A DNA stretch of 64,000 nucleotides from assembly GCA_963796325.1 (NCBI GenBank), contig CAWCLF010000001.1, positions 1,461,800 through 1,525,799 on the forward strand, written 5' to 3'. The notes under the pieces are model-generated. The model was not told where the DNA came from, searched no databases, and was given only the letters and a program-made list of their open reading frames with translations. Below are positions 1-64,000 of this stretch, in pieces. Positions within the stretch are counted from its first letter, which is position 1, and every line of letters begins with the position of its first letter. Both the position numbers and the translations under genes were made by a program. Source of the stretch: an uncultured Spirochaetota bacterium (lineage in GTDB: Bacteria; Spirochaetota; Brevinematia; Brevinematales; JAOACQ01).

Positions 1-2
1 GC

Positions 3-770
3 ATACAATTCATATTCTGGAATTTTGATAAAAGAATAACAAAAACTAACGATCTCTTAAGTTACGACTATATAAGCCATGAATGCATATTATACCCTGG
101 AAATAAAGCCTATCTCATACCGCTTAAGGATTTTCAAGTCCAGACATGGTGGCTCTCCCTTCATAGCATCCGGGAAAACGTTCCTTCATATAATGATCTT
201 TCACATGTTGCCTGTCTTCAAATCCAGACCGGATATCGAACCCCGGTCGGCAGGAGAGCCGGATTTACCGTGAAAGGACTGGCGATCGGGCAGGATCATT
301 CCCTTTTATTCCTCCGGATTTTTATAGGCCTTGTATTATATTCTATAATAGCAATTGTAATATTTTTATTGGTCAGAAGGAAAAAAATTTCAATTTTAAC
401 GGTCCCATATGAAAAAGTCTCCGCTCAAAACAATTCTGATATCGAAAAGGACAGGATCATTCAATATTTCGCAAAGTCTTACAGCAATCCGAATCTATCC
501 CTTTCCGGAATGGCAAAAGATTTAGGCATTCACTATGCCAGGATTGGAAATATTATGAAAAGACATTTTAACCTCGGCTTCAGGCAGTACCTGAACCTCG
601 TGAGGATCTCGGAAACCAAAAGGCTGCTGTCGGCAACCGATCTGGGCATAACCCGAATAGCTCTGGAGGTAGGTTTTAACAACGTGACTCATTTCAACAG
701 GATATTTAAAATTATTGAAAGAATAACACCGAAAGAATACAGGAGAAAATTTTACGACGGTCCGAAATAA
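3..770 (+). CDS. AraC-family transcriptional regulator with N-terminal extracytoplasmic region and one TM helix (5' partial)
   Basis: The frame is open from position 3 to the TAA at 768-770, so the gene starts before the window, not at the GTG at 270. TM segment LLFLRIFIGLVLYSIIAIVIFLLV precedes an AraC HTH (LRISETKRLL...IALEVGFNNVTHFNRIFK). Confidence 0.85.
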   Translation: MQFIFWNFDKRITKTNDLLSYDYISHECILYPGNKAYLIPLKDFQVQTWWLSLHSIRENVPSYNDLSHVACLQIQTGYRTPVGRRAGFTVKGLAIGQDHSLLFLRIFIGLVLYSIIAIVIFLLVRRKKISILTVPYEKVSAQNNSDIEKDRIIQYFAKSYSNPNLSLSGMAKDLGIHYARIGNIMKRHFNLGFRQYLNLVRISETKRLLSATDLGITRIALEVGFNNVTHFNRIFKIIERITPKEYRRKFYDGPK

Positions 771-772
771 AT

Positions 773-1741
773 TTAACCTACGCCAAGCCTATTCTTTATC
801 CGCTTTAAAAGCGGCTTCTTGATATATTTCTTGATGGCCCTTCTCGGAAGTATGCAGTCGACGGCGGCGGGAACAGTTTCGATCTCGACCGGCAGGTTGC
901 CGGACAATTCCCCGTCAAGCTGGGTATAAACATAACGGTTCGAAGATATCCTTACGCTTTTAGCCTGGTAAACTGCCGTCCTCTTCATGAAAACAGGGAA
1001 AAAGCTCAGGGCGTTGAAATGGAAAAAGGTGAATGCCACGCGGAAAATCAGTCCGAGCATAGCCAGGTAGCCGCTCTTTTTATAAATAAAAACATCCAAT
1101 AATCCGTCCACCGGGTTTGCGCGGGGGCTGATCGTAAAATAAACGCCGTAACGGCTCGTATTCGATACAAGAACAAAAGTTCCCTTTTCCCTGATCTTTT
1201 TATCGATTACTACCTCTAACGGGGGGTAGCTGTATTTCATAATAGCTTTCAGAGCTCCGAGAATGAAGACGATCTGGCCGAGCCTTTTTTTTAAACCCAG
1301 GCTCTGTATCTGCTTGATCATGTAAGCGTCGAAACCCGCTCCGCACATCAATAGAAAATACCTGCCGTTGCTCTTTGCGGCGTCAAGCTTCAGGCTCCTT
1401 CCCTTCCGGATCATTTTGCAGATTTTCCGCAGGCTTCGGGGAAAACCCATTTCTTTGGCGAAAACATTTCCGGTTCCCCAGGGGATGATCCCCATTTTCT
1501 TAGTTGATCCCATCATGCCGTTGAGGACTTCGTTGATCGTACCGTCGCCCCCGGCCCCGATGATGCAGTCATAATCGGACAGGCAGGCCTCTCTTGCGAT
1601 TTTTTCCGCATGACCCTGGTATCCCGTGAATACAACTGTGAGCTCAAGGTTGTGTTTTTCAAAATAACCGCGGATATAACCGATATGATTATTCTGCCTC
1701 CGGGATCCGGAAACGGGATTAACAATAAGAAGAAATTTCAT
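773..1741 (-). CDS. Diacylglycerol kinase family lipid kinase (YegS/BmrU-like)
   Basis: Motifs IVNPVSG, GAGGDGTINEV, IPWGTGNVFA, QLDGE. Confidence 0.9.
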   Translation of the reverse strand: MKFLLIVNPVSGSRRQNNHIGYIRGYFEKHNLELTVVFTGYQGHAEKIAREACLSDYDCIIGAGGDGTINEVLNGMMGSTKKMGIIPWGTGNVFAKEMGFPRSLRKICKMIRKGRSLKLDAAKSNGRYFLLMCGAGFDAYMIKQIQSLGLKKRLGQIVFILGALKAIMKYSYPPLEVVIDKKIREKGTFVLVSNTSRYGVYFTISPRANPVDGLLDVFIYKKSGYLAMLGLIFRVAFTFFHFNALSFFPVFMKRTAVYQAKSVRISSNRYVYTQLDGELSGNLPVEIETVPAAVDCILPRRAIKKYIKKPLLKRIKNRLGVG

Positions 1742-1759
1742 AAAATTCTCCGGAATATT

Positions 1760-3481
1760 TTATCTCAAAAAAGTAGTCACAGGCATGCCCTGTTTTCCAG
1801 CGACCAGGGGAAAATTCCCGCGTATAAGCCTGTATATAGTTATAAGCAGGCCTGTAGTCAAGGAATTATACAACAGCCTGTCGATTAACCTATACCCGGC
1901 CTTCTTCCTGATAAAAAGGCCGAGAAGGAATTTCAGCAGCGGGGGAAAATAGGTTTTTTTAAAATTAATATAAAAATGATAGCCGTCAGGATAATCGGAC
2001 CTGTATTTTTTTAAAAGAATTTTCAGCTTTACAAGGGGTTTATCCCCATCCTTTCCGTATATGATCTTCCGGCTGAGGTAAAGAAGCCTGAAGGTCCTGT
2101 AGTGAAATCTGTTATCATACGGCAGATCGAGCGCGGAATTTAACGCCCCCATCCGCTTAATCGATAAAAGGCCCCTCTTTCCCTTTTCTATGGATTTTTC
2201 CCAATTGCGGGTGAATGAGCGGTAGGCCAGAATTACGAGGTTTGTCAGGGTAACCTGGTCCCAGAGTATGTGAAGCAGGGGGGATATCCTGATCTTATTG
2301 AAATAATATTCTTTTTTTGCGAACTCCGGATCATAATACAGGTCTTTAACCGCTATATCTGAAAGGAGCAGGAATTCATAGAAATTGCCGAACGATCTTT
2401 TACCCTTTTCTCCGTTAAGGTATTCCTTAAAATATAGCTTTGCAGCTTCTTCGGACGAAAGCCCGTCACGGAATATTTTTATAGTTGCGAAAGTATTAAT
2501 TTCGTTCCAGATCGAACTCTTTTTCATGAAGGTAAAATTCCTGAAAGCCGACCATCCCCCGGTCTGGCACCATACATATATTCCCACGATATCATCCCTT
2601 TCTTTTAATTGTTCATGGAAAAGGGAATAATCTTCGCCCGTATAAGAGGGGAATTCGCCGAATCCTTCATATTCCCTGCGGGTCTGGAGTTCTATGATCT
2701 TTTTCTGACCATTGATAAAAAAAAACGGGTTCAGCTTTAAATGCCTGAAAAAATCAGCCGTCCCGTATTTCAGCGATAATATGAAAAATGGGCTGTCGAT
2801 AGCGGCTGTCAGCTTATCCAGCGTTTTTCCGTTCCACATGAGATCGCCGATCGGATATCCCCCGGTCGTCCAGGTGCGGAATATCATCAACTTTTTCCTG
2901 TTTTCAAAAACCGGCAAAAGACGCCTGATCAGCGAATTTGCGTATTCCGGGGATTTAACGGCGACTGAACTCTTGAAGTCTCCTTCGACATCCACACCGT
3001 CCGCTTCGCCGATCCTGAAGATCACACCCTCTATGCCGGGATATTCATCGAAGAGAAGCTCCAGATACGATGCAAGGATCCTCTTCAATCCTATTTTATT
3101 GATTTTCATATGATTCCTGATAAATTCGTTGTAAAACATTATATCTGTTGTGACGAAAACCTTGAGTCCCGATTTGACCGCTTCGCCGATCAGGATTTTG
3201 AATTCCTTCGAGTACTTTTTCAGCTTATCGCGGAGCAATTTTCCATAGAAGGGCCGGCTTACCATATGCGCCATGTCGTCAAGGGCTACCGCGTTGTATC
3301 CCATTGAAGATACTTTCCCGATATATTCCTTGAAAAGCACCCTTATGTTTTTATGGTTTTTTTTATCGAACCTTCCCTCTTTTTCAAGACGGTCGAAGGG
3401 TGTTTTAGACCAGTTTATGCTTTCCCTGGGATGCCTTGTAAAAAAGGGGCTTGAAGTGTCTATGATGAATAATTCCGGCAA
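1760..3481 (-). CDS. Hypothetical 573-aa protein, possible glycoside hydrolase-like TIM barrel
   Basis: Long ORF 18 bp upstream of the kinase on the same strand; segments GVIFRIGEADG, LIFRTW, SLKYG, IELQTRREYEG. Function is inference only. Confidence 0.6.
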   Translation of the reverse strand: MPELFIIDTSSPFFTRHPRESINWSKTPFDRLEKEGRFDKKNHKNIRVLFKEYIGKVSSMGYNAVALDDMAHMVSRPFYGKLLRDKLKKYSKEFKILIGEAVKSGLKVFVTTDIMFYNEFIRNHMKINKIGLKRILASYLELLFDEYPGIEGVIFRIGEADGVDVEGDFKSSVAVKSPEYANSLIRRLLPVFENRKKLMIFRTWTTGGYPIGDLMWNGKTLDKLTAAIDSPFFILSLKYGTADFFRHLKLNPFFFINGQKKIIELQTRREYEGFGEFPSYTGEDYSLFHEQLKERDDIVGIYVWCQTGGWSAFRNFTFMKKSSIWNEINTFATIKIFRDGLSSEEAAKLYFKEYLNGEKGKRSFGNFYEFLLLSDIAVKDLYYDPEFAKKEYYFNKIRISPLLHILWDQVTLTNLVILAYRSFTRNWEKSIEKGKRGLLSIKRMGALNSALDLPYDNRFHYRTFRLLYLSRKIIYGKDGDKPLVKLKILLKKYRSDYPDGYHFYINFKKTYFPPLLKFLLGLFIRKKAGYRLIDRLLYNSLTTGLLITIYRLIRGNFPLVAGKQGMPVTTFLR

Positions 3482-3604
3482 TTGAAATCCCCCTTTTGCA
3501 ATTTTCCCGCTTTTTATCCTACGGACTGTTTTTAAAAATTGCCATTTTTGCGGCGGAAAGGAAATTTAAAATAGTTTTACCTCAGTTTCGCCATACCGGG
3601 AACC

Positions 3605-4960
3605 TTATTTTGCGATGAAAATTCTCGCATCGTACGCGGGGATTATAAAAACAGTGCTTGTTATTTCTGATGTTGAGTCTATATAATAAGCGCCGAAAGT
3701 TGCCGTAATATTAGTTGGGTTATTATTCAGTATTACGGTTCCTTTTTGGAAGGCGCGGCCGAAAGTCTCCGGACCGAAAACATTGGACAGTAAGGAACCG
3801 CTCGCGCTTCCCATATCGGCGTTATATTCGTCGAACCACCAGAGCTGGCCATGAAGACAGTCCCCCCTGTCGAAACCGGAGTAGCCGCAATCCAAAAGCA
3901 TGGAAGTTACAAGGCCTACTCGCATCCTCCTGAGGTCGTCCGGCGTAAGGGCGGTTAAACTCTGCGCATTTGAAGCATCCCTGTTGTACCTGATGTCGGC
4001 GTTTATAAAATAATAGCGGGTTAAATTATTCGGATTGCAGGCAAAAGCCGTGGATTGATATCCATCCCATACGCCGTAACAGTATGACGGGTTGCTTCCG
4101 TTAAAGCCATACCACATACCGGCGCCGAATTCGTTGCCGAGAGCGTTTTCATTCATATTTCCATTCGCATTGGTGAAATATGGGCAGTCTGCCGGCCATG
4201 GCACTCCGCCGTTTCCGGTAAAAATATAACCGGGGCAATTTTCCCTCAGGATCTGTATAATATAATCCAAGCCCTGTATCCAGCAGACCTGGTCATTAAT
4301 ATCGTAGACACCGTCTTCATTGATATCGGCAGTCTGGGGATTATCAGCGGCAGCCCAGCTTGGAGCCCCCGCAGCGAAATTATCGAACATGACGCCATCG
4401 TAAAGGCCCGGCTTAAGGTAGTTATTTGTAAGATAATTAATTGCATACTTCGGCCAGGCATTATTATCCTTCCAGGGATTCATCATATAACCGCCCCATG
4501 GCATGACGATCAACTGCCCGCTTACCATTTTTATGAACCAGTTGTCAGGATTTGATGCCGGAGGCAAGCCCAGGCCAATGCCCTGAGTGAGGTCCGGGCT
4601 CTGCCCGAAGGGGATCCAGGCCAGTATCTTGATATTGGGGTTTACCGACCTGATTTTTGCCAGTGATATTCCGACATTATTAACGACATCGGGATCAATT
4701 ATAAGGACATTCCATTGGCCAAGCCTTTGTTCAAGCTGGCTGACATTATCCTCGGAAGTATAGCACTGGAAGTAATTTACCAGTTTGGGATATTGCCTTG
4801 TAACCGTGCCGGTGGGGGGAAGCATGGCTCCCAGGACTGAACCAGTGTAGCTGCTGCTGCCGGAAGAACCCGAACCCCGATTCATCGCTGCACAACCGCT
4901 CCAGTCGATAATGATCACGGCCAATATAATAAGCAGAGCAAATCCTGCAGTATTTTTCAT
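3605..4960 (-). CDS. Lipoprotein, putative glycoside hydrolase (GHL15-like)
   Basis: Lipobox WSGC and a Ser/Gly linker; DGVMFDN and GYSGFDRG...WWFDEY motifs resemble the putative glycoside hydrolase family. Confidence 0.6.
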   Translation of the reverse strand: MKNTAGFALLIILAVIIIDWSGCAAMNRGSGSSGSSSYTGSVLGAMLPPTGTVTRQYPKLVNYFQCYTSEDNVSQLEQRLGQWNVLIIDPDVVNNVGISLAKIRSVNPNIKILAWIPFGQSPDLTQGIGLGLPPASNPDNWFIKMVSGQLIVMPWGGYMMNPWKDNNAWPKYAINYLTNNYLKPGLYDGVMFDNFAAGAPSWAAADNPQTADINEDGVYDINDQVCWIQGLDYIIQILRENCPGYIFTGNGGVPWPADCPYFTNANGNMNENALGNEFGAGMWYGFNGSNPSYCYGVWDGYQSTAFACNPNNLTRYYFINADIRYNRDASNAQSLTALTPDDLRRMRVGLVTSMLLDCGYSGFDRGDCLHGQLWWFDEYNADMGSASGSLLSNVFGPETFGRAFQKGTVILNNNPTNITATFGAYYIDSTSEITSTVFIIPAYDARIFIAK

Positions 4961-5179
4961 CTTTCCCCCTTTTAATCCGGTTTTATCAGGATTTATAAAT
5001 CCTTTTAAGTCTTTGGAATCATCTTTTTTTTTCAGATAACTGATTATACAATTTTACCTTTACTGAAACAACTTTTTGCAGGAAAAATACAGGCTAAGTA
5101 AAGTTCACGCTTGAATGTTATTTTCCGTCTCTTTTCTTTTGATTCTAATAGAAAAGAATGCCGCTGCGGCATCGTATTT

Positions 5180-5208
5180 TTGACAAATAAAGGATTTTTG
5201 CTTAGAAT
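5180..5208 (+). promoter_or_regulatory. Sigma70 promoter of tRNA-Tyr
   Basis: TTGACA (5180-5185), 17-bp spacer, TAGAAT (5203-5208), 19 nt before the tRNA. Confidence 0.8.
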
Positions 5209-5227
5209 ATCTTTCTATTATTAACAT

Positions 5228-5309
5228 GGTCGGGTACCCGAGTGGCCAAAGGGGGCAGACTGTAAATCTGCTGGCATCGCCTTCGGTGGTTCGAATCCAC
5301 CCCCGACCA
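5228..5309 (+). tRNA. tRNA-Tyr (GTA)
   Basis: Acceptor stem GGTCGGG/CCCGACC with discriminator A; anticodon arm GCAGA-CTGTAAA-TCTGC; long variable arm; T loop TTCGAAT; CCA not encoded. Confidence 0.97.
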
Positions 5310-5413
5310 CATGATCCCCTTACCTAATTCAAATCATATCAAATAGTTAGAAAAACCTTGGAATTCATTGTGTACGATTTGTAACCACTCAATTCAAATT
5401 TTGGGAGGTTATA

Positions 5414-6475
5414 ATGGGATTAATCCGGCGGTCCAACGGTTTTTATTACGTCAGAAATATCAGAAATGGGATCCTAAAGACATTCAGCCTTAAAACAAAA
5501 AACAAGCAAGTTGCAACAGAATTATATCAGGCATTTCTTATTCATCAAATGAGGCCAAAATATTTTTCTTCTGAGGGCTATCCATTTGATCAAATCCATG
5601 TTGAATCAAACCAGGATATTAAAATGATACAGCAAAGATCTAAAAATTCTTATGATAATACTTGGGTTGAGTATTTTGAGACAAATACATTGAACCGGTT
5701 ATCGAAATCACAGCTTGGGATAAAGAAACAAGTGTTTAATCATTTGAAGATGTTCAATTTAAAAAAGATGGATGAAATTGATCAGTCATTTCTCAATAAG
5801 GTTTTTGAAAATTATCAGACCAAGTATAAAGATGATAGTATCCGAAAATATATAACTGAAATTAAGACTTTTTTGCATTATTGCATAAAAAATGATTTGT
5901 TTAGCGAAAGTGATTATAAGAAATTATCTTTTATTAAGACAATTGCCAGGGTCGATGATACAGTAATTTCAGATGAAGATATGAAAAAAATAATGGATTA
6001 CTTGAAAGAAAATGAAATGGATTTCTATGTTTATATGCTTAATCTTATTAATCTTTTTGGAAGACCAAATGAAATCCCATTTGTCCAAAAGAAAAATTTT
6101 GATTTTGATAAAGGAATTTGCTCTGTATGGATGAATAAAACCAAGCGATTTAAAAAGGTCCTTCTGACAGATAAGGGATTTATTGAATTTATGAAAGAGT
6201 ATACTAAAGACCTTCAGGATAATGATTTTATACTAAAAGGTCATACACAAGGTCCTGAATATTATGGTAAAAAATTCAAGAAAATTAAAATAAAACTTAA
6301 TTTAAATATGGACTATTCTTTATATACGGTCAGACATACGGTTGGTACTAAGCTTTATAAACAGACTAAAGATGTTAAATTTGTTGGCAATCAATTGGGG
6401 GATCAAGTTGAAACTATCCTTAGACATTATGTGAACATTGATATGGAATACTATAAACAGTATGTAGATATTTAA
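5414..6475 (+). CDS. Tyrosine recombinase / integrase
   Basis: Starts 104 bp after the tRNA; catalytic set GRPNE (R), NKTK (K), YTVRH (HxxRH variant), ILRHY (Y); N-terminal arm-binding-like region. Confidence 0.85.
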   Translation: MGLIRRSNGFYYVRNIRNGILKTFSLKTKNKQVATELYQAFLIHQMRPKYFSSEGYPFDQIHVESNQDIKMIQQRSKNSYDNTWVEYFETNTLNRLSKSQLGIKKQVFNHLKMFNLKKMDEIDQSFLNKVFENYQTKYKDDSIRKYITEIKTFLHYCIKNDLFSESDYKKLSFIKTIARVDDTVISDEDMKKIMDYLKENEMDFYVYMLNLINLFGRPNEIPFVQKKNFDFDKGICSVWMNKTKRFKKVLLTDKGFIEFMKEYTKDLQDNDFILKGHTQGPEYYGKKFKKIKIKLNLNMDYSLYTVRHTVGTKLYKQTKDVKFVGNQLGDQVETILRHYVNIDMEYYKQYVDI

Positions 6476-6520
6476 TAAAACCAGAAATTTTTACCGAAAA
6501 TATTATGGTAGGAACTATTT

Positions 6521-6955
6521 ATGGTTGAAAAGACAAAAAATAGTTTTAAATATGAAGATGTTGATATTAGTTTTAATTATGATGAAATTAAAGAATATAT
6601 CAATGGCTTAGGTAATGATAACAAAAAGAAATATGATTTTCTAATTTATGCATTAAAAGAATTTAATATTGAAAATGGTGGATATTATGATATTCTTTCA
6701 GGTAACTTTATATCAGATTTTCAAATATATGATACGAGAAAGATTGTCGAAGAAATAAATTATATTTTTTTTTTAATTGAAGAAGAAAATAAGGATAAAC
6801 CAAACAATAAAAGTCCAAAAATCTTATGGAAATCTTCAAAAGAAAATTTAAAAAAACTATTTTTAAAGCTTAGGGATTTTAATTATATTGATAATGATAT
6901 GGACTTAAATGAAATGGTTAATGATCATTTTAGGAATAAAAAAGGTATTAAATGA
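6521..6955 (+). CDS. Hypothetical protein (RteC-like C-terminal motif, tentative)
   Basis: RBS GGTAGGA; KILWKSSKENLKKLF...NDHF segment is shared with the next gene. Confidence 0.55.
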   Translation: MVEKTKNSFKYEDVDISFNYDEIKEYINGLGNDNKKKYDFLIYALKEFNIENGGYYDILSGNFISDFQIYDTRKIVEEINYIFFLIEEENKDKPNNKSPKILWKSSKENLKKLFLKLRDFNYIDNDMDLNEMVNDHFRNKKGIK

Positions 6956-7379
6956 ACAACATAAAAATTCAAAAATTTAATTATAATAGCGATGAAATAT
7001 CTATTGATTATATTTCAATACGACAATATTCAGAAGGTTTAAAATCCCTTGAAGAGAAATTAAAATTTTTGACAAAAGCATTCATGGAATGCAAAAGGGT
7101 TTTGATTGAATCAGTAGATCCTCTTTTTTCAGATAATCCACTATCTGAAAGTTTATATAAGATAAATGAAGAGCTTGAATATATAAGATTAAAATTATAT
7201 CAGCAAGATAATGGAATCTCAAAGCCAATAAATAAAATTCATTGGAAAACTGACAATACAGCATTGATATATTTATATATAAGATTAGTTAATAAAAAAT
7301 TCTTTACTGCTCCCCATGCATTGGACAGGAATTGGGGTAAGTTAAGGTGGAACTGCTGACGTTCCAGACCCTCATAATT

Positions 7380-8276
7380 CTAAGCGCTCTTTTTCTTCCT
7401 GTCAACCAAATTATTATGGATTTCTTCAGGAGTCATATAACCAAGGCTCTGGTGCGGCCTTTCGTTGTTATAATATTCGAAGTACTTTTCTAAACCATAA
7501 TATGCATCATCGACAGTGGCATAAGCATTCAGATAAGCTTCCTCATATTTTACACTCCTCCAGAGCCGTTCCACGAAAATATTATCGAGAGCCCGTCCTT
7601 TCCCATCCATGCTGATCCTGATTCCTCCTTTTTGCAGGATTCCTGTAAATTCAATACTGGTAAATTGTGAACCTTGATCCGTATTGAATATTTCTGGTTT
7701 TCCCTTTGTGAGGGCTTCATTCAGCGCTTCTATGCAGAACCTCGAATCCAGCGTATTCGATAACCTCCAGGAAAGGACATATCTACTATACCAATCTATA
7801 ACTGCTGTCAGGTATACGAACCCTTTATCAAGCTTGATGTATGTAATATCCGTCGACCAGACCTGATTTGGCCGATCTATCACAAAGTTTTTCAACAAAT
7901 ATGGATATTTGCGATGCGCAAGATCAGGAATACTTGTTTTTTTCTTCGGATAAATAGCCTCAAGGCCTAATACTCCCATAAGCCTTCTTATCCGTTTCTC
8001 ATTGACGAAATGGCCTTTGCGACAGAGAAAATCCGTCATCTTTCGATAACCCAGGAAAGGATGTTTTGTATACTCCTTGTCAATCATATCCATATAGATT
8101 ATGTTCTCAGTGCTTTCCGAGGTTTCCCTATAGTACATCGAGGACCTGGGAACATTAATAATTTTACATTGCTTTACGACGGATAATTGATCGTTATTCC
8201 AGTCTATCATATTCCGTTTCTCACTTCTTGAAAATGCCAAGCTGGATAGATTTTTTTTTGAGCCAGTCGACCTCAA
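7380..8276 (-). CDS. IS3 transposase OrfB (DDE)
   Basis: WSTDITY, FNTDQGSQFTS, DNIFVERLWRSVKYE. Confidence 0.92.
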   Translation of the reverse strand: MRSTGSKKNLSSLAFSRSEKRNMIDWNNDQLSVVKQCKIINVPRSSMYYRETSESTENIIYMDMIDKEYTKHPFLGYRKMTDFLCRKGHFVNEKRIRRLMGVLGLEAIYPKKKTSIPDLAHRKYPYLLKNFVIDRPNQVWSTDITYIKLDKGFVYLTAVIDWYSRYVLSWRLSNTLDSRFCIEALNEALTKGKPEIFNTDQGSQFTSIEFTGILQKGGIRISMDGKGRALDNIFVERLWRSVKYEEAYLNAYATVDDAYYGLEKYFEYYNNERPHQSLGYMTPEEIHNNLVDRKKKSA

Positions 8277-8523
8277 CCTTCAGTTGGCCGATCTGCTGAT
8301 ACAGCTCTTCTTTTGTGGCTTCATCTTCTTTGGCCTGTTTTTCTTTCTTGCCAGAAAAGATGTCTGTCATACCTTCAAGAGCTTCTTGCTTCCACCTCGA
8401 TATTTGATTGGGGTGGATCTCATACCTCTTGGCAATTTCGTTTAACGTTTCCCTTCCGATAATCGCTTCCAGTGCCACTTTTGCCTTGAATTCTGCCGAA
8501 TGTTTTCTCCGCTGCGAACTCAC
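8221..8523 (-). CDS. IS3 transposase OrfA (HTH)
   Basis: RRKHSAEFKAKVALEA...HPNQISRWK. Confidence 0.9.
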   Translation of the reverse strand: MSSQRRKHSAEFKAKVALEAIIGRETLNEIAKRYEIHPNQISRWKQEALEGMTDIFSGKKEKQAKEDEATKEELYQQIGQLKVEVDWLKKKSIQLGIFKK

Positions 8524-9110
8524 TTTTTGCCTCCTTAATTATTTTACAATATTCGCAGCAGTTTTTCACCTTAACTGGCTGTCCAGTTTTTGGGGGGCAC
8601 TATATTCCTTGGTAATAAAAACAGTTATATAAATGATATTTATAATCATTTTGTAGATAAAAGTAATGAACAATTTGACAAAGAAAATTTAAAAACTCAA
8701 TATGGCCAAGTTAATAAAAGATTGAATTTGTCAAACAAAAAACGAATACGAGTTTATGAGATGGTAATAGATGAAATATTAGATCAATTGCCTAATCTAT
8801 ACAAAAAATCTACGGACTCATAATCAAGCAATGCCCATTTCACCAAATCGGGGATAATAGATTCATTTTTTCCTTTTTAAGGTTTTTATTCAAAGAATAT
8901 TCATATTAAAATCAATAAACCTTAATTTCCATTTTAATTAAAAATTGTTTTCTAATTTCATACTATTTCAAGAGTAATAAATATTTTTATATTTATCTAT
9001 ACAAATTACTTGGGGTAGATCATCTTTTCTTAACTTATTATAAAATTATATTCTGATTGAGAGTTTATTAACGATGTAAATCCTGGTCAAGGAAAGTCTG
9101 GAGTTCAGAT

Positions 9111-11759
9111 ATGCATATATATAAAAGAGAGAATGGGATTTATTATTACAAACGTGTTGTTGCCGGAGAATTAAAAAGGTTCAGTTTAGGAGTGAGGGAT
9201 TATAGGTTAGCCCATGAACTTCAGGAACTATACGATAAGGATAAGTTTTTATCTTTCCATGAAAAGAAAAAACACATAGTGGGTAATATCCCTTTAGATG
9301 AAAAAGACCAGGAAGCTGATTCTAAAATCAAAAAGCATAATATAAAAGATATTTTTGTTGAGTTCTTGGAGGGGAAAAATGCCTATTACCCCGTGTGTTA
9401 GGATAGTTGTCGCCTAAAATATTAGGAGACAAAAAATGAAAAGTCAATTTCATTCAGAAGAATTCAGGAGAACTATCGTTCAAAAGATGTGTATTCCCGG
9501 CGGGAAAACAGTAACAGAATTAAGTCAGGAAATAGGAGTGAGTGATCAGACCCTTTACAATTGGAGGAAAATGATCCAGAATAATGTATCCAGAGGATAC
9601 CAGGAGAGAAGTCCGAGAGGTTGGAAACTATCTGAAAAGTATCAGGCGGTGATAGATTCAGCCAATCAATCGGGAGAAGAGTTGGGACAGTGGCTAAGGA
9701 AAAACGGACTTCAGACAACGCATATCGAGCTCTGGAAACAGGAGTGTAAATCAGTGTTATCTAATAATGAAGCCAGGGATGAAATCAAGCAATTGAAAAT
9801 AAAAATAGCCGAGTTAGAAAAGGAAATTAATCGTAAGGATAAAACTATAGCCGAGGTTACTTCTCTGCTGGTGCTTAAAAAAAAACTGAACAAGCTATTC
9901 GGCAAAGAGGAAGATTAACTCCCATGGATATAAGGATAAATATCTGTGATTTGATAAATGAGGCAGTTATGACAGGGGCAAGCAGGGATAAGGCTTGTGA
10001 AGAATCAGGTTATGACATCAGGACCATTCAGCGCTGGGATAAAAATCTTGAAGGAGATAGGAGAAAAATACGGGAATATAAACCCAGGAATGCCCTGTCA
10101 GCAGAAGAAAGAGAGGAAATCATCTCCTGTTGCTGCTCTGAGAGGTTCATAGATATGACCCCGAATGAAATAGTACCATTACTGGCCGAGGAAGGGGTCT
10201 ATAAAGGATCAGAATCGACTTTTTATCGTGTCTTGAAGGAAAAAAATATGCTTCACCATAGATATGAAACGAAGCCGAAAACGGCGAGAAAAACCCCAAG
10301 AGAGTTGGAAGCGACAGGGCCCAACCAGGTATGGAGCTGGGATATTACCTATATATCCAGTCATATCAAGGGTAAGTACTTCTATCTCTATCTGTTTGAG
10401 GATGTCTGGAGCCGTAAGATAGTCGGCTGGAAAATGCACGAGGAGGAAAGCTCCGATCATGCCGCCAGGATTATGGCCGAGATCGGAGAAACAATTGATT
10501 TAAAGGGCTTGTATCTACATTCAGATAACGGTTCTCCTATGAAAGGAGCAACGATGTTATCGACCTTGCAGAGGCTACAGGTTATGCCATCGTTTTCAAG
10601 GCCGAGCGTAAGTAACGATAACCCTTACTCAGAATCATTGTTTAAGACTTTAAAGTATAATGTAAAATACCCTGGCCGTTTCGAGACAATAGAAGCGGCG
10701 GAAATATGGATGCAGAATTTCGTAGACTGGTATAACAATAAGCATCTTCATTCAGGGATTGGATATGTGACCCCTGCACAGAGACATGACGGTAAAGATA
10801 AGGCAATACTCCTGATGAGAGCGAAAACTTATGATGCGGCAAAAAGCAGGCATCCTGAAAGATGGTCAGGAGAATCTAAAAAATGGGAAAGGATAGAATC
10901 GGTATTTTTAAACCCGAGTAAGACTAACAAGGAATCGTTGATTGCGGCGTAAAATAAAAGCGACAACTCCCTTGACAAAAACCGATTAGTAAAAGCCAAA
11001 ATAATGTTTATAAGCGAATCTTTCAGCTTCTAACTGAACATAACTTTTTTTACATAGAGGATTTTACAGTCAAAAAACTTAGTGAATTTTTTTCATTTTT
11101 AATTGATACATATAAATCAAATTCTGTCATTAAATACATCAATGCTATTAAGGCTTTCTTGCACTATTCTATAAAGTTTGGATATTTCAACCTAACGGAA
11201 TATAATCGGATAAACTGGCCCAGGATAAGGACTAAAGTTAATGATTTTATTATGAGTGATGAAGATTTGCAAAAAGTATGGGATTATTTCAATGAAAAAT
11301 AACCATGATTTCTATATCTATCTCCTATGTCTTTACAATTTATGCTGTCGGCCATCGGAAGTTCTTTTTATCAGGAAGATTGATTTTGATTTGATAAATA
11401 GAACTGCAAGAATCTTTATGCCCAAAACCAAAAAATATAAAAATATTCCTATCTTAAGTGATAGATTTTTTGAAATTTTAAAAGAACATTTGGAAGTTTT
11501 AAATGATGAGGATTATGTTGTCAAATTTCGGTCTTTTGATCACTATTCAAAACTTTTTAAAAGATTAAAACAAAAATTGAATTTGAATCCAAAGATTAAT
11601 TTGTATTCGGTGAGACATAAGGCAGCCACCAAGTTATACTTGCAAACATTGGATCCAAAGTTCATTAGCATTATGCTGGGTAATGATGTTGATATGGCGA
11701 TGAGAGTTTATGTAAACCCAGCGATTACTGAATATGATAAATATCGTAATAACATTTAA
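9111..11759 (+). pseudogene. Second integrase, paralog of 5414-6475; IS-interrupted and frameshifted
   Basis: N-terminus MHIYKRENGIYYY resembles MGLIRRSNGFYYV. After removing IS 9389-10984 the reading ISKSQNNVY...IMSDEDL...CRPSE...YSVRH...MRVY needs two single-base frameshifts (near 9370-9385 and 11290-11300). Confidence 0.8.
9389..10984 (+). mobile_element. IS3-family element C, copy 1 (1596 bp)
   Basis: Ends CCCCGTGTGTTAGG...CTTGACAAAAACCG; 4-bp TSD ATTA (9385-9388, 10985-10988); orfA 9436-9918 and orfB 9924-10952 (WSWDITY, LHSDNG, SNDNPYSE). Confidence 0.95.
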
Positions 11760-11776
11760 TTATTGGAGAATAAAGA

Positions 11777-14133
11777 ATGTTAGAAAATAATTTTGAAGCT
11801 TTACTTAAATTGGCTCAAAACCTTGAATTCACTGATCTTGACAAAATTGTAATAGGAGCACAAAAAAAGATATCAAAAACTGATCCTTTTTATCGGCGGG
11901 ATAATTTTCATGACATTTCATATATCCCAGATATAGCAATCAATAATCCAAGGAAGTATTTTAAGCCCTGTTTCTATTGTTTTAAGGAGGATCTTCAAAT
12001 CATTATAAAAGAGAGAGGGGGTGCCAGTAAACATTCAGAACGCATCAGCAACAACCGCTTAATATGGGATGCATTCAGAAGATTATGTAAAAGGGATCAA
12101 AAGAAGCATAAACATACTATTGAACACACAAGGTTACAAATGATAAAAGCAAAAATCAGGGGCTACAGATACTGCTATGAAGGTGGCTTCTGGAGTCGGC
12201 GAGAATATCGGCTTAATGATAACTGCCAGCTTATTGGAACAGGTAACATCCTGTCAATAATAATCCCGATTGAAGATCAGCAAGACATAGTAGGGTTAAT
12301 GCATAGGAAGATTGATGAAGTAATTGATCTGGGTGTCTACCAGACTGACAATGAAGAAGAAAGGAAGTTAATCCATAACCGGTTCAAACTGAAGGAAATG
12401 GAGATAGATGCATATTTCTATGACCAACCTCTTTTTGAATTATTACTCCATGAAGATGAATATCACTATGAAACAACTACCTACCTCAAGGTAAATAAAT
12501 CATCTGAATTATACGCATACAATGTTACTGCTAAGCAAGAAGGACGAGACTTCAATCTACCTGATGACCTTTATAAAATAGAACTGCGGTTAAAGTTTCT
12601 GTACTTCAAATACCTTTATAAAGCTCACCCTGAAGTAAAATTGTTGAACCCAGTTGAACTATTTAAATGGCTGAAAAGTAGAGAGTCAAAGGATTTTATT
12701 TTCAATCAATCTCCTGCGCCCTTTGTCAAGAACAATTATCCAAAAGGTTTAAGGTGTATCCAGGGTTACGCAGCATTTCTTACTGCAAATGCTCCATAGT
12801 AAACTTCATCAGGGGTAGAGTATTCCAGGGATTGATGAAACCTTTCTTCGTTAAAAAATTTAAAGTAATTGTCTATTCCCTCCTTTAATTCTTTCATATC
12901 AGAGTAGTCTCTCAGATAAATTTCCTCGTACTTCAATGATCTCCAGAGCCTTTCAACATATATGTTATCCAGGGCCCTTCCTTTGCCGTCCATGCTGATT
13001 TGTATATTTCTGCTTTTTAATACATCGATAAACTTATCAGAAGTAAACTGGCTCCCCTGATCGGTGTTGAATATAGCTGGAACTCCATACTTTCTCAAGG
13101 TTTCTTCCAGAACCTCGACGCAGAAATTAGCGTCCATTGTGTTGGATAATCTCCAGGATAAGACTTTACGGCTGTATAGATCGATAATCGCTGCCAAATA
13201 GACATAAGTTCCTTCCAACTTGACATAGGTTATATCCGTGGCCCAGGCATGGTTTGGAGCAAGAAAGTTTTTACCTTTCAACAAATATGGATATTTCGGG
13301 TGCGCTTTATTCGGAATGCTGGTCCTCATCCTGGGATATATCGCCCTAAGTCCTATCTTTTTCATCAATCGCCTGGTGATCTTCCTTGTCAGTCCATGGT
13401 CTTTTAACGACAAACAAATTTTCCTATACCCATAAAAAGGGTGTTTATGGTATTCCTTCCTTATCAGGCTTACCTTTTCAAACTCATCATCTTCAATGGC
13501 AGAGCTGTTTGCAGGCTGGTAATAATACCAGGACCGTCCGATTTCTAAGCCCTTACAGAGCTTTGAAATTGAAATTCCTTGATTATTGCTCTCTAAAATT
13601 TCGGATCGTGTCCAAAGATAGCCTTGTACTTTTTTTTTAACACACTGTTTTCAATCTGCAATTCACCGAGTGCATTAATATACTGGTTTTCTTTTTCCTG
13701 ATGCCTGCGTGCTTCATCACTTTTTTTATTGGGACGTTCAAATAATTCCGCAGCGCCTTCCAATAACTGCTTTTTCCATAGTCCTATCTGATTCGGGTGT
13801 ACATCAAATTCAGAAGCTAGTTGAACAATCGTTTTTTGCTCTCGTATGGCTTCAAGAGCAACTCTCGCTTTAAACTCATTCGTAAATGATTTCCTCATGG
13901 TTATTTCTCCTTTCTTGTTTTTCGGAGTATACCACCTTAAACTATCAGTTCAGATTGTGCAATTTTCAGGGCTCATTATACAATCCTTAAGGGATATTAG
14001 AAGGATAGTTGAAGAATCGAATGTTCAAACTGGTATCCGCTGGAAGATTCTGGATGATCTGAATAGGGAGTGGAAAGAAATGAAGACCTCATCTGGAACT
14101 TCGATGCCCGAAGGCAGCAAAGTAGTTCACTGA
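11777..14133 (+). pseudogene. Putative replication initiator-like protein (about 360 aa when reconstructed), split by an IS3 element
   Basis: Removing IS 12710-13980 and one CAA copy restores ...DFIFNQ-SLRDIRRIV...KVVH*. LYAYNVTAK...LYKIELRLK resembles the YxK...RxExR pattern of Rep_trans/gpII-type initiators (inference). Confidence 0.5.
12710..13980 (-). mobile_element. IS3-family element B (1271 bp)
   Basis: Imperfect IRs sharing TG(A/C)GCCCT...ACAA...GTTTAAGGTG; 3-bp TSD CAA (12707-12709, 13981-13983). orfA is 13593-13898; orfB ends at 12766 and extends upstream past the listed ORF via an A9G -1 slippery site. Confidence 0.88.
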
Positions 14134-14159
14134 AACGCGAAGCATTGAAAGTTGTTATC

Positions 14160-14283
14160 GTGCGGGCCCGCAGGACCGCACTTAACCCCCTTAAAGGGGT
14201 TATCGTTAGTTCCCCAGTTTTTGAGGTCTCAGTTCCCTCAAAAACTGTTGTTGCAGTGGGGTCTTAGTTCCCCCATCTGCAAC
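14160..14283. repeat. Four consecutive hairpins after the Rep-like gene (putative origin)
   Basis: GTGCGG/CCGCAC (14160-14181), TAACCCC/GGGGTTA (14183-14202), CAGTTTTTGAGG/CCTCAAAAACTG (14215-14247), GTTGCAG.GGGG/CCCC..CTGCAAC (14250-14283); AGTTCCC occurs three times. Confidence 0.75.
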
Positions 14284-14698
14284 GCCATGAAAATTATTAG
14301 TTTTGTTATAGGAGCTATTCAAAGGTTTCAGCAATTATTACAAGCACGATATTCCGGACATTCCTGAATGGTCTTATTGCATTGTAAAATATCTTTACAA
14401 AGGGCATAGCCTTAAGGTACGATACTAAATGATTAACCGGATAAGACCTTGTACTCATCATGCTAAATATGATTATTGCAGAGAAGATAGTACCGATCTG
14501 TAAAGGATGACTGGTAGAAGTTTTGTTTCAAGCCTGCTTATTCCTAACAGGAAGTGTACTCAACAGGTACATAGAGAATCTATCTGATTTACTATTAAGA
14601 GTGTGGGCAGAATATAATTTGGGCATTAAACGGAACAAGAGATTAAATCGTGTAAATAGGGTTTAATAAATGATTTCTAATCGGATTAAAGAGGATCA

Positions 14699-16516
14699 TT
14701 ACAAAATTTTCTGTAAAACTATTTCCTTCAGCTTATCCTGAGTGATGAAAGGTGATTGTGCCCTTTCAATACCTTTTCCTCTATTACAAAGCAGGTCTCC
14801 CCTTCCTAACAGCGATTCTCCTCCCTGCTCGTCCAATATTATCTGGGAATTAGCTGAATTTATTACCCTCAGGCAAACTTTCAGTGGTAAATTAGCCTTA
14901 ATCAACCCTTGGACAATATTTTTATCGGGCCTTTGGGTAGCAAGAACCAGATGAATACCGGCAGCCCTGCCCTTGCCGGCAATCTTTGCAACAAGATTTT
15001 CGAATTCCTTTTTTTCTTCCTTACTCGACAGCACTAAATCTGCAAATTCATCAAAAACTATGATATGGAAAGGAATATCTTTCCTGCCTTTATAAAACCT
15101 TTCCGATAGATTAGAAAAACCTTCTTTTCCCAGGATTAAATACCTTTCTTCCATATCCACAACAACGGAAACAAGACAAGGTATAACATTATGAATATCA
15201 GTTACTACTGGTGTTTTTAGAAAAGGATTATCATTGAAAATGCTAAAAGTCAGTATTTTCGGATCGACCAGGGATAATTGAAGCGTTTGAGGACTATTTT
15301 TAAGAATTAACGAAGCGATCATTGATTTTAAAAATTCACTTTTACCGCTTCCCGATGCACCGGCTATGAGCGCATGACACATATTTGGGTCTGCAAAATC
15401 GGCAATAATAATTGAGGCATCCACCCCAACACCTATTGGGAAAGAAACAGGACCGTGATTTTCTTTATATCTAGCATCCTGCATCACCTTTTCCCATGAT
15501 ACAACGGCGGGCTTTTCCTTCGGTAAATCGATTGTAACGCAGCCTTGGGCCGGACCAATAAGAGGGGGAAATTGAAGAGACATTAATACCTGCAAATCGT
15601 CAGCACGACTTGCAAGTGATGATACTTTCACACCAGGTCCTGGATGGATTTTATACCTTGTAAGCTGGGGCGCTTCCAGTTTATCAATTACTTCTACTAC
15701 CAGATTGAATGAAGAAAAACATCGGATGATATCTTGTGAGAAGTCTTTATCAACAGAATAATATTGTTTTGAATCGGATCGCTTATATTCAGCTATTTTC
15801 CGTAAGGTTGGTTCCACCATATTGGCAAAAAGAGAATTTAATTCATCCCTGCTAACAACAACTTCATGCAGTTCCGGCAGATAATACTCCAAAACGCCCC
15901 GAAAATTTTTGTCAGGATTTAACTTGGAAAAACATTTCCAGTATATAGCAAGCTGGAGGATGTCATACTTAAGATTATTACCTTTTGTTAATTTATAATC
16001 TACGATTTCGAGACTTCCATCAGGGGATCTCCTGACAGTATCCGATTTGCCGGAAACAAATACGGAATTTCCTTCAAAGGAGAATTGAATATCTTTGAAC
16101 TCCCATTGCTTTATCGTAATCGGAAAGATATCCTTCCATGATTGAAATCCAGGCATCCTCATTTTTAACTCTATTAGTCTTTTGCAAAATGCCTCTATAG
16201 ATTTAACAAATTTGTGAGCAGTATTATTTCCTTTTTCCTTTATGATTTCCATTATTCTCTTTTTTGCAAACTTTGAATACATATGATCCCATATCGATAT
16301 AAAATCTGAAATTTTATCGGGAGAGATATCTCCTCGATTTAACCACTCCAAAAATTCTGCAGTTATCAGATGAAAGTCAGTTCCATAGGATTTAATCCCG
16401 CCATCTGACGTGAAGTTTCTTGTGTCAGGGTTTTTACCTTCAAGCCAATCCTGGAGCCAATCATTATCAATACAGGCTTTTTCAAGACTTGTTACATTAA
16501 TGGCCTTTATTTCCAT
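14699..16516 (-). CDS. PD-(D/E)XK (RecB/AddB-like) nuclease fused to an FtsK/SpoIIIE ATPase, without TM or gamma domain
   Basis: Nuclease motifs GTDFH, SGKSD, IVDYK, LQLAIY; FtsK motifs GASGSGKS, IVFDEFADL, GRAAGIHLVLATQRP. Start set at ATG 16516 (MEIKA), overlapping the upstream stop. Confidence 0.85.
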   Translation of the reverse strand: MEIKAINVTSLEKACIDNDWLQDWLEGKNPDTRNFTSDGGIKSYGTDFHLITAEFLEWLNRGDISPDKISDFISIWDHMYSKFAKKRIMEIIKEKGNNTAHKFVKSIEAFCKRLIELKMRMPGFQSWKDIFPITIKQWEFKDIQFSFEGNSVFVSGKSDTVRRSPDGSLEIVDYKLTKGNNLKYDILQLAIYWKCFSKLNPDKNFRGVLEYYLPELHEVVVSRDELNSLFANMVEPTLRKIAEYKRSDSKQYYSVDKDFSQDIIRCFSSFNLVVEVIDKLEAPQLTRYKIHPGPGVKVSSLASRADDLQVLMSLQFPPLIGPAQGCVTIDLPKEKPAVVSWEKVMQDARYKENHGPVSFPIGVGVDASIIIADFADPNMCHALIAGASGSGKSEFLKSMIASLILKNSPQTLQLSLVDPKILTFSIFNDNPFLKTPVVTDIHNVIPCLVSVVVDMEERYLILGKEGFSNLSERFYKGRKDIPFHIIVFDEFADLVLSSKEEKKEFENLVAKIAGKGRAAGIHLVLATQRPDKNIVQGLIKANLPLKVCLRVINSANSQIILDEQGGESLLGRGDLLCNRGKGIERAQSPFITQDKLKEIVLQKIL

Positions 16517-18531
16517 AAAACAACCCACATTGAAGGGCCTTTGCTTATTTCTATTTCACTAATGTAACCGCAGGCCTTGAAAAGCTGCTCAGGACTGATC
16601 TGGTTGTTCAGCTGGCTAAGTAATTCATCCGTGCTGAGAAATTTTCTTTCCTTCATAATTCCGCGTACCTTATTTATCATTTCCTTTGTCACTTCTACCG
16701 GGTGTTCAGGTTTTTCTGCAATTTCAGAAACAGGAGCCAACACTTTATCCCAAAGAAATTTCATTTTTATGAAAACAAATTTTATCACTTCAGAAGGATC
16801 AAAAGGAATATTACCCTGCATGGCCTGGTTATATAAATCATGCGATGCATAAAGCTGATATAGGTCTTCCCTGTTAAATGTTAAGATATGCAAAAAGATA
16901 CTTTTGGCTTTTTCGAATTCAGGAGCGGAAGCAACCCAGCTTGCTCTGGGTATGATTTCCAGATCAGGGGTTCTCAGAAAAATAATCTTGCAATCTTTAT
17001 TGGCAGCATAATATCTTTTAACCTCTCTGAGAATCGCATTCCATACCCGGCCATCAGAACTTTCTTCGAATCCGAAGTAAATGTTTCTGGCCTTAATGTT
17101 CCAATGGAGTGAAATATATGCCATATTTTGTCCATGCTTTTCAATTGTTAATCCGGGAATTCCGGCAGCTGCCTCATGGAAACACCAATATAGAGCATTA
17201 GGGTTGTAAACTTGGAGGCTTGTCTGGGAAACAATCTTTTCATAAGAAACCTGATAGAAATATTCCAGATTTTTAGCTGGTGTTACTATTTCAACTTCTT
17301 TTGTTGTTTCAATATAATGCTCACTGCATAAGTTAAGGAATTTGCGAATTCCAAGCTCAATTATATCATTGAAGACTTCCGTTTTCAGCCATTCATGACT
17401 TTGAAAATTTTTTGTTTCCTCCATTCCTACTAATTTAAAACGTTGATCTATTAGTTTTTCAGCCTGGTCCCTATTGATCCCATTCAAGCTGATAGGCTTA
17501 CCAAATCTATCTATTTCTGCTTGTTCAAGGTGATTTAATACACGATATTTCCAAATATCTTCTCTGGAAGTGATGACAGTCAAATGGTTATTAAATTCAT
17601 TTACCATTACTTGTATTACTAACCCCAAAGACTTGACTAGAGATTCATCTTTACTATAATTTTCAATCTGATCGAAACAAAAAACAAAAGGCCTAAAAAA
17701 CCCGGCAAGCAGACAGAGATCCATAATCCGATTTCTGCAAAGCTCATTTTTTTCGGTAGTTCCCATATCAGGGTCGGGATTGTCGTTCATATCGAGACCG
17801 ATACTCTTTGCAGATTCAGGATCGATAGTTCCTCCCTTTAGCCATGACAGACAGGGGTTTGTAAGCATGAAATCATATGGAAAATATGCCAGATGTATCA
17901 GAATACCAAGCCAGCTTGCACAATTTGCATTCAGGATTATTCCACTTCTTGAAAGCCTGTCGCCAAAAAAATTTATCAATTCTTTCCAATATTTATTAAA
18001 AAATTCTGTCCATTTTTGTTCTTTTCTGAAATTGGATAGTACAGCTGACTTGATTCTTTCAGCCTCGGTATCTTTATCAGCACCTTTTACCCTGATATGT
18101 CCTTTTTTTACAGCATCAGAAACCAAATTGGATAAAACTCCATGAGCAAAAGCCTCAGCCTGGGAAGGCTGTTTCTCACTATATTCAACATTAATCACAT
18201 CCGGGCGCTGCATTTCCTGAACTATTTTAAGGAGGATGGTTTTCCAGCAGCTTGAAGGGTCTTCAAAAGGTTCCAAGTATACAAGGGTTGCCTGCTTTGT
18301 AAGACTCTTGAATAAACGTCCTATAAAGTGGGATTTACCATAACCAGCATCGGGAGATAATACAAGTTGGACATTATTAATGCTTTTTTTAGTTTTAGAT
18401 GGATCTCCAGTCAGGTTTCTAAAACGGCTGATTATTAATTCCAACTGCTCATCGTTCAACCCCTTTATCGAAGGTTCAATCTTTCGGGGGTTTTTTACTA
18501 TGTTTTCTTCAAAAGGATTAAACAGAAGCAT
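16507..18531 (-). CDS. Large P-loop AAA+ ATPase (674 aa)
   Basis: Walker A SPDAGYGKS, Walker B VFCFDQIE, putative Arg finger IDRF. Confidence 0.8.
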   Translation of the reverse strand: MLLFNPFEENIVKNPRKIEPSIKGLNDEQLELIISRFRNLTGDPSKTKKSINNVQLVLSPDAGYGKSHFIGRLFKSLTKQATLVYLEPFEDPSSCWKTILLKIVQEMQRPDVINVEYSEKQPSQAEAFAHGVLSNLVSDAVKKGHIRVKGADKDTEAERIKSAVLSNFRKEQKWTEFFNKYWKELINFFGDRLSRSGIILNANCASWLGILIHLAYFPYDFMLTNPCLSWLKGGTIDPESAKSIGLDMNDNPDPDMGTTEKNELCRNRIMDLCLLAGFFRPFVFCFDQIENYSKDESLVKSLGLVIQVMVNEFNNHLTVITSREDIWKYRVLNHLEQAEIDRFGKPISLNGINRDQAEKLIDQRFKLVGMEETKNFQSHEWLKTEVFNDIIELGIRKFLNLCSEHYIETTKEVEIVTPAKNLEYFYQVSYEKIVSQTSLQVYNPNALYWCFHEAAAGIPGLTIEKHGQNMAYISLHWNIKARNIYFGFEESSDGRVWNAILREVKRYYAANKDCKIIFLRTPDLEIIPRASWVASAPEFEKAKSIFLHILTFNREDLYQLYASHDLYNQAMQGNIPFDPSEVIKFVFIKMKFLWDKVLAPVSEIAEKPEHPVEVTKEMINKVRGIMKERKFLSTDELLSQLNNQISPEQLFKACGYISEIEISKGPSMWVVLWK

Positions 18532-18534
18532 ATT

Positions 18535-19260
18535 TTAATCCTTAAAACAGACCAATAAGTGCCTTGACCCCAGCATATTTATTGCTCCTGCTCTTGCTTT
18601 GTCATCAGCTATCGACCAATCACCTATTGCAAGTATCACGTTGCCATTTCTGCTTTGTTCCACAAGAAAATTCTTAAGCTCATCCATAGGAATATTTAAC
18701 TTCCTCTGAAGCTCCGAAATATAAACATTTTGAAAACCAGTATGGGTTGTCATTTCTTTATAAGCTTTAAGTGCTTTTTCAAGAGTAATATAATATTTGT
18801 TACTGGTTTTCCCTTTTTCTGTTCCTGAACTTTCTGCAATTTGCTTTATAAAATTAGTATTTATATACAAGTTTTTCCCGCTATGTTTCAGTAATAATAA
18901 ACCTCCTTCTTTTATAAGCCAATCAACAGCCATTCCTGCCTTTAGCTTGACAACTGACGGCGCTATTATTTCATCTTTCAATTCACTTATACTGATAACT
19001 TTGTTTTTCCTGTCTTCAGTAATCTTCAGAATGAGTTCAGAAGCCCATTCCATTGGATTAAAGAACTCGGCTAAAACATAAACATTACTTTTTTTAAAAG
19101 TACCGTATGTTACAACTTTTTTTTCAGCCATCAGTTCTTTTAATTTTTTATCGTAATTATTACTGTTCTTGGCCCCTATATCTTTTTTTTTAAGTCCATA
19201 CATTCCAGCTTTTTTAAACATTGTTAGAATTTCTTCTTTTATAATAGCTTTTTTCTGCAT
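18535..19260 (-). CDS. Basic hypothetical protein, probable tandem winged-helix DNA-binding protein
   Basis: Lys-rich, with repeated helix-rich segments (ISISELKDEI, VYISELQRKL); its stop is 3 bp from the ATPase start. Confidence 0.6.
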   Translation of the reverse strand: MQKKAIIKEEILTMFKKAGMYGLKKKDIGAKNSNNYDKKLKELMAEKKVVTYGTFKKSNVYVLAEFFNPMEWASELILKITEDRKNKVISISELKDEIIAPSVVKLKAGMAVDWLIKEGGLLLLKHSGKNLYINTNFIKQIAESSGTEKGKTSNKYYITLEKALKAYKEMTTHTGFQNVYISELQRKLNIPMDELKNFLVEQSRNGNVILAIGDWSIADDKARAGAINMLGSRHLLVCFKD

Positions 19261-19774
19261 AGTAAGTCTCCTTACAAAATAGCTTGGCAGGTTCTTAAAA
19301 ATATCTTTAAGAGTATATTTCTCGGGATCAAAAATATCAAGGCTTATTATGTATTACAATTTAAATTCTGACTATTTACAATTTTGACGAACAGGCTTTA
19401 TTTCGCTCTGACATTGGACCTTGAAAGATTTGTTGCATATTTGATAATGGATATACTTTTTAGCACCGTACAGAAATGCTATTCGCTTGAAGAAAACCCC
19501 GGTTTGAAATCGAATTTTAAGGAAAAGGTTCAGGATGTGTTCCGGAGAAACATTTTCTTCCAATAATTTCTTTTTTATAGAACAGTTCTACTGTTTTAAT
19601 AAATCCAGTCCTTTGATGGTGTTGCATTTTAATCATCGGACTGGATTTCTTTTTGGAAAATTATTTTGACTGTTTTCATATAATCCCTAGAAATTTACCG
19701 CGGCTGGGGGCAGTAATTTTACATCGCTTTCCCTTATACTTAACATAAACTAATAGACAAAACTGGAGGTTTTT

Positions 19775-19969
19775 ATGCCTTATAAAGTCATTGAGGCGGG
19801 AGCGATCAACAAACATGATCTTGAGTTATGGTTAAATGGTAATGCATTTGCAGAAGAGTCAAAAGACTGTGAGTTAATAAGCCTAATACCTATTCAAGGA
19901 AGAATCTTTGCTGTATGTAAAACTGATGGATATCAGCCTGTAGGTAAGAGGCAAATAGGAAATCAATAG
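19775..19969 (+). CDS. Small hypothetical protein (64 aa)
   Basis: Strong RBS GGAGG before the ATG. Confidence 0.55.
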   Translation: MPYKVIEAGAINKHDLELWLNGNAFAEESKDCELISLIPIQGRIFAVCKTDGYQPVGKRQIGNQ

Positions 19970-20475
19970 CTTCGTCAAGTGTATAGTTCCGAAAAAATAC
20001 TCGCAGAGAAAATACCACTCTATGTTAGCATAGGGTTGTATGGATTTTTATTTAGATAATGCCATGAGAAAAGAAGTTATATACTGCTGTTTCCCAAAAA
20101 ATTTCCGTAAAGATTAAAATTGTACAATATTGTTGTAAAGGCCAAGAGCCACAAGCCACCTAAAACCGGTTCGGGGGGAAAATAAACAACAGCCAGCTGA
20201 GGAGGGCTTTTCTTATATACGGGAGCAAGGCCGGAATACCGCAGGAAAAGCGGTATAAGGAACTATATGGTACGTAGTGTTTTTATACAAAATTTAGATG
20301 AATTAACAATATGGAAAAAAGGATTGAGAGAGATTTTTTGAGCAGGATGTAAACTGAATTATTTAAATTGATTTCATGGTCAAAATTTTATCTTTGAGAA
20401 GTTTTCAGAAATAGGTAAGGAAATTATCATGAATACTCATTATAAGGGCTGTGGAGGAGTTGAAAACGCATTTAA

Positions 20476-21783
20476 CCCATATTTCCCAGATGAAATATTG
20501 TTTTCTTAACGAAAATGTGATATAATTGTATATCAACACAAGAATAAAGTAAATTATAAGCCTTCGAAATTGGAGAATTCAATGGGTGAAATCCAAAATC
20601 AGGCATTACGAGTCGATTTTGATAAAAGTTTAAGGCTGGAATTCCATGGTTCAACCCTTACATCCGATGCTGGTCTACTTGCTTACCGCGAACTCGATGA
20701 CGCATTAGGATTGACTGACATTGCGGCAAACAGCCTGAAAGATATCAGATTTGGAAAGAACAAACAGCATAGTATGGCAGCACAATTGCGGCAATCAGTA
20801 TTCAGCAGGCTTGCGGGATATGAAGACACAAATGATGCAGAACGTCTTTCCGTTGATCCTGCTATGAGGCAGGTTGTCGGGGGAAGAGCGCTTATTCATA
20901 CAGCTACGTCAACGAGCCAGATGGGAAGGTTTGAAACCGAAGTGCTAACTCTCCCTGATAACATCAAGGCCCTTATGAATCTTTCCGGGCAATGGATTGA
21001 CAGGTTAAGGGATCAGGTTCCCATGAGGAATCTTGTTCTCGATATGGACAGTTCTGTGAGTGAAACATATGGAAGGCAGGATGGGACTGCATATAACGGA
21101 CACTTTGGATGCACTTGTTACCACCCTTTATTTTGCTTCAACCAGTTTGGCGATGTCGAGTTTGCCCTGCTTCGGGAAGGTAATGTACACAGCGCATCTG
21201 ACTGGAAAAAGGTATTAGATCCAATTGTTGCACGATACAGAAATAGAAAGATTCCGCATTACTTTAGGGGTGATGCCGGCTTTGCCAAACCCGAGATTTA
21301 TGAATACCTGGAATCAGAACATTTCAAGTACGCAATTCGCTTGCCAGCCAATGATATTCTATACAGTGAAATCGGACATCTCCTTACAAGGCATGTAGGA
21401 CGATCGTCATATACACCTGTTGTCTGGTATGATGAATTCCTGTATAAGGCGGCATCCTGGGCTCGTGATCGCAGGATAATAGCAAAGGTGGAATGGCACC
21501 AGGGGGAACTCTTTCCCAGGGTCGGGTTTATCGTTACAAATCTAAGGGCTAAAAAGAAGAAAGTAGTCCATTTTTACAATATGAGGGGAACAGTGCCTGA
21601 CCGGCATTGCATTAAGGAGGGTAAGAATGCCGTAAAGTGGACAAGGCTCTCCTGTCATGATTTTATAGATAATCATGTCCGGCTCCAGTTATTTGTCCTT
21701 GCCTACAATCTTGGAAACTTCTTCCGGCATTCAGCTTTACCCCTTAAATGGGAGAGTTTTGGGTGTTATTTGGGAAATATCGG
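20476..21783 (+). mobile_element. IS1380-family element with internal 3' deletion
   Basis: IRs CCCATATTTCCCA / CCGATATTTCCCA; TTAA on both flanks. Transposase 20570-21787 (TSDAGLL, LDMDS, FRGDAGF) lacks the usual C-terminal TLREKLIK segment. Confidence 0.8.
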
Positions 21784-21970
21784 TTAAATATGGTACAAAA
21801 GTTCCATTGCAGCGCTTCATATCGTAGGCTATAATTAATAATTGAATAAATAGAATATAGAAGAAATTCTCAAAAGTGGTAATATTGGGGTATTATCTAG
21901 GAAATATCGGTTAAATTGGTTTTTGATAGTGGTAAAATGGGTTGAACCAGGGGTGTATATTGTGTATGTA

Positions 21971-23341
21971 ATGATTAAAAAGATATTGCCAATCCTGTTA
22001 ATTTCATTCGTATTTTCAGGCTTTATCTGGCCGAAACAGATTGAGATGAAATCTGTAACCGTGGCAGGTTTCATAAATAAGGGCAAGGCAAACCAGGGCA
22101 ATATTAACATAATGATGGTGAAATCCCTTACCACTTTCCTGTCGAAAATATCGAAAAAGATCACTCCGTATAAGGAAGTGGAAGAGACAGCCAGGGGTAG
22201 CGGCTTCTGGGACCAGAAAGAATTTAACAGCGGCGGGGCGATAAATATCGCCCAACAGTTTTCAACGGAACAGGTAATTACCGGCGATTATCTGGTTAAT
22301 GAGCAAAGCGGTACGATAAATATTAATGTTTATGTTTATAACGTAATTAACGGCCAGTTGTTATTCGGGAGGAACTACAAGGGGAATGCCGGTCCCGAGA
22401 TTTTCAATACCATCGACAAAATGATACTTGATGTATCGGGCCTGTTAGTCGGGAAGACAATTTCTCTTGGATATTTTAAGCTTGCAATAAAGCCTCTTAA
22501 TACAAAGTACAGATTATTCATCGATGACTCGTTCGTAAAACTGGTTAATAATAAAGATGGATACTTCGACAAGTTTATAACGGGCCAGTCGATCGATATA
22601 AGTTTAAAATCCGAGAAATCCGATGAGGAAGCGCTGAGAAAAATAATCGAGATCAAAAGCGGGAAAACGAATGAGCTGGAGTATAATCCTTCCGGGGTTT
22701 TAATCCTTGAAACGATGAAAGACGGCATAGATGTTTATTTGAACGGAATAAAAATCGGAAAAACAGACAGTTCCGGGGAATTTAAAATCCCGAATATTGA
22801 GGCCGGTAAAGAAAACGAGATAACTTTAAAAAATGGCAGCGAATTGTTATCTGGAACGAATATCGTAATCAAAGAAGGGGACACTAAAGTAGTTGTATTT
22901 AAAACTGCCGCGGCTCTGACAGGTGAAAATGACCAGATCAAGTCCGACCAGGGAAAACCGGCTGAAGAAATTGAGGTTTCGGCAAGTGTACCACTCGGAA
23001 CAAAATATATTGCTGCGATACCCGGCATTTATAAATTTGTTATTGAACGAGGAACATTTAATATAAACCATAATTCACCTTATATAAGTAAAATCCTGGT
23101 CTATACAAACCGGGATGTTATTTGGGTATTGGAAGGAATGGACCGGACTCCTATAAATTTTGATTACCAGATGGGCAGCGATGAGGCCGAAAATATTTAT
23201 AAAAAGGCTGAAAAAAAAGTGAAAGGCCAATCTATAACTATAATAATGAAGGAAGGCGATTTTGTGATTTTTGTTCCCAAAGAAAAAACTATGTACGGGG
23301 GGAGTTACGAAGGAGGTATTTATATATCTGTCAGTAAGTGA
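21971..23341 (+). CDS. Exported protein with FlgO/CsgG/TolB-N-like N-terminal domain
   Basis: Signal peptide MIKKILPILLISFVFSG; the VAGFINKG...LTTFL...VITGDY region is homologous to 29304-30626. Confidence 0.65.
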   Translation: MIKKILPILLISFVFSGFIWPKQIEMKSVTVAGFINKGKANQGNINIMMVKSLTTFLSKISKKITPYKEVEETARGSGFWDQKEFNSGGAINIAQQFSTEQVITGDYLVNEQSGTININVYVYNVINGQLLFGRNYKGNAGPEIFNTIDKMILDVSGLLVGKTISLGYFKLAIKPLNTKYRLFIDDSFVKLVNNKDGYFDKFITGQSIDISLKSEKSDEEALRKIIEIKSGKTNELEYNPSGVLILETMKDGIDVYLNGIKIGKTDSSGEFKIPNIEAGKENEITLKNGSELLSGTNIVIKEGDTKVVVFKTAAALTGENDQIKSDQGKPAEEIEVSASVPLGTKYIAAIPGIYKFVIERGTFNINHNSPYISKILVYTNRDVIWVLEGMDRTPINFDYQMGSDEAENIYKKAEKKVKGQSITIIMKEGDFVIFVPKEKTMYGGSYEGGIYISVSK

Positions 23342-24090
23342 AAATAAATTCATTCACTGCCCGGTCAGGAGTGAACTGTAAATGGCATGATTTATACGGC
23401 TTATAAGCGTTAAGAGATTATTATTCTGGAGAAACCATTAGCACGATAATCTCTTTAAGTAACGAGATATTTATCAATGTGGCTAAAGATATTTCGGGTA
23501 TCGAAGATAGAAATGTTATAAGTTATTTGCGAAGTTGTGCAGAAAAAATTTTAAGCATTCAAAATAAAAACTAATTCTCAATATAAGGTTCTGGAACGCT
23601 TTGATGTTTCAGGTCATCCGAATATTACTTCGGACCAGGATATCAAATGGACAGGTTTTAATTCTGTGAAAAAATATCCGGGTAAACTGAGTTTATTCCT
23701 TTTTCCTCCTGGTACCGATTGTACTATTTGGGACCAAAATAAACAAGAAAAATAATGTTTTTTATGGGGGTTTTTTCAATAAAAATTGTTGGCTTTTACC
23801 TGTTCTAAAGTCATTCTGCCGAAAACGGGAGTATTATTGATATGATGATTTCCTATACAGGATTTGAGGTTAGTGTCGCCAGCCAAGCTATTTTTCCTGA
23901 TTTTATGGTTTATTAGCCACGATAATTTTCTTTATTTTCTATGATAAAAATTCCGGATTTTAATAATGCACTGTTCAAAATGACCTGCTTGTTAAAACTT
24001 ACGAATTTTAACAGGGTAAATCTTATTTTTGACATTACTTTATCATTTCAGGTAAAATTATTCAACAATATCTACTGAGGTTAAAAGTTT

Positions 24091-24459
24091 ATGCTTTTAG
24101 AACTTAAAGAAGAGATAATAAACCAACCGGAAAAATCCGTATGCAGAAGAATATTTGTTGATGATAAAGATTTAATGGACCTTTATGTTTGGTATGATAA
24201 CCAAAATAATATCATAGGATTTCAGCTCTGTTATGAAACCCGTTCCAAAGCCGTAACCTGGAAACCTGGCTACAAGCTACTTCATGAAAATATTAAAGAC
24301 GGTAACAGAGGAGGTTATAGGGGAAATTTGCAATTGGTCCCAGATGGAATTCTTAATAGAGAAAAATTGGCCATTGAATTTAAAAATCTATCAGGAAATA
24401 TTGACCGAAATATTTCTGAATTAGTATATCAAAAATTATTAGAAACAGTTACATATTAA
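24091..24459 (+). CDS. Hypothetical protein (122 aa)
   Basis: ATG with GAGG RBS; clean ORF. Confidence 0.65.
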   Translation: MLLELKEEIINQPEKSVCRRIFVDDKDLMDLYVWYDNQNNIIGFQLCYETRSKAVTWKPGYKLLHENIKDGNRGGYRGNLQLVPDGILNREKLAIEFKNLSGNIDRNISELVYQKLLETVTY

Positions 24460-24650
24460 AAAATGAGAAATTGTAAATCCTTACGATTCTAACAAAAGGA
24501 AAGCCGCCTTTGGGCAACAAATTGGCTTTTTATTATTTGGAATATGTATCATAAAGTAATTGACATTTATCATTCGTTTCAGTTAGAATTATTAAAAATT
24601 TTAAAGGGGAAATATAATGAAAGGTTTTTTAAAGTCATCGTCTTTACTTA

Positions 24651-27600
24651 GGGTTTACTGAAAAATGCAATTTCAACTTGAAACGCAGGCCAGGGGGCTT
24701 AATTTTCCAAAAAACAGGCGGTAAAAAATCAGGCGCAAAAGAAGCCGAAGCTTCTTTTCCAAATTTAATAGAAAGAAATTCACCGCTATTACCGATTCAC
24801 TTGTAATGGGAAGTTTTGTCATTATCAGGTTTAACCCATATTTCCTTTTCCCTGTCCCAAACTCCCCTTCCACAGCGTTTCGTATTGAAATATCCTCCCT
24901 TTCTTGCGCCTTCACTTTTTCTCTTTCTTTCGGTTTTTGTCAAGGGAGTTGTCGCTTTTATTTTACGCAGCAATCAACGATTCCTTGTTAGTCTTACTCG
25001 GATTTAAAAATACAGATTCTACACGTTCCCATTTTTTACATTCTCCTGACCATCTTTCAGGGTGCTTACTTTTTGCAGCCTCATAAGTGTTTTCTCTTGT
25101 CTGTAGGATAGCTTTATCTTTACCGTCATGCCTCTGTGCAGGCGTTACATATCCAATACCTGAATGAAGATGCTTATTGTTATACCAATCTACAAAATTT
25201 TGCATCCATATTTCTGCCTCTTCCATTGTCTCAAAATGGCCAGGGTATTTCACATTATATTTCAATGTCTTAAACAATGATTCTGAGTAAGGATTATCGT
25301 TACTTACGCTCGGCCTTGAAAATGAAGGCATAACCTGTAGCCTCTGCAAGGTCGATAACATCGTTGCTCCTTTCATAGGAGAACCATTGTCAGAATGTAA
25401 ATACAAGCCTTTCAAATCAATGGTTTCTCCGATTTCTGCCATCATCCTTGCGGCATGTTCAGAGCTTTCCTCCTCCTGCATTTTCCAGCCGACTATCTTA
25501 CGGCTCCAGACATCCTCAAACAGATAGAGATAGAAATACTGGCCCTTGATAAGACTGGATATATAAGTAATATCCCAGCTCCATACCTGATTAGGCCCTG
25601 TCGCTTCCAGTTCTCTTGGCGTTTTCCTTGCCATTTTGGGCTTTGTTTCATATCTATGATGAAGCATATTATTATCTTTCAATACACGATAAAAAGTAGA
25701 TTCTGATCCTTTATAGACCCCTTCCTCGGCCAATAACGGCACTATTTCATTCGGCGTCATATCTCTAAATCTCTCGCTGCAGCAGCAGGAGATGATCTCC
25801 TCCCTTTCTTCGGCCGACAGGGCATTAGAAGGCATTACATTTCTCAATTTTCTTCTGTCTCCCTCAAGATTTTTATCCCAGCGCTGTATGGTCCTGATGT
25901 CATAACCTGATTCTTCACAAGCCTTATCCCTGCTTGCACCTGCTGTTACAGCCTCATTAATCAAGGCGCAGATATCTATCCGTATATCCATGGGAGTTAA
26001 TCTTCCTCTTTGCCGAATAGCTTGTTCAGTTTTTTTTTAAGCACCAGCAGAGAAGTAACCTCGGCTATAGTTTTATCCTTACGGTTAATTTCCTTTTCTA
26101 ATTCTATGATTTTCGCTTTCAAACCCTTGTTTTCTTCTCTATATGAGTTATTAGATAACACTGATTTACACTCCTGTTTCCAGAGTTCGATATGCGTTGT
26201 CTGAAGTCCGTTTTTCCTTAGCCACTGGCCCAACTCTTCTCCCGATTGGCTTGCAGTGTCTAATACCGCCTGATATTTATCAGATAGTTTCCAGCCTCTC
26301 GGGCTTCTCTCCTGGTATCCTCTAGATACATTATTCTGGATCATTTTCCTCCAATTGTAAAGGGTCTGATCACTCACTCCTATTTCCTTGCTCAATTCAA
26401 TCACGGTCTTTCCGCCAGGAATACACATCTTTTGAACCGCAGCTTTCCTGAATTCTTCTGAATGAATTTGACTATTCATTTTTTATCCCCTAATATTTTA
26501 GGCGACAACTATCCTAACACACGGGGCTTTAGGATCAAACTTTGGCCTTCCCAGCGGCGGCCCGCTCAACCTTATTCCTTTTTTCTTACAATATTCCTGG
26601 TTGGCCCTCGTCCGATAAATCTTGTCTACAATTACCGCTTTTGGATAGAATCCAAAACGCTCCCTATATTTTTCAACCTGTTCTTTAAATATTGTTCCTT
26701 CATTGAAATTTTCCCAACTGATCTTATCCGTAAATGCATATCCGTTTGCCAGGCTGATGGAAATTTTTGCCCCGAATTCCACGTTCGCTCCCGCCTTCCC
26801 TCTTACAATCGGCCTGATATGCGGCTGGGATAGGCTGACTATCCTTTCCGGGATACTATGTTTTCCTGTTTCAAACATCTCTTTTTGTTGTTCAAAGAGT
26901 TTCTTGATTATATGTAATTGTGCATATCGCATTATCGAAATTCCAGCCAGGGTCATTTTCTCCGCATATTTTAAGTCTCTTTTCACATAATTGAGCTGCT
27001 TTCTGATCGCCTGCCTGAGAGTCTTTTCGCTGATCCTTTTGTTTTTCGCGGCTGTAAGATAATCCTTTCGCGCTAACCTTGGATATGTCCTTGGCTTTTC
27101 CGGCCCGAATTCCCCTTTCAAGTACCCTTCATTAATCATTGCCTCAAGTTTCATCCTTGCATCATTTAACAAGTTCAAATCTGTCGGATACTTGATGTCC
27201 GCCGGTGCGCATGTGGCGTCCATCAATAACTTTCCCTTGTTCTCCGGCTCCCGGTCGTTATCATCTTTTTTTTTCTTTTTTCCTTTTTTGTCAGGCTTTT
27301 CCTTCTTTTTTTCAGTAAAAAGGACTTTGTTAACCTCTTCAAGCATCTCAGGCGTTATCCGTTTACGAAAATACACCATCATGGTTGAATCGAAAGCCTT
27401 CTTCCCTTGATATTCATTCAGACCTACAAAATATTGGAAATACGGGTTCTCAATGATCTGCGACACAGTTTCTTCATCGGTAAAACCAAACCGCTGCTGG
27501 ATGATTAATGCGCCAAGAGCCATTCTGACTTTTTTAGCGCCACGGCCTATAGCTTTAAAGAAGCTGGCGTATTTTTCTTCAAGCATGTCCCAGGGAATTA

Positions 27601-27822
27601 GCCGAGCCATTCTGATCCAGCGGTTATTCGGATCCATCCTGCCGCCGAAGGGCTGGTAAAAATCAACAAATTCAAGTTCCTCCGGGTTCTTTTTCTCGTA
27701 CATATTTTACCTCAAAATGCAAGGTTTTTCAGGGTTTTCTTGATTTTTCCTTGCATTATTTTAAGGCGAAATCTAAAATATTTCATTATTTAACAATTAA
27801 TTGCGACTTCTTCAGTAAGCCC
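24651..27822 (-). mobile_element. IS5-family element interrupted by IS3 copy 2
   Basis: IRs GGGTTTACTGAA / GGGCTTACTGAA with flanking direct repeat TACTTA (boundary ambiguous by 1 nt). Transposase 27703 to 24673 rejoins as ...RPKFDPK-EREKVKAQERED...RNAVEGEFG. Confidence 0.88.
24931..26526 (-). mobile_element. IS3-family element C, diverged copy 2 (1596 bp)
   Basis: Same termini as the other copies; TSD CTTT (24927-24930, 26527-26530); orfA 25997-26479 and orfB 24963-25991 carry multiple substitutions. Confidence 0.95.
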
Positions 27823-29303
27823 TACTTAGTGTGTTTATGATCACGAGTAGCCTTAATATTGGTTTATTTGTTGTTTCAGGTTACGGAGATGTACAAAAGG
27901 CAACCAATAATGATGAATCATTAATCGACGCCGCTACAAATGGAGATGTATCTTTTATTAAAAATTATAAAGGGAATATTAATGAAACTAATGAGGATGG
28001 AATTACAGCTTTAATGGCTGCTGCTCTATATGGTAATGTGGATTCTGTTAATGCATTAATCAAAGCGAAGGCTGATATAAATGCCAAAGATAATAACGGC
28101 CGCACTGCCTTGATATACTCTTTCCGTAATGCTCATGCTCAGCAGCAATTAATAATAACTTCTAAAACCACCGGAAAATCGGAAACTATCGACATACCCA
28201 ACACTTTTAAATTAGAAGAAGTCAAAGCATTGATTTCCGCGAAAGCAGATGTAAATGCCAGGGACAATAACGGCTTGACGGCTTTGATTTATGCAGCATT
28301 AGCAGGCTATGCCGACATAGAAGCAGCCTTGATCGAAGCAAAAGCAAATGTAAATGTTATAGATGGATACAGTGAAACAGCTTTAATATACGCTTCGGAA
28401 TCCGGCTTTTTGGATTCGGTTAAAGTTTTAATTAAATCGAAGGCTAATATCAACACCTGGGATACTAACGGTCATACAGCTTTGATGGCCGCTGCCTATA
28501 AATGTCATTATGACGTTGTTGAAGAATTAATAGCGGCAAAAGCTGATGTCAATTTGACTGACAAATCCGGTAAAACGGCCATGATGCTTTCGATCATAGG
28601 CGGAGATGCGGACGGGAGTATTTTGAAATTATTGATTGGAGCAAAAGCCAAAGTTAATTCGAAAGATAATTTCGGTGAGACGGCTTTGACTTATGCCTCT
28701 GGTTCAGGTTATGTGGATTCGATAAATGCATTAATTGAAGCAAAAGCCGATGTCAACTCTAAGGATAATAACAGCTTTACAGCTTTAATGGCAGCTGCTA
28801 ACAAAAGTCAAACAAATGCCGTTGAAGCATTGATAGCGGCGAAAGCAGATCCTAATCTCACAGATAAAAACGGCAGAACAGTTTTAATGCTGGCAGTAAA
28901 TGGAAGTAATGCTACTGCTGATGTTTTTAAATTATTGATTGGAGCAAAAGCCGATGTCAATTTGACTGACAGGAATGGAATGTCGGCTTTAATGCGAGCG
29001 GTACAGATAGCAGGAAACGTGGATGCTGTCCAAATATTAATTGACGCAAAAGCCGATGTCAATGCAGTAAATAAAGACGGTTATAGGGTTTTAGTAATGG
29101 CAAAAGATCCTGCAATCATTGATGCATTAACAAAAGCTGGTGCTAAGTAGGGAAACGGTTTTTCTGACCAGAATTTGCCCCTTTTCAGGCCCAATGAACA
29201 TTCCAGGTTAGGATTTATTCAAAGGAGCGAAAAGCAGGGGGCCTATAGAAGGCAAAATTTCAGGGGTTGTGAATTAGTCTTTTTCAAAAGGGAGGTAGAT
29301 CAG

Positions 29304-30626
29304 ATGAAAAAACATGGCTTGATTATTTTATTATTTACTGTAATGTTTTTTATTTTTGCATCCGCATCGGCCGCTCAGTTAAATGAAACTAAAACCATCG
29401 CTGTTGTCGGTTTTATCAATCAGGGCGACAAAATGGACGATACCATCAATAAGGTAATCAGCAAATCGCTTATAACTTTCCTTGCGAAAATCAAGGGAAC
29501 CAAAGTTACAGCCTACGATGCTGTTGAAAAACTCTCTGCAGATAACAAGTTCTGGGAATCAAAAGAACTCGATGCTGATATCGCCGTTGAAATGGGTCTT
29601 GACCTTGCGGTAAAACAGGTTGTTACAGGCACATATAAAGTCAACAAAAAGGCAGGGACAATAAAGATCGTTGTTTATGTATATGACCCTATCACATCCG
29701 AGCTTAAGCTTAAAAGGAATTATTTTGGCGATGCCGGTATAAGCATATTCGACACGATAGACAAGCTTATAAGGAATATATCGTCAGAACTTGTCGGACA
29801 TGCCGTAACAATGGGAAATCTGGAAGTAGATATTGACTCTGATAAAACATATAACCTCCTTATCAACAAGGTATTTCAGAAGAAGGTCTCAAAAAGCGAC
29901 GGTTTCAATGAAAAGGAAGAGGGAGAGGAACCTCTGGATGTATCTTTGACATTAACTGAAAACGATCAGGAAATTTATCATAAAGAGATAACGCTCAAGG
30001 ACAATGAAAACAGGGTTATAACATACACACCGTCAGGTACGGCCGTAGTGAGGACAGGGACAGGCGGGATAAAGGTTTATGCCGATGATGTGTTTGCCGG
30101 TGAAACTGAAAAAAGCGGAGAGATTATCGTTCATAGCCTCAAGGCAGGTACAAACCATATCATAAGGATAGAAAAAGAAAACAAGACACTTGACACAAGA
30201 ACAATAACGGTCGAAGAGGGGAAGACAATCCCGGTAGAGTTTTTTATCAATGGTCCGGCAGGGCAGCGACAGTTTTTCTTTCCGGTAGAGATCCTTGAAG
30301 GTGGGCTTGGCGGCGAAGTGGGGTTCGGTTGGTATTTTACAGACAGTTTCAGGGTTTTTGCCGAGGGAGGGGCTATTTATTTGCCTAATGTACATGATGT
30401 TTTTCCCGAAGCAGAAACGGGCTTGGCGCTGGCTTTTCTCAAGTCTGATGATTTCCGGATATGGGTGGATGCCTCGGTATTCGCATATATTTCATCTCCT
30501 GTTATTATTTCTCCAGTCATTAAACTTGAACTTTCATGGGGGGGATTATTTATTAACGGCGGGGTGAGGTACGGGTTCACAGGTTCGCAGGTAATCCCAA
30601 TGCTCAGCTTTGGCATCAGGTTATAG
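29304..30626 (+). CDS. Exported protein: FlgO/CsgG-like N-domain, PEGA-like middle, probable C-terminal beta-barrel
   Basis: RBS GGGAGG, signal peptide MKKHGLIILLF...ASA; C-terminal amphipathic strands ending LSFGIRL. Confidence 0.65.
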   Translation: MKKHGLIILLFTVMFFIFASASAAQLNETKTIAVVGFINQGDKMDDTINKVISKSLITFLAKIKGTKVTAYDAVEKLSADNKFWESKELDADIAVEMGLDLAVKQVVTGTYKVNKKAGTIKIVVYVYDPITSELKLKRNYFGDAGISIFDTIDKLIRNISSELVGHAVTMGNLEVDIDSDKTYNLLINKVFQKKVSKSDGFNEKEEGEEPLDVSLTLTENDQEIYHKEITLKDNENRVITYTPSGTAVVRTGTGGIKVYADDVFAGETEKSGEIIVHSLKAGTNHIIRIEKENKTLDTRTITVEEGKTIPVEFFINGPAGQRQFFFPVEILEGGLGGEVGFGWYFTDSFRVFAEGGAIYLPNVHDVFPEAETGLALAFLKSDDFRIWVDASVFAYISSPVIISPVIKLELSWGGLFINGGVRYGFTGSQVIPMLSFGIRL

Positions 30627-30637
30627 GAGGAAGTGAT

Positions 30638-31837
30638 ATGTATAAAAAATTTTTATTTTTAGCACCAATATTATTAGCAGGGGCGCTTGTATCCTGCGCT
30701 CTTATCGAGCCTCCTGATCTTGAAAACACAGTGGCTAGTTCATCGTCTTCTTCTTCTTCGCCTTCTGCATCTTCTTCGTCTTCTACGTCTTATAGCTTCA
30801 CAGTAATATATAACAGCGAAGGGGGATCTGCAGTAGGGTCACAAACCGTTAACTCCCCGAACACGACAGTTGGTACAGTTCCATTTACTACTTACACAGG
30901 CAAAACCTTTGGCGGTTGGTATACAGCCCCAAATGGAGGCGGATCAGAATTTACAGGCAGTACAACCGTCTCGGCAAATATCACGGTTTACGCTTTTTGG
31001 AATTCTCTGATACTTGTTCCCGCCGGTACATTTCAGTATGACGGCAATTCAGGCGACACGTGTACTGTGCCGGCCTTGCATATGAGCGAATATGACATCA
31101 CCGGGTCTGAATTTAGCGCGGTTACTGGGCTTCCGGATCCAAGTTATTTTTCAGGAGTTGCCACTCACCCAGTTGAACAAGTTACCTGGTACGATGCTCT
31201 TGTATTCTGCAACGATCTGAGTATCAAAGAAGGCCTGACTCCGGTATATACCATCAGCGGCAATACTTCTCCTTCCGCTTGGGGAACAATACCGACGTCA
31301 GAAAGTGCAACATGGGATGCGGTCACAGCAAACTGGTCAGCCAGCGGTTACCGCCTGCCCACGGAAATGGAATATATGTGGGTGGCTATGGGCGACACCA
31401 GCGACGCCCGGAGCGGTGATATCGCCTTGGGTACCAACACAGGCGGCTACACTAAGGGATACGCGGGCAGTACGGAAGCAGGAGGCGCACAGGTCAATAT
31501 TGGGAATTATGCCTGGTACTCAGTCAACGATGGCACTACTACTAAGGCGGTAGGGACAAAGCTCCCCAACGAGCTGGGTTTGTATGATATAAGCGGAAAC
31601 GTGTGGCAATGGATATGGGATGCCTGGGATAGTTCTACTGGTTATAACAACGGCGTCGGAGGCCCTGTTACTGACCCAACTTATAATGGTCAGGCCTGGG
31701 CTTCGGGCTTTGGCCGCGTCATTCGCGGCGGCAGTTGGCATGATGGTGCGTCTTACATCACGGTTGCCTTTCGCAACGGCGGCGTCGGCCCGTATTCCAC
31801 TTTCTACCATGTCGGCTTCCGGGTTGTTCGCCCCTGA
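30638..31837 (+). CDS. Lipoprotein with Ser linker, InlB B-repeat and FGE-sulfatase/CLec domain (candidate DGR target)
   Basis: Lipobox LVSC; repeat TVIYNSEGG...FGGWY...ITVYAFW; RLPTEMEY, PNELGLYDISGNVWQW, RVIRGGSW...VGFRVVRP. Confidence 0.88.
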   Translation: MYKKFLFLAPILLAGALVSCALIEPPDLENTVASSSSSSSSPSASSSSSTSYSFTVIYNSEGGSAVGSQTVNSPNTTVGTVPFTTYTGKTFGGWYTAPNGGGSEFTGSTTVSANITVYAFWNSLILVPAGTFQYDGNSGDTCTVPALHMSEYDITGSEFSAVTGLPDPSYFSGVATHPVEQVTWYDALVFCNDLSIKEGLTPVYTISGNTSPSAWGTIPTSESATWDAVTANWSASGYRLPTEMEYMWVAMGDTSDARSGDIALGTNTGGYTKGYAGSTEAGGAQVNIGNYAWYSVNDGTTTKAVGTKLPNELGLYDISGNVWQWIWDAWDSSTGYNNGVGGPVTDPTYNGQAWASGFGRVIRGGSWHDGASYITVAFRNGGVGPYSTFYHVGFRVVRP

Positions 31838-32005
31838 GCCTCTGGCTCAGGGTAAATCCTGAGTTCTGCAGAATGCACCTGAGCTTCTGCAGAACCAACC
31901 GTCTTCCGGCTGCACTTTAGAGCCGCGAAATGAGAGTTGCACCTTCCTACTGGTACCTGTCCCGTAGGGGCCAAACGGTAAAGCCGGAAGGTGTATTTTT
32001 ATACC
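31838..32005 (+). repeat. Structured 3' element shared with the second CLec gene (copy 1)
   Basis: Hairpin CTCAGG-GTAAAT-CCTGAG (31846-31863); 11-bp stem 31863-31895; long-range stem TGCACCTTCC/GGAAGGTGTA (31938-31995) followed by a T-tract. Confidence 0.75.
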
Positions 32006-32183
32006 TTTTTGGAATTCATAAATTTGTGAAATTTTGTAATTTTAGAAATGTGCGTGGTTTAGCCGTACAATATTCTCCGATTTGTAAGTTGCCCTTATAA
32101 GGAAAGCTTAACAGGCAAATTTTGGGAACATTTTATTTGCCCCTGGTGACACGAATGCTCCCATAGGGCCATGAAGGAGTTTT

Positions 32184-32867
32184 ATGGGTATAATATCTCG
32201 GATCAATATCAGAAATGAATTGACAGGTGATCGGTCTAGAATAAGCGTATATACCAGCGGTTATCTGGAGAATGACACGATTATTGGGATCGCGGAAACA
32301 GTTCTTACTGAGCAGATATCCGGAAAGGAATTTCCCCAGCGCTACCTTTTTACAAAAGACGATGAAGACTATAAGGGCTTTAATATCGATTTTATGATAA
32401 TAGTCAGAAAATCAATCTCGGAATTGAGAGAGGAATTGATCGGGGAAAATATTCGGGATGTTCTTTCAAATATTTCAGATGCATTATTTGAATCTACCAT
32501 AGCAACCATTGACATTCATGATCAGGCTTACAATGACCTGAACAAAAATATTGTTGAATATTCAAGTGATGAATTATGGGTGGCATACGCCAAAACTAGG
32601 TTGAAATTCGGCAATGTCGAATTGGCCCGGTTATTAAATCACCAGGAAAAGCCTGAGTTTATCCAGTGGAAAAAGGAGTTTAACAAAACCATTGATACCA
32701 TTGATGCTCCGGGAATCCCGCATTTAATATTTAAAGCGAACGATATAAATTTTATCACATTACCCGAGGATCCTCGCCAGCGCCATGATCAGGAGATCTC
32801 CCGGTCAGCTCCATGGCCAGCTCTGGAGATTGACAGGCCAGGACCCGGACAAGGGTCAAAAAAATAG
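32184..32867 (+). CDS. Hypothetical protein (227 aa)
   Basis: RBS AAGGAG; clean ORF, no motif recognised. Confidence 0.65.
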   Translation: MGIISRINIRNELTGDRSRISVYTSGYLENDTIIGIAETVLTEQISGKEFPQRYLFTKDDEDYKGFNIDFMIIVRKSISELREELIGENIRDVLSNISDALFESTIATIDIHDQAYNDLNKNIVEYSSDELWVAYAKTRLKFGNVELARLLNHQEKPEFIQWKKEFNKTIDTIDAPGIPHLIFKANDINFITLPEDPRQRHDQEISRSAPWPALEIDRPGPGQGSKK

Positions 32868-33039
32868 ACCTGCCCCATAAAAACGGGCAATATAGAACCT
32901 TAATACAAGGCGGGTTTAGGAATTATATGAATGACACATTGAGGAAGGCCTCACGTTGACCAGGGCGAGACATTTTTTTAATAAAAACACTTGATTGGGG
33001 CTGGACACAGCAGATTTAACATTTAAAAGGGGTATCATT

Positions 33040-33231
33040 ATGCCGATCAACCTTCCGGATTACGCCGACAGCGGCGATGAAAGAAAACTGGAAGCGGATT
33101 ACAAAGCTTTACGTAAAACAGTTCTCAAGGACATCGACCCGGCGGCCCTTGACAAGCTGCTTATGAAGAAAATAATCCCCGCCCTCAGGGACGCCCTGGA
33201 GAAAAGAAGATCTGAATTAAATCTGTCCTGA
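33040..33231 (+). CDS. Small hypothetical protein (63 aa)
   Basis: RBS AAAGGGG before ATG 33040. Confidence 0.5.
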   Translation: MPINLPDYADSGDERKLEADYKALRKTVLKDIDPAALDKLLMKKIIPALRDALEKRRSELNLS

Positions 33232-33413
33232 TACCCGGAAAAACCGCCGTTTTAGCCCACTACAGACCGGGAAATATGTTGGTGTGATATAAAATAGTTA
33301 TGAAATGGGAAAATATGGGGTTTATAGAGGGCAAAATAAAGGGCAGTAACATTATTTTTATTGACTATTTTTCTGATATTATTAGTATGAATAATATTGG
33401 AGGTTTTATATAA

Positions 33414-34190
33414 ATGAAAAGATTATTAATCTTTATTATTCTCTCAATTTATGCCTGCACCATTCTCAATTCGTGTTCATCATATTCAGATTCACGGAAA
33501 AAGTTACTAAAAGCTTCGATAAACGGTGATATTTCATTCATCAAAAGTTACAAAGGGGATTTGAATCAGCCTTTGGATAAGGAAGGTCATACAGCTTTAA
33601 TGCAGGCAATTCAATTCGGACAATTTTCAGTAATCGACGCTTTGTTAGAAGCTAAGGCTGATGTTAATTTGGTAACTAAAAAAGGCTCTACGGCTTTGAT
33701 TCTGGCTTCACTAAGAATTGATGAATCCAATGTAGTTAAAGAATTGATAGATGCGGGGGCTAATGTCAAAGCGCATAATCAAAGCGGCTTGACGGCTTTG
33801 ATGAATGTGGCATATGGCGGTGATACAAATATTGCCAAAGAATTGATAATGTCGGGGGCTGATGTCAACGCTGTGGATCAAGGGGGTTACACACCTTTAA
33901 TTTATTCATCTCGCAATGGGAAAACCGATATGATGAATGAGTTAATCATGGCAAAAGCTGATGTAAATGCTCAAGATGAAGACGGCTGGACAGCTCTAAT
34001 GTGGATTGTACATTGCTCAACAAATAGCCCAAAATTCAAATTGGAGCTGTTATCTGCGGTTAAAACATTAATTAAAGCGAAAGCGGATGTCAATTTAGCC
34101 GGGAAAAAGGGTGAAACGGCTTTATCGTTAGCTGTTAAAGCCGGAAATACGGATGTTGTCAATCTATTGAAAAAAAATGGCGCAAAATAG
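33414..34190 (+). CDS. Ankyrin-repeat lipoprotein
   Basis: Lipobox LNSC; about 6 ANK repeats (GxTALM...ADVN). Confidence 0.88.
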   Translation: MKRLLIFIILSIYACTILNSCSSYSDSRKKLLKASINGDISFIKSYKGDLNQPLDKEGHTALMQAIQFGQFSVIDALLEAKADVNLVTKKGSTALILASLRIDESNVVKELIDAGANVKAHNQSGLTALMNVAYGGDTNIAKELIMSGADVNAVDQGGYTPLIYSSRNGKTDMMNELIMAKADVNAQDEDGWTALMWIVHCSTNSPKFKLELLSAVKTLIKAKADVNLAGKKGETALSLAVKAGNTDVVNLLKKNGAK

Positions 34191-34232
34191 ATATTTACTA
34201 GACTAGTAATATCTCAACTAATTACCACATTT

Positions 34233-36468
34233 CTATGGTGTTACAAAGATTGAGAATGCCCATCCGTTTAATGTCAATTTTGTTTCATTAGTCCCTGCCC
34301 AGTAGCATGCATTCCCGTAGTTATCATATCCGGCAGTAAATACTGTGTTATTATTTACAGAGATTGAATTTGCGATTTCCCCTGTTGTCAATTTTGTTTC
34401 ATTGGTCCCTGTCCAATAGCAAGCATTTGTGCCAGTGTCTAGTCCGGCCGTATAGATTGTGTCATTTGTCACAAAAATTGAGTATGCCACGCCATTTGAG
34501 GTCAATTTTGTTTCATTGGTCCCTGCCCAGTAACATGCGTTTGTATTGGCGTCTTGTCCGGCGGTATAAACTTTCCCATTATACACATAGATTGCGGTTG
34601 CCCCTCCACCTTTGTTTCCTGACAACGCTGTCTCGTTAGTCCCTGTCCAGTAACAAGGAATATGACCATTATCATACCCAGAAGAGTAGATTATATTGTT
34701 TAGAGAAAGTGATGAAGAACTAGATGAAGATGATGGCTTAGATGAAGATGATGACGAACTAGTGCTAGATGGAGGGGATGAATTCGAACCTGGTGAAGAG
34801 GAACAAGCCCCGTGTGTTAGGATAGTTGTCGCCTAAAATATTAGGAGACAAAAAATGAAAAGTCAATTTCATTCAGAAGAATTCAGGAGAACTATCGTTC
34901 AAAAGATGTGTATTCCCGGCGGGAAAACAGTAACAGAATTAAGTCAGGAAATAGGAGTGAGTGATCAGACCCTTTACAATTGGAGGAAAATGATCCAGAA
35001 TAATGTATCCAGAGGATACCAGGAGAGAAGTCCGAGAGGTTGGAAACTATCTGAAAAGTATCAGGCGGTGATAGATTCAGCCAATCAATCGGGAGAAGAG
35101 TTGGGACAGTGGCTAAGGAAAAACGGACTTCAGACAACGCATATCGAGCTCTGGAAACAGGAGTGTAAATCAGTGTTATCTAATAATGAAGCCAGGGATG
35201 AAATCAAGCAATTGAAAATAAAAATAGCCGAGTTAGAAAAGGAAATTAATCGTAAGGATAAAACTATAGCCGAGGTTACTTCTCTGCTGGTGCTTAAAAA
35301 AAAACTGAACAAGCTATTCGGCAAAGAGGAAGATTAACTCCCATGGATATAAGGATAAATATCTGTGATTTGATAAATGAGGCAGTTATGACAGGGGCAA
35401 GCAGGGATAAGGCTTGTGAAGAATCAGGTTATGACATCAGGACCATTCAGCGCTGGGATAAAAATCTTGAAGGAGATAGGAGAAAAATACGGGAATATAA
35501 ACCCAGGAATGCCCTGTCAGCAGAAGAAAGAGAGGAAATCATCTCCTGTTGCTGCTCTGAGAGGTTCATAGATATGACCCCGAATGAAATAGTACCATTA
35601 CTGGCCGAGGAAGGGGTCTATAAAGGATCAGAATCGACTTTTTATCGTGTCTTGAAGGAAAAAAATATGCTTCACCATAGATATGAAACGAAGCCGAAAA
35701 CGGCGAGAAAAACCCCAAGAGAGTTGGAAGCGACAGGGCCCAACCAGGTATGGAGCTGGGATATTACCTATATATCCAGTCATATCAAGGGTAAGTACTT
35801 CTATCTCTATCTGTTTGAGGATGTCTGGAGCCGTAAGATAGTCGGCTGGAAAATGCACGAGGAGGAAAGCTCCGATCATGCCGCCAGGATTATGGCCGAG
35901 ATCGGAGAAACAATTGATTTAAAGGGCTTGTATCTACATTCAGATAACGGTTCTCCTATGAAAGGAGCAACGATGTTATCGACCTTGCAGAGGCTACAGG
36001 TTATGCCATCGTTTTCAAGGCCGAGCGTAAGTAACGATAACCCTTACTCAGAATCATTGTTTAAGACTTTAAAGTATAATGTAAAATACCCTGGCCGTTT
36101 CGAGACAATAGAAGCGGCGGAAATATGGATGCAGAATTTCGTAGACTGGTATAACAATAAGCATCTTCATTCAGGGATTGGATATGTGACCCCTGCACAG
36201 AGACATGACGGTAAAGATAAGGCAATACTCCTGATGAGAGCGAAAACTTATGATGCGGCAAAAAGCAGGCATCCTGAAAGATGGTCAGGAGAATCTAAAA
36301 AATGGGAAAGGATAGAATCGGTATTTTTAAACCCGAGTAAGACTAACAAGGAATCGTTGATTGCGGCGTAAAATAAAAGCGACAACTCCCTTGACAAAAA
36401 CCGCAAGCTGATATAAAATAAATGCTCAAAATAACAAACATGATTAAAATAATAAAATTCTTTTTCAT
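34233..36468 (-). pseudogene. Ser-linker lipoprotein with 38-aa beta-propeller-like repeats, split at the lipobox by IS3 copy 3
   Basis: ATG 36468 gives MKKNFIILIMFVILSIYFISA-C; the IS sits inside the Cys codon. The frame continues SSSPGS...; repeats recur with a 114-nt period (34273, 34387, 34501). Confidence 0.85.
34808..36403 (+). mobile_element. IS3-family element C, copy 3 (1596 bp)
   Basis: TSD CAAG (34804-34807, 36404-36407); ORFs 34855-35337 and 35343-36371 are identical in translation to copy 1. Confidence 0.95.
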
Positions 36469-36500
36469 AATCCCTTCTTAATTTATATAATCAAATGTTT

Positions 36501-36780
36501 TTATTTATGTATTATATTCAATGCGGGTGTCTCCTCTTCCATACCATTAAATGTAAATACTTGACTTTTTGTACCATTGCTATTGTCTGTAACATACCAG
36601 AAATACGTACCAGTTTCTTCGGCATCAAATCTATAACTATAACTGGTGCTTGAACAATTAAAAGATTGTGTGCTTTGATCAGGTAAGATTAAGTTAAAAG
36701 TATAGCTTGTTGATCCAGTCGTCGTCGTCCAAGTAAATATTTGCGTGCCAGGGGCATAAGCGAATCCCGCACCTATCTTG
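36501..36780 (-). pseudogene. 3' fragment of a secreted protein gene truncated at the attC-like element
   Basis: VYTKIGAGFAY...GTYFWYVTD... looks like a real beta-rich C-terminus; the upstream part of the listed ORF runs through the GC-rich hairpin. Confidence 0.45.
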
Positions 36781-36970
36781 GTATAAACGGTTTCGTGGCG
36801 GTATGACGAACGGGTTTGGTGCGCCAGGGACATTTGCCGCCCCGCCAGGGGTTGGCGCGACTTTTGCATCCCGCAACAAAGTCGTGACAAAGGCAATGTC
36901 CCGTCAGGGCGCACCCGAGGAGCGCAGCCGCAGTCAGTGCGAGCACCGCAGCGTATAGCCGTTGTTAAAC
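36781..36970 (+). repeat. Long attC-like site 1
   Basis: Nested stems GGTGCGCC/GGCGCACC (36818/36908), GGGACATT/AATGTCCC, CGACTTT/AAAGTCG; ends in the GTTRRRY core GTTAAAC (36964-36970). Confidence 0.65.
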
Positions 36971-37054
36971 GCTGGCCCAGTCGAACATCGGCACAAAAAG
37001 TAAAGCCACGGATGGCGATGGAATACTCAAAAGTTTTTATTTAATTTCTAAATT

Positions 37055-37789
37055 TCAAACTTTTGCAAAGAAGTCAGAACCTATTTTCCCATCCGAATAA
37101 TTATAGACCAAATGAGGTCTACGATGTTTGTCAATGCAATTACCAATGTCTGAAACATTTTTATGATTGTTCTTTGTTTCAAATAGATTTTTCTTGGCCT
37201 CATCTGAAAGAAGTACAACATTTTTATTGCCAAAATCAGCAATTCTACAGACTTTGATAACTTCACTTCCAAAGATATCCTTGGAAGCCCCCAAACCCCA
37301 ATACGAAAAAAACGTGCCGAATGAAATCCCTATTCTATACTGCATGTAGTCAAGATGCGAAAGATAATTAATAACTAGTCTGGTGCAGAAGTCTATTGCA
37401 ACATCAACGTTATTAGATTTAAAAGCAGCTATAAAACCATCACCGGTTCCTTTAAACAATATTTCATATTTAACTTTTTTTATTATTTCTTTACAAGCCA
37501 CATCTAACATAGATTGAATATTAAATTGAACAGCATCTTCATTTTCAGAGAAATCTTTACAATCAAAACATAAAATACTTGAGTTTGTATATTTTTCGGG
37601 CTTTTCTAATAGATAAATAATGTTGTTTTTCTCAATACTTCTTGAATGGCCGTGCGGACACATACTTATGTTATTTGCCAAATATGATGTTAAATAGGCA
37701 GTTAAGTTATCAAAAACTATGCAGTTTTCAGGGAAAAAGTCATTACAGTCAGAGCAGTAAAAATATTGTGATATATGAAGTTCTCTCAT
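37055..37789 (-). CDS. Class III nucleotide cyclase-like protein with N-terminal Cys/His cluster
   Basis: LCFDCKDFS, KGTGDGF, RIGISFG, DIFGSEVIKVCRI; N-terminal CSDC...CPHGH. Confidence 0.7.
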   Translation of the reverse strand: MRELHISQYFYCSDCNDFFPENCIVFDNLTAYLTSYLANNISMCPHGHSRSIEKNNIIYLLEKPEKYTNSSILCFDCKDFSENEDAVQFNIQSMLDVACKEIIKKVKYEILFKGTGDGFIAAFKSNNVDVAIDFCTRLVINYLSHLDYMQYRIGISFGTFFSYWGLGASKDIFGSEVIKVCRIADFGNKNVVLLSDEAKKNLFETKNNHKNVSDIGNCIDKHRRPHLVYNYSDGKIGSDFFAKV

Positions 37790-37988
37790 AATTATCTCCC
37801 TTTCAAGTTAAATTCCGGCACGAATGCCGGAAATATTCTTATACATAAGGCTTCGACCCGGGGCTTGCGTTTAACTATATATATGCGAACTGGTTCGTGA
37901 AATCATCCAATTATGGCATGATATACGAACTATTTTCTCAATTTCCCAATATAACATTCCAATACTATTTTAAACCATACCAGTGGTT

Positions 37989-38100
37989 TCATCCAGGATT
38001 CTTAGATAATATTTTCCTCATCGAATCCACTACCTTCAAATCTATGCTGTTTGCACTATGAACTATCCGGTCACATATTGACCCGCCCCCCAAAATTTGG
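37989..38100 (-). pseudogene. IstB-like (IS21 helper) C-terminal fragment
   Basis: DRIVHSANSIDLK..DSMRK resembles the IstB C-terminus DRLVHNAHRIELKGESMRK. Confidence 0.5.
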
Positions 38101-38439
38101 TCCAACTTATATGTTAGTATATAATTGGCAATTTCTCGGATACCGGTCAAAGCTTCAGCTAAAACGAGAACACCCAAAGCACTTAAGAGAGCTCCTATTA
38201 AGGGGGAATTGTCCAATTAAATCCACTGAATACGGATATGTTTAAGAACAATTGGGCAAAACCGGAGTCAGTTAACAAAACAGGAGAATAAAATGAAAGA
38301 AGATAAATTTCTTGATTTTGGGGTTCCCACAGAATTCGGGAAATTTAGCACGTTAAGGTAAGGTTTATCCAGGACCTTCAGATTCCTCACAAAAGCAAAA
38401 TAAATATATTTAAATGCGATTTGCCGAGCTTTTTGTACC

Positions 38440-39882
38440 GCTCCTCCGGCCTATGCTTCACAAGGCGAGTGCCGAGGAACGGATAACGTATAATATTTTT
38501 CGCACATTTGAAAAATGTATAAAAAAAAGTCCTCAATCTGACGATATTTGGATCGACCAAAACCACAAATATCGGGGAAGGAGGACTTAGTCAATGACCG
38601 GTAATATTATCGAAATCAATGAGGAAAAAGTCAAAGATCATTTAGGAAAATTTGTCAGGGAAACAGTTAAAGAAACATTGAATGCGATGCTAGATTCCGA
38701 AGCGGATCAGCTTTGCCGGGCTCAAAAGTATGAGCGTACAGCGCAGAGAATGGACAAAAGAGCCAGGTATTACGAAAGAAAGCTGGATACAAAGGCCGGC
38801 AGGGTCAATTTAAGAGTTCCTAAACTGAGGAAATTACCTTTTGAAACTGCGATCATCGAAAGGAATAAAAGGCGGGAAAGTTCGGTTGAAGAAGCTCTGG
38901 TTGAAATGTATATAGCAGGTGTTTCTGTGAGACGGGTTGAAGACATTACAGAAGTATTATGGGGAACGAGGGTATCTCCCGGAACTATCAGCAATCTAAA
39001 CCAGAAGATATTCGAGAGTATTAAAAAATGGCGGAATGAATTCCTCAAGGAACATTATTCTTATGTATATATGGATGGGATCTGGCTTAAACGCAGTTGG
39101 GGCGGAGAGGTTAAAAACGTATCGGTTTTGGTTGCTATAGCGGTCAATGAAGAAGGGTTCAGGGAAATAATAGGGGTTGCCGAAGGAGCGAAAGAAGATA
39201 AAAACAGCTGGAGAAACTTCCTGAAATACCTGAAAGAACTAGGTTTAAATAAGATCGATTTAATCGTTTCGGATAAGTCGTTAGGCCTAGTTGAAACCAT
39301 CCCGGATTTTTACCCGGATGCTAAATGGCAGCGTTGTGTAGTACATTTTTATCGTAATGTTTTCAGCCTTGTTCCAAACGGTAAGGTTAAAGAAGTTGCA
39401 ACGATGCTGAAAGCTATCCATGCCCAGGAAGATATTGAGGAAGCCCGGAGAAAGAAAAGTATGGTTGTTTCAAAGCTGAAAGAAATGAAATTATCGAAAG
39501 CATCTGAGCTTGTTGATTCGGGAACCGATGAAACCTTATCTAATTATTACTTTCCTGTCGAACACTGGAAAAGGATCAGGACCAATAATGGGCTTGAAAG
39601 AATAATGAAGGAGATCAGGAGAAGGACCAGGGTAGTCGGCGCTTTCCCGGATGGGGAATCGGCCCTGATGTTGGTAGCGGCCAGGCTCCGTCATATCGCC
39701 GGGTCAGTCTAGAGTGAGAAAAAATATTTGAACATGGATTTACTTAATGGTATTGATATGATTGATTTGGTGTCATGATCCAGGGTCAGATTGAGGAATG
39801 TGCGAAAGATTCTTGACACTACCGAGGAACGCAGGCGTAGCAAAGCGTTGCCGCGTACCGCAGCGCATGTACGCTGTTAGCG
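38440..39882 (+). repeat. attC-like site 2, interrupted by IS256
   Basis: The rebuilt empty site CCGAGGAACGCAGGCGTAG...TACCGCAGCGCATGTACGCTGTTAGCG aligns with CCGAGGAGCGCAGCCGCAG...CACCGCAGCGTATAGCCGTTGTTA of site 1; core GTTAGCG at 39876. Confidence 0.6.
38482..39823 (+). mobile_element. IS256-family element (1342 bp), transposase with premature stop
   Basis: 8-bp TSD GAGGAACG (38474-38481, 39824-39831); IRs share TTTCGCACA. ORF 38594-39712 (YMDGIW, WQRCVVHF, RTNNGLER) ends in TAG where Trp is expected. Confidence 0.9.
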
Positions 39883-40027
39883 GAAGTCGCCCCAAAAATA
39901 TTAATATTTTAAAATATGCCTATAAAGATTACTCCGCAATATTAGAACAAGTTAAATATACATCGCTAAGTCCCCTGGGCCGACATCAGGAAAAGGCCCA
40001 ACGAATTTCCACATGTTTATAAGAAGG

Positions 40028-40167
40028 ACATAAAAATACACCTTCCGGTATTTCCGGTTGCCCGCTATGGGGACTGGTACCAACAGGAAGGTGCAACTCA
40101 TTATTCGCGACATTCTGCCGCTAGAAGCCGGCTGGTTCTGCAGTTGCTCAGGTGCAATCTACAGGGC
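40028..40167 (-). repeat. Structured 3' element shared with the first CLec gene (copy 2, lacks the stop-proximal hairpin)
   Basis: Reverse complement TGCACCTGAGCAACTGCAGAACC...GAGTTGCACCTTCC...CCGGAAGGTGTATTTTTAT matches 31874-32002. Confidence 0.75.
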
Positions 40168-41148
40168 TCAGGGGCGCACAACCCGGAAACCGACGTCGCT
40201 GTACCCGTCGTACGGGATGTCGTAATCGCGATAGGCAACCGTCGCGCAGGACTGATCGTAGCCCCAACTGCCGCCGCGCACGACGCGGCCCGCGCCCGAA
40301 GCCGCTCCGTTATAGGTCGGATCAGTCAGCGCTCCTCCGGGATAAGACCCATACCAGTCCCAGCACCACTGCCAGACATTCCCGCTCATGTCGCACAGGC
40401 CCAGCTCGTTGGGAAGTAATAAGCCTACAGCTTCGGTTGAACTTGGTGTTGGGGTGCTATTACCGGTATAGGCATAACTGTTAATATTAAATTGAGCTCC
40501 TCCCGCTTCCGTACTGCCCGCGTAGCCCTTTGTGTAGCCGCCAGTATTGACACCACTAACAATATCGCCGCTCAGGACGTCGCTTGTCGCCCCCATAGCC
40601 GCCCACATATATTCCATCTCCGTAGGCAGGCGGTATCCGGAAGCTGAAAAATTGCATACTACCGTATCCCATGTCGTGTTATCTGACGTAGGTATCGCGC
40701 CCCAGGCGGATGGAGAAGTACTGCCGCTGATAGTGTACACCGGAGTCAGCCCTTCCTTGATGCTCAGATCGTTGCAGAATACTATCGCAGCATACCAGCT
40801 TACTGTTTCAACCGGGTGATTGGCCTCTGAAGAAGTACTCGGGTCAGTAATCCCGGTTACATTCTGAAATTCTGTGCCGGTGATGTCGTATTTGCTCATA
40901 TGAAAGGCTGAAGATATAGTACAAACATTGACTGAACCGGATTCATACTGAAAGGAACCCGCGGGAACAAGTATCATTGCGGATACGTAATCCGGTGAAG
41001 AAGAACTGGAACTGGAGCTTGAACTGGAGCTTGAACTGGAGCTTGAGCCGCCTCCGCCGCCACCCGACGATCCAGGTGAATTGGAACAAGCCGCGATCAC
41101 AAAAGCAAAAGTGATAAAGATACCGTAAAAACAAATGTTTCTTTTCAT
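40168..41148 (-). CDS. Lipoprotein with Gly/Ser linker and FGE-sulfatase/CLec domain (candidate DGR target)
   Basis: Lipobox IAAC; paralog of 30638-31837 without the B-repeat; RVVRGGSW...VGFRVVRP. Confidence 0.88.
   Translation of the reverse strand: MKRNICFYGIFITFAFVIAACSNSPGSSGGGGGGSSSSSSSSSSSSSSSSSPDYVSAMILVPAGSFQYESGSVNVCTISSAFHMSKYDITGTEFQNVTGITDPSTSSEANHPVETVSWYAAIVFCNDLSIKEGLTPVYTISGSTSPSAWGAIPTSDNTTWDTVVCNFSASGYRLPTEMEYMWAAMGATSDVLSGDIVSGVNTGGYTKGYAGSTEAGGAQFNINSYAYTGNSTPTPSSTEAVGLLLPNELGLCDMSGNVWQWCWDWYGSYPGGALTDPTYNGAASGAGRVVRGGSWGYDQSCATVAYRDYDIPYDGYSDVGFRVVRP
41009..41044. repeat. 12-bp tandem repeat x3 encoding the poly-Ser linker
   Basis: GAACTGGAGCTT at 41009, 41021, 41033. 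Confidence 0.9.
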
Positions 41149-41253
41149 ATTTATCCCCCATTATGTTTTTATAATCATTATTAACTGACTTTCACCGCCG
41201 GAAACATTTTATTGAGTTTGATAATAATATACATATAAATTGTTTTAAACATC

Positions 41254-41880
41254 TTATCCAACCAGATCTTTATATGTTATAGAATTAGAATTTAAGCAAG
41301 CTGTCACAAGCCTGTTAAAAAGCTGGCCTTCCCAAAATCTCCTGTTATAACGGTAGCAAAATTCATCGAGATATTTCTGCAAATGTTCGTTGCAAGCCCC
41401 GTGATATGTGCCTTTTATAAATGTCTTTGCATTAGAAATAACTATGTGAACCCATTTCATGGTATAATCGACCGTTGTATGATTATACCGATTGGCTGAA
41501 AGGCCGTTATAAGCCCTGAATCCGTCTGTTTTAATTATCGATTCTCCTTTAATATTATTTCTGATCTCATGCAGGATAGTATTTTCTTTCATGTTGTCTA
41601 CTATAGTCATTTTAGCAAATTCGGGTTTTCCTTCATCCGATGTGGATAATTGGACAAGAACTTTAGCTTTTCTTGTACCTCTGCCCCTTTTATTATCCTC
41701 ATCCTTACCACCGAAGAAAGCATCGTCAATCTCGATAATATTTCCAAGCTGGTATTGATCGTCTCTGTTTTTCATGGCTTCCCTGATCTTGTGAAGCATT
41801 AACCAAGCTGTTGGATATGAAACTTTAATATGCTTCTGTAATCTCAAAGCTGATACTCCGCCTTTATCCGCCGAGCAAAC
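41254..41880 (-). pseudogene. IS1595-family transposase, N-terminally truncated
   Basis: TAWLMLHKIR, IEIDDAFFGG, IKTDG, KGTYHG, YLDEFCYRYNRR. Confidence 0.85.
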
Positions 41881-42545
41881 ACTGCTTCTAAAGACAAATC
41901 CCGAAACTGGTCTATCCTTTCGAGTATTGCTTCAAACAGTTCCTTCGGAACAGTAACTTCAGCCATCTGAAAAACCATATAACACGCATGGCTTATTACC
42001 TTCGCCCCGATCTTGACAAGCTTATCACGGAGCGTTTTCAATGACAAATAGAACGAGGCAGAGCAACTTGCCGAAGGAAGTTCCCCAGATTATAGGAAAG
42101 AGCAAACAGCTGAAGCCTTACCTGATTGTCCACGAAATCATGACAGGACAGTCTTGTCCATTTGATCGCGTATTTTCCTTCCTTGATCCACTGCTCCGCT
42201 GTACCCCTCAAGTTGTAGAACCTAACGACCTTTTTCGGCAGCCATCGTAGGTTAGTTATGATGAATCCGACTCGAGGGAATAGCTCACCGCGATGCCACT
42301 CAACCTTCGCTATTACATGACGTCCCCGATCCCAACTTACAGCTTTGTAGAAAAAATCATGGTATAGGACAACGGGGGCAAAGGACGGTCATCCGACCGG
42401 GCGTTTCAGGAGATGTGCGATATTATTTTGAAGAATATCGTTGGCAGGAAGGCGAATGGCATAAAGGAAATCTTCCGATTCAAGGTATTCATAAATATCC
42501 GGATTCACGAAAGCGGCGTCGCCTCGGAAGAAGCGATCCAGATCC
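41880..42545 (-). pseudogene. IS1380-family transposase remnant (frameshifted fragments)
   Basis: FRGDAAF...[25 protein letters not shown] (42270-42305 reverse), TLRDKLVKIGAKV. Confidence 0.8.
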
Positions 42546-42594
42546 TGATTCATAACACACCGGCTCGGCAAGAGTGAAGTTCTAAGCTTCGCTA

Positions 42595-42619
42595 GTTTCA
42601 TATAGCCGCACCGTTAGGC
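42595..42619 (+). repeat. attC-like site 3 (3' half)
   Basis: ATAGCCGCACC-GTTAGGC; core at 42613-42619. Confidence 0.5.
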
Positions 42620-42672
42620 GAAACGCACGAAATTTTAGTTATACTATTCGCCATTCTGGCCGGGAAAGTGAT

Positions 42673-42701
42673 TTGACTTTATTAATTATCAAATATAAAC
42701 T
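42673..42701 (+). promoter_or_regulatory. Promoter of the TA pair
   Basis: TTGACT, 17-bp spacer, TAAACT. Confidence 0.6.
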
Positions 42702-42727
42702 AATATTATCTTAAGTAAGAGGATTTT

Positions 42728-42937
42728 ATGAATAAAACATTTGAAGAAGTGGTAGAAATAGTTCGGGATTTACCAGCTGATGAAAAAGAAGAAATAAAAC
42801 TAATCATTGAAAAATCCTTAATTGAAGAAAGAAGAGAAGAAATCCATAAAAACTATCTGAAAACTAAACAGGAAGAAAAAGAAAAAAAACTCCATTTCAC
42901 TAAAAACATAAACGAACTGAAAAAATCAATTGTATAA
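42728..42937 (+). CDS. Putative type II antitoxin (69 aa)
   Basis: Acidic small ORF 3 bp upstream of a RelE-like toxin. Confidence 0.75.
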   Translation: MNKTFEEVVEIVRDLPADEKEEIKLIIEKSLIEERREEIHKNYLKTKQEEKEKKLHFTKNINELKKSIV

Positions 42938-42940
42938 TCT

Positions 42941-43210
42941 ATGGAAATTTCATTCAGTTCTTCTTTTAAAAGAGCATTTGAAAAACAAATATCTGGAAGA
43001 AAGCAAATTGAAAAAGAGTTTTGGGATACATTAGAAATTTTCATACAAAATCCTTTCGATCACCGATTAAAAACTCATAAACTTCAAGGGAAACTGAAAG
43101 AACTTTGGAGTTTTTCCGTTGAATATGACTTAAGAATTGTCTTTTATTTTTCTGAAGATGATAAAAAAGCCATATTCGTTGATATCGGGAAACATGACGA
43201 AGTTTATTGA
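42941..43210 (+). CDS. RelE/YafQ-superfamily mRNA interferase toxin
   Basis: FSSSFKRAF...LKTHKLQGKLKELWSFSVEYDLRIVF...DIGKHDEVY. Confidence 0.88.
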   Translation: MEISFSSSFKRAFEKQISGRKQIEKEFWDTLEIFIQNPFDHRLKTHKLQGKLKELWSFSVEYDLRIVFYFSEDDKKAIFVDIGKHDEVY

Positions 43211-43250
43211 AGATCTAAGGCTCGCCGCTTCGCAACCGCCGACGTTGAAC
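43211..43250 (+). repeat. Degenerate attC-like site 4
   Basis: Directly after the toxin stop: ATCTAAG...GCTTCGC...GTTGAAC (core 43244-43250). Confidence 0.45.
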
Positions 43251-43290
43251 GAAGTTTGTCCGTGCTAATCTCTATTTAAAGGATGTTTTT

Positions 43291-43836
43291 ATGAATGAAA
43301 TAAAAGACTTATCTAAATGGATTTATTATACAGGATTATTTTTATCAGACTTTGAGAAAAATAAAGAAAATTCAGAAATTCACAGTTTAATATTTAATAA
43401 TTTTCTATATGAAAATGGATTTCAAAAATTTAACAGTTTTCATTTATGGAATCAAGGAACAATGTTAATGCTACTATTTGGATTATTTGTTCTGCCAAAA
43501 GAATTTTGGTTAAGATTTATTTCAGATGATGATCATAATCAAATAAATGAAGCAGATAAATTGATTTTTGAAAAGTTTGCATTCAATTCCAGAAAGAATT
43601 TCCTGAATTATGACAATGGTATAGATCAAAACAAACTGGATAAAGAAACCTTTTTAAAAAGATTAAGAAATTCAATAGCACACAATAGAATTGAAATTGT
43701 AAAAAGTGAAGAATCTGTGATCAAATTTTCAAATATTGATAATACTGGTAAAATAAATTTTAGTGTAAGAATAACTCCTATAAATTTAACTGAATTTCTG
43801 AATGAAATTGGTAAGTTCTTTATTGATAATATTTAG
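43291..43836 (+). CDS. HEPN-domain protein (putative RNase)
   Basis: Rx4H motif in LKRLRNSIAHNR; mostly helical; AT-rich cassette-like gene followed by a GTTGTGC core at 43846. Confidence 0.65.
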   Translation: MNEIKDLSKWIYYTGLFLSDFEKNKENSEIHSLIFNNFLYENGFQKFNSFHLWNQGTMLMLLFGLFVLPKEFWLRFISDDDHNQINEADKLIFEKFAFNSRKNFLNYDNGIDQNKLDKETFLKRLRNSIAHNRIEIVKSEESVIKFSNIDNTGKINFSVRITPINLTEFLNEIGKFFIDNI

Positions 43837-43875
43837 TGAGCAATTGTTGTGCAAGAACGCATGTGCAAACTTCGT

Positions 43876-45171
43876 GGGGGTGTCAGAAATTTTGTGTAAA
43901 TGGGTTTTAATCATACAGGCACCCTATCTCCAAAATGCAGAGCAAATTGGTTCAGGGCCCTTCCCCAGTCTCTTATCGGCATAGTCCATTTCTTGGAAAT
44001 ATTCCTCAATGCCAGGAACATCAATTTCAAAGCCGCTTCATCGGTCGGGAAAGATGCCCGATTTTTTATAACCTTTCTGAGGTTCATATTCACCGATTCT
44101 ATGGCATTCGTCGTATAAATAGCCCTTCTGATATCGTCGGGATAAGCGAAGCAAGTTGTTATTTTCGTCCAATTGGCATCCCAGGATTTGCCGATGGACG
44201 GATACTTATTATCCCACTTTTCCTTGAAATCGGCAAGGTTCATACTGGCTTCTGCCTCAGTCCTGGCATTGTAAATCAGTTTAAGATCAGCTGCGGCGGC
44301 CTTTCTATCCTTGTAGGAAACATACTTTAAAGAGTTTCTGACCATGTGAACGATGCACACCTGGACCTCAGTTTTCGGATACACTGTATGAATCGCTTCT
44401 TCAAAGCCTTTGAGACCGTCTACGCAGGCGATTAATATGTCGTTTAACCCCCTGTTCTTAAGCTCTGTCATTACTTTAAGCCAGAACTTGGCGCCTTCAG
44501 TCTGTTCGATCCACATTCCCAGAAGCTCTTTTTTGCCGTCCAGATTCACCCCAAGAGCAAGGTAGACGGCTTTGTTCATAATGTGCCCATTATCCCTGAC
44601 TTTGACCATAATGGCGTCGAAATACACAATCGTGTACAGGTTATCGATCGTGCGGCTCTGCCATTCGATTACTTCTTTCATGATTTCTTCGGTTACATCG
44701 GATATTAGATCGGGTGAGACTTCGTAGTTATATATTTACTGAAGGGTGGCCTGGATCTCCCTGGTAGTCATTCCTCTTCCGTACATTGCTATGATCTTAT
44801 CGTCGAATCCTTTAAATCTTCTCTGGCCTTTTTGTATTATCTTGGGTTCGAATTCACTGTTCCTATCCCTGGGAATTTCGACTTCCATTTCCCCGAATTC
44901 GCTGGCAACACTCTTCTTAGTCTTACCGTTCCTGCTGTTCTCGAGGTTCTTTCCCTTCTCGTTTTTTTCATACCCAAGATGATTAGTCATTTCACCCTGA
45001 AGCATCTTCTCAAGCAGGGTTTTCTGCAAATCATTCCAGACTGTTTTAAAATCTGTGGGGTCTTTTGCATTCTTCAGAATCTCATCGATAAATTCTGCTT
45101 TGCTGGTCATTTTTACTCCTCCTAATATTTTAATACAAAATGACCATTTACACAGTTTTTTCTATACCCCC
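43876..45171 (-). mobile_element. IS256-family element (1296 bp), transposase split by a nonsense codon
   Basis: 28-bp IRs GGGGGTGTCAGAAATTTTGTGTAAATGG / GGGGGTATAGAAAAAACTGTGTAAATGG; TSD AACTTCGT (43868-43875, 45172-45179). ORFs 44736-45110 and 43911-44681 are in the same frame with an intervening TAA. Confidence 0.92.
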
Positions 45172-45421
45172 AACTTCGTACAACACAGCGATTACGCTCT
45201 GTTCCTTGGGTTCGCCTTTTGTTGGGTAGACCGGAGGAGAAAAACATAAGGCTCACTAAAATCTGTTTAATTTTCAATACATTCAACTTGACTTCCTCAT
45301 ATAAAATTATATAATTGATCCAGTTCGAATCTCATTCGGTACGAATTAGGTACATTTTAAAAAAAGCCGAACCTGCTGAAGGTTTTGTAACTACAAGAAA
45401 TAGCTGAAATTGGAGAGGGAA

Positions 45422-45440
45422 TCGAATCCCTCCTCCTCCG
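45422..45440 (+). other. Isolated tRNA-Ser-like 3' end (possible att core)
   Basis: TCGAATCCCTCCTCCTCCG corresponds to T-loop, T-stem 3' strand, 7-nt acceptor strand and G discriminator; no 5' half is present. Confidence 0.45.
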
Positions 45441-45749
45441 AATAATTATAATGAGCCTGATTGGCTCACCTTCCCCGCTCAAAATCACATCCTGTTCTAT
45501 TTCGCGTTCGCTCCGGCGTCCGGCCTTCGCTTTGAATGTGAGCCAATCAGCTCTATGAATATTCGTCATCGGAGGGGAATGATCTCTTTCTTTGGCAATC
45601 GCGCCAAAGAAAGAATCAAAGAAAACGCTACCCTTAGGGCAAGCCATCATAATCGGGGGTCGGACAACCGTCCGCTTACCTGTATTTCGTCAAGTTAAAA
45701 TACCCAAAAAAAGCGCGTGAAATTACCCATGGGGTGATGGGTAAAATTA

Positions 45750-46508
45750 TTAGTTTTTTTGCCTCATCAAGGCATGTTTCATTCGGTAACTTTCCCCTTC
45801 AAATATTATCAAATGGCCATGATGTATCAACCTGTCAATCATGGCTGCCGCCATCTGATCATCGGTAAATAAGGCTCCCCATTTTGAAAACTCCAGGTTT
45901 GTCGTAATAATCAGGCTCCTCCTCTCATAACTATCCGATATAATCCTGAATAACAATTGAGCGCCCTGCTTATCTATGGGAACATAACCCCATTCATCTA
46001 TGATCAAGAGTTCGGCTCTTAGTATATTCTTAAGTAGTTTTTCCAGACTCCCATTTTTAAAAGCTTCGGACAGCCTGACAACCAGCTCTGAGGCGGTAAA
46101 AAATCTAACTGGGATGCCCTTTTCACAAGCATAAACGCCTAAGGCAATTGCCAGATGAGTTTTACCCGTTCCTACTGGCCCATACATTATGATATTCTTT
46201 ATGCCATTGATAAAATTTCCTTCTTTCAAATCCGCCATCGTTAAATTTGAAGGCAGCTTCTGGTTGGTTAATTCATATCCTTCCAGGGTCTTGTATACAG
46301 GAAAAGAGGCTTCCCTTAATAGTCTTTTTTGCCTTACCGCCTCACGGTTTTCCAGTTCGCTTTTCAACACATAATGAAGAAAATGTTCCTGTAATGCGTT
46401 AGCTTTTGTCTCGCATAATTCTACCGCTTTCTGGCTGAAAGCGACCCTTTTACAATAATTTGAAATCTCCCTGCGGGTCTCCGACCTGTTACGTCTCTGG
46501 CGCTTCAT
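45750..46508 (-). CDS. istB: IS21 helper ATPase IstB
   Basis: GPVGTGKTH, LLIIDEWGY, DRLIHH...GESYR. Confidence 0.92.
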   Translation of the reverse strand: MKRQRRNRSETRREISNYCKRVAFSQKAVELCETKANALQEHFLHYVLKSELENREAVRQKRLLREASFPVYKTLEGYELTNQKLPSNLTMADLKEGNFINGIKNIIMYGPVGTGKTHLAIALGVYACEKGIPVRFFTASELVVRLSEAFKNGSLEKLLKNILRAELLIIDEWGYVPIDKQGAQLLFRIISDSYERRSLIITTNLEFSKWGALFTDDQMAAAMIDRLIHHGHLIIFEGESYRMKHALMRQKN

Positions 46509-47971
46509 CTATCGCCTCCGGATCCGAGAAGTTCTCGGTCATAAGTCAGCAGGTCAGGTCCCTTTTCGGGAATAGCATTCAAACCGTCTAAGGCTATCCT
46601 TGCGCATATTGCCTTTAAATCAAATAGGTTAACATTCCCTCGGGATATCGCTTCTTTCATTGACAACAGGGCTGTGTCAAATCCATATTCCTTTGTTCCT
46701 CCATTGAGCGCTCTTAAGGCTTCTTTTAACTCATCTTTCTGAAGTTTATCCATTTTTTCACGGATGTCTTCGGGCATTACTTGTCTCAATCCGCTGTTAG
46801 CCCACGCATTTGTATTCTTGATCAGTTTTTCTATAGTCGTGGAATAATCGGTCTGGTCTGTCCTCTTTTCTCCAAAGGCCCTTGCATGAACACAGGCCCT
46901 TTTACCTTCCGAATCATATACAAAAACCTGATGCGCGCCGATTCCAATTACAAGATCCCGATACGCCCATTCAGGCCTGCTCGAATAGTAATGTTTCCCA
47001 TCAATACAGAATTTTCCATATCCGTCGGCTTTAAACTTCTCAAAACGCTCCACTACAAAGGCTTTATTAGGCAAATACAACATCCTGTCCTTGTCTTCCT
47101 CAAAGAGGCTGGCTATAGAGGCCCCTTTTTTGTAATGTTCCCTCTGCCAGTCCCCCTCAGATTGAAAAAGCAATTGGTTATTGTATATTTCAATATCATC
47201 AAAGGAGGGTACGGGTACAAAGTAATTCCGCCTGATATAACCAACCTTGTTTTCAACATTCCCTTTTTCGTTTCCTGAATATGGATTACAAAATGTAACC
47301 AGAAATCCGTAATGACATTTGAACCTCATAAACAATTCGGAAAAACGAACCTGGTCGCCGATCTTTCTGCCCACTCCGCTTGCGTTATCAAAGACGATCC
47401 GCAGCGGTACTCTTCCAATCCTCTCAAATATGTCTTTTAAGCCTTGTGCTACACATTCCGCTGTTTCTCCCCCGAATAACTGGTAATATGCGCCATTGCT
47501 ATATGGGAAAGAAAGGCATAAATATTTAAAAGTTCGTACTATCCCTTGTTCCAGGAAATCAGCCTCGCCAAAATCCGCCTGGGCTTCTCCTGGATACCAG
47601 ACCAGCTCTAAATATCCTGCATCCTTCCGTATTGCAGCTTTTCTCTTTTTTACATACCTCTGAACCAGTGTGTAAGAACCGTCATATCCTGGATATTCTG
47701 CTGAAAGCCTGTTATGTATACGCTGGGCGGTATGCCTTTGTTTATATCGCATTTTTCGGTCTTCTTCCAGCCAGGATTCGATTACTTCTTTCCATCGATC
47801 TAATTTGGAAGGTATTTCTTTTTTCATTGTTTTCTCGTCTGAATAATTTTCAAAACCCATATATTTGGCCACTGTCTTACGGTTAACGCTCACTTTCTCG
47901 GAAATATCAACTGGTCCGTACCCCAGGTCCTGTAGTTCTTTGATCGTTTCAATTTGCCGCATACTCAACAT
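46505..47971 (-). CDS. istA: IS21 transposase IstA
   Basis: RBS GAGGAGG before ATG 47971; AQADFG, VFDNAS, KGNVENKVGY. Confidence 0.92.
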   Translation of the reverse strand: MLSMRQIETIKELQDLGYGPVDISEKVSVNRKTVAKYMGFENYSDEKTMKKEIPSKLDRWKEVIESWLEEDRKMRYKQRHTAQRIHNRLSAEYPGYDGSYTLVQRYVKKRKAAIRKDAGYLELVWYPGEAQADFGEADFLEQGIVRTFKYLCLSFPYSNGAYYQLFGGETAECVAQGLKDIFERIGRVPLRIVFDNASGVGRKIGDQVRFSELFMRFKCHYGFLVTFCNPYSGNEKGNVENKVGYIRRNYFVPVPSFDDIEIYNNQLLFQSEGDWQREHYKKGASIASLFEEDKDRMLYLPNKAFVVERFEKFKADGYGKFCIDGKHYYSSRPEWAYRDLVIGIGAHQVFVYDSEGKRACVHARAFGEKRTDQTDYSTTIEKLIKNTNAWANSGLRQVMPEDIREKMDKLQKDELKEALRALNGGTKEYGFDTALLSMKEAISRGNVNLFDLKAICARIALDGLNAIPEKGPDLLTYDRELLGSGGDR

Positions 47972-48555
47972 TTCCTCCTCCCTGTTTTTCTTCAAAAACA
48001 GGATAACATTTCGCCTGAATTTACCCACGCTTTTTATGGGTATTTTTCACGCTTTTTCTGAGTATGTTCCTTTGCTCTTTTGGGGTACTTTTATTATACT
48101 AAAAACACCGCTTACCGCTGTTTTTCGATGGCAACCCCTTTGGCAGGGATAAACTCTACGCCTGCTGCGTAAGTCGGGGTAATATTGAAATTTCCATTTG
48201 GCTGGTTTGTTTATCCCAGCTTGTCCGGGGGCTCATTTTGGTGAAAAACGACTATTTTGAAAATTCCAGACAATCCAACCAAAAAAATGTTTTTGATGAA
48301 GTTTGCCAGCGATATGCTAGTAAATTATAATGAATTAAGGGATCTTCTAAAAACCGCCCGATTCGGCCGGTTAAGCCGGCATAAAGGCGGTAAGGTAAAG
48401 CCCATAGGGTTTATACCCGTAGGGTGTTTATACCCGAAGGGTACGAAATCATTGACTTCCTGACTTTGTATATTGATATTAATAATAGTTTTTGGAACTG
48501 CCCTTAAGTCATTTACTGGCACTGGCTAAGTAGCTCTCACCATCAAATAAAAAGC

Positions 48556-48614
48556 TTGCAAATAAATAGGATATATACTATATTATATTAAATATAAAAT
48601 AGGATATATACTAT
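48556..48614 (+). promoter_or_regulatory. Promoter with two 18-bp operator copies
   Basis: TTGCAA-17-TATATT; AAATAGGATATATACTAT at 48564-48581 (in the spacer) and 48597-48614 (over the start codon). Confidence 0.7.
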
Positions 48615-49092
48615 GAAATTAAACAAGGAAAGAATCAATCTTCAGCGGCATCAGCTCGATAATCGCTTGAAGAGAATAATCAATATCAAAGGTGAAGATA
48701 TACCAGCACAGGGATGGGTCAAGGCAATAAGGGAATCTCTAGGTATTCCTGCTACTTTATTAGCTAAAAAATTAGGTATTTCGCAGCCAACATTATCAGA
48801 ATTAGAAAAATATGAGGCTAAAGGATCAATAACGATAAATTCTTTGAAAAAAATGGCGGATGCTCTAAATTGTGATTTGAAATATTTTATTATTCCTAGA
48901 GAACCTTATAAATCATTTGAAGACATAATTGATCGACAGATTGATAAAGCCGTAAAAAAAGAACTGAATGATTTAAATCAAACTATGCTCCTTGAAAATC
49001 AGGCATTAAGCCAAAAAGAAATGAATTATCAAATGGATATTGTAAGAAGAAAAATGAAGGACAAAATAACATCCAAAATTTGGGAGATTTAA
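48613..49092 (+). CDS. Mobile mystery protein A (XRE-type HTH)
   Basis: GWVKAIRESLGI...ISQPTLSELEKYEAKGSITINSLKKMADALNC. Confidence 0.88.
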   Translation: MKLNKERINLQRHQLDNRLKRIINIKGEDIPAQGWVKAIRESLGIPATLLAKKLGISQPTLSELEKYEAKGSITINSLKKMADALNCDLKYFIIPREPYKSFEDIIDRQIDKAVKKELNDLNQTMLLENQALSQKEMNYQMDIVRRKMKDKITSKIWEI

Positions 49093-49093
49093 A

Positions 49094-49687
49094 TTGAAAT
49101 TCATTTACCCGGATGGAGCAACACCTTTAAATCCCGATGAATTGCAAGGACTTATTCCTTCACATATCACAACTCAGGCGGAATTGAATGAATTTGAGTT
49201 AAAATCAATATCTGAAGCAAGGAGGTGGTCATTTAGTAATAAAAGGAAAGACATTATCTCTGTTAATTTCATTAAAAAACTTCATAAAAGAATGTTTAGT
49301 CTTGTCTGGAAGTGGGCCGGAAAATTCAGAACAACTAATAAAAATTTAGGCATTGAATTTTTCAAAATATCCGTCGAATTGCGCAAGCTTTGCGATGATG
49401 CGTTATATTGGGAAAGTAATAAAATATATCCTATCGATGAGTTGGCGATTATATTTCATCACAGGTTGGTCTCAATTCACCCTTTCCCTAATGGAAATGG
49501 AAGGCATGCCAGATTAATGGCAGATTTAATATTGTACAACAATACTGGGAAAATATTTTCTTGGGGAAGTAATTTCATGATGGTAGAATCATCTGATATT
49601 AGGAAAAGATATATAAAAGCGTTGAAAGCCGCTGATAATAATGATTATGATCAATTGTTTAAATTTGCTAATAATATCGATAAATGA
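49094..49687 (+). CDS. Mobile mystery protein B (Fic domain)
   Basis: DGATPL...; Fic motif HPFPNGNGRHAR. Confidence 0.9.
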   Translation: MKFIYPDGATPLNPDELQGLIPSHITTQAELNEFELKSISEARRWSFSNKRKDIISVNFIKKLHKRMFSLVWKWAGKFRTTNKNLGIEFFKISVELRKLCDDALYWESNKIYPIDELAIIFHHRLVSIHPFPNGNGRHARLMADLILYNNTGKIFSWGSNFMMVESSDIRKRYIKALKAADNNDYDQLFKFANNIDK

Positions 49688-49701
49688 AAAAGAAATTGAG
49701 T

Positions 49702-50343
49702 TTATGGTTCGTTAAACTGGCCTATCTCGATCCCTCCTGCGATCCAGGGATTGTCTGCCGCTCCATAGGGATTACTGACTCGGTCTTCTTCTATCAGGTA
49801 AATCCTCAGATCCGATACTGTGCCCGGTCTTGGAACTAGGGGCAGTAAGACCATGACTTCGCCGCTGTGGAGTACGGAGAGGAAAGCAAGCTGCTGAAGT
49901 TCGTAAAAGTTAAGCTTCCGACCGGCATCCGCATCAGGGTATTCTGCCCACATCCTGAACTGCCTCTCGACGTCGGCTTCCCATGCGTCCGCCTCGTCAT
50001 CGCCCATCCCTAAGAATTCCCGATCTATGCGGGACTGGAGCCTTAAACCGCTCCCGATGACATTAGTAAGGGCCGTTTTTATGGCTCCGCCCGCAATCGG
50101 GTTATTTTTATATAAGTCCCTGGTCCTGACCCGCAGGGTCTCGATGTCCGGTAATACTTCGTCGTCCGGATTGGTCGAGGATTTCATCGACCAGCCGCGC
50201 ATCAACTGCCGCATCTTCATCGCGCCGGTATAAGTGTTCCCGTAAACCGACATAATAGCACGCACCTGCTGTCTCTTTAATCCGCTTACCGGGCTGAAAA
50301 AGCCGATCAGCCGGTCTATTATATTAGGGGTCGATCCGATCAT
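49702..50343 (-). pseudogene. Lambda-family phage portal protein, truncated at about 210 aa
   Basis: LRVRTRDLYKNNPIAGGAI...GSGLRLQS...LIEEDRVSNP; much shorter than the usual ~500 aa. Confidence 0.8.
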
Positions 50344-50582
50344 CAGATGTCCCTCGGCAATACGAATCTCGCAATGGGGGCGGATGAGCCTACGCTCAGT
50401 CGTTCGACCTCCTTCCGCCAGTAATTGATGTTATTGCGGATTTCCGCTGCATCCGTGCGGGTGAGGACACGTTTTACATTGCCCTGGTCGATTGTATAAT
50501 TCTGTCCCAGGATAAGCGCGTCATCGGCAGACATCCATACTGCCAGTTTTGCCTGAGCCTGTTCCAATGTTATTGCAGACAT
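50343..50582 (-). CDS. Phage head-tail joining protein (gpW-like)
   Basis: LEQAQAKLAVW...GQNYTI...LTRTDAAEIRNNINYW; ATGA overlap with the portal gene. Confidence 0.7.
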   Translation of the reverse strand: MSAITLEQAQAKLAVWMSADDALILGQNYTIDQGNVKRVLTRTDAAEIRNNINYWRKEVERLSVGSSAPIARFVLPRDI

Positions 50583-50799
50583 ACAGAGGTCTCCATCCAA
50601 TTCTTTTTGATATCCTATTATATGAGGCTATACAGGGGGGGCTGAAATTTCCGGATAGCATTTAAAATTTTTATGTGATTCATAATTGTAAGTAGAATAA
50701 TTAAATAAGATGATTAATTGGATTGAATAAAAATATATTTATTATTCATCTGTTGTTTTCAGTGACACAGGTGGAGGACAGGGGATATTTTGTATTGAT

Positions 50800-50937
50800 T
50801 ATTTGAGGGACAAACAAATTATTACTGCAAAAGTCATCAGGGTAGATAGTGATATTGTCGGAGCGAAGTTTGACAAATTATCGGATGAACAACTGGCTTA
50901 TATCTTGAACTTAAAAACATCCCAAAACTTATTATGA
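50800..50937 (+). pseudogene. 3' remnant of a PilZ gene
   Basis: ITAKVIRVDSDIVGAKFDKLSDEQLAYILNLKTSQNLL* matches the end of 51366-51671; no start codon. Confidence 0.7.
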
Positions 50938-51075
50938 AAGTTTATCCTGGAATGAGCGTTTTTGGGAGACAAAAAACATGCGAAATTTTGATGGCGTGTA
51001 TATAATACGTCTAATGAGCAGGTAATTTTTCTCTGATCAGGGCAATGAAGTAAAATAAAAATAAGGGGGAGAGTT

Positions 51076-51321
51076 ATGCCCAATAAAAAAAAAGAGGTAG
51101 CGACAAAAAAACCCGCAAAAAAGAGGAGTACAAGCAAGAAATCGGTTACGAAGAAATCCGCTGCCAAGTCGGAAGTCAAAGATTTTTTGGACGATATAAA
51201 AAAACGGGCACATGAAATATATCTGGAAAGGCAGAAAAATGGGATTGGCGGTGATGAGATGTCCGACTGGCTGCAGGCTGAAGAAGAGATTAAGAATAAA
51301 TACAAAAGAAAAAAAGGGTAG
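51076..51321 (+). CDS. DUF2934-like protein with basic N-terminal tail
   Basis: IKKRAHEIYLER...GDEMSDWLQAEEEI. Confidence 0.75.
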   Translation: MPNKKKEVATKKPAKKRSTSKKSVTKKSAAKSEVKDFLDDIKKRAHEIYLERQKNGIGGDEMSDWLQAEEEIKNKYKRKKG

Positions 51322-51365
51322 TTTGCTGTCCTTATTGTACTTTATTGTACTTTGTGCAGGAAAAA

Positions 51366-51671
51366 ATGGAATATAAGTTTGAAGAAAAGCGAGTAGCTGA
51401 AAGGAAACCCCTTATATTGGATGCTGAATATGAATTACAAGGGGTATTATGTCCCTGCCAGATTGTTGATGTATCAACTCAAGGCATAGGAATGAGAGTA
51501 AAAGGGATTCTTATGGTTGGGGATAAAATAAATATAATATTGGATAAACATACCATTGTTGCAAAAGTCGTCAGAGTGGATGGAAATATTGTTGGAGTGA
51601 CTTTTGAAAAATTATCGGACAAAGACCTTGATTATATTCTGAATTTAAAAACATTCCAGAACTTATTATGA
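51366..51671 (+). CDS. Single-domain PilZ protein
   Basis: RxxxR (RVAER) and DxSxxG (DVSTQG). Confidence 0.85.
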   Translation: MEYKFEEKRVAERKPLILDAEYELQGVLCPCQIVDVSTQGIGMRVKGILMVGDKINIILDKHTIVAKVVRVDGNIVGVTFEKLSDKDLDYILNLKTFQNLL

Positions 51672-51726
51672 AAGTCCTATTGACTAATAATTGGTATAGG
51701 GGGTAAGATATTGATAGGAAAAAGCT

Positions 51727-52560
51727 ATGAATGTTTTAATCTATACGCAGTCAAACTATGCCAGAAATACATTTGTCAATGCTTTGTTTTCAGCAGGAAT
51801 AACTTTATATCAAACAGAACAAGCAGAGAATCTCATTAATGATATTCAACGATATCGACCTGAAATAGTAATTTTGGATGTTATAAAGGAAGATTTTGCT
51901 GCCGTCTTTGAACTCGTAAAGAAAATAAAAAATCATACTTCTGAAGAAGTGAAAAAGACAGGTATAATTCTTCTTATAGGCTCTATTGATAAGCAAACCA
52001 TTTCAGCTGCAATTCAGTATGGTGTTATTGGATTTATCAGAAGTAATGCCGCAGCAGATTTTGTTTGCAAATATATTATGGATATATATCAAAAGTTATG
52101 CGGTGTTCCGCCTAAACGAAAATATATACGGATTATAATTGACCCTGATGACAGTATTGGTATTAAATTTCGGTCTCCTGTTAATTCGCAGCTCATAATC
52201 GGTAAAATTGAAGATATCAGTTTCGGAGGTATTGCAGTCGAATTATTTGGGTCATTTCCTTCAGATTTAATAACTATTGGTTCCGAGATAAATAATATGC
52301 AGTTCATTTTAGATGGGAAGGATATATTTATTGATGGTGAGGTGGCTGCCTACCAGAAAAATTTTTGTGCCTTTAGGTTTAAGAATATGACTCCAGAAAT
52401 AAAAGGGATCATTTCTCAGTATATTTTTAAAAGAATATACAGTATAGAAGAAGAGAGTAAAGTAGTACAGGAAGGAACTGGAGCTGGCGAGAATCTTGTA
52501 AATCAAGATAATTCCCAGGATCAAAATAAAGATTTGCCGAAATCAAAAGAACAGCAATAA
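51727..52560 (+). CDS. Atypical receiver domain + PilZ
   Basis: VILDV is retained but the acidic pocket and the Lys are degenerate; PilZ motifs RKYIR and DISFGG. Confidence 0.75.
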   Translation: MNVLIYTQSNYARNTFVNALFSAGITLYQTEQAENLINDIQRYRPEIVILDVIKEDFAAVFELVKKIKNHTSEEVKKTGIILLIGSIDKQTISAAIQYGVIGFIRSNAAADFVCKYIMDIYQKLCGVPPKRKYIRIIIDPDDSIGIKFRSPVNSQLIIGKIEDISFGGIAVELFGSFPSDLITIGSEINNMQFILDGKDIFIDGEVAAYQKNFCAFRFKNMTPEIKGIISQYIFKRIYSIEEESKVVQEGTGAGENLVNQDNSQDQNKDLPKSKEQQ

Positions 52561-52614
52561 TTAATTTTTATACTATTTATCATATGAGCCGCCGATCGAT
52601 TTTCATGAAGGAAC

Positions 52615-54210
52615 CCCCGTGTGTTAGGATAGTTGTCGCCTAAAATATTAGGAGACAAAAAATGAAAAGTCAATTTCATTCAGAAGAATTCAGGAGAACT
52701 ATCGTTCAAAAGATGTGTATTCCCGGCGGGAAAACAGTAACAGAATTAAGTCAGGAAATAGGAGTGAGTGATCAGACCCTTTACAATTGGAGGAAAATGA
52801 TCCAGAATAATGTATCCAGAGGATACCAGGAGAGAAGTCCGAGAGGTTGGAAACTATCTGAAAAGTATCAGGCGGTGATAGATTCAGCCAATCAATCGGG
52901 AGAAGAGTTGGGACAGTGGCTAAGGAAAAACGGACTTCAGACAACGCATATCGAGCTCTGGAAACAGGAGTGTAAATCAGTGTTATCTAATAATGAAGCC
53001 AGGGATGAAATCAAGCAATTGAAAATAAAAATAGCCGAGTTAGAAAAGGAAATTAATCGTAAGGATAAAACTATAGCCGAGGTTACTTCTCTGCTGGTGC
53101 TTAAAAAAAAACTGAACAAGCTATTCGGCAAAGAGGAAGATTAACTCCCATGGATATAAGGATAAATATCTGTGATTTGATAAATGAGGCAGTTATGACA
53201 GGGGCAAGCAGGGATAAGGCTTGTGAAGAATCAGGTTATGACATCAGGACCATTCAGCGCTGGGATAAAAATCTTGAAGGAGATAGGAGAAAAATACGGG
53301 AATATAAACCCAGGAATGCCCTGTCAGCAGAAGAAAGAGAGGAAATCATCTCCTGTTGCTGCTCTGAGAGGTTCATAGATATGACCCCGAATGAAATAGT
53401 ACCATTACTGGCCGAGGAAGGGGTCTATAAAGGATCAGAATCGACTTTTTATCGTGTCTTGAAGGAAAAAAATATGCTTCACCATAGATATGAAACGAAG
53501 CCGAAAACGGCAAGAAAAACCCCAAGAGAGTTGGAAGCGACAGGGCCCAACCAGGTATGGAGCTGGGATATTACCTATATATCCAGTCATATCAAGGGTA
53601 AGTACTTCTATCTCTATCTGTTTGAGGATGTCTGGAGCCGTAAGATAGTCGGCTGGAAAATGCACGAGGAGGAAAGCTCCGATCATGCCGCCAGGATTAT
53701 GGCCGAGATCGGAGAAACAATTGATTTAAAGGGCTTGTATCTACATTCAGATAACGGTTCTCCTATGAAAGGAGCAACGATGTTATCGACCTTGCAGAGG
53801 CTACAGGTTATGCCATCGTTTTCAAGGCCGAGCGTAAGTAACGATAACCCTTACTCAGAATCATTGTTTAAGACTTTAAAGTATAATGTAAAATACCCTG
53901 GCCGTTTCGAGACAATAGAAGCGGCGGAAATATGGATGCAGAATTTCGTAGACTGGTATAACAATAAGCATCTTCATTCAGGGATTGGATATGTGACCCC
54001 TGCACAGAGACATGACGGTAAAGATAAGGCAATACTCCTGATGAGAGCGAAAACTTATGATGCGGCAAAAAGCAGGCATCCTGAAAGATGGTCAGGAGAA
54101 TCTAAAAAATGGGAAAGGATAGAATCGGTATTTTTAAACCCGAGTAAGACTAACAAGGAATCGTTGATTGCGGCGTAAAATAAAAGCGACAACTCCCTTG
54201 ACAAAAACCG
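52615..54210 (+). mobile_element. IS3-family element C, copy 4 (1596 bp)
   Basis: TSD GAAC (52611-52614, 54211-54214); ORFs 52662-53144 and 53150-54178; one visible synonymous SNP versus copies 1 and 3, at about 53511. Confidence 0.95.
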
Positions 54211-54226
54211 GAACATGGAGGCTAAT

Positions 54227-54508
54227 ATGTTTCATATTCAAATCATTGGAGTTAAATTTGAAGAAAATAGTTCCGGGCATGAACATATAAAATATTATAA
54301 ATGGCTTGATACGGAAAACAAAAAAACCGGCGTTTCAATAAGAGCTAAAATGGTAGACTTTATAAATGCCAATCCAGACACTGTTTTTGTAAAAGATGAA
54401 AAAGGAAGTGTTGAAGTATTTGTAGTTGATGTGAAGCCTCCATATTTAAGAACAAAAGCCCCCGATGATGAATTTACAGATAACCTGCTTTCTTTACCAA
54501 CATTTTGA
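54227..54508 (+). CDS. DUF3892-like protein
   Basis: RBS GGAGG before ATG 54227; HEHIK...PYLRT...DNLLSLPTF. Confidence 0.7.
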   Translation: MFHIQIIGVKFEENSSGHEHIKYYKWLDTENKKTGVSIRAKMVDFINANPDTVFVKDEKGSVEVFVVDVKPPYLRTKAPDDEFTDNLLSLPTF

Positions 54509-54685
54509 TATGCTATTTGCCTGCCGGGAGAATTTCAAAGAACTTTAATGCATTTTCAATATTATGGAAATTAATCGGTTATTTAGCGAATATAGCTGCC
54601 TTCTGTCGCTGAATCCACTAAAAAATTGAAATATTCGAAATATATTTTTAAAATTAATTGCAGATAACTGCTTATTTGAGGTACC

Positions 54686-55585
54686 ATGACTGAAACCATT
54701 GAAAACAAAAAGAAAATTATTGAGAGACTTTACCAGTCGGGCGAAGAAATGATGATCCATCTGATTACCAATCAGTTTGAGTTATTGGATGAAATGGTCG
54801 GGATTACAGAGGGCGAAGATAATTTGAAGCTGGGCTGGTTTTACCGTCTAATCATTAATCTCCTGACCAGCCTGGAAATGGATGAAGAAGAGGCAAAGGT
54901 GCACTATTTTAGAATTCTGGAAAACAAATATTACCTCTCAGAAAAGATGGGCAGGGACATTGGGATACGTGTGGCGGCATTGGATTATTTTCAAAATATT
55001 ATAAAATCCCTGAAAAACCCAAAGATAATGGAGATCGCTTTTTTTGAGCAGATCCTGAAACTAAGCAAGGAAGACCCGAAAACAGGATGCTATAATTCCA
55101 ATTTCATTTCCGAATTTGTTGTTAAAGAAATAAAGAAAGCTAAAAGGCATAAGCTGAAACTGTCATTGATTATGATTGATCTTGATGACTTCAAAGATGT
55201 GAATGATAAATTCGGGCATTTAGTCGGCGATAAAGTATTGAAGGAATTCAGCCATATTTTGTCGAAGTCGGTACGTGATGAGGATATTATTGCACGTTTT
55301 GGCGGAGATGAATTTATGATCGTACTGCCGCATACAGGATGTATCGGGGCCCGTTGCCTTGCTGAAAGGATAATTGCCAGCCGCAAAAAATATTTCGAAG
55401 AAAAAAAAGAAATGAATGAAAATGTTGTTATTACTTTTTCCTGCGGAATCGCCACATACCCTAAAGATGCTTTGGATTATGAAGGTCTTGTACATATAGC
55501 CGACAATGCGCTTTACAGCGCGAAACACCTCGGCAAAAACAGGATCTTTGATAATCTGGAAAGTGAAGCCCCGATTACATGTTGA
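54686..55585 (+). CDS. Diguanylate cyclase (GGDEF)
   Basis: DPKTGCYN, DLDDFKDVNDKFGHLVGD, RDED I-site, RFGGDEF. Confidence 0.92.
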   Translation: MTETIENKKKIIERLYQSGEEMMIHLITNQFELLDEMVGITEGEDNLKLGWFYRLIINLLTSLEMDEEEAKVHYFRILENKYYLSEKMGRDIGIRVAALDYFQNIIKSLKNPKIMEIAFFEQILKLSKEDPKTGCYNSNFISEFVVKEIKKAKRHKLKLSLIMIDLDDFKDVNDKFGHLVGDKVLKEFSHILSKSVRDEDIIARFGGDEFMIVLPHTGCIGARCLAERIIASRKKYFEEKKEMNENVVITFSCGIATYPKDALDYEGLVHIADNALYSAKHLGKNRIFDNLESEAPITC

Positions 55586-56646
55586 CAGAAAAATATCGAT
55601 ATAATTTCTACCGATAGATTTTGAAAAACAGAGGGTGAGACAGCCTCCAGGTTTATCCCAGGTATTAAAAAACAAAATTTAGCCGTTGTTCTATTCAAAA
55701 TAGAGAAAATCACCAAAAACTTCACACAACCGGTTGATACTATTTCTGTTGAACCCCATCTACAGTTATGGGTGAAAATTATCTCATTTCTCTTTTTGCT
55801 CTTTTTTTTCAAAATATCTATAATATCGGAACGGTTTTTATCACCAGCAATCGATAAAGCTGTTCTTCCGTCTTTATCCTCCATATTGACATCGGCATTA
55901 GCTTCAATTAAAAGTTTAACCGCTTCCGTTTTACCATGCCTGGCCGCAATCATCAATGCTGTCAATCCGTTTCCTTTCACCGTGTTTATATCGGCCTTTG
56001 CCGTTATCAACGCTTTAACCACATCCGTATGCCCATGTTCTGACGCGATCATCAATGCTGTCTCGCCATATATATTCGCCTTGTTTACATCGGCTTTCGC
56101 ATCTATCAAAGTTTCAACTGCATCAGTTCGCCCGTAAAATGCAGCCCACATCAATGCCGTCCTTCCTTCATTATCCACCTTGTTAATGTCGGTATTTGCT
56201 TCAATCAGTATTTTAACCGCCTTTGCCTGGCTTTTATTGGCTGCATACATCAAAACTGTCAAGCCATTATTGTCTGCTGCGTTTATATCAGCCTTTCCCT
56301 TAATCAATGATTTAACAGCTTCCGCATGGCCGCTGTTAGCCGCATACATAAGGGCCGTCCTTCCTGATTTATCTGCCTTTTTTACTTCAGCCTTACCCTT
56401 GATTAAAACTTTAATCACGTCTGTGTGACCAAAGGCGGCTGCGGTCATCAAAGCCGTTATACCAAGTTTATTTGCCGCATTGACTTTGGCCTTCACATTA
56501 ATCAATGCTTTAACAGCATCCGTATGTCCATTCTCTACCGCATATGTCAAGGCCGTCCCACCGTCCTTATCCTTCACGTTGACATTGCCATGATAATCCT
56601 TGATAAATGCAGCATCACCGTTTATAGCGGCCTCAATAATATTCAT
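55513..56646 (-). CDS. Cytoplasmic ankyrin-repeat protein (about 8 repeats; C-terminal tail doubtful)
   Basis: Repeated G.TALM.AA..GH.DAVK.LI.AKADVN units. Confidence 0.85.
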   Translation of the reverse strand: MNIIEAAINGDAAFIKDYHGNVNVKDKDGGTALTYAVENGHTDAVKALINVKAKVNAANKLGITALMTAAAFGHTDVIKVLIKGKAEVKKADKSGRTALMYAANSGHAEAVKSLIKGKADINAADNNGLTVLMYAANKSQAKAVKILIEANTDINKVDNEGRTALMWAAFYGRTDAVETLIDAKADVNKANIYGETALMIASEHGHTDVVKALITAKADINTVKGNGLTALMIAARHGKTEAVKLLIEANADVNMEDKDGRTALSIAGDKNRSDIIDILKKKSKKRNEIIFTHNCRWGSTEIVSTGCVKFLVIFSILNRTTAKFCFLIPGINLEAVSPSVFQNLSVEIISIFFCQHVIGASLSRLSKILFLPRCFAL

Positions 56647-56856
56647 TTTCTAACCAGCCACAGCCTGTTTTAAGTATGTTCGATATTCAAGACTTGTATT
56701 ATAAATAACATATGGAATAATTGCCAAGGAAATAAACGCCTTTACGTCCAGAGATACCTTGATCCCAAAATAAGACCTTAATATTTGAATACATAAAAAT
56801 AATAACTGCATTATAATAAGTGATGGGAATTCAGGTAAACTTGCAGGGGTGGAATT

Positions 56857-57151
56857 ATGGCAAGCGATTACTTTGAAGAGAAAAAAGTCTGAAAAAAAAC
56901 CGGTATGTATGGAAGCAGTTTATGAGTTGAAGGAAATACAAGCCGCTTGCGAAATTTTAGATATATCCTCCATAGGATTAAAAATGAGGGTAAAGGGGTT
57001 GCTTTATAAGGATGATAAAGTTAATATTAAATTAGATAAAGAGACATTTCAGGCGGTAGTGATTAATGTTAATGGAAATATTATTGGTGTTCGATTCGAG
57101 AAATTATCGGATATTCAGTTAAACTATCTTCTGAAACTGAAGGATTTTTGA
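56857..57151 (+). pseudogene. PilZ paralog, probably frameshifted in an A-run
   Basis: ATG 56857 with RBS gives MASDYFEEK (paralog: MEYKFEEK), but the PilZ body (DISSIG) is in another frame beyond the A6 run at 56881-56886; RxxxR is degenerate. Confidence 0.55.
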
Positions 57152-57189
57152 TAGTATCAGGGCAGGATAAAAATGATAAGAATGGGCAT

Positions 57190-57378
57190 ATGCCTAAAAA
57201 AGATGCCGTAAAAAACAAGAAAAGAAAATCAATTCTTGATGATATTTTGTTTGATGTAGAAGTAAGATTGAGAGCTTATGAATTATATGTAGAAAGAAAA
57301 ATAAAAGGGACTTCAGGAGATGAACTGTCGGATTGGTTCCAAGCCGAGAAAGAACTTAAGGCGAAGTATGGGATTTGA
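57190..57378 (+). CDS. DUF2934-like protein
   Basis: VRLRAYELYVER...GDELSDWFQAEKELK. Confidence 0.75.
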   Translation: MPKKDAVKNKKRKSILDDILFDVEVRLRAYELYVERKIKGTSGDELSDWFQAEKELKAKYGI

Positions 57379-57750
57379 TTTTTATTAACCCCCCATTAAT
57401 GGCCGTCTGTAACCCTTGGTGTGTTAAAGCCCCCCTCACCCGAAGGTGAAAGGCGGCCCTAAAAAAATTACCTGCTTCCTAATCTTCTTGAAAATCAATG
57501 GCCTTCATATTCTGGAATTTAGATTTGAGCCCCTGCTTGTATCGGATACTGGAGTTTCAAGAGTAATAGAAGTGACCAAATGTCGTTATCAAAATTTCCA
57601 CTATAAAGGAATTTGGAATTACATTCTACCGTTGAATTTCAATAAAACGAGACCGCAGCATAAAATTCCCATGCATTAAGATGGTTTTGAAGAATGAAAT
57701 ATGTTTCAGGTTTCTTCTTAAAATGAAAGAAAGCTTAGGATATTGGATTT

Positions 57751-57885
57751 TCACATGTGGTATTTTGACTTGATTTCTTTTTCCGCCTGGGACCGGGCGG
57801 ACATGTAGTTTTCTTCGGCTGCTTTATCAATGCGTTCCAGAAAAAGTTCGTTTGTTCTCCTTTCAACAAGTTCACCGTTAACTAA
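57751..57885 (-). pseudogene. Third, degenerate DUF2934-like copy
   Basis: Reverse strand reads VERRTNELFLERIDKAAEENYMSARSQAEKEIKSKYHM*; no in-frame start. Confidence 0.5.
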
Positions 57886-57996
57886 ACAACACCCTTTATT
57901 GCTATTGTAAAAAAACAAAAATATCACTTTACTCTTTGACTTTAATATAAAAAAGATATATACTTAAAATACTTTAAGAATATAGAGGGCTTTTTT

Positions 57997-58884
57997 ATGG
58001 GAACAGATTTAAAGACCGTTTTTGACCGGAATAATTTAATCATAACAATGCTGAATTTTACGCCTGCCAATACCAGAACTGCTCAGGCATATAAATATTT
58101 TGTTAAGGAATACCTTTCTTTTACAGAAGAACACAGGATGGAACCCATCCAGCCGGAAACATTACTAACATACATCGATAGTTTGTGTACTGCTGGAAAA
58201 CCAGCCAGGACAATCAATGCGAAACTATCAGGGATCAAAGCCGCAATTATTTTTACTATAAAATCCCTGGGCTTACGGGCCGACCAGGAAGCGATTATTA
58301 AAACAGCATTGTATGATATTAAAGGCGTGAAAGTCGGATCGGCAGAAAAGGTCGTAAAGAAAGATCGAATGCTTTCTGAATCTGAATATACGCAGGTCAT
58401 TGCGAAGGCCTCTCAGCGGAATGCCCTATTCATTGAGTTTTTATTCCTGACCGGATGCCGGGTCTCTGAAATGGTAAATGCAAAAATACAAAATGTAAAC
58501 CTGATTAATGATATAGCTGAAATCAGGGTTTTGGGCAAAGGCGCGAAGGAACGAATTGTAAAAATTCACATCGAACTTTTAGAGAGAATTAAAAATATTT
58601 TCAATGGGGAAAACAACCTGTTTGAGACGGCTTCAGGAAAGCCCTATCAACGAGAATATGTCAGCTCTCAGATTAAAAAAACTGTACGCCGTGTACTCGC
58701 AAAAACAACATCTGCACACGATCTTAGGCATAGTTTCGCTGCCGTAATGCTCCGTAAAACCGGGAAACTAAAAGCTGTGTCCGAGTACCTGGGGCATTAT
58801 TCGACAGCTATTACAATGGATGTATGTTTGCACGAGGAATTGACTAACAATGATTTATTTGGGGGATTATATGACATTAATTGA
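57997..58884 (+). CDS. XerC/D-like tyrosine recombinase with the catalytic Tyr replaced by Cys
   Basis: TGCRVSE, GKGAKER, AHDLRHSFA, LGH...ITMDVCLH (TGT at the expected Tyr). Confidence 0.85.
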   Translation: MGTDLKTVFDRNNLIITMLNFTPANTRTAQAYKYFVKEYLSFTEEHRMEPIQPETLLTYIDSLCTAGKPARTINAKLSGIKAAIIFTIKSLGLRADQEAIIKTALYDIKGVKVGSAEKVVKKDRMLSESEYTQVIAKASQRNALFIEFLFLTGCRVSEMVNAKIQNVNLINDIAEIRVLGKGAKERIVKIHIELLERIKNIFNGENNLFETASGKPYQREYVSSQIKKTVRRVLAKTTSAHDLRHSFAAVMLRKTGKLKAVSEYLGHYSTAITMDVCLHEELTNNDLFGGLYDIN

Positions 58885-59326
58885 CGCCGCCGAAATTGGC
58901 GATGTAAAAACGGTTAGAGCCCTTGTCGTTGCCGGGACCGATATAAACGCCAGGGATAAACATGGCTGGACAGCTTTAATGATTGCTGCCGCAAATGGTC
59001 AAACAGATGTGATTAATCTTTTGATCGAGGCAGGGGCCGATGTCAATACGGTGGATGAAGACGGCGTTACAACTATAATGATCGCGACCCTCAATGGTCA
59101 TACGGATGCGATCATTGTATTGATCAAGGCTAAGGCTGATATCAATGCCGTGGATAAGCACGGCTGGACTGCTTTAATGTATGCAACCAAATATGGTGAA
59201 ACGGACGCCGTTAAAACATTGATCGAGGCCCATGCCAATGTTACCGCCAGGGATGAAAACGGCTGGACAGCTTTGGAGATAGCGGCTGAATGTGAACACC
59301 GGCACCACGTATTAAATATTGCATAA
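58871..59326 (+). CDS. Ankyrin-repeat protein (4 repeats)
   Basis: GWTALMIAAANGQTDVINLLIEAGADVN units; overlaps the recombinase stop. Confidence 0.85.
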   Translation: MTLIDAAEIGDVKTVRALVVAGTDINARDKHGWTALMIAAANGQTDVINLLIEAGADVNTVDEDGVTTIMIATLNGHTDAIIVLIKAKADINAVDKHGWTALMYATKYGETDAVKTLIEAHANVTARDENGWTALEIAAECEHRHHVLNIA

Positions 59327-59415
59327 TTTATGCACTATTACGATAGGCATAAAGCCTATTACCGTAATGAAAACCCGTTATTGAAGATCCCTTGGAGATT
59401 TATTATAAAGGGGGT

Positions 59416-60993
59416 ATGGTGAATAACGTAGCAATTCAAATATCGGAATCACAAATCAGTGCATTCGCTGAGGCATGTTATAGCGGGGATACCATTGAAG
59501 AATTGGAGAAGCGCTTAAGGCGGCCCCCGGATTACACGGATATGAGGAAGTGGAATTTATCCGAGGATGAATGGATTGCCGCAATAAGGATGGCTCTGAA
59601 ATGGATGAAAAACATTCGGATTGGAGAACTCACGGATAATTTTGACAGGTTGACTAAGAACTTAAGGGAAAGTTTTGAAAAAATCGAGGATTTAAACAAG
59701 GACCTTCTGGCCCAACTGCTGATTGATCCCCTAACAAATACTCCAAACAGGAAGAAATTCATGGACGACCTGGCCTTATGCTCCAACCCGGTCGTCATAA
59801 TATTCAACGTCGACGGTTTCCAGGAAACAAACGATTTTTACGGCACTGAAGTAGGGGATTTAATCCTCAAGGAACTGGCATGCCGGTTCAAAGGCTTAAA
59901 TCTGGGGATACCATACCGTCTTTATAAAATGCATGCGGACGAATACGCGATACTCATCGACAGGGAAGCTGAAATAAAAGAACTCGAATATTGGGGTTTA
60001 TACTTTTCCGAGGAGGTTATGGCCAATCCCATTAGCTATAGGGAAATGGAAATTTATATCAATGTCAGTGTGGGCATAGGCACGGCGAGTGGCAATATAT
60101 CTGAAACCGGGGAAATGGATATAGGAAAGAAAGCTCTTAGAAACGCCGACATGGCTTTGAAGAGAGCCAAGGTATCAAGGAAGAATTTCATTGTTTACCA
60201 GGATTTCATGGAAATCGAAAAGGAATATGAGAATAATATTTTCTGGACAAAAAAACTTAAGAACACCATTAAGGATGACCGTATCGTACCGTATTTCCAG
60301 CCCATTCTAAATAATCATACAGGTAACGTTGAGAAATACGAATGCCTTATGAGGATGATCGAAGTTAACGGGAATATACTAACACCACTTAATTTTATCA
60401 ATGCGGCCAAGAAAGCGAGGCTTTACAGGTATCTTACGAAAACGATGCTGGGAAAGTCATTCGATTTTTTCAAAGACAATGATTACGAATTCTCACTGAA
60501 TATTTCCCTGGATGACATAATGGATGAAAAAACGATCTCTTATCTCTACGAACTGCTGAAGACCCGCAAGGACACTGCCTGCAGGGTAATTTTTGAACTC
60601 CTTGAAACGGAAGACATCGAGAATTATAAAAAAGAAGTGATCGAATTCATCAATTACGTGAAAAACCAGGGATGTAAAATCGCAATTGACGATTTCGGGA
60701 CCGGGTATTCTAATTTTTCCCACCTTATCTATATGCAGATTGATTACATCAAGATCGACTCTTCCCTTATCAAAAACATCAACAGCGATAAAAGCTCTCA
60801 GATAATTACCCGGACAATCGCTAATTTCGCAAGGGAACTTGGGCTTCAGACAATCTCGGAATTCGTTCATTCAAAGGAAGTTTATGACAAATGCCTTGAG
60901 ATGGGGATCGATTACTCACAGGGATATTATCTGGGAGAACCGAAAAAGGATATAATGGGGTCAGCTTATAATTCGGAAAAAATCGTAAGCTAA
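59416..60993 (+). CDS. Degenerate GGDEF + EAL phosphodiesterase
   Basis: The GGDEF site reads HADEY; the EAL domain retains YFQPI, ECLMR, FELLE, IDDFGTGYSNF, IKID, SEFV, QGYY. Confidence 0.9.
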   Translation: MVNNVAIQISESQISAFAEACYSGDTIEELEKRLRRPPDYTDMRKWNLSEDEWIAAIRMALKWMKNIRIGELTDNFDRLTKNLRESFEKIEDLNKDLLAQLLIDPLTNTPNRKKFMDDLALCSNPVVIIFNVDGFQETNDFYGTEVGDLILKELACRFKGLNLGIPYRLYKMHADEYAILIDREAEIKELEYWGLYFSEEVMANPISYREMEIYINVSVGIGTASGNISETGEMDIGKKALRNADMALKRAKVSRKNFIVYQDFMEIEKEYENNIFWTKKLKNTIKDDRIVPYFQPILNNHTGNVEKYECLMRMIEVNGNILTPLNFINAAKKARLYRYLTKTMLGKSFDFFKDNDYEFSLNISLDDIMDEKTISYLYELLKTRKDTACRVIFELLETEDIENYKKEVIEFINYVKNQGCKIAIDDFGTGYSNFSHLIYMQIDYIKIDSSLIKNINSDKSSQIITRTIANFARELGLQTISEFVHSKEVYDKCLEMGIDYSQGYYLGEPKKDIMGSAYNSEKIVS

Positions 60994-61173
60994 GGTTTGA
61001 TAATCTGGACGGAAACCCGTGTTTTATAGCTTTACTGCTATAGTAAGTGTACGGGGAGCAGAGTGTTCTTAGGGAGTTGCGTTGGGAGTTGGTATTGTCT
61101 ATCAAAACGTGCAAAATTTTGAGGGGATGTATATAATTCTTATAACGTTGACAATGTGGGGGAGCGGTAGGGA

Positions 61174-61446
61174 ATGGATATTTTTAAAGCGGTTGAAAAG
61201 GGTTATATTAATTCAGTAATAGAATTTATTAATGACGGTTCAGATGTCAACGCGGTGGATACAAACGACAGGACGGCTTTGATATACGCAGCCGCAGAGG
61301 GTAAAACAGGTGTTGTAAAAGCATTGATCGAGGCGGGGGCAGATGTCAACGCGGTTAATAATGACGGCTGGGCGGCTTTGAGGTACGCAGCCCGATGCGG
61401 AAGTACGGTCGTGGTTAAAGCTTTGAAAGAGTCTGGGGCGAAATAG
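61174..61446 (+). CDS. Short ankyrin-repeat protein (90 aa)
   Basis: RBS GGTAGGGA; RTALIYAA...GWAALRYAA. Confidence 0.8.
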   Translation: MDIFKAVEKGYINSVIEFINDGSDVNAVDTNDRTALIYAAAEGKTGVVKALIEAGADVNAVNNDGWAALRYAARCGSTVVVKALKESGAK

Positions 61447-61798
61447 ACGGCATCTGGACCAAAGCGCCGGCTTTCAGACGTTAATCAAAAATGCACCTTG
61501 TTAAAACTAAATTTGCAATTAAAACACAGCATTCAGAATTTGAAAGTCAAAGAAGTATTGACCTTGTTAAGTTAAACAAAAAATGGACGCGGAAGGGATC
61601 ATTAACGATTTGGGGAGCCCTTATATTTAGTTATATGCCTATCAAGCTTAGTCAGGTAAACTCTATGAATTTTAGTATAATATTTGTGGTTTGGCGTTGT
61701 ACCACAACGGGCCATAATATCATAACGATTTTATACTTAATTATAAAGGGAATCATGCCTTTTAACCTGAACCATCTTGATAGGCATGAAAATAAATA

Positions 61799-62659
61799 TT
61801 AACGTCCGACTTTCTGTCCCTTTTTATCAAGGTACATGGCTTCATCAGATACCTTCATAAGCGTGATCCTGTCCCTGCCGTCTTCGGGGTAGGTAGCAAT
61901 ACCGGCTGAAATTTTAAGTTTCAAGCCGCTTCCAGAATCGATTGTTTTCTCATTCAGCATTTCCCTGATTCTTTTTACCATTACCTCGGCTCCAGATTTC
62001 GGGGTCAGTTCTGACAGAACCATGAATTCATCTCCTCCCGTCCTGGCTACAAGATCATAATTCCTCTTAACTTTAAGGAAAACTTCTGCTAAGATTTTAA
62101 GCGCCTCGTCCCCTTTTTCATGGCCTATATTATCATTTATTTTCTTGAAATCATTTACATCGATATTGGTTATTGAAAAAACTTTCCCCGGCTTATTTAA
62201 TTTTTCGTCTAAATTATGTTCAAAATACCTCCGGTTATATAAACCGGTCAATTCATCTGTTATCGATTCTGTGAGCAGGCGGACAACCTTATTGTACTTC
62301 TTTACAGCAAGCTCCAGCGCTTTACTTAACGTCTCTATCCTGCATGGCTTCATAAGGAAATGGAATATTTCTCCCTTGTTGACCGCATCTATTGCCGTTT
62401 CTAAATCTACGTTCCCTGTTAGCATTATCCGGACGCTTTCCGGGCTTATTCCCCTTACTTTTTCCAGAAATTGAACCCCGTTCATGCCCGGCATGCGCAT
62501 ATCAGCGACGACCACTGAAAAAGGACCGTTTTTCTCTATGCATTCAAAGGCTTTATCGGTATTATTCTCAGTATGTACTATATAAATACTTTCAAACCTC
62601 TTTCTTAATATATCAAGAATCTTACTATCATCATCAACAAACAGTATCCTGTCTTTCAT
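61799..62659 (-). CDS. Response regulator + diguanylate cyclase (REC-GGDEF)
   Basis: ILFVDDD, VVADMRMP, LMKP; DELTGLYNRR, RTGGDEF. Confidence 0.92.
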   Translation of the reverse strand: MKDRILFVDDDSKILDILRKRFESIYIVHTENNTDKAFECIEKNGPFSVVVADMRMPGMNGVQFLEKVRGISPESVRIMLTGNVDLETAIDAVNKGEIFHFLMKPCRIETLSKALELAVKKYNKVVRLLTESITDELTGLYNRRYFEHNLDEKLNKPGKVFSITNIDVNDFKKINDNIGHEKGDEALKILAEVFLKVKRNYDLVARTGGDEFMVLSELTPKSGAEVMVKRIREMLNEKTIDSGSGLKLKISAGIATYPEDGRDRITLMKVSDEAMYLDKKGQKVGR

Positions 62660-62689
62660 TATATACATTCGTATGCGTATCAAGACCCC

Positions 62690-62920
62690 CTATTTAGTCA
62701 ATTCTTTATAAGTAATAGTCCCACAACTTACACAAGCTGTAGCCAGACGATTAAACAACTGACCTTCCCAAAACCTTCGGTTGAACCTGTAGCAGAACTC
62801 GTCCAGATACCTTTGTAAATGTTCGATACAAGACCCATGATAAGTACCCCTGATATAAGTCTTGGCGTTTGATATTATTATATGTACCCATTTCATTATA
62901 TAATCAACGGTAACGTTCAC
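62690..62920 (-). pseudogene. IS1595-family transposase C-terminal fragment
   Basis: WVHIIISNAK...GTYHG...YLDEFCYRFNRR, a close paralog of the 41254 fragment. Confidence 0.8.
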
Positions 62921-63169
62921 ATTTAGCTATGGTATTAAATTTGCTCTCAAAAGTAAGTGCATTGATCTCTTTTGTTGTGCCATGTTCACACCTCCATGAT
63001 TATATAACTCTTAATCGTATCATATATAAGGAGATATATCAATATTATACTGGCTTAACTTAATACGCATATTTAGTTATAACAAAGCATAAATCCATAT
63101 AATTAACTCCTGTTTTTACACTAAATTAATATCATTGCCGGAATAATGTAATTAATTTAAAATAATTGT

Positions 63170-64000
63170 ATGCATATAAATCAATCGCAAGCAATAGAAC
63201 TTATGAATGAATTGGGTTTGTCCAGGGTTCCGTTTTTATTCATAATTGATTTTGAAATGAAAAAACCAATCGTGATTTCTCTAAATGATTTGAAAGATGG
63301 CGATGTGTTATTTGATTTTGACGGTTTCAGGTATTGTCATCCGGATTATAAAACCAGCCGTCATACACTGAAATTTGTAAAACATCCTGTAAGTTTTGAT
63401 CAGTACAAATGTGCTTTTGACAAATTATCAAAGCATTTTAATCAGGGTAATATATTTCTGGTAAATCTGACCTTTCCTACCAATCTTGAAATGGATGTAG
63501 ACCTGAGAGATATATTTTATTGGAGTCATGCTAAATATAGATTATTATATCGGAATGAATTTGTAGTATTTTCACCGGAGATATTTGTAAAAATTGATGA
63601 CGGGATTATCTCAAGTTATCCAATGAAAGGCACCATAACGGCATCGGAGATTAATGCTGAAAAAAAACTGCTTTTGGATGAAAAGGAATTGGCAGAACAT
63701 ATAACAATTGTCGATCTCATTCGCAATGACCTGAGTATGGTAGCAGGAAATGTACGGGTTGAAAAATTCCGGTACATCGATCAGATTACGACCAACGAAG
63801 GAAAATTGCTCCAGACAAGTTCAAAAATATCCGGAAAACTGGCGCCGGATTACAATAAAAAGATTGGTGATATTCTGTTTGCATTGTTGCCCGCAGGTTC
63901 AATTAGCGGTGCTCCAAAGCCGAAAACTTTAGAAATCATTCATGAAGTAGAAGATTACGCGCGGGGATATTATACGGGAGTATTTGGGTATTTTGACGGC
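63170..64000 (+). CDS. pabB: Aminodeoxychorismate synthase component I (3' partial)
   Basis: Open frame from ATG 63170 to the window end (absent from the ORF track because it has no stop); FSPEIF, YPMKGT, EHITIVDLIRNDL, LPAGSISGAPK, RGYYTGVFG. Confidence 0.92.
   Translation, partial: MHINQSQAIELMNELGLSRVPFLFIIDFEMKKPIVISLNDLKDGDVLFDFDGFRYCHPDYKTSRHTLKFVKHPVSFDQYKCAFDKLSKHFNQGNIFLVNLTFPTNLEMDVDLRDIFYWSHAKYRLLYRNEFVVFSPEIFVKIDDGIISSYPMKGTITASEINAEKKLLLDEKELAEHITIVDLIRNDLSMVAGNVRVEKFRYIDQITTNEGKLLQTSSKISGKLAPDYNKKIGDILFALLPAGSISGAPKPKTLEIIHEVEDYARGYYTGVFGYFDG

Follow-up and report, generated by a model that had tools for sequence, protein, structure and literature searches.

An IS3-family insertion sequence with 7-bp extensions outside its TG...CA repeats in a Spirochaetota genome, and a predicted promoter at its joined ends

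The insertion sequence and its copies in the source genome

The window (the whole stretch of DNA analyzed, 64,000 nucleotides from an uncultured Spirochaetota bacterium) contains four copies of an insertion sequence, each exactly 1596 bp long and with the tips CCCCGTG...AAAACCG. The copies, and the features annotated on copy 1, are as follows.

9389..10984, + strand: IS copy 1, type A, 1596 bp; target duplication ATTA at 9385-9388 and 10985-10988
9389..9395, + strand: left outer 7 bp, CCCCGTG (clade consensus CCCCCKG), not repeated at the right end
9396..9413, + strand: left inner inverted-repeat core, TGTTAGGATAGTTGTCGC, holding TG at 9396-9397 and the -10-like TAGGAT at 9399-9404
9436..9918, + strand: orfA, 160 aa, with HTH_Tnp_1 and a coiled-coil region
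9877..9885, + strand: A9 slippery run (CTT AAA AAA AAA CTG), a sequence feature
9924..10952, + strand: orfB, 342 aa, with HTH_32 and the rve DDE domain
10960..10977, + strand: right inner inverted-repeat core, GCGACAACTCCCTTGACA, holding the outward-facing -35 TTGACA at 10972-10977
10978..10984, + strand: right outer 7 bp, AAAACCG (clade consensus NNNACCG)
24931..26526, - strand: IS copy 2, type B, intact ORFs; target duplication CTTT at 24927-24930 and 26527-26530
34808..36403, + strand: IS copy 3, type A; target duplication CAAG
52615..54210, + strand: IS copy 4, type A; target duplication GAAC

There is no difference between copies 1 and 3, and a single mismatch separates copy 4 from them. 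Copy 2, which is inverted and sits inside another repeated element, is ca. 89% identical to the type A copies; read along the orientation of the element, its duplication is AAAG. The four duplications are all different, and each adjoins CCCCGTG and AAAACCG without a gap. An earlier note on this DNA had described these copies and duplications, together with inner repeats matching at 14 of 18 positions; all of this was confirmed, but the note had omitted the inversion of the copy at 24931.

The coding region supports assignment to the IS3 family, as the note had proposed. OrfB scored 186.1 bits against the NCBIfam IS3 model NF033516 (curated cutoff, 160), and Pfam matches were obtained for rve, rve_3, HTH_32, and HTH_Tnp_1. 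By motif position, the candidate catalytic residues of OrfB are D140, D201, and E237, plus K241 and K244. The orfB frame, -1 relative to orfA, is open from 9879 and is accompanied by the A-rich putative slippery site; runs of A6 to A9 occupy the same position in 53 of 56 relatives. The target duplication is also short, within the 3 to 5 bp of the family.

The source genome holds 14 copies with the same termini in every case, forming two co-resident subfamilies of one insertion sequence, both intact. An exact 4-bp duplication flanks 9 of the 14 and a 5-bp duplication flanks another one, the chance of a 4-bp match being 1/256 per copy. The presence of two near-identical intact subfamilies argues for recent activity, in line with the current activity suggested by the note. 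Several genes in this genome have been disrupted by the insertion sequence, and at least one composite has been built.

Two further lines of evidence bear on where the element ends. When the empty site was rebuilt by removing copy 2 (1596 + 4 bp), it aligned without gaps to uninterrupted homologues in two relatives, and therefore the 7-bp tips are part of the element. In addition, a Logan unitig of 1590 bp starts with CCCCC and stops at ...TTCCG, exactly at the extended ends. Together with the duplications, these results bear out the proposal that transfer involves ends situated 7 bp beyond the TG...CA core.

Architecture of the ends and its conservation among relatives

The termini are thus CC...CG and not the TG...CA of the IS3 family, which is found 7 bp inside, where the inner repeats (TGTTAGGATAGTTGTCGC and TGTCAAGGGAGTTGTCGC) start. 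The transferred strands end in ...CCG-3' at the right end and, at the left end, in ...GGG-3' of the bottom strand, so that the right 3' terminal base is G and not the A of CA; CA-3' is the usual essential substrate in this family (PMC3219604). Between left and right ends, the outer 7 bp match at position 1 alone, and we propose that the left ones constitute the outer "catalytic" domain of that end.

The note had recommended examining whether the extensions are conserved with homologous transposases. The same ends were found in 52 distinct end pairs from relatives in several phyla, including Escherichia coli and Enterococcus faecium plasmids, and copy-versus-copy boundaries in nine genomes gave the same result. 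Left ends read CCCCCKG-TGTCAGGATAG... and right ends read ...TTGACANNNACCG, and an exact 4-bp duplication flanked 29 of 61 elements. At both ends, TGTCA forms part of the symmetric core. The two ends diverge at position 13, where 98% of left ends have G and 96% of right ends have A; as a result, right ends carry TTGACA or TTGAAA (48/52), as opposed to CTGACA at the left-end counterpart. At left ends, TG occupies positions 8 and 9 in 49 of the 52 pairs, and A2 and T6 of the -10 hexamer are conserved in 100% and 90%, respectively. The conserved asymmetry (TTGACA at the right, TGn-(C/T)AGGAT at the left) places the two motifs 17 bp apart when the ends abut, and this 7 + 10 spacing is invariant. 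One sublineage, 77% identical, has CCTGAA in place of TTGACA; Logan and ENA contigs of these relatives yielded boundaries and no junctions.

The closest named relatives are ISPsy31, an ISfinder name from Pseudomonas syringae pv. actinidiae (Butler et al. 2013, PMC3583860), a host with 54 to 88 copies, and IS1240, whose host is P. syringae pv. tomato. OrfB of the window element is 46% identical over its full length (ca. 330 aa) to elements annotated by PGAP as "IS3-like element ISPsy31 / IS1240 family transposase," well above its similarity to other IS3 groups: with IS2, IS3, IS150, IS911, ISEc52, IS1133, and ISKpn18, identity was 21 to 32% and confined to the core. The window element also has the end consensus of these relatives, CCCCCKG-TGTCAGGATAGNTGTCGCC ... 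GACAAC....TTGAMANNNNCCG, and shares with ISPsy31 and IS1240 the end architecture (CCCCCGG-TGTCAGGATAGTTGTCGCC ... CTTGAAAAACGCCG in their case), the orfA/orfB arrangement with a slippery site in a run of A, and a length of 1.6 to 1.7 kb. It differs in its Spirochaetota host, in the level of OrfB identity, in the slippery run (A9 versus A6G), and in both hexamers (-35 TTGACA versus TTGAAA; -10 TAGGAT versus CAGGAT), and therefore has the better predicted junction promoter. Measured with extended ends, an ISPsy31-family element is 1667 bp long and an IS1240-family element is 1668 bp long. Since the published size of ISPsy31 is 1667 bp (PMC6053426), the same as the length that includes the 7-bp tips, the extended ends are already registered. 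The window element is therefore a new member of a known lineage. Thus, the distinct subgroup suggested by the note stands as an architecture conserved across a discrete clade, but one in which IS1240 and ISPsy31 had already been named. The literature examined on ISPsy31 and IS1240 contained no mention of unusual ends, junctions, or a subgroup feature, nor a description of the mechanism, and querying the literature with the end sequences as strings yielded unrelated primers only.

Head-to-tail junctions and a predicted promoter

Abutting the ends of the window element brings TTGACA (10972-10977) 17 bp upstream of TAGGAT (9399-9404), the latter preceded by TGn. The spacing is optimal and the -35 agrees with the consensus at 6 of 6 positions, but agreement at the -10 is only 4 of 6, and the "perfect" junction promoter of the note was an overstatement; in most relatives the -10 is CAGGAT (3/6). 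A consensus promoter scanner made no call on two natural junctions, their CAGGAT and CAGCGT being under its 4/6 threshold. As a control, the same scan was run on K-12 IS2, where the best -35/-10 pair was found at all spacers from 0 to 2 bp, with the 17-bp gap at the 1-bp spacer. The same spacing is reported as required in IS2: a promoter forms at its junction only with exactly 17 bp, a distance fixed by a spacer that is shorter than the duplicated target (PMC3219604). As judged from sequence, a zero-spacer junction promoter is plausible but unproven.

We then have the junctions themselves. A search of public assemblies of relatives, with a pattern allowing spacers of 0 to 12 bp, returned eight head-to-tail junctions, with spacers of 0, 0, 0, 0, 1, 4, 4, and 4 bp. 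Spacer 0 was found in L083, L085, L082, and L087, i.e., in four samples independent of one another that represent at least three diverged lineages, and spacer 1 was found in L084. L083, a SPAdes contig whose 55-bp terminal overlap closes a circle of 1669 bp, is the only clearly circular contig of the eight. The junction of 0 to 1 bp proposed by the note was thus seen in five of eight cases, but the other three (L081, L086, and L088) carry four bases (TAAC, TCAC, and TAAT), and all eight come from relatives; no circle or dimer junction of the window element was found in its own genome. Under the refuting conditions that the note had set, both the four-base spacers and the existing ISfinder names count against its interpretation. 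A scan of viral contigs for junctions found none.

Taken together, these data favor, with a probability of roughly 0.6, an active IS3-family element of the IS1240/ISPsy31-like lineage, with 7-bp-extended ends that usually form a 0- to 1-bp junction and thereby a transient promoter. Under this model, orfA and orfB would be expressed with a -1 frameshift at the A9 run to give a DDE transposase that generates 4-bp target duplications. The inner core of ca. 19 bp starting with TGTCA would presumably be the transposase binding site; the outer 7 bp differ by end (CCCCCKG at the left, NNNACCG at the right). Movement would follow the copy-out/paste-in route of the family, with a circle or tandem-dimer junction usually joining the ends with 0 to 1 bp between them. 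TTGACA of the right end would then be positioned 17 bp upstream of TGn-(C/T)AGGAT of the left end and form a transient promoter for orfA/orfAB, of which the weak extended -10 of the left end alone would remain in the integrated state. We infer the promoter activity, the cleavage position, and the binding domains.

The strongest alternative is an ordinary IS3 element whose tips have diverged and whose circles, like those of canonical members, have a spacer as long as the duplication (4 bp). TTGACA and TAGGAT would then not cooperate but be conserved because they are part of the site bound by the transposase, or else act separately as promoters, one facing outward and the other inward. The three 4-bp junctions fit this alternative, as do the 3- to 4-bp spacer published for IS911 (PMC9330008) and the occurrence of TGTCA in the repeat core of both ends; with a 4-bp spacer, the gap becomes 21 bp, and no promoter arises from TTGACA/TAGGAT-type hexamers. 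We consider it unlikely, given the 0 to 1 bp of the other five junctions, the only clearly circular one among them. Moreover, the single-base change from CTGACA to TTGACA is nearly fixed, and in right ends only, with the 17-bp spacing invariant, and the junctions with 4 bp occur in nested or tandem arrangements in genomes, with flanks that cannot be paired as simple duplications.

Zero-spacer junctions could also be something other than transposition intermediates, that is, either assembly artifacts or stable tandems produced when the element inserts at the tip of a copy already present. L082 and L087 have this appearance, being genomic contexts and not clean circles: a full or partial copy is followed by a second left end truncated after 63 bp and ca. 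35 bp, respectively, and the sequence flanking the first copy in L087 looks like a right end. When the ends of the E. coli member (1630 bp) were joined artificially with spacer 0, this query had no contiguous match among 5426 E. coli genomes or the plasmids of the collection, only half-matches stopping at the element boundaries. Such an absence of stable dimers from finished genomes is also what an unstable, reactive junction predicts, and the self-closure of L083 requires junction-spanning k-mers in the reads. With spacer 0 recurring across independent samples and diverged lineages, we regard this second alternative as improbable. Finally, a reading of the outer 7 bp as target sequence of the host, the result of site-specific insertion by a true element of 1582 bp with TG...CA exactly at the canonical IS3 end position, can be dismissed on the variable duplications that 10 of the 14 copies have beyond the 7 bp, the gap-free empty site, the unitig ends, and the persistence of the 7 bp with the element across phyla.

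Comparison with other IS3-family elements

The proposed flush junction and transient promoter have a parallel in IS2, which has bipartite ends (an inner binding and an outer catalytic domain) with asymmetric left and right tips, a left-end extended -10 promoter, and an outward -35 at the right end (PMC3219604). By analogy with IS2, the asymmetry of the 7-bp tips may determine which end acts as donor and which as target. IS2 differs in its TA/TG...CA ends, 1-bp spacer, and 5-bp duplication, and its OrfB is 21% identical. With the model proposed here, IS911, IS3, and IS150 share the copy-out/paste-in route, the -1 frameshift producing OrfAB, and the concept of a junction promoter with the -35 in IRR and the -10 in IRL (PMC9330008). 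They differ in having TG...CA termini and a 3- to 4-bp spacer derived from flanking DNA, and OrfB identity is 22 to 26%, in the catalytic core only.

According to PMC6211511, IS3-family subgroups around IS1447 and ISPpy1 have been proposed partly on non-TG ends. The IS1447 subgroup was rejected as a home for the window element, having TA termini, a 3-bp duplication, and orfB in the +1 frame (PMC6211511), versus CC termini, 4 bp, and the -1 frame. The ISPpy1 subgroup was rejected as well: when the first 400 nt of ISPpy1 were compared, identity to OrfA was 27% over 96 aa only (E = 4e-6), and the coding length is ca. 1.17 kb, versus ca. 1.5 kb here. ISEf1 was discarded as a name for the Enterococcus member, as it is treated as an IS256-family element with an 8-bp duplication.

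Somewhat short of even odds, we tentatively suggest that the IS1240/ISPsy31-like elements, including the window element and the common plasmid copies of E. coli, Salmonella, and Enterococcus, form an unrecognized IS3 subgroup. Its transposase would process G-3' ends (CCG/GGG) instead of CA-3' and make a flush, zero-base junction, the 7 + 10-bp geometry having been selected for a 17-bp promoter. If the flush junction and promoter were confirmed, the lineage would offer a natural variant for studying how IS3/retroviral-type DDE enzymes read the terminal dinucleotide and would show how circle formation sets spacer length. In this lineage, IS3 ends annotated at TG...CA fall 7 bp short on each side, which misplaces duplications and empty sites. 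The lineage was present in 583 of 5426 complete E. coli genomes and is also common in Salmonella, in Enterococcus faecium plasmids, and in P. syringae pv. actinidiae.

Copies and termini of the element

The IS3-family element in the window is present in four copies, numbered by position, which are listed below together with the coding sequences.

Copies of the 1596-bp element (start, strand, direct repeats) and coding sequences (coordinates, strand, domains)
9389, +, copy 1, direct repeats ATTA
24931, -, copy 2, direct repeats CTTT
34808, +, copy 3, direct repeats CAAG
52615, +, copy 4, direct repeats GAAC
9436-9918, +, orfA, HTH_Tnp_1 domain
9924-10952, +, orfB, HTH_32 and rve domains

Copies 1 and 3 are identical in sequence, copy 4 has a single mismatch to them, and the inverted copy 2 has ca. 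89% identity to the other window copies. In all four, 4-bp direct repeats, different for each copy, adjoin the outer bounds CCCCGTG... and ...AAAACCG. This confirms the earlier description of four 1596-bp copies, each with its own 4-bp duplication outside these motifs, and the pattern is genuine and far from what chance would produce. The inner inverted repeat (14/18 matches) starts 7 bp inside each end, and the outer 7 bp at the left and right have only the first base in common. An empty site of 400 bp, rebuilt by deleting copy 2 and one copy of the duplication, aligned without gaps (positions 2 to 398, 82% identity) to uninterrupted homologues in two related genomes. In addition, one Logan unitig, from a relative with 77% identity, comprises exactly the element, from CCCCC to ...TTCCG. 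Thus, the 7-bp tips are part of the element, and the earlier structural inference that the ends lie 7 bp beyond TG...CA was right. In DDE transposition, the transferred 3' end is the base adjoining the duplication; therefore, the transferred strands would end in ...CCG-3' (right) and ...GGG-3' (left, bottom strand), not in CA-3'.

The product of orfB, whose frame is -1 and open from inside an A9 run, contains the D, D, E and K/K motifs and scored 186 bits against the NCBIfam IS3 model (cutoff, 160). Within the host assembly (3.58 Mb in 4 contigs; G+C, 44%), we found 14 full copies, all with common termini: seven of type A (99.9 to 100% mutual identity, one split by another insertion; window copies 1, 3, and 4 belong here), six of type B (99.9 to 100% mutual identity and 89% to type A; window copy 2), and a single type C. 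The target duplication was exact at 4 bp in 9 of the 14 and 5 bp long in 1. Every uninterrupted copy in the genome kept the 160-aa orfA and the A9 run, with an orfB of 342 aa in types A and B and 332 aa in type C.

Regarding insertion sites, a 96-aa open reading frame (MHIYKRENGIYYYKR..., window 9111-9401) continues directly into copy 1 at its left end; this copy therefore apparently interrupts a gene. The sequence broken by copy 2 (window 24730-26730) is itself repeated in relatives, the empty site matching seven places in one related genome and three in another (71 to 82% identity), and copy 2 probably landed in a gene of another mobile element. Outside the window, the type A copy at C1:819586-822814 carries at element position ~1271 a 1628-bp insert that, given its own inverted ends (CCTGAATCCG...CGGATTCAGG) and 5-bp duplication GTATA, is a different insertion sequence. 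At C3:551795-555397, one type B and one type A copy, oriented alike and separated by 411 bp, lack individual duplications, but CAAT flanks the pair on both sides. This single shared outer duplication indicates what looks like a composite, apparently moved as a unit. Another type B and type A pair (C1:796645-804032) is inverted, ca. 4.2 kb apart, with no matching duplications and with CATG as one flank of each copy, an arrangement that may reflect rearrangement between copies.

Relationship to known elements

IS3-family ends normally finish in TG...CA, and the circles carry a short spacer, derived from the flank, that sets promoter spacing (PMC9330008; PMC3219604; PMC6211511). Two non-TG subgroups have been published, IS1447 and ISPpy1 (PMC6211511); neither is the lineage of the window element. 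PGAP annotation assigns relatives from Pseudomonas to the "IS3-like element ISPsy31 family" and the "IS1240 family," and these elements have an end architecture like that of the window element, with measured lengths of 1667 and 1668 bp. Since the published size of ISPsy31 is also 1667 bp (PMC6053426), its registered boundaries already take in the 7-bp tips. The literature found on ISPsy31 describes it as IS3/IS911-like with a -1 frameshift and nothing further. The earlier note had proposed a distinct subgroup; the element is a further representative of a lineage that already has a name, not a new kind.

Searches with tblastn confirmed relatives at 588 places. End pairs were taken from copy-versus-copy boundaries (9 genomes) and by motif-anchored extraction, and all 52 distinct pairs had one architecture: CCCCC(T/G)G-TGTCAGGATAG(N)TGTCGCC at the left and GGCGACAAC(N4)TTGACA(N3)ACCG at the right. 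An exact 4-bp duplication lay directly outside the ends in 29 of 61 elements with flanks. By OrfB comparison the clade is discrete: full-length identity among members is 45% or more, and the canonical elements IS911, IS3, ISEc52, IS1133, and ISKpn18 and the K-12 elements IS2, IS3, and IS150 show 21 to 32%, in the catalytic core only.

Hosts include Spirochaetota, many Proteobacteria, Planctomycetota, Desulfobacterota, and Firmicutes. The Escherichia coli member (1630 bp, duplication GTAA) occurs in 583 of 5426 complete genomes. Both of its 70-bp ends lie inside 517 bp of E. coli plasmid CP091392.1 (22845-23361, hit H191), which may be a miniature deletion derivative. An Enterococcus faecium plasmid (NZ_CP018073.1, L090) also carries a clade copy (904-2680, 1777 bp, no matching duplication), one end of which is ~230 bp upstream of a predicted aac(6')-Ie/aph(2'')-Ia resistance gene, with the outward TTGACA facing the gene.

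Head-to-tail junctions and geometry of the proposed promoter

At position 13, 98% of left ends carried G and 96% of right ends carried A (52 end pairs), an asymmetry that gives TTGACA or TTGAAA in right ends (48/52) versus CTGACA in left ends. TG occupied left-end positions 8-9 in 49 of 52. The left-end hexamer, with A2 in 100% and T6 in 90% of cases, is CAGGAT in most relatives and TAGGAT in the window element. Because the hexamers lie at fixed distances from the tips (7 and 10 bp), abutted ends would give a 17-bp gap; with a 4-bp spacer the gap becomes 21 bp, and a promoter scan found no usable -10. As a control, the same procedure applied to K-12 IS2 returned the best -35/-10 pair at 0- to 2-bp spacers alike, with a 17-bp gap at the 1-bp spacer. 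At the IS2 junction, 17-bp spacing is reported as required (PMC3219604).

Assemblies were scanned for a right end followed by a left end with 0 to 12 bp between them, yielding six junctions in metagenome contigs and two in genome contigs.

Head-to-tail junctions in contigs of relatives (contig, description, spacer)
L083, SPAdes contig, 55-bp terminal overlap giving a 1669-bp circle with orfA and orfB, spacer 0
L085, orfB 3' end, junction, then orfA, spacer 0
L082, 92%-identical relative of L085, second copy cut after 63 bp, spacer 0
L087, full copy, then ~35 bp of a second left end, spacer 0
L084, metagenome contig, spacer 1
L086, metagenome contig, tandem arrangement, spacer TCAC
L081, genome contig, spacer 4 bp, TAAC
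L088, genome contig, nested arrangement in Massilia, spacer 4 bp, TAAT

All eight come from relatives and none from the window's own element. The promoter at a flush junction put forward in the earlier note is plausible and partly supported: five of the eight, with spacers of 0 to 1 bp, fit it, and three, with 4-bp spacers, do not. No stable tandem junction was found in finished E. coli genomes, as predicted for an unstable, reactive junction. In L087, the host sequence bordering the full copy on its left (100-130, TTGCACACCTAC) is similar to the right tip of the element (TTGACACCTACCG), which hints at insertion beside end-like sequences.

Follow-up and report, generated by a model that had tools for sequence, protein, structure and literature searches.

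Two lipoprotein genes, A and B, lying within a 64,000-nt stretch of DNA (the window) of an uncultured Brevinematales genome, end in variable repeats (VRs) of the kind made by diversity-generating retroelements (DGRs), and each VR is joined directly to sequence of the type that follows a template repeat (TR). Both genes are probably collapsed HRDC-type DGR cassettes, which arose most simply via recombination between VR and TR as direct repeats. The evidence consists of adenine-specific mismatches to TRs of related elements, the TR-type 3′ flanks, the absence of HRDC gene, reverse transcriptase (RT) and TR from the assembly, active cassettes in relatives, and the synteny of an IS1595 fragment.

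Two lipoprotein genes with variable repeats

Gene A (30638..31837, plus strand; 399 aa) encodes a Flg_new repeat (PF09479, 1.4e-10) and an FGE-sulfatase/C-type-lectin domain (PF03781, 1e-26) that reaches the last residue, and shows the lipobox LVSC and a poly-Ser linker as lipoprotein features. A close homologue was absent from the protein database, the best non-self match being one of 51% over the full length. Gene B (40168..41148, minus strand; 326 aa) encodes an FGE-sulfatase/C-type-lectin domain (PF03781, 1.3e-35) likewise reaching the last residue, with the lipobox IAAC and a poly-Gly/Ser linker. By this C-terminal domain both belong to the C-type-lectin/FGE class of DGR target proteins; they are probably former DGR targets. 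The paralogous family that holds them comprises 6 copies in the source genome and up to 8 in relatives, and identical long nucleotide stretches are also present elsewhere in its genes.

The VR of gene A (31700..31837, plus strand) is homologous to the TR of related DGRs and one codon longer than those TRs, and the VR of gene B (40168..40308, minus strand) equals in length the TRs of two related elements, L131 and L136. The scaffold sequences CGCGGCGGCAGTTGG and TTCCGGGTTGTNCGCCCCTGAGCC occur in exactly two copies each in the window (expected 0.05 and 0.00) and are confined to genes A and B genome-wide; a scaffold search of the whole genome allowing up to 3 mismatches yielded no third copy. Over the whole VR, 37 of 42 codons in gene A and 31 of 41 in gene B are NNY, the exceptions among the variable codons being GCG in gene A and CAG, GCG and GGG in gene B. 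The NNY bias by itself is weak evidence, because the gene bodies are already 59-60% NNY (59% in gene A). Synonymous differences amount to 0.13-0.29 in scaffold codons versus 0.39-0.60 in the rest of the gene for the cleanest pairs; the corresponding test gave p values of 0.003-0.03 for the best pairs and was not significant for many others, which is modest support. Since one VR is a codon longer than the other and several third positions are unlike as well, the two are not copies from one current template.

For the comparison of VRs with templates the TRs of related elements were used, as the source genome has no TR of its own. Between the VR of gene B and the equally long TR of L131, mismatches were found at 23 of 38 template adenines and at 6 of 100 other bases (p=3.5e-11). 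All 14 codons aligned with AAY were changed, all of them are NNY, and the third base of the TR was kept throughout, three AAT codons included. After removal of one GGC codon, the VR of gene A mismatched the same TR at 27 of 38 adenines and 17 of 100 other bases (p=3.6e-9). In both genes the mismatches to these related-element TRs are thus essentially confined to TR adenines; the non-adenine mismatches to known TRs number 6-8 in gene B and 16-18 in gene A, compared with 0-2 in active VR-TR pairs. On this comparison of sequences, the C-termini are genuine DGR-made VRs in CLec/FGE lipoproteins of the TvpA kind. Gene B as a pre-DGR ancestral state was considered and rejected, as 14 AAY codons would need to arise while keeping the third bases of B.

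A preliminary description of this DNA had recognised two CLec/FGE lipoprotein genes at these positions, a near-invariant scaffold common to both gene ends, and a DGR signature in both C-termini. The genes were confirmed by their open reading frames, Pfam domains and lipoboxes, the scaffold by the paired occurrence of CGCGGCGGCAGTTGG and TTCCGGGTTGTNCGCCCCTGAGCC, and the counts of variable codons ending in C or T (18/19 and 15/18) were reproduced. The signature also held, with the adenine-specific mismatches to the TR of a related element as the decisive observation.

Intact cassettes in relatives and the missing machinery

Intact cassettes consisting of target, HRDC gene, RT and TR were found in uncultured Brevinematales relatives. 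In L131, L132 and L133 this core is preceded by a Tn3 transposase, an integrase and MNT/HepT genes, and in L136 by IS1595; L134 and L135 have the same core. The RTs carry the motifs IGNLTSQ and YMDD. Comparison of VRs with their own TRs in intact cassettes revealed mismatches at 23/38, 22/38 and 16/38 adenines and at 0/100 other bases. L131 and L133 were recovered from separate samples; 22 of their 5042 nt differ, and 21 of these 22 positions lie inside the VR. Moreover, the target proteins form a cluster in which ~220 aa are identical and the last 42 aa are hypervariable, so that hypervariability confined to adenine-derived positions is seen in these homologous cassettes, which are active. 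An intact counterpart of gene A that carries the extra codon was not found. The cassettes document active HRDC-type DGRs in Brevinematales, tied to a Tn3-family transposon and an IS1595 element; in the literature search no paper was found that combines "Brevinematales" and "diversity-generating".

The assembly analysed is a near-complete MAG of 3.58 Mb with an estimated completeness of 94%, in 4 contigs that break at rRNA operons. Fuzzy pattern search, blastn and the scaffold search of the genome yielded no cognate TR. With the RTs of BPP-1 and L131 as tblastn queries, solely a group-II-intron-like gene with an in-frame TAG was retrieved, which is the only RT of the genome, and tblastn with the HRDC protein of L131 and the Avd protein of BPP-1 gave no match. 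Genome-wide matches to the Avd profile PF05635 amounted to no more than 16-bit noise within the 23S rDNA with which contigs start. All three parts of a complete DGR, namely cognate TR, DGR-clade RT and accessory gene, are absent from this assembly. The RT probe was effective, as the Bordetella phage RT detected TR-adjoining DGR RTs in other spirochaetes at E values of 1e-35 to 1e-50. A DGR RT was also absent from the 11 family relatives examined, and no TR-like sequence was found in 42 genomes of the same class. Across 401 Spirochaetota genomes, real TRs were detected solely outside the class of the window; none of them has the same scaffold, and one (G054) shares the end CCCCTGAGCCCTG. Searches with exact scaffold patterns retrieved VR-like gene ends and no TR from public genome contigs (14 stretches) and metagenome contigs (12), and nothing from public viral contigs, which leaves the idea that phages carry a template of this scaffold unsupported.

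The absence of a local RT or TR noted in the preliminary description was therefore found to extend from the window to the whole assembly. Its proposal that the two genes are remote targets served in trans by a DGR elsewhere, together with a template and adjacent RT to be sought in the genome, was not sustained: the search found neither, the assembly has no TR, RT, Avd or HRDC, and the flanks of both genes are of the TR type. As the assembly is a MAG, a DGR could still sit on a plasmid or transposon that escaped binning.

TR-type 3′ flanks and the route of loss

The 3′ flank of gene A (31838..32123, plus strand) is homologous to the TR 3′ flank, which corresponds to the 3′ domain of the DGR RNA. 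By blastn, L131 7464-7865 aligns with C1:1493498-1493922 (window 31699-32123) at 68.6%, and L136 3847-4143 matches 31699-32022, the gene end plus flank, at 69%. A consensus fold predicts a hairpin P1 (31863-31895, plus strand) and a long terminator-like stem with a U-run (31934-32002, plus strand). The flank of gene B (39957..40167, minus strand), which would have followed the TR in the lost cassette, has the equivalent predicted hairpin P1 (40135-40166, minus strand) and long stem with U-run (40030-40099, minus strand) in the same consensus fold; here the gene end plus flank is matched by L131 7459-7808 (40308-39957, 79%) and L136 3842-4119 (40308-40032, 84%). Homology to the TR flank reaches 211 nt past the stop codon in gene B and 286 nt in gene A. 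A family matching this flank element was not found in Rfam.

In the intact cassettes VR and TR consistently differ just past the stop codon, after an identical 3′ block. Genes A and B both have the TR-type GCC after the stop codon, and within the first 45 nt past CGCCCC gene B agrees with the TR flank at 39-40 positions and with the VR flank at 14. The VR-type, IMH-like 3′ flank that a homing-competent recipient site needs is lacking at both genes, and by likeness to BPP-1 the TR-type flank may block homing there. TR-type rather than VR-type flanks mark cassettes that lost their own RT by deletion and not remote recipient sites. A cDNA patch as the source of the TR-type flank was rejected on three grounds: the homology continues for >200 nt after the TR and outlasts the terminator, neither HRDC nor RT is present, and where the flank departs from known TR flanks it shows no preference for adenines.

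The surroundings of gene B allow the missing part to be delimited. Gene B is the orthologue of the target P0001 of the intact L136 cassette (79% aa identity; 80% nt identity to L136 1309-2285). Upstream of it lies a 5′-truncated IS1595-family transposase gene (41243..41874, minus strand; DDE_Tnp_IS1595, 2e-26) that is syntenic with the IS1595 of L136 and has 86.6% nt identity to L136 544-1173; its IS1595 fragment covers 41254-41847. The L136 segments 544-1173, 1309-2285 and 3842-4119 are colinear with window positions 41874-41243, 41169-40157 and 40308-40032, and a counterpart of L136 2286-3841, which holds HRDC and RT, is missing at the gene B locus. At both genes ~1.6 kb with HRDC and RT is missing. 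Additionally, a DDE_Tnp_1_4 fragment (41844-42047) is present, and as context an IS3-family element between A and B (34855..36371, plus strand; HTH_Tnp_1 ORF and rve integrase ORF by Pfam) and an IS256 (Mutator-family) transposase (38594..39712, plus strand; PF00872, 2.1e-104) ~250 nt beyond the end of the TR-type flank of gene B. The mobile-island setting described earlier is in agreement with these elements. A decayed copy of a Tn3-DGR element at C1:2076849-2080190 indicates that such elements once visited this lineage.

The ancestral order at each gene would have been target with VR, HRDC, RT, TR and a structured 3′ RNA domain with terminator. During the intact phase, adenine-mutagenic retrohoming would have rewritten the AAY codons that encode the binding face of the C-type-lectin domain. 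The ~1.6 kb with HRDC and RT would then have been lost by deletion from one direct repeat to the other, presumably because VR recombined homologously with TR or slippage occurred between them, with the crossover falling within their identical 3′ block GGTTTCCGGGTTGTGCGCCCC or slightly beyond it. The product would be one hybrid repeat, in which diversified VR-type codons are joined directly to the TR 3′ flank. The gene would be left as an ordinary lipoprotein gene in which a single binding-site variant is fixed and whose end is probably set by the former DGR RNA terminator. A and B would now change by ordinary mutation alone, because the genome has no other TR, RT or accessory gene, and they can presumably no longer be diversified. 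Gene A may have collapsed earlier or derive from a more distant cassette, gene B being the more recent event.

The junctions differ between the two genes. In gene B the VR-type T of the TGA stop codon is followed by the TR-type GCC, with ~2 nt of identity at that point; its exact position is not derivable from the sequence. This junction fits easily only if the cassette's own TR had TGA, as do the TRs of L134 and L135, or if a later C-to-T change restored the stop codon. The flank of gene A is a mosaic of TGAGCC, a palindromic insertion of 19-25 nt, the VR-like TGAGTTCTGCAGA and then TR-type sequence, and is therefore unexplained by one clean crossover. Its 21-nt palindrome CCCTGAGCC-TCT-GGCTCAGGG (31832..31852, plus strand) spans the stop codon, and the insertion in which it lies is missing from the flanks of gene B and of the TRs. 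In a further genome, L044, which lacks an RT, the 170 nt shown 3′ of the VR do not differ at all from the TR flank of L134, whose cassette is intact, and the two proteins belong to the same 90% cluster. These comparisons indicate that the VR-TR-flank scar has at least two independent origins within this gene family; no description of the scar or of its recurrence was found in limited literature searches.

That A and B are live remote targets of a DGR carried on a mobile element or plasmid in the cell or population, outside the bin, is unlikely. HRDC-type DGRs of Treponema are known to have remote targets (PMC5758913), and related populations harbour intact, active cassettes that appear to be mobile and whose TRs match closely; the estimated completeness of 94% and the decayed Tn3-DGR copy would also agree with such a source. 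However, an assembly broken at rRNA operons only is devoid of RT, TR and HRDC, the 11 family representatives and the L044 genome lack an RT, and one TR cannot serve two VRs of unequal length. The non-adenine mismatches of both genes exceed those of active pairs, and TR-type sequence stands exactly where VR and TR of intact cassettes consistently differ, which by analogy argues against homing. Diversification is also at issue in the idea that the collapsed genes are not dead ends, VR × TR collapse and transposon re-entry forming a reversible lock and unlock of hypermutation. Transcripts of A and B would end in the VR plus a complete DGR-RNA 3′ domain and so resemble template RNA, and should a mobile HRDC-RT cassette enter the cell again, of the type that Tn3 carries in relatives, both genes could offer it another template or undergo renewed diversification in trans. 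This idea is speculative and quite improbable.

An assembly artefact, in which VR and TR (140 nt, ~80% identical) were collapsed and the intervening 1.6 kb dropped, is very unlikely. VR hypervariability among cells complicates assembly graphs, and public short-read contigs of the source sample (~3-4x) break at 31808/31855 and at 40166-40174, leaving the junctions unspanned. Nevertheless, the same join occurs at two loci here and in L041, L044, L119, L123 and L125, which come from independent projects and technologies. A dropped 1.6 kb would probably have been left as a contig of its own, and the bin has no RT or HRDC fragment. A 140-nt repeat of 80% identity is far below the length of long reads, the long-read nature of the assembly being deduced from its contiguity and from MFD-type relatives, and the flank of gene B is 16-21% diverged from known TR flanks, as expected of an old fixed join. 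A history free of DGRs, with ordinary diversifying selection on lectin binding loops and a scaffold kept by structure and codon bias, is hardly tenable. It could draw on the large paralogous family, the long identical stretches elsewhere in the genes and the NNY content of the gene bodies, but is effectively refuted by the TR comparison (p ~1e-9 to 1e-11, with 14/14 third bases kept); the reduced synonymous differences in the scaffold and the non-coding TR-flank homology of >200 nt speak against it as well.

Relation to known DGR systems

DGRs are patchily distributed, and genomes often have VR-like gene ends without a retroelement. The TvpA DGR of Treponema denticola was reportedly described by Le Coq & Ghosh (2011). 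The present genes share the FGE-type C-type-lectin fold with C-terminal VR, and the intact relatives also the lipoprotein targets, the HRDC gene overlapping the RT gene and the AAY-rich TRs, with TvpA and other "architecture C" HRDC DGRs (Wu et al. 2018, PMC5758913). Unlike those systems, the window holds target genes alone, and the intact cassettes of relatives are arranged as target, HRDC, RT, TR within a Tn3-family transposon or behind IS1595.

Leftover DGR targets in DGR-less strains of T. denticola are known and were read by the authors as remnants of lost core cassettes (2016, PMC4891356). Genes A and B resemble them as spirochaete FGE/C-type-lectin lipoproteins in genomes without RT and TR, with VRs that depart mostly at adenines from the TR found in related strains or elements (PMC4891356). 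The lineages are distinct, environmental Brevinematales as opposed to oral Treponema, and the T. denticola cassette has HRDC between TR and RT (PMC4891356), whereas in the Brevinematales cassettes the RT gene has the TR at its 3′ end. In contrast to the T. denticola leftovers, the route of loss is readable at A and B, with the VR joined to the TR 3′ flank and HRDC and RT excised. The case would thereby offer a concrete one-step loss route, in which deletion between VR/TR direct repeats removes RT and accessory gene and leaves the target intact. A diversified VR joined to a TR 3′ flank is a recognisable footprint that can be searched for in other genomes; it could show which targets once lay in a core cassette and which are truly remote, and help to estimate how often hypermutation gets switched off.

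In Thiohalocapsa PB-PSB1, RT or TR are likewise missing or degraded at loci surrounded by many transposons, and natural populations contain structural variants that have the RT and others that lack it (Dore et al. 2024, PMC10907252). There transposons and MITE-like arrays were named as the cause of the decay, and each class kept one or more complete loci in the genome (PMC10907252), whereas the present genome shows a clean repeat-to-repeat deletion and nowhere retains a complete locus. In the BPP-1 DGR a TR-type 3′ end (IMH*) prevents homing, as cited in PMC4891356, and its IMH/IMH* (PMC3240598, PMC4891356) appear analogous to the Brevinematales cassettes in having an identical VR/TR 3′ block followed by a short stretch that consistently differs. 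The predicted structured RNA 3′ of the Brevinematales TR may be comparable in position to the BPP-1 spacer region. The two systems differ in that the Brevinematales accessory gene is HRDC and not Avd, and the TR comes after the RT and not before it.

Shared 3′-ends of genes A and B and the search for a DGR in the genome

The lipoprotein genes A (30638-31837, plus strand; 399 aa, Flg_new and FGE-sulfatase domains) and B (40168-41148, minus strand; 326 aa, FGE-sulfatase domain) are paralogues with about 76% nucleotide identity across the lectin domain. This genome holds six members of their family and genus relatives as many as eight; the scaffold is clean in some members and visibly decayed in others. 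The last 40-41 codons of both genes have the scaffold GRV.RGGSW-x7-TVA-x-R-x4/5-P-x6-VGFRVVRP in common. This scaffold, on which the preliminary description had based a diversity-generating retroelement (DGR) signature, is real, and its nucleotide blocks were restricted to these two genes when the window and the whole 3.58-Mb genome were searched; a third copy was not found in the genome. The NNY codon counts reported for both ends were reproduced correctly, although the NNY bias alone is weak evidence because the gene bodies already have an NNY share of 59-60%. The two ends differ by one codon in length and at several third positions and are therefore not copies from one current template. The region between 29 and 43 kb of the window is IS-rich throughout (IS3, IS256, fragments of IS1595 and DDE_Tnp_1_4); two ankyrin-repeat proteins (27831-29150 and 33414-34190) are encoded on either side of the gene A neighbourhood, and a YafQ/ParE-type toxin gene (42941-43210) is located beyond gene B.

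The assembly consists of four contigs, of which C1 and C2 start in 16S rDNA and C3 and C4 in 23S rDNA, the latter two being identical over 1340 nt. Since all four start in rRNA operons, the assembly breaks at rDNA repeats only and, with 16S and 23S rDNA at the contig ends, is nearly complete. The genome was searched with Pfam RVT_1, which yielded a single reverse transcriptase (RT) gene (C1:613765-614832), which is group-II-intron-like (GGNLSPLLAN, YADD, maturase-type C-terminal region) and contains one in-frame TAG. The genome was also searched by tblastn with the RT and the accessory protein Avd of Bordetella phage BPP-1, and only this gene was matched; the RT probe is considered sensitive because it recovered DGR RTs adjoining template repeats (TRs) at five loci in other spirochaetes (E 1e-35 to 1e-50). 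An Avd-family search of the genome gave only 16-bit noise within 23S rDNA (C3 and C4, 1061-1153). Genus relatives carry similar genes with variable repeat (VR)-like ends, and no DGR RT was found in them. A TR-like pattern was present in none of 42 genomes of the same class, and the same pattern recovered real TRs in 18 less closely related Spirochaetota. Thus, the absence of an RT and a template noted for the window holds for the entire genome by the RT, Avd and scaffold searches, and the proposed genome search for a scaffold template with an adjoining RT yielded neither.

Intact cassettes in relatives and comparison with the template

Searches with the gene B protein led to clusters of homologues, some of them named by NCBI as proteins of Brevinematales metagenome-assembled genomes. 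In one 90% cluster, about 220 residues were invariant among the members and the last 42 were hypervariable, and a second cluster showed the same pattern. Intact DGR cassettes were found on six contigs of uncultured relatives. In L131 (145-4720), L132 and L133 the cassette is carried together with a Tn3-family transposase, a tyrosine recombinase and an MNT/HepT toxin-antitoxin pair, followed in this order by the target gene, the accessory gene HRDC and the RT gene with the TR at its 3′-end. In L136 the order is IS1595 transposase, target gene (79% amino acid identity to gene B), HRDC, RT and TR, and the cassettes of L134 and L135 share the same core. The RTs contain the motifs IGNLTSQ and YMDD, which we take to be marks of DGR RTs. 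Comparison of VRs with their own TRs revealed mismatches at 23/38, 22/38 and 16/38 adenines and none among the 100 other positions. The contigs L131, L132 and L133, from ENA and JGI samples, are one base apart outside the VR, and L131 and L133, which stem from separate samples, show 22 differences over 5042 nt, 21 of them within the VR. Because mismatches are confined to adenines and these two contigs differ almost solely in the VR, the sequences indicate that the cassettes are active DGRs. Two population variants of the cluster-5 target (P0021 and P0144; L134 10813-10933) have a frameshift at the 3′-end of the VR, and the protein therefore ends with ...YRVPGCSPLSSA instead of ...GFRVVRP; the mismatches to the TR at this end are non-adenine for this reason.

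The VR of gene B has the length of the L131 and L136 TRs and differs from the L131 TR at 23/38 adenines and 6/100 other bases (p=3.5e-11). All 14 AAY codons of the template are now NNY codons, and the third base of the TR is retained in each, including three AAT codons. After removal of one codon, the VR of gene A shows mismatches at 27/38 adenines and 17/100 other bases; judged by this comparison, gene A carries the same signature as gene B, either older or derived from a more distant template. An intact cassette of the gene A type was not found. The DGR signature ascribed to both gene ends was therefore right, by adenine-specific mismatch to the TRs of relatives, and this comparison rules out a non-DGR origin of the ends, which is given a negligible probability.

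Flanks of the stop codons and the proposed loss of the cassette

VR and TR are followed by different sequences in all intact cassettes: the one behind the VR reads CGCCCC-TGAGTTCTGCAGATGCTCGAT... and leads into the HRDC gene, whereas the one behind the TR reads CGCCCC-(C/T)(G/T)AGCCC(T/C)GCGG(A/C)ATGCACCT(G/A)AGC.TCTGCAGAACCAGCC... and continues, over about 150 nt, into a conserved structure. The sequence behind genes A and B is TR-type and not VR-type. Within the first 45 nt of the gene B flank, 39-40 match the TR flank and 14 the VR flank, and homology to the TR flank extends to window position 39957, 211 nt past the stop codon, with 79-84% identity; for gene A it extends to 32123 with about 69% identity. 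The IS1595 transposase, target gene and TR flank of L136 are colinear with the window, and L136 2286-3841 (HRDC and RT) has no counterpart there. The predicted fold of the flank comprises two hairpins and a long stem that carries a U-run, with compensatory changes at 5/37 predicted pairs; this predicted structure would fit the 3′-domain and terminator of a DGR RNA. No Rfam family matching the element was found.

Genes A and B are probably DGR cassettes that have collapsed and been orphaned, each with its variant frozen. About 1.6 kb separates the direct repeats VR and TR, and a deletion between them would be the simplest reading; a crossover placed in the identical 3′-block or just beyond would retain the diversified codons and the stop codon and bring in the TR flank. 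Such a VR × TR deletion is inferred from the sequences as the route of loss, and both genes show a feature that fits it imperfectly. In gene B, the VR-type T of TGA is directly followed by TR-type GCC, a junction that would arise easily only if its own TR had TGA, as the TRs of L134 and L135 do, or if the stop codon was later restored. Gene A has an insertion of 19-25 nt, and VR-like and TR-like sequence form a mosaic in its flank. Within this insertion, which is missing from gene B and all TR flanks, lies a 21-nt palindrome (31832-31852), a perfect 9-bp inverted repeat with a 3-nt loop (CCCTGAGCC TCT GGCTCAGGG) that spans the stop codon.

The preliminary description had instead proposed that a DGR at another site in the genome diversifies both genes in trans. 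This was not supported, as no TR, DGR RT or accessory gene was found and the flanks are TR-type. A mobile DGR outside the metagenome bin could have been missed in a metagenome-assembled genome, but we consider its action on both genes in trans unlikely in view of the TR-type flanks, the different VR lengths of A and B, their non-adenine mismatches to the TR and the lack of an RT in all family representatives examined. That the join of VR and TR flank was created by assembly collapse is highly improbable, since the same join is seen in independent assemblies and, compared with the known TR flanks, that of gene B is diverged; the junctions of A and B were not spanned in public short-read contigs (~3-4x).

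Recurrence and other states of decay

At locus L044, the VR is followed by 170 nt that exactly match the TR flank in the intact L134 cassette; the proteins of both loci share one 90% cluster, and the L044 genome is without an RT. The join was also present in the metagenome contigs L119, L123 and L125. Judged from these sequences, collapse occurred at least twice, because the nearest relatives are intact (L136 for gene B, L134/L135 for L044). Leftover targets in DGR-less Treponema denticola strains (PMC4891356), degenerate DGR loci with transposon involvement (Dore et al., PMC10907252) and HRDC-type 'architecture C' DGRs with remote targets (Wu et al., PMC5758913) have already been described, and the kind is therefore known. 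In limited literature searches, neither the fusion of VR and TR flank as a footprint or route of DGR loss, or its recurrence, nor a description of DGRs in Brevinematales was found.

A decayed Tn3-DGR element is located outside the window at C1:2076849-2080190 of the same genome. Its Tn3 transposase is truncated (392-aa ORF), and it also encodes a recombinase with 86% identity to that of L131 and a target paralogue with a degenerate VR, whose VR-type flank breaks off a few codons after the start of HRDC. A deletion of a different, non-repeat kind has removed HRDC, RT and TR from this element. Two identical recombinase copies, likewise 86% identical to the L131 recombinase, lie outside the window at C1:827048-830730 and C1:1154279-1157961; the transposase beside them is a more distant Tn3-family member (27% identity), and both loci probably belong to a related, DGR-less transposon. 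A distant spirochaete whose 2.76-Mb genome is a single contig (L065; G057 C1:1703224-1703693) has VR-like sequence in nine copies and, 170 nt 3′ of a target gene, a clear AAC-rich TR, and no RT was found in this genome by Pfam RVT_1 or the BPP-1 RT probe. A genus relative (G286, locus L071) has an RT directly beside the same TR, and TR retention after RT loss is therefore a further state of decay.
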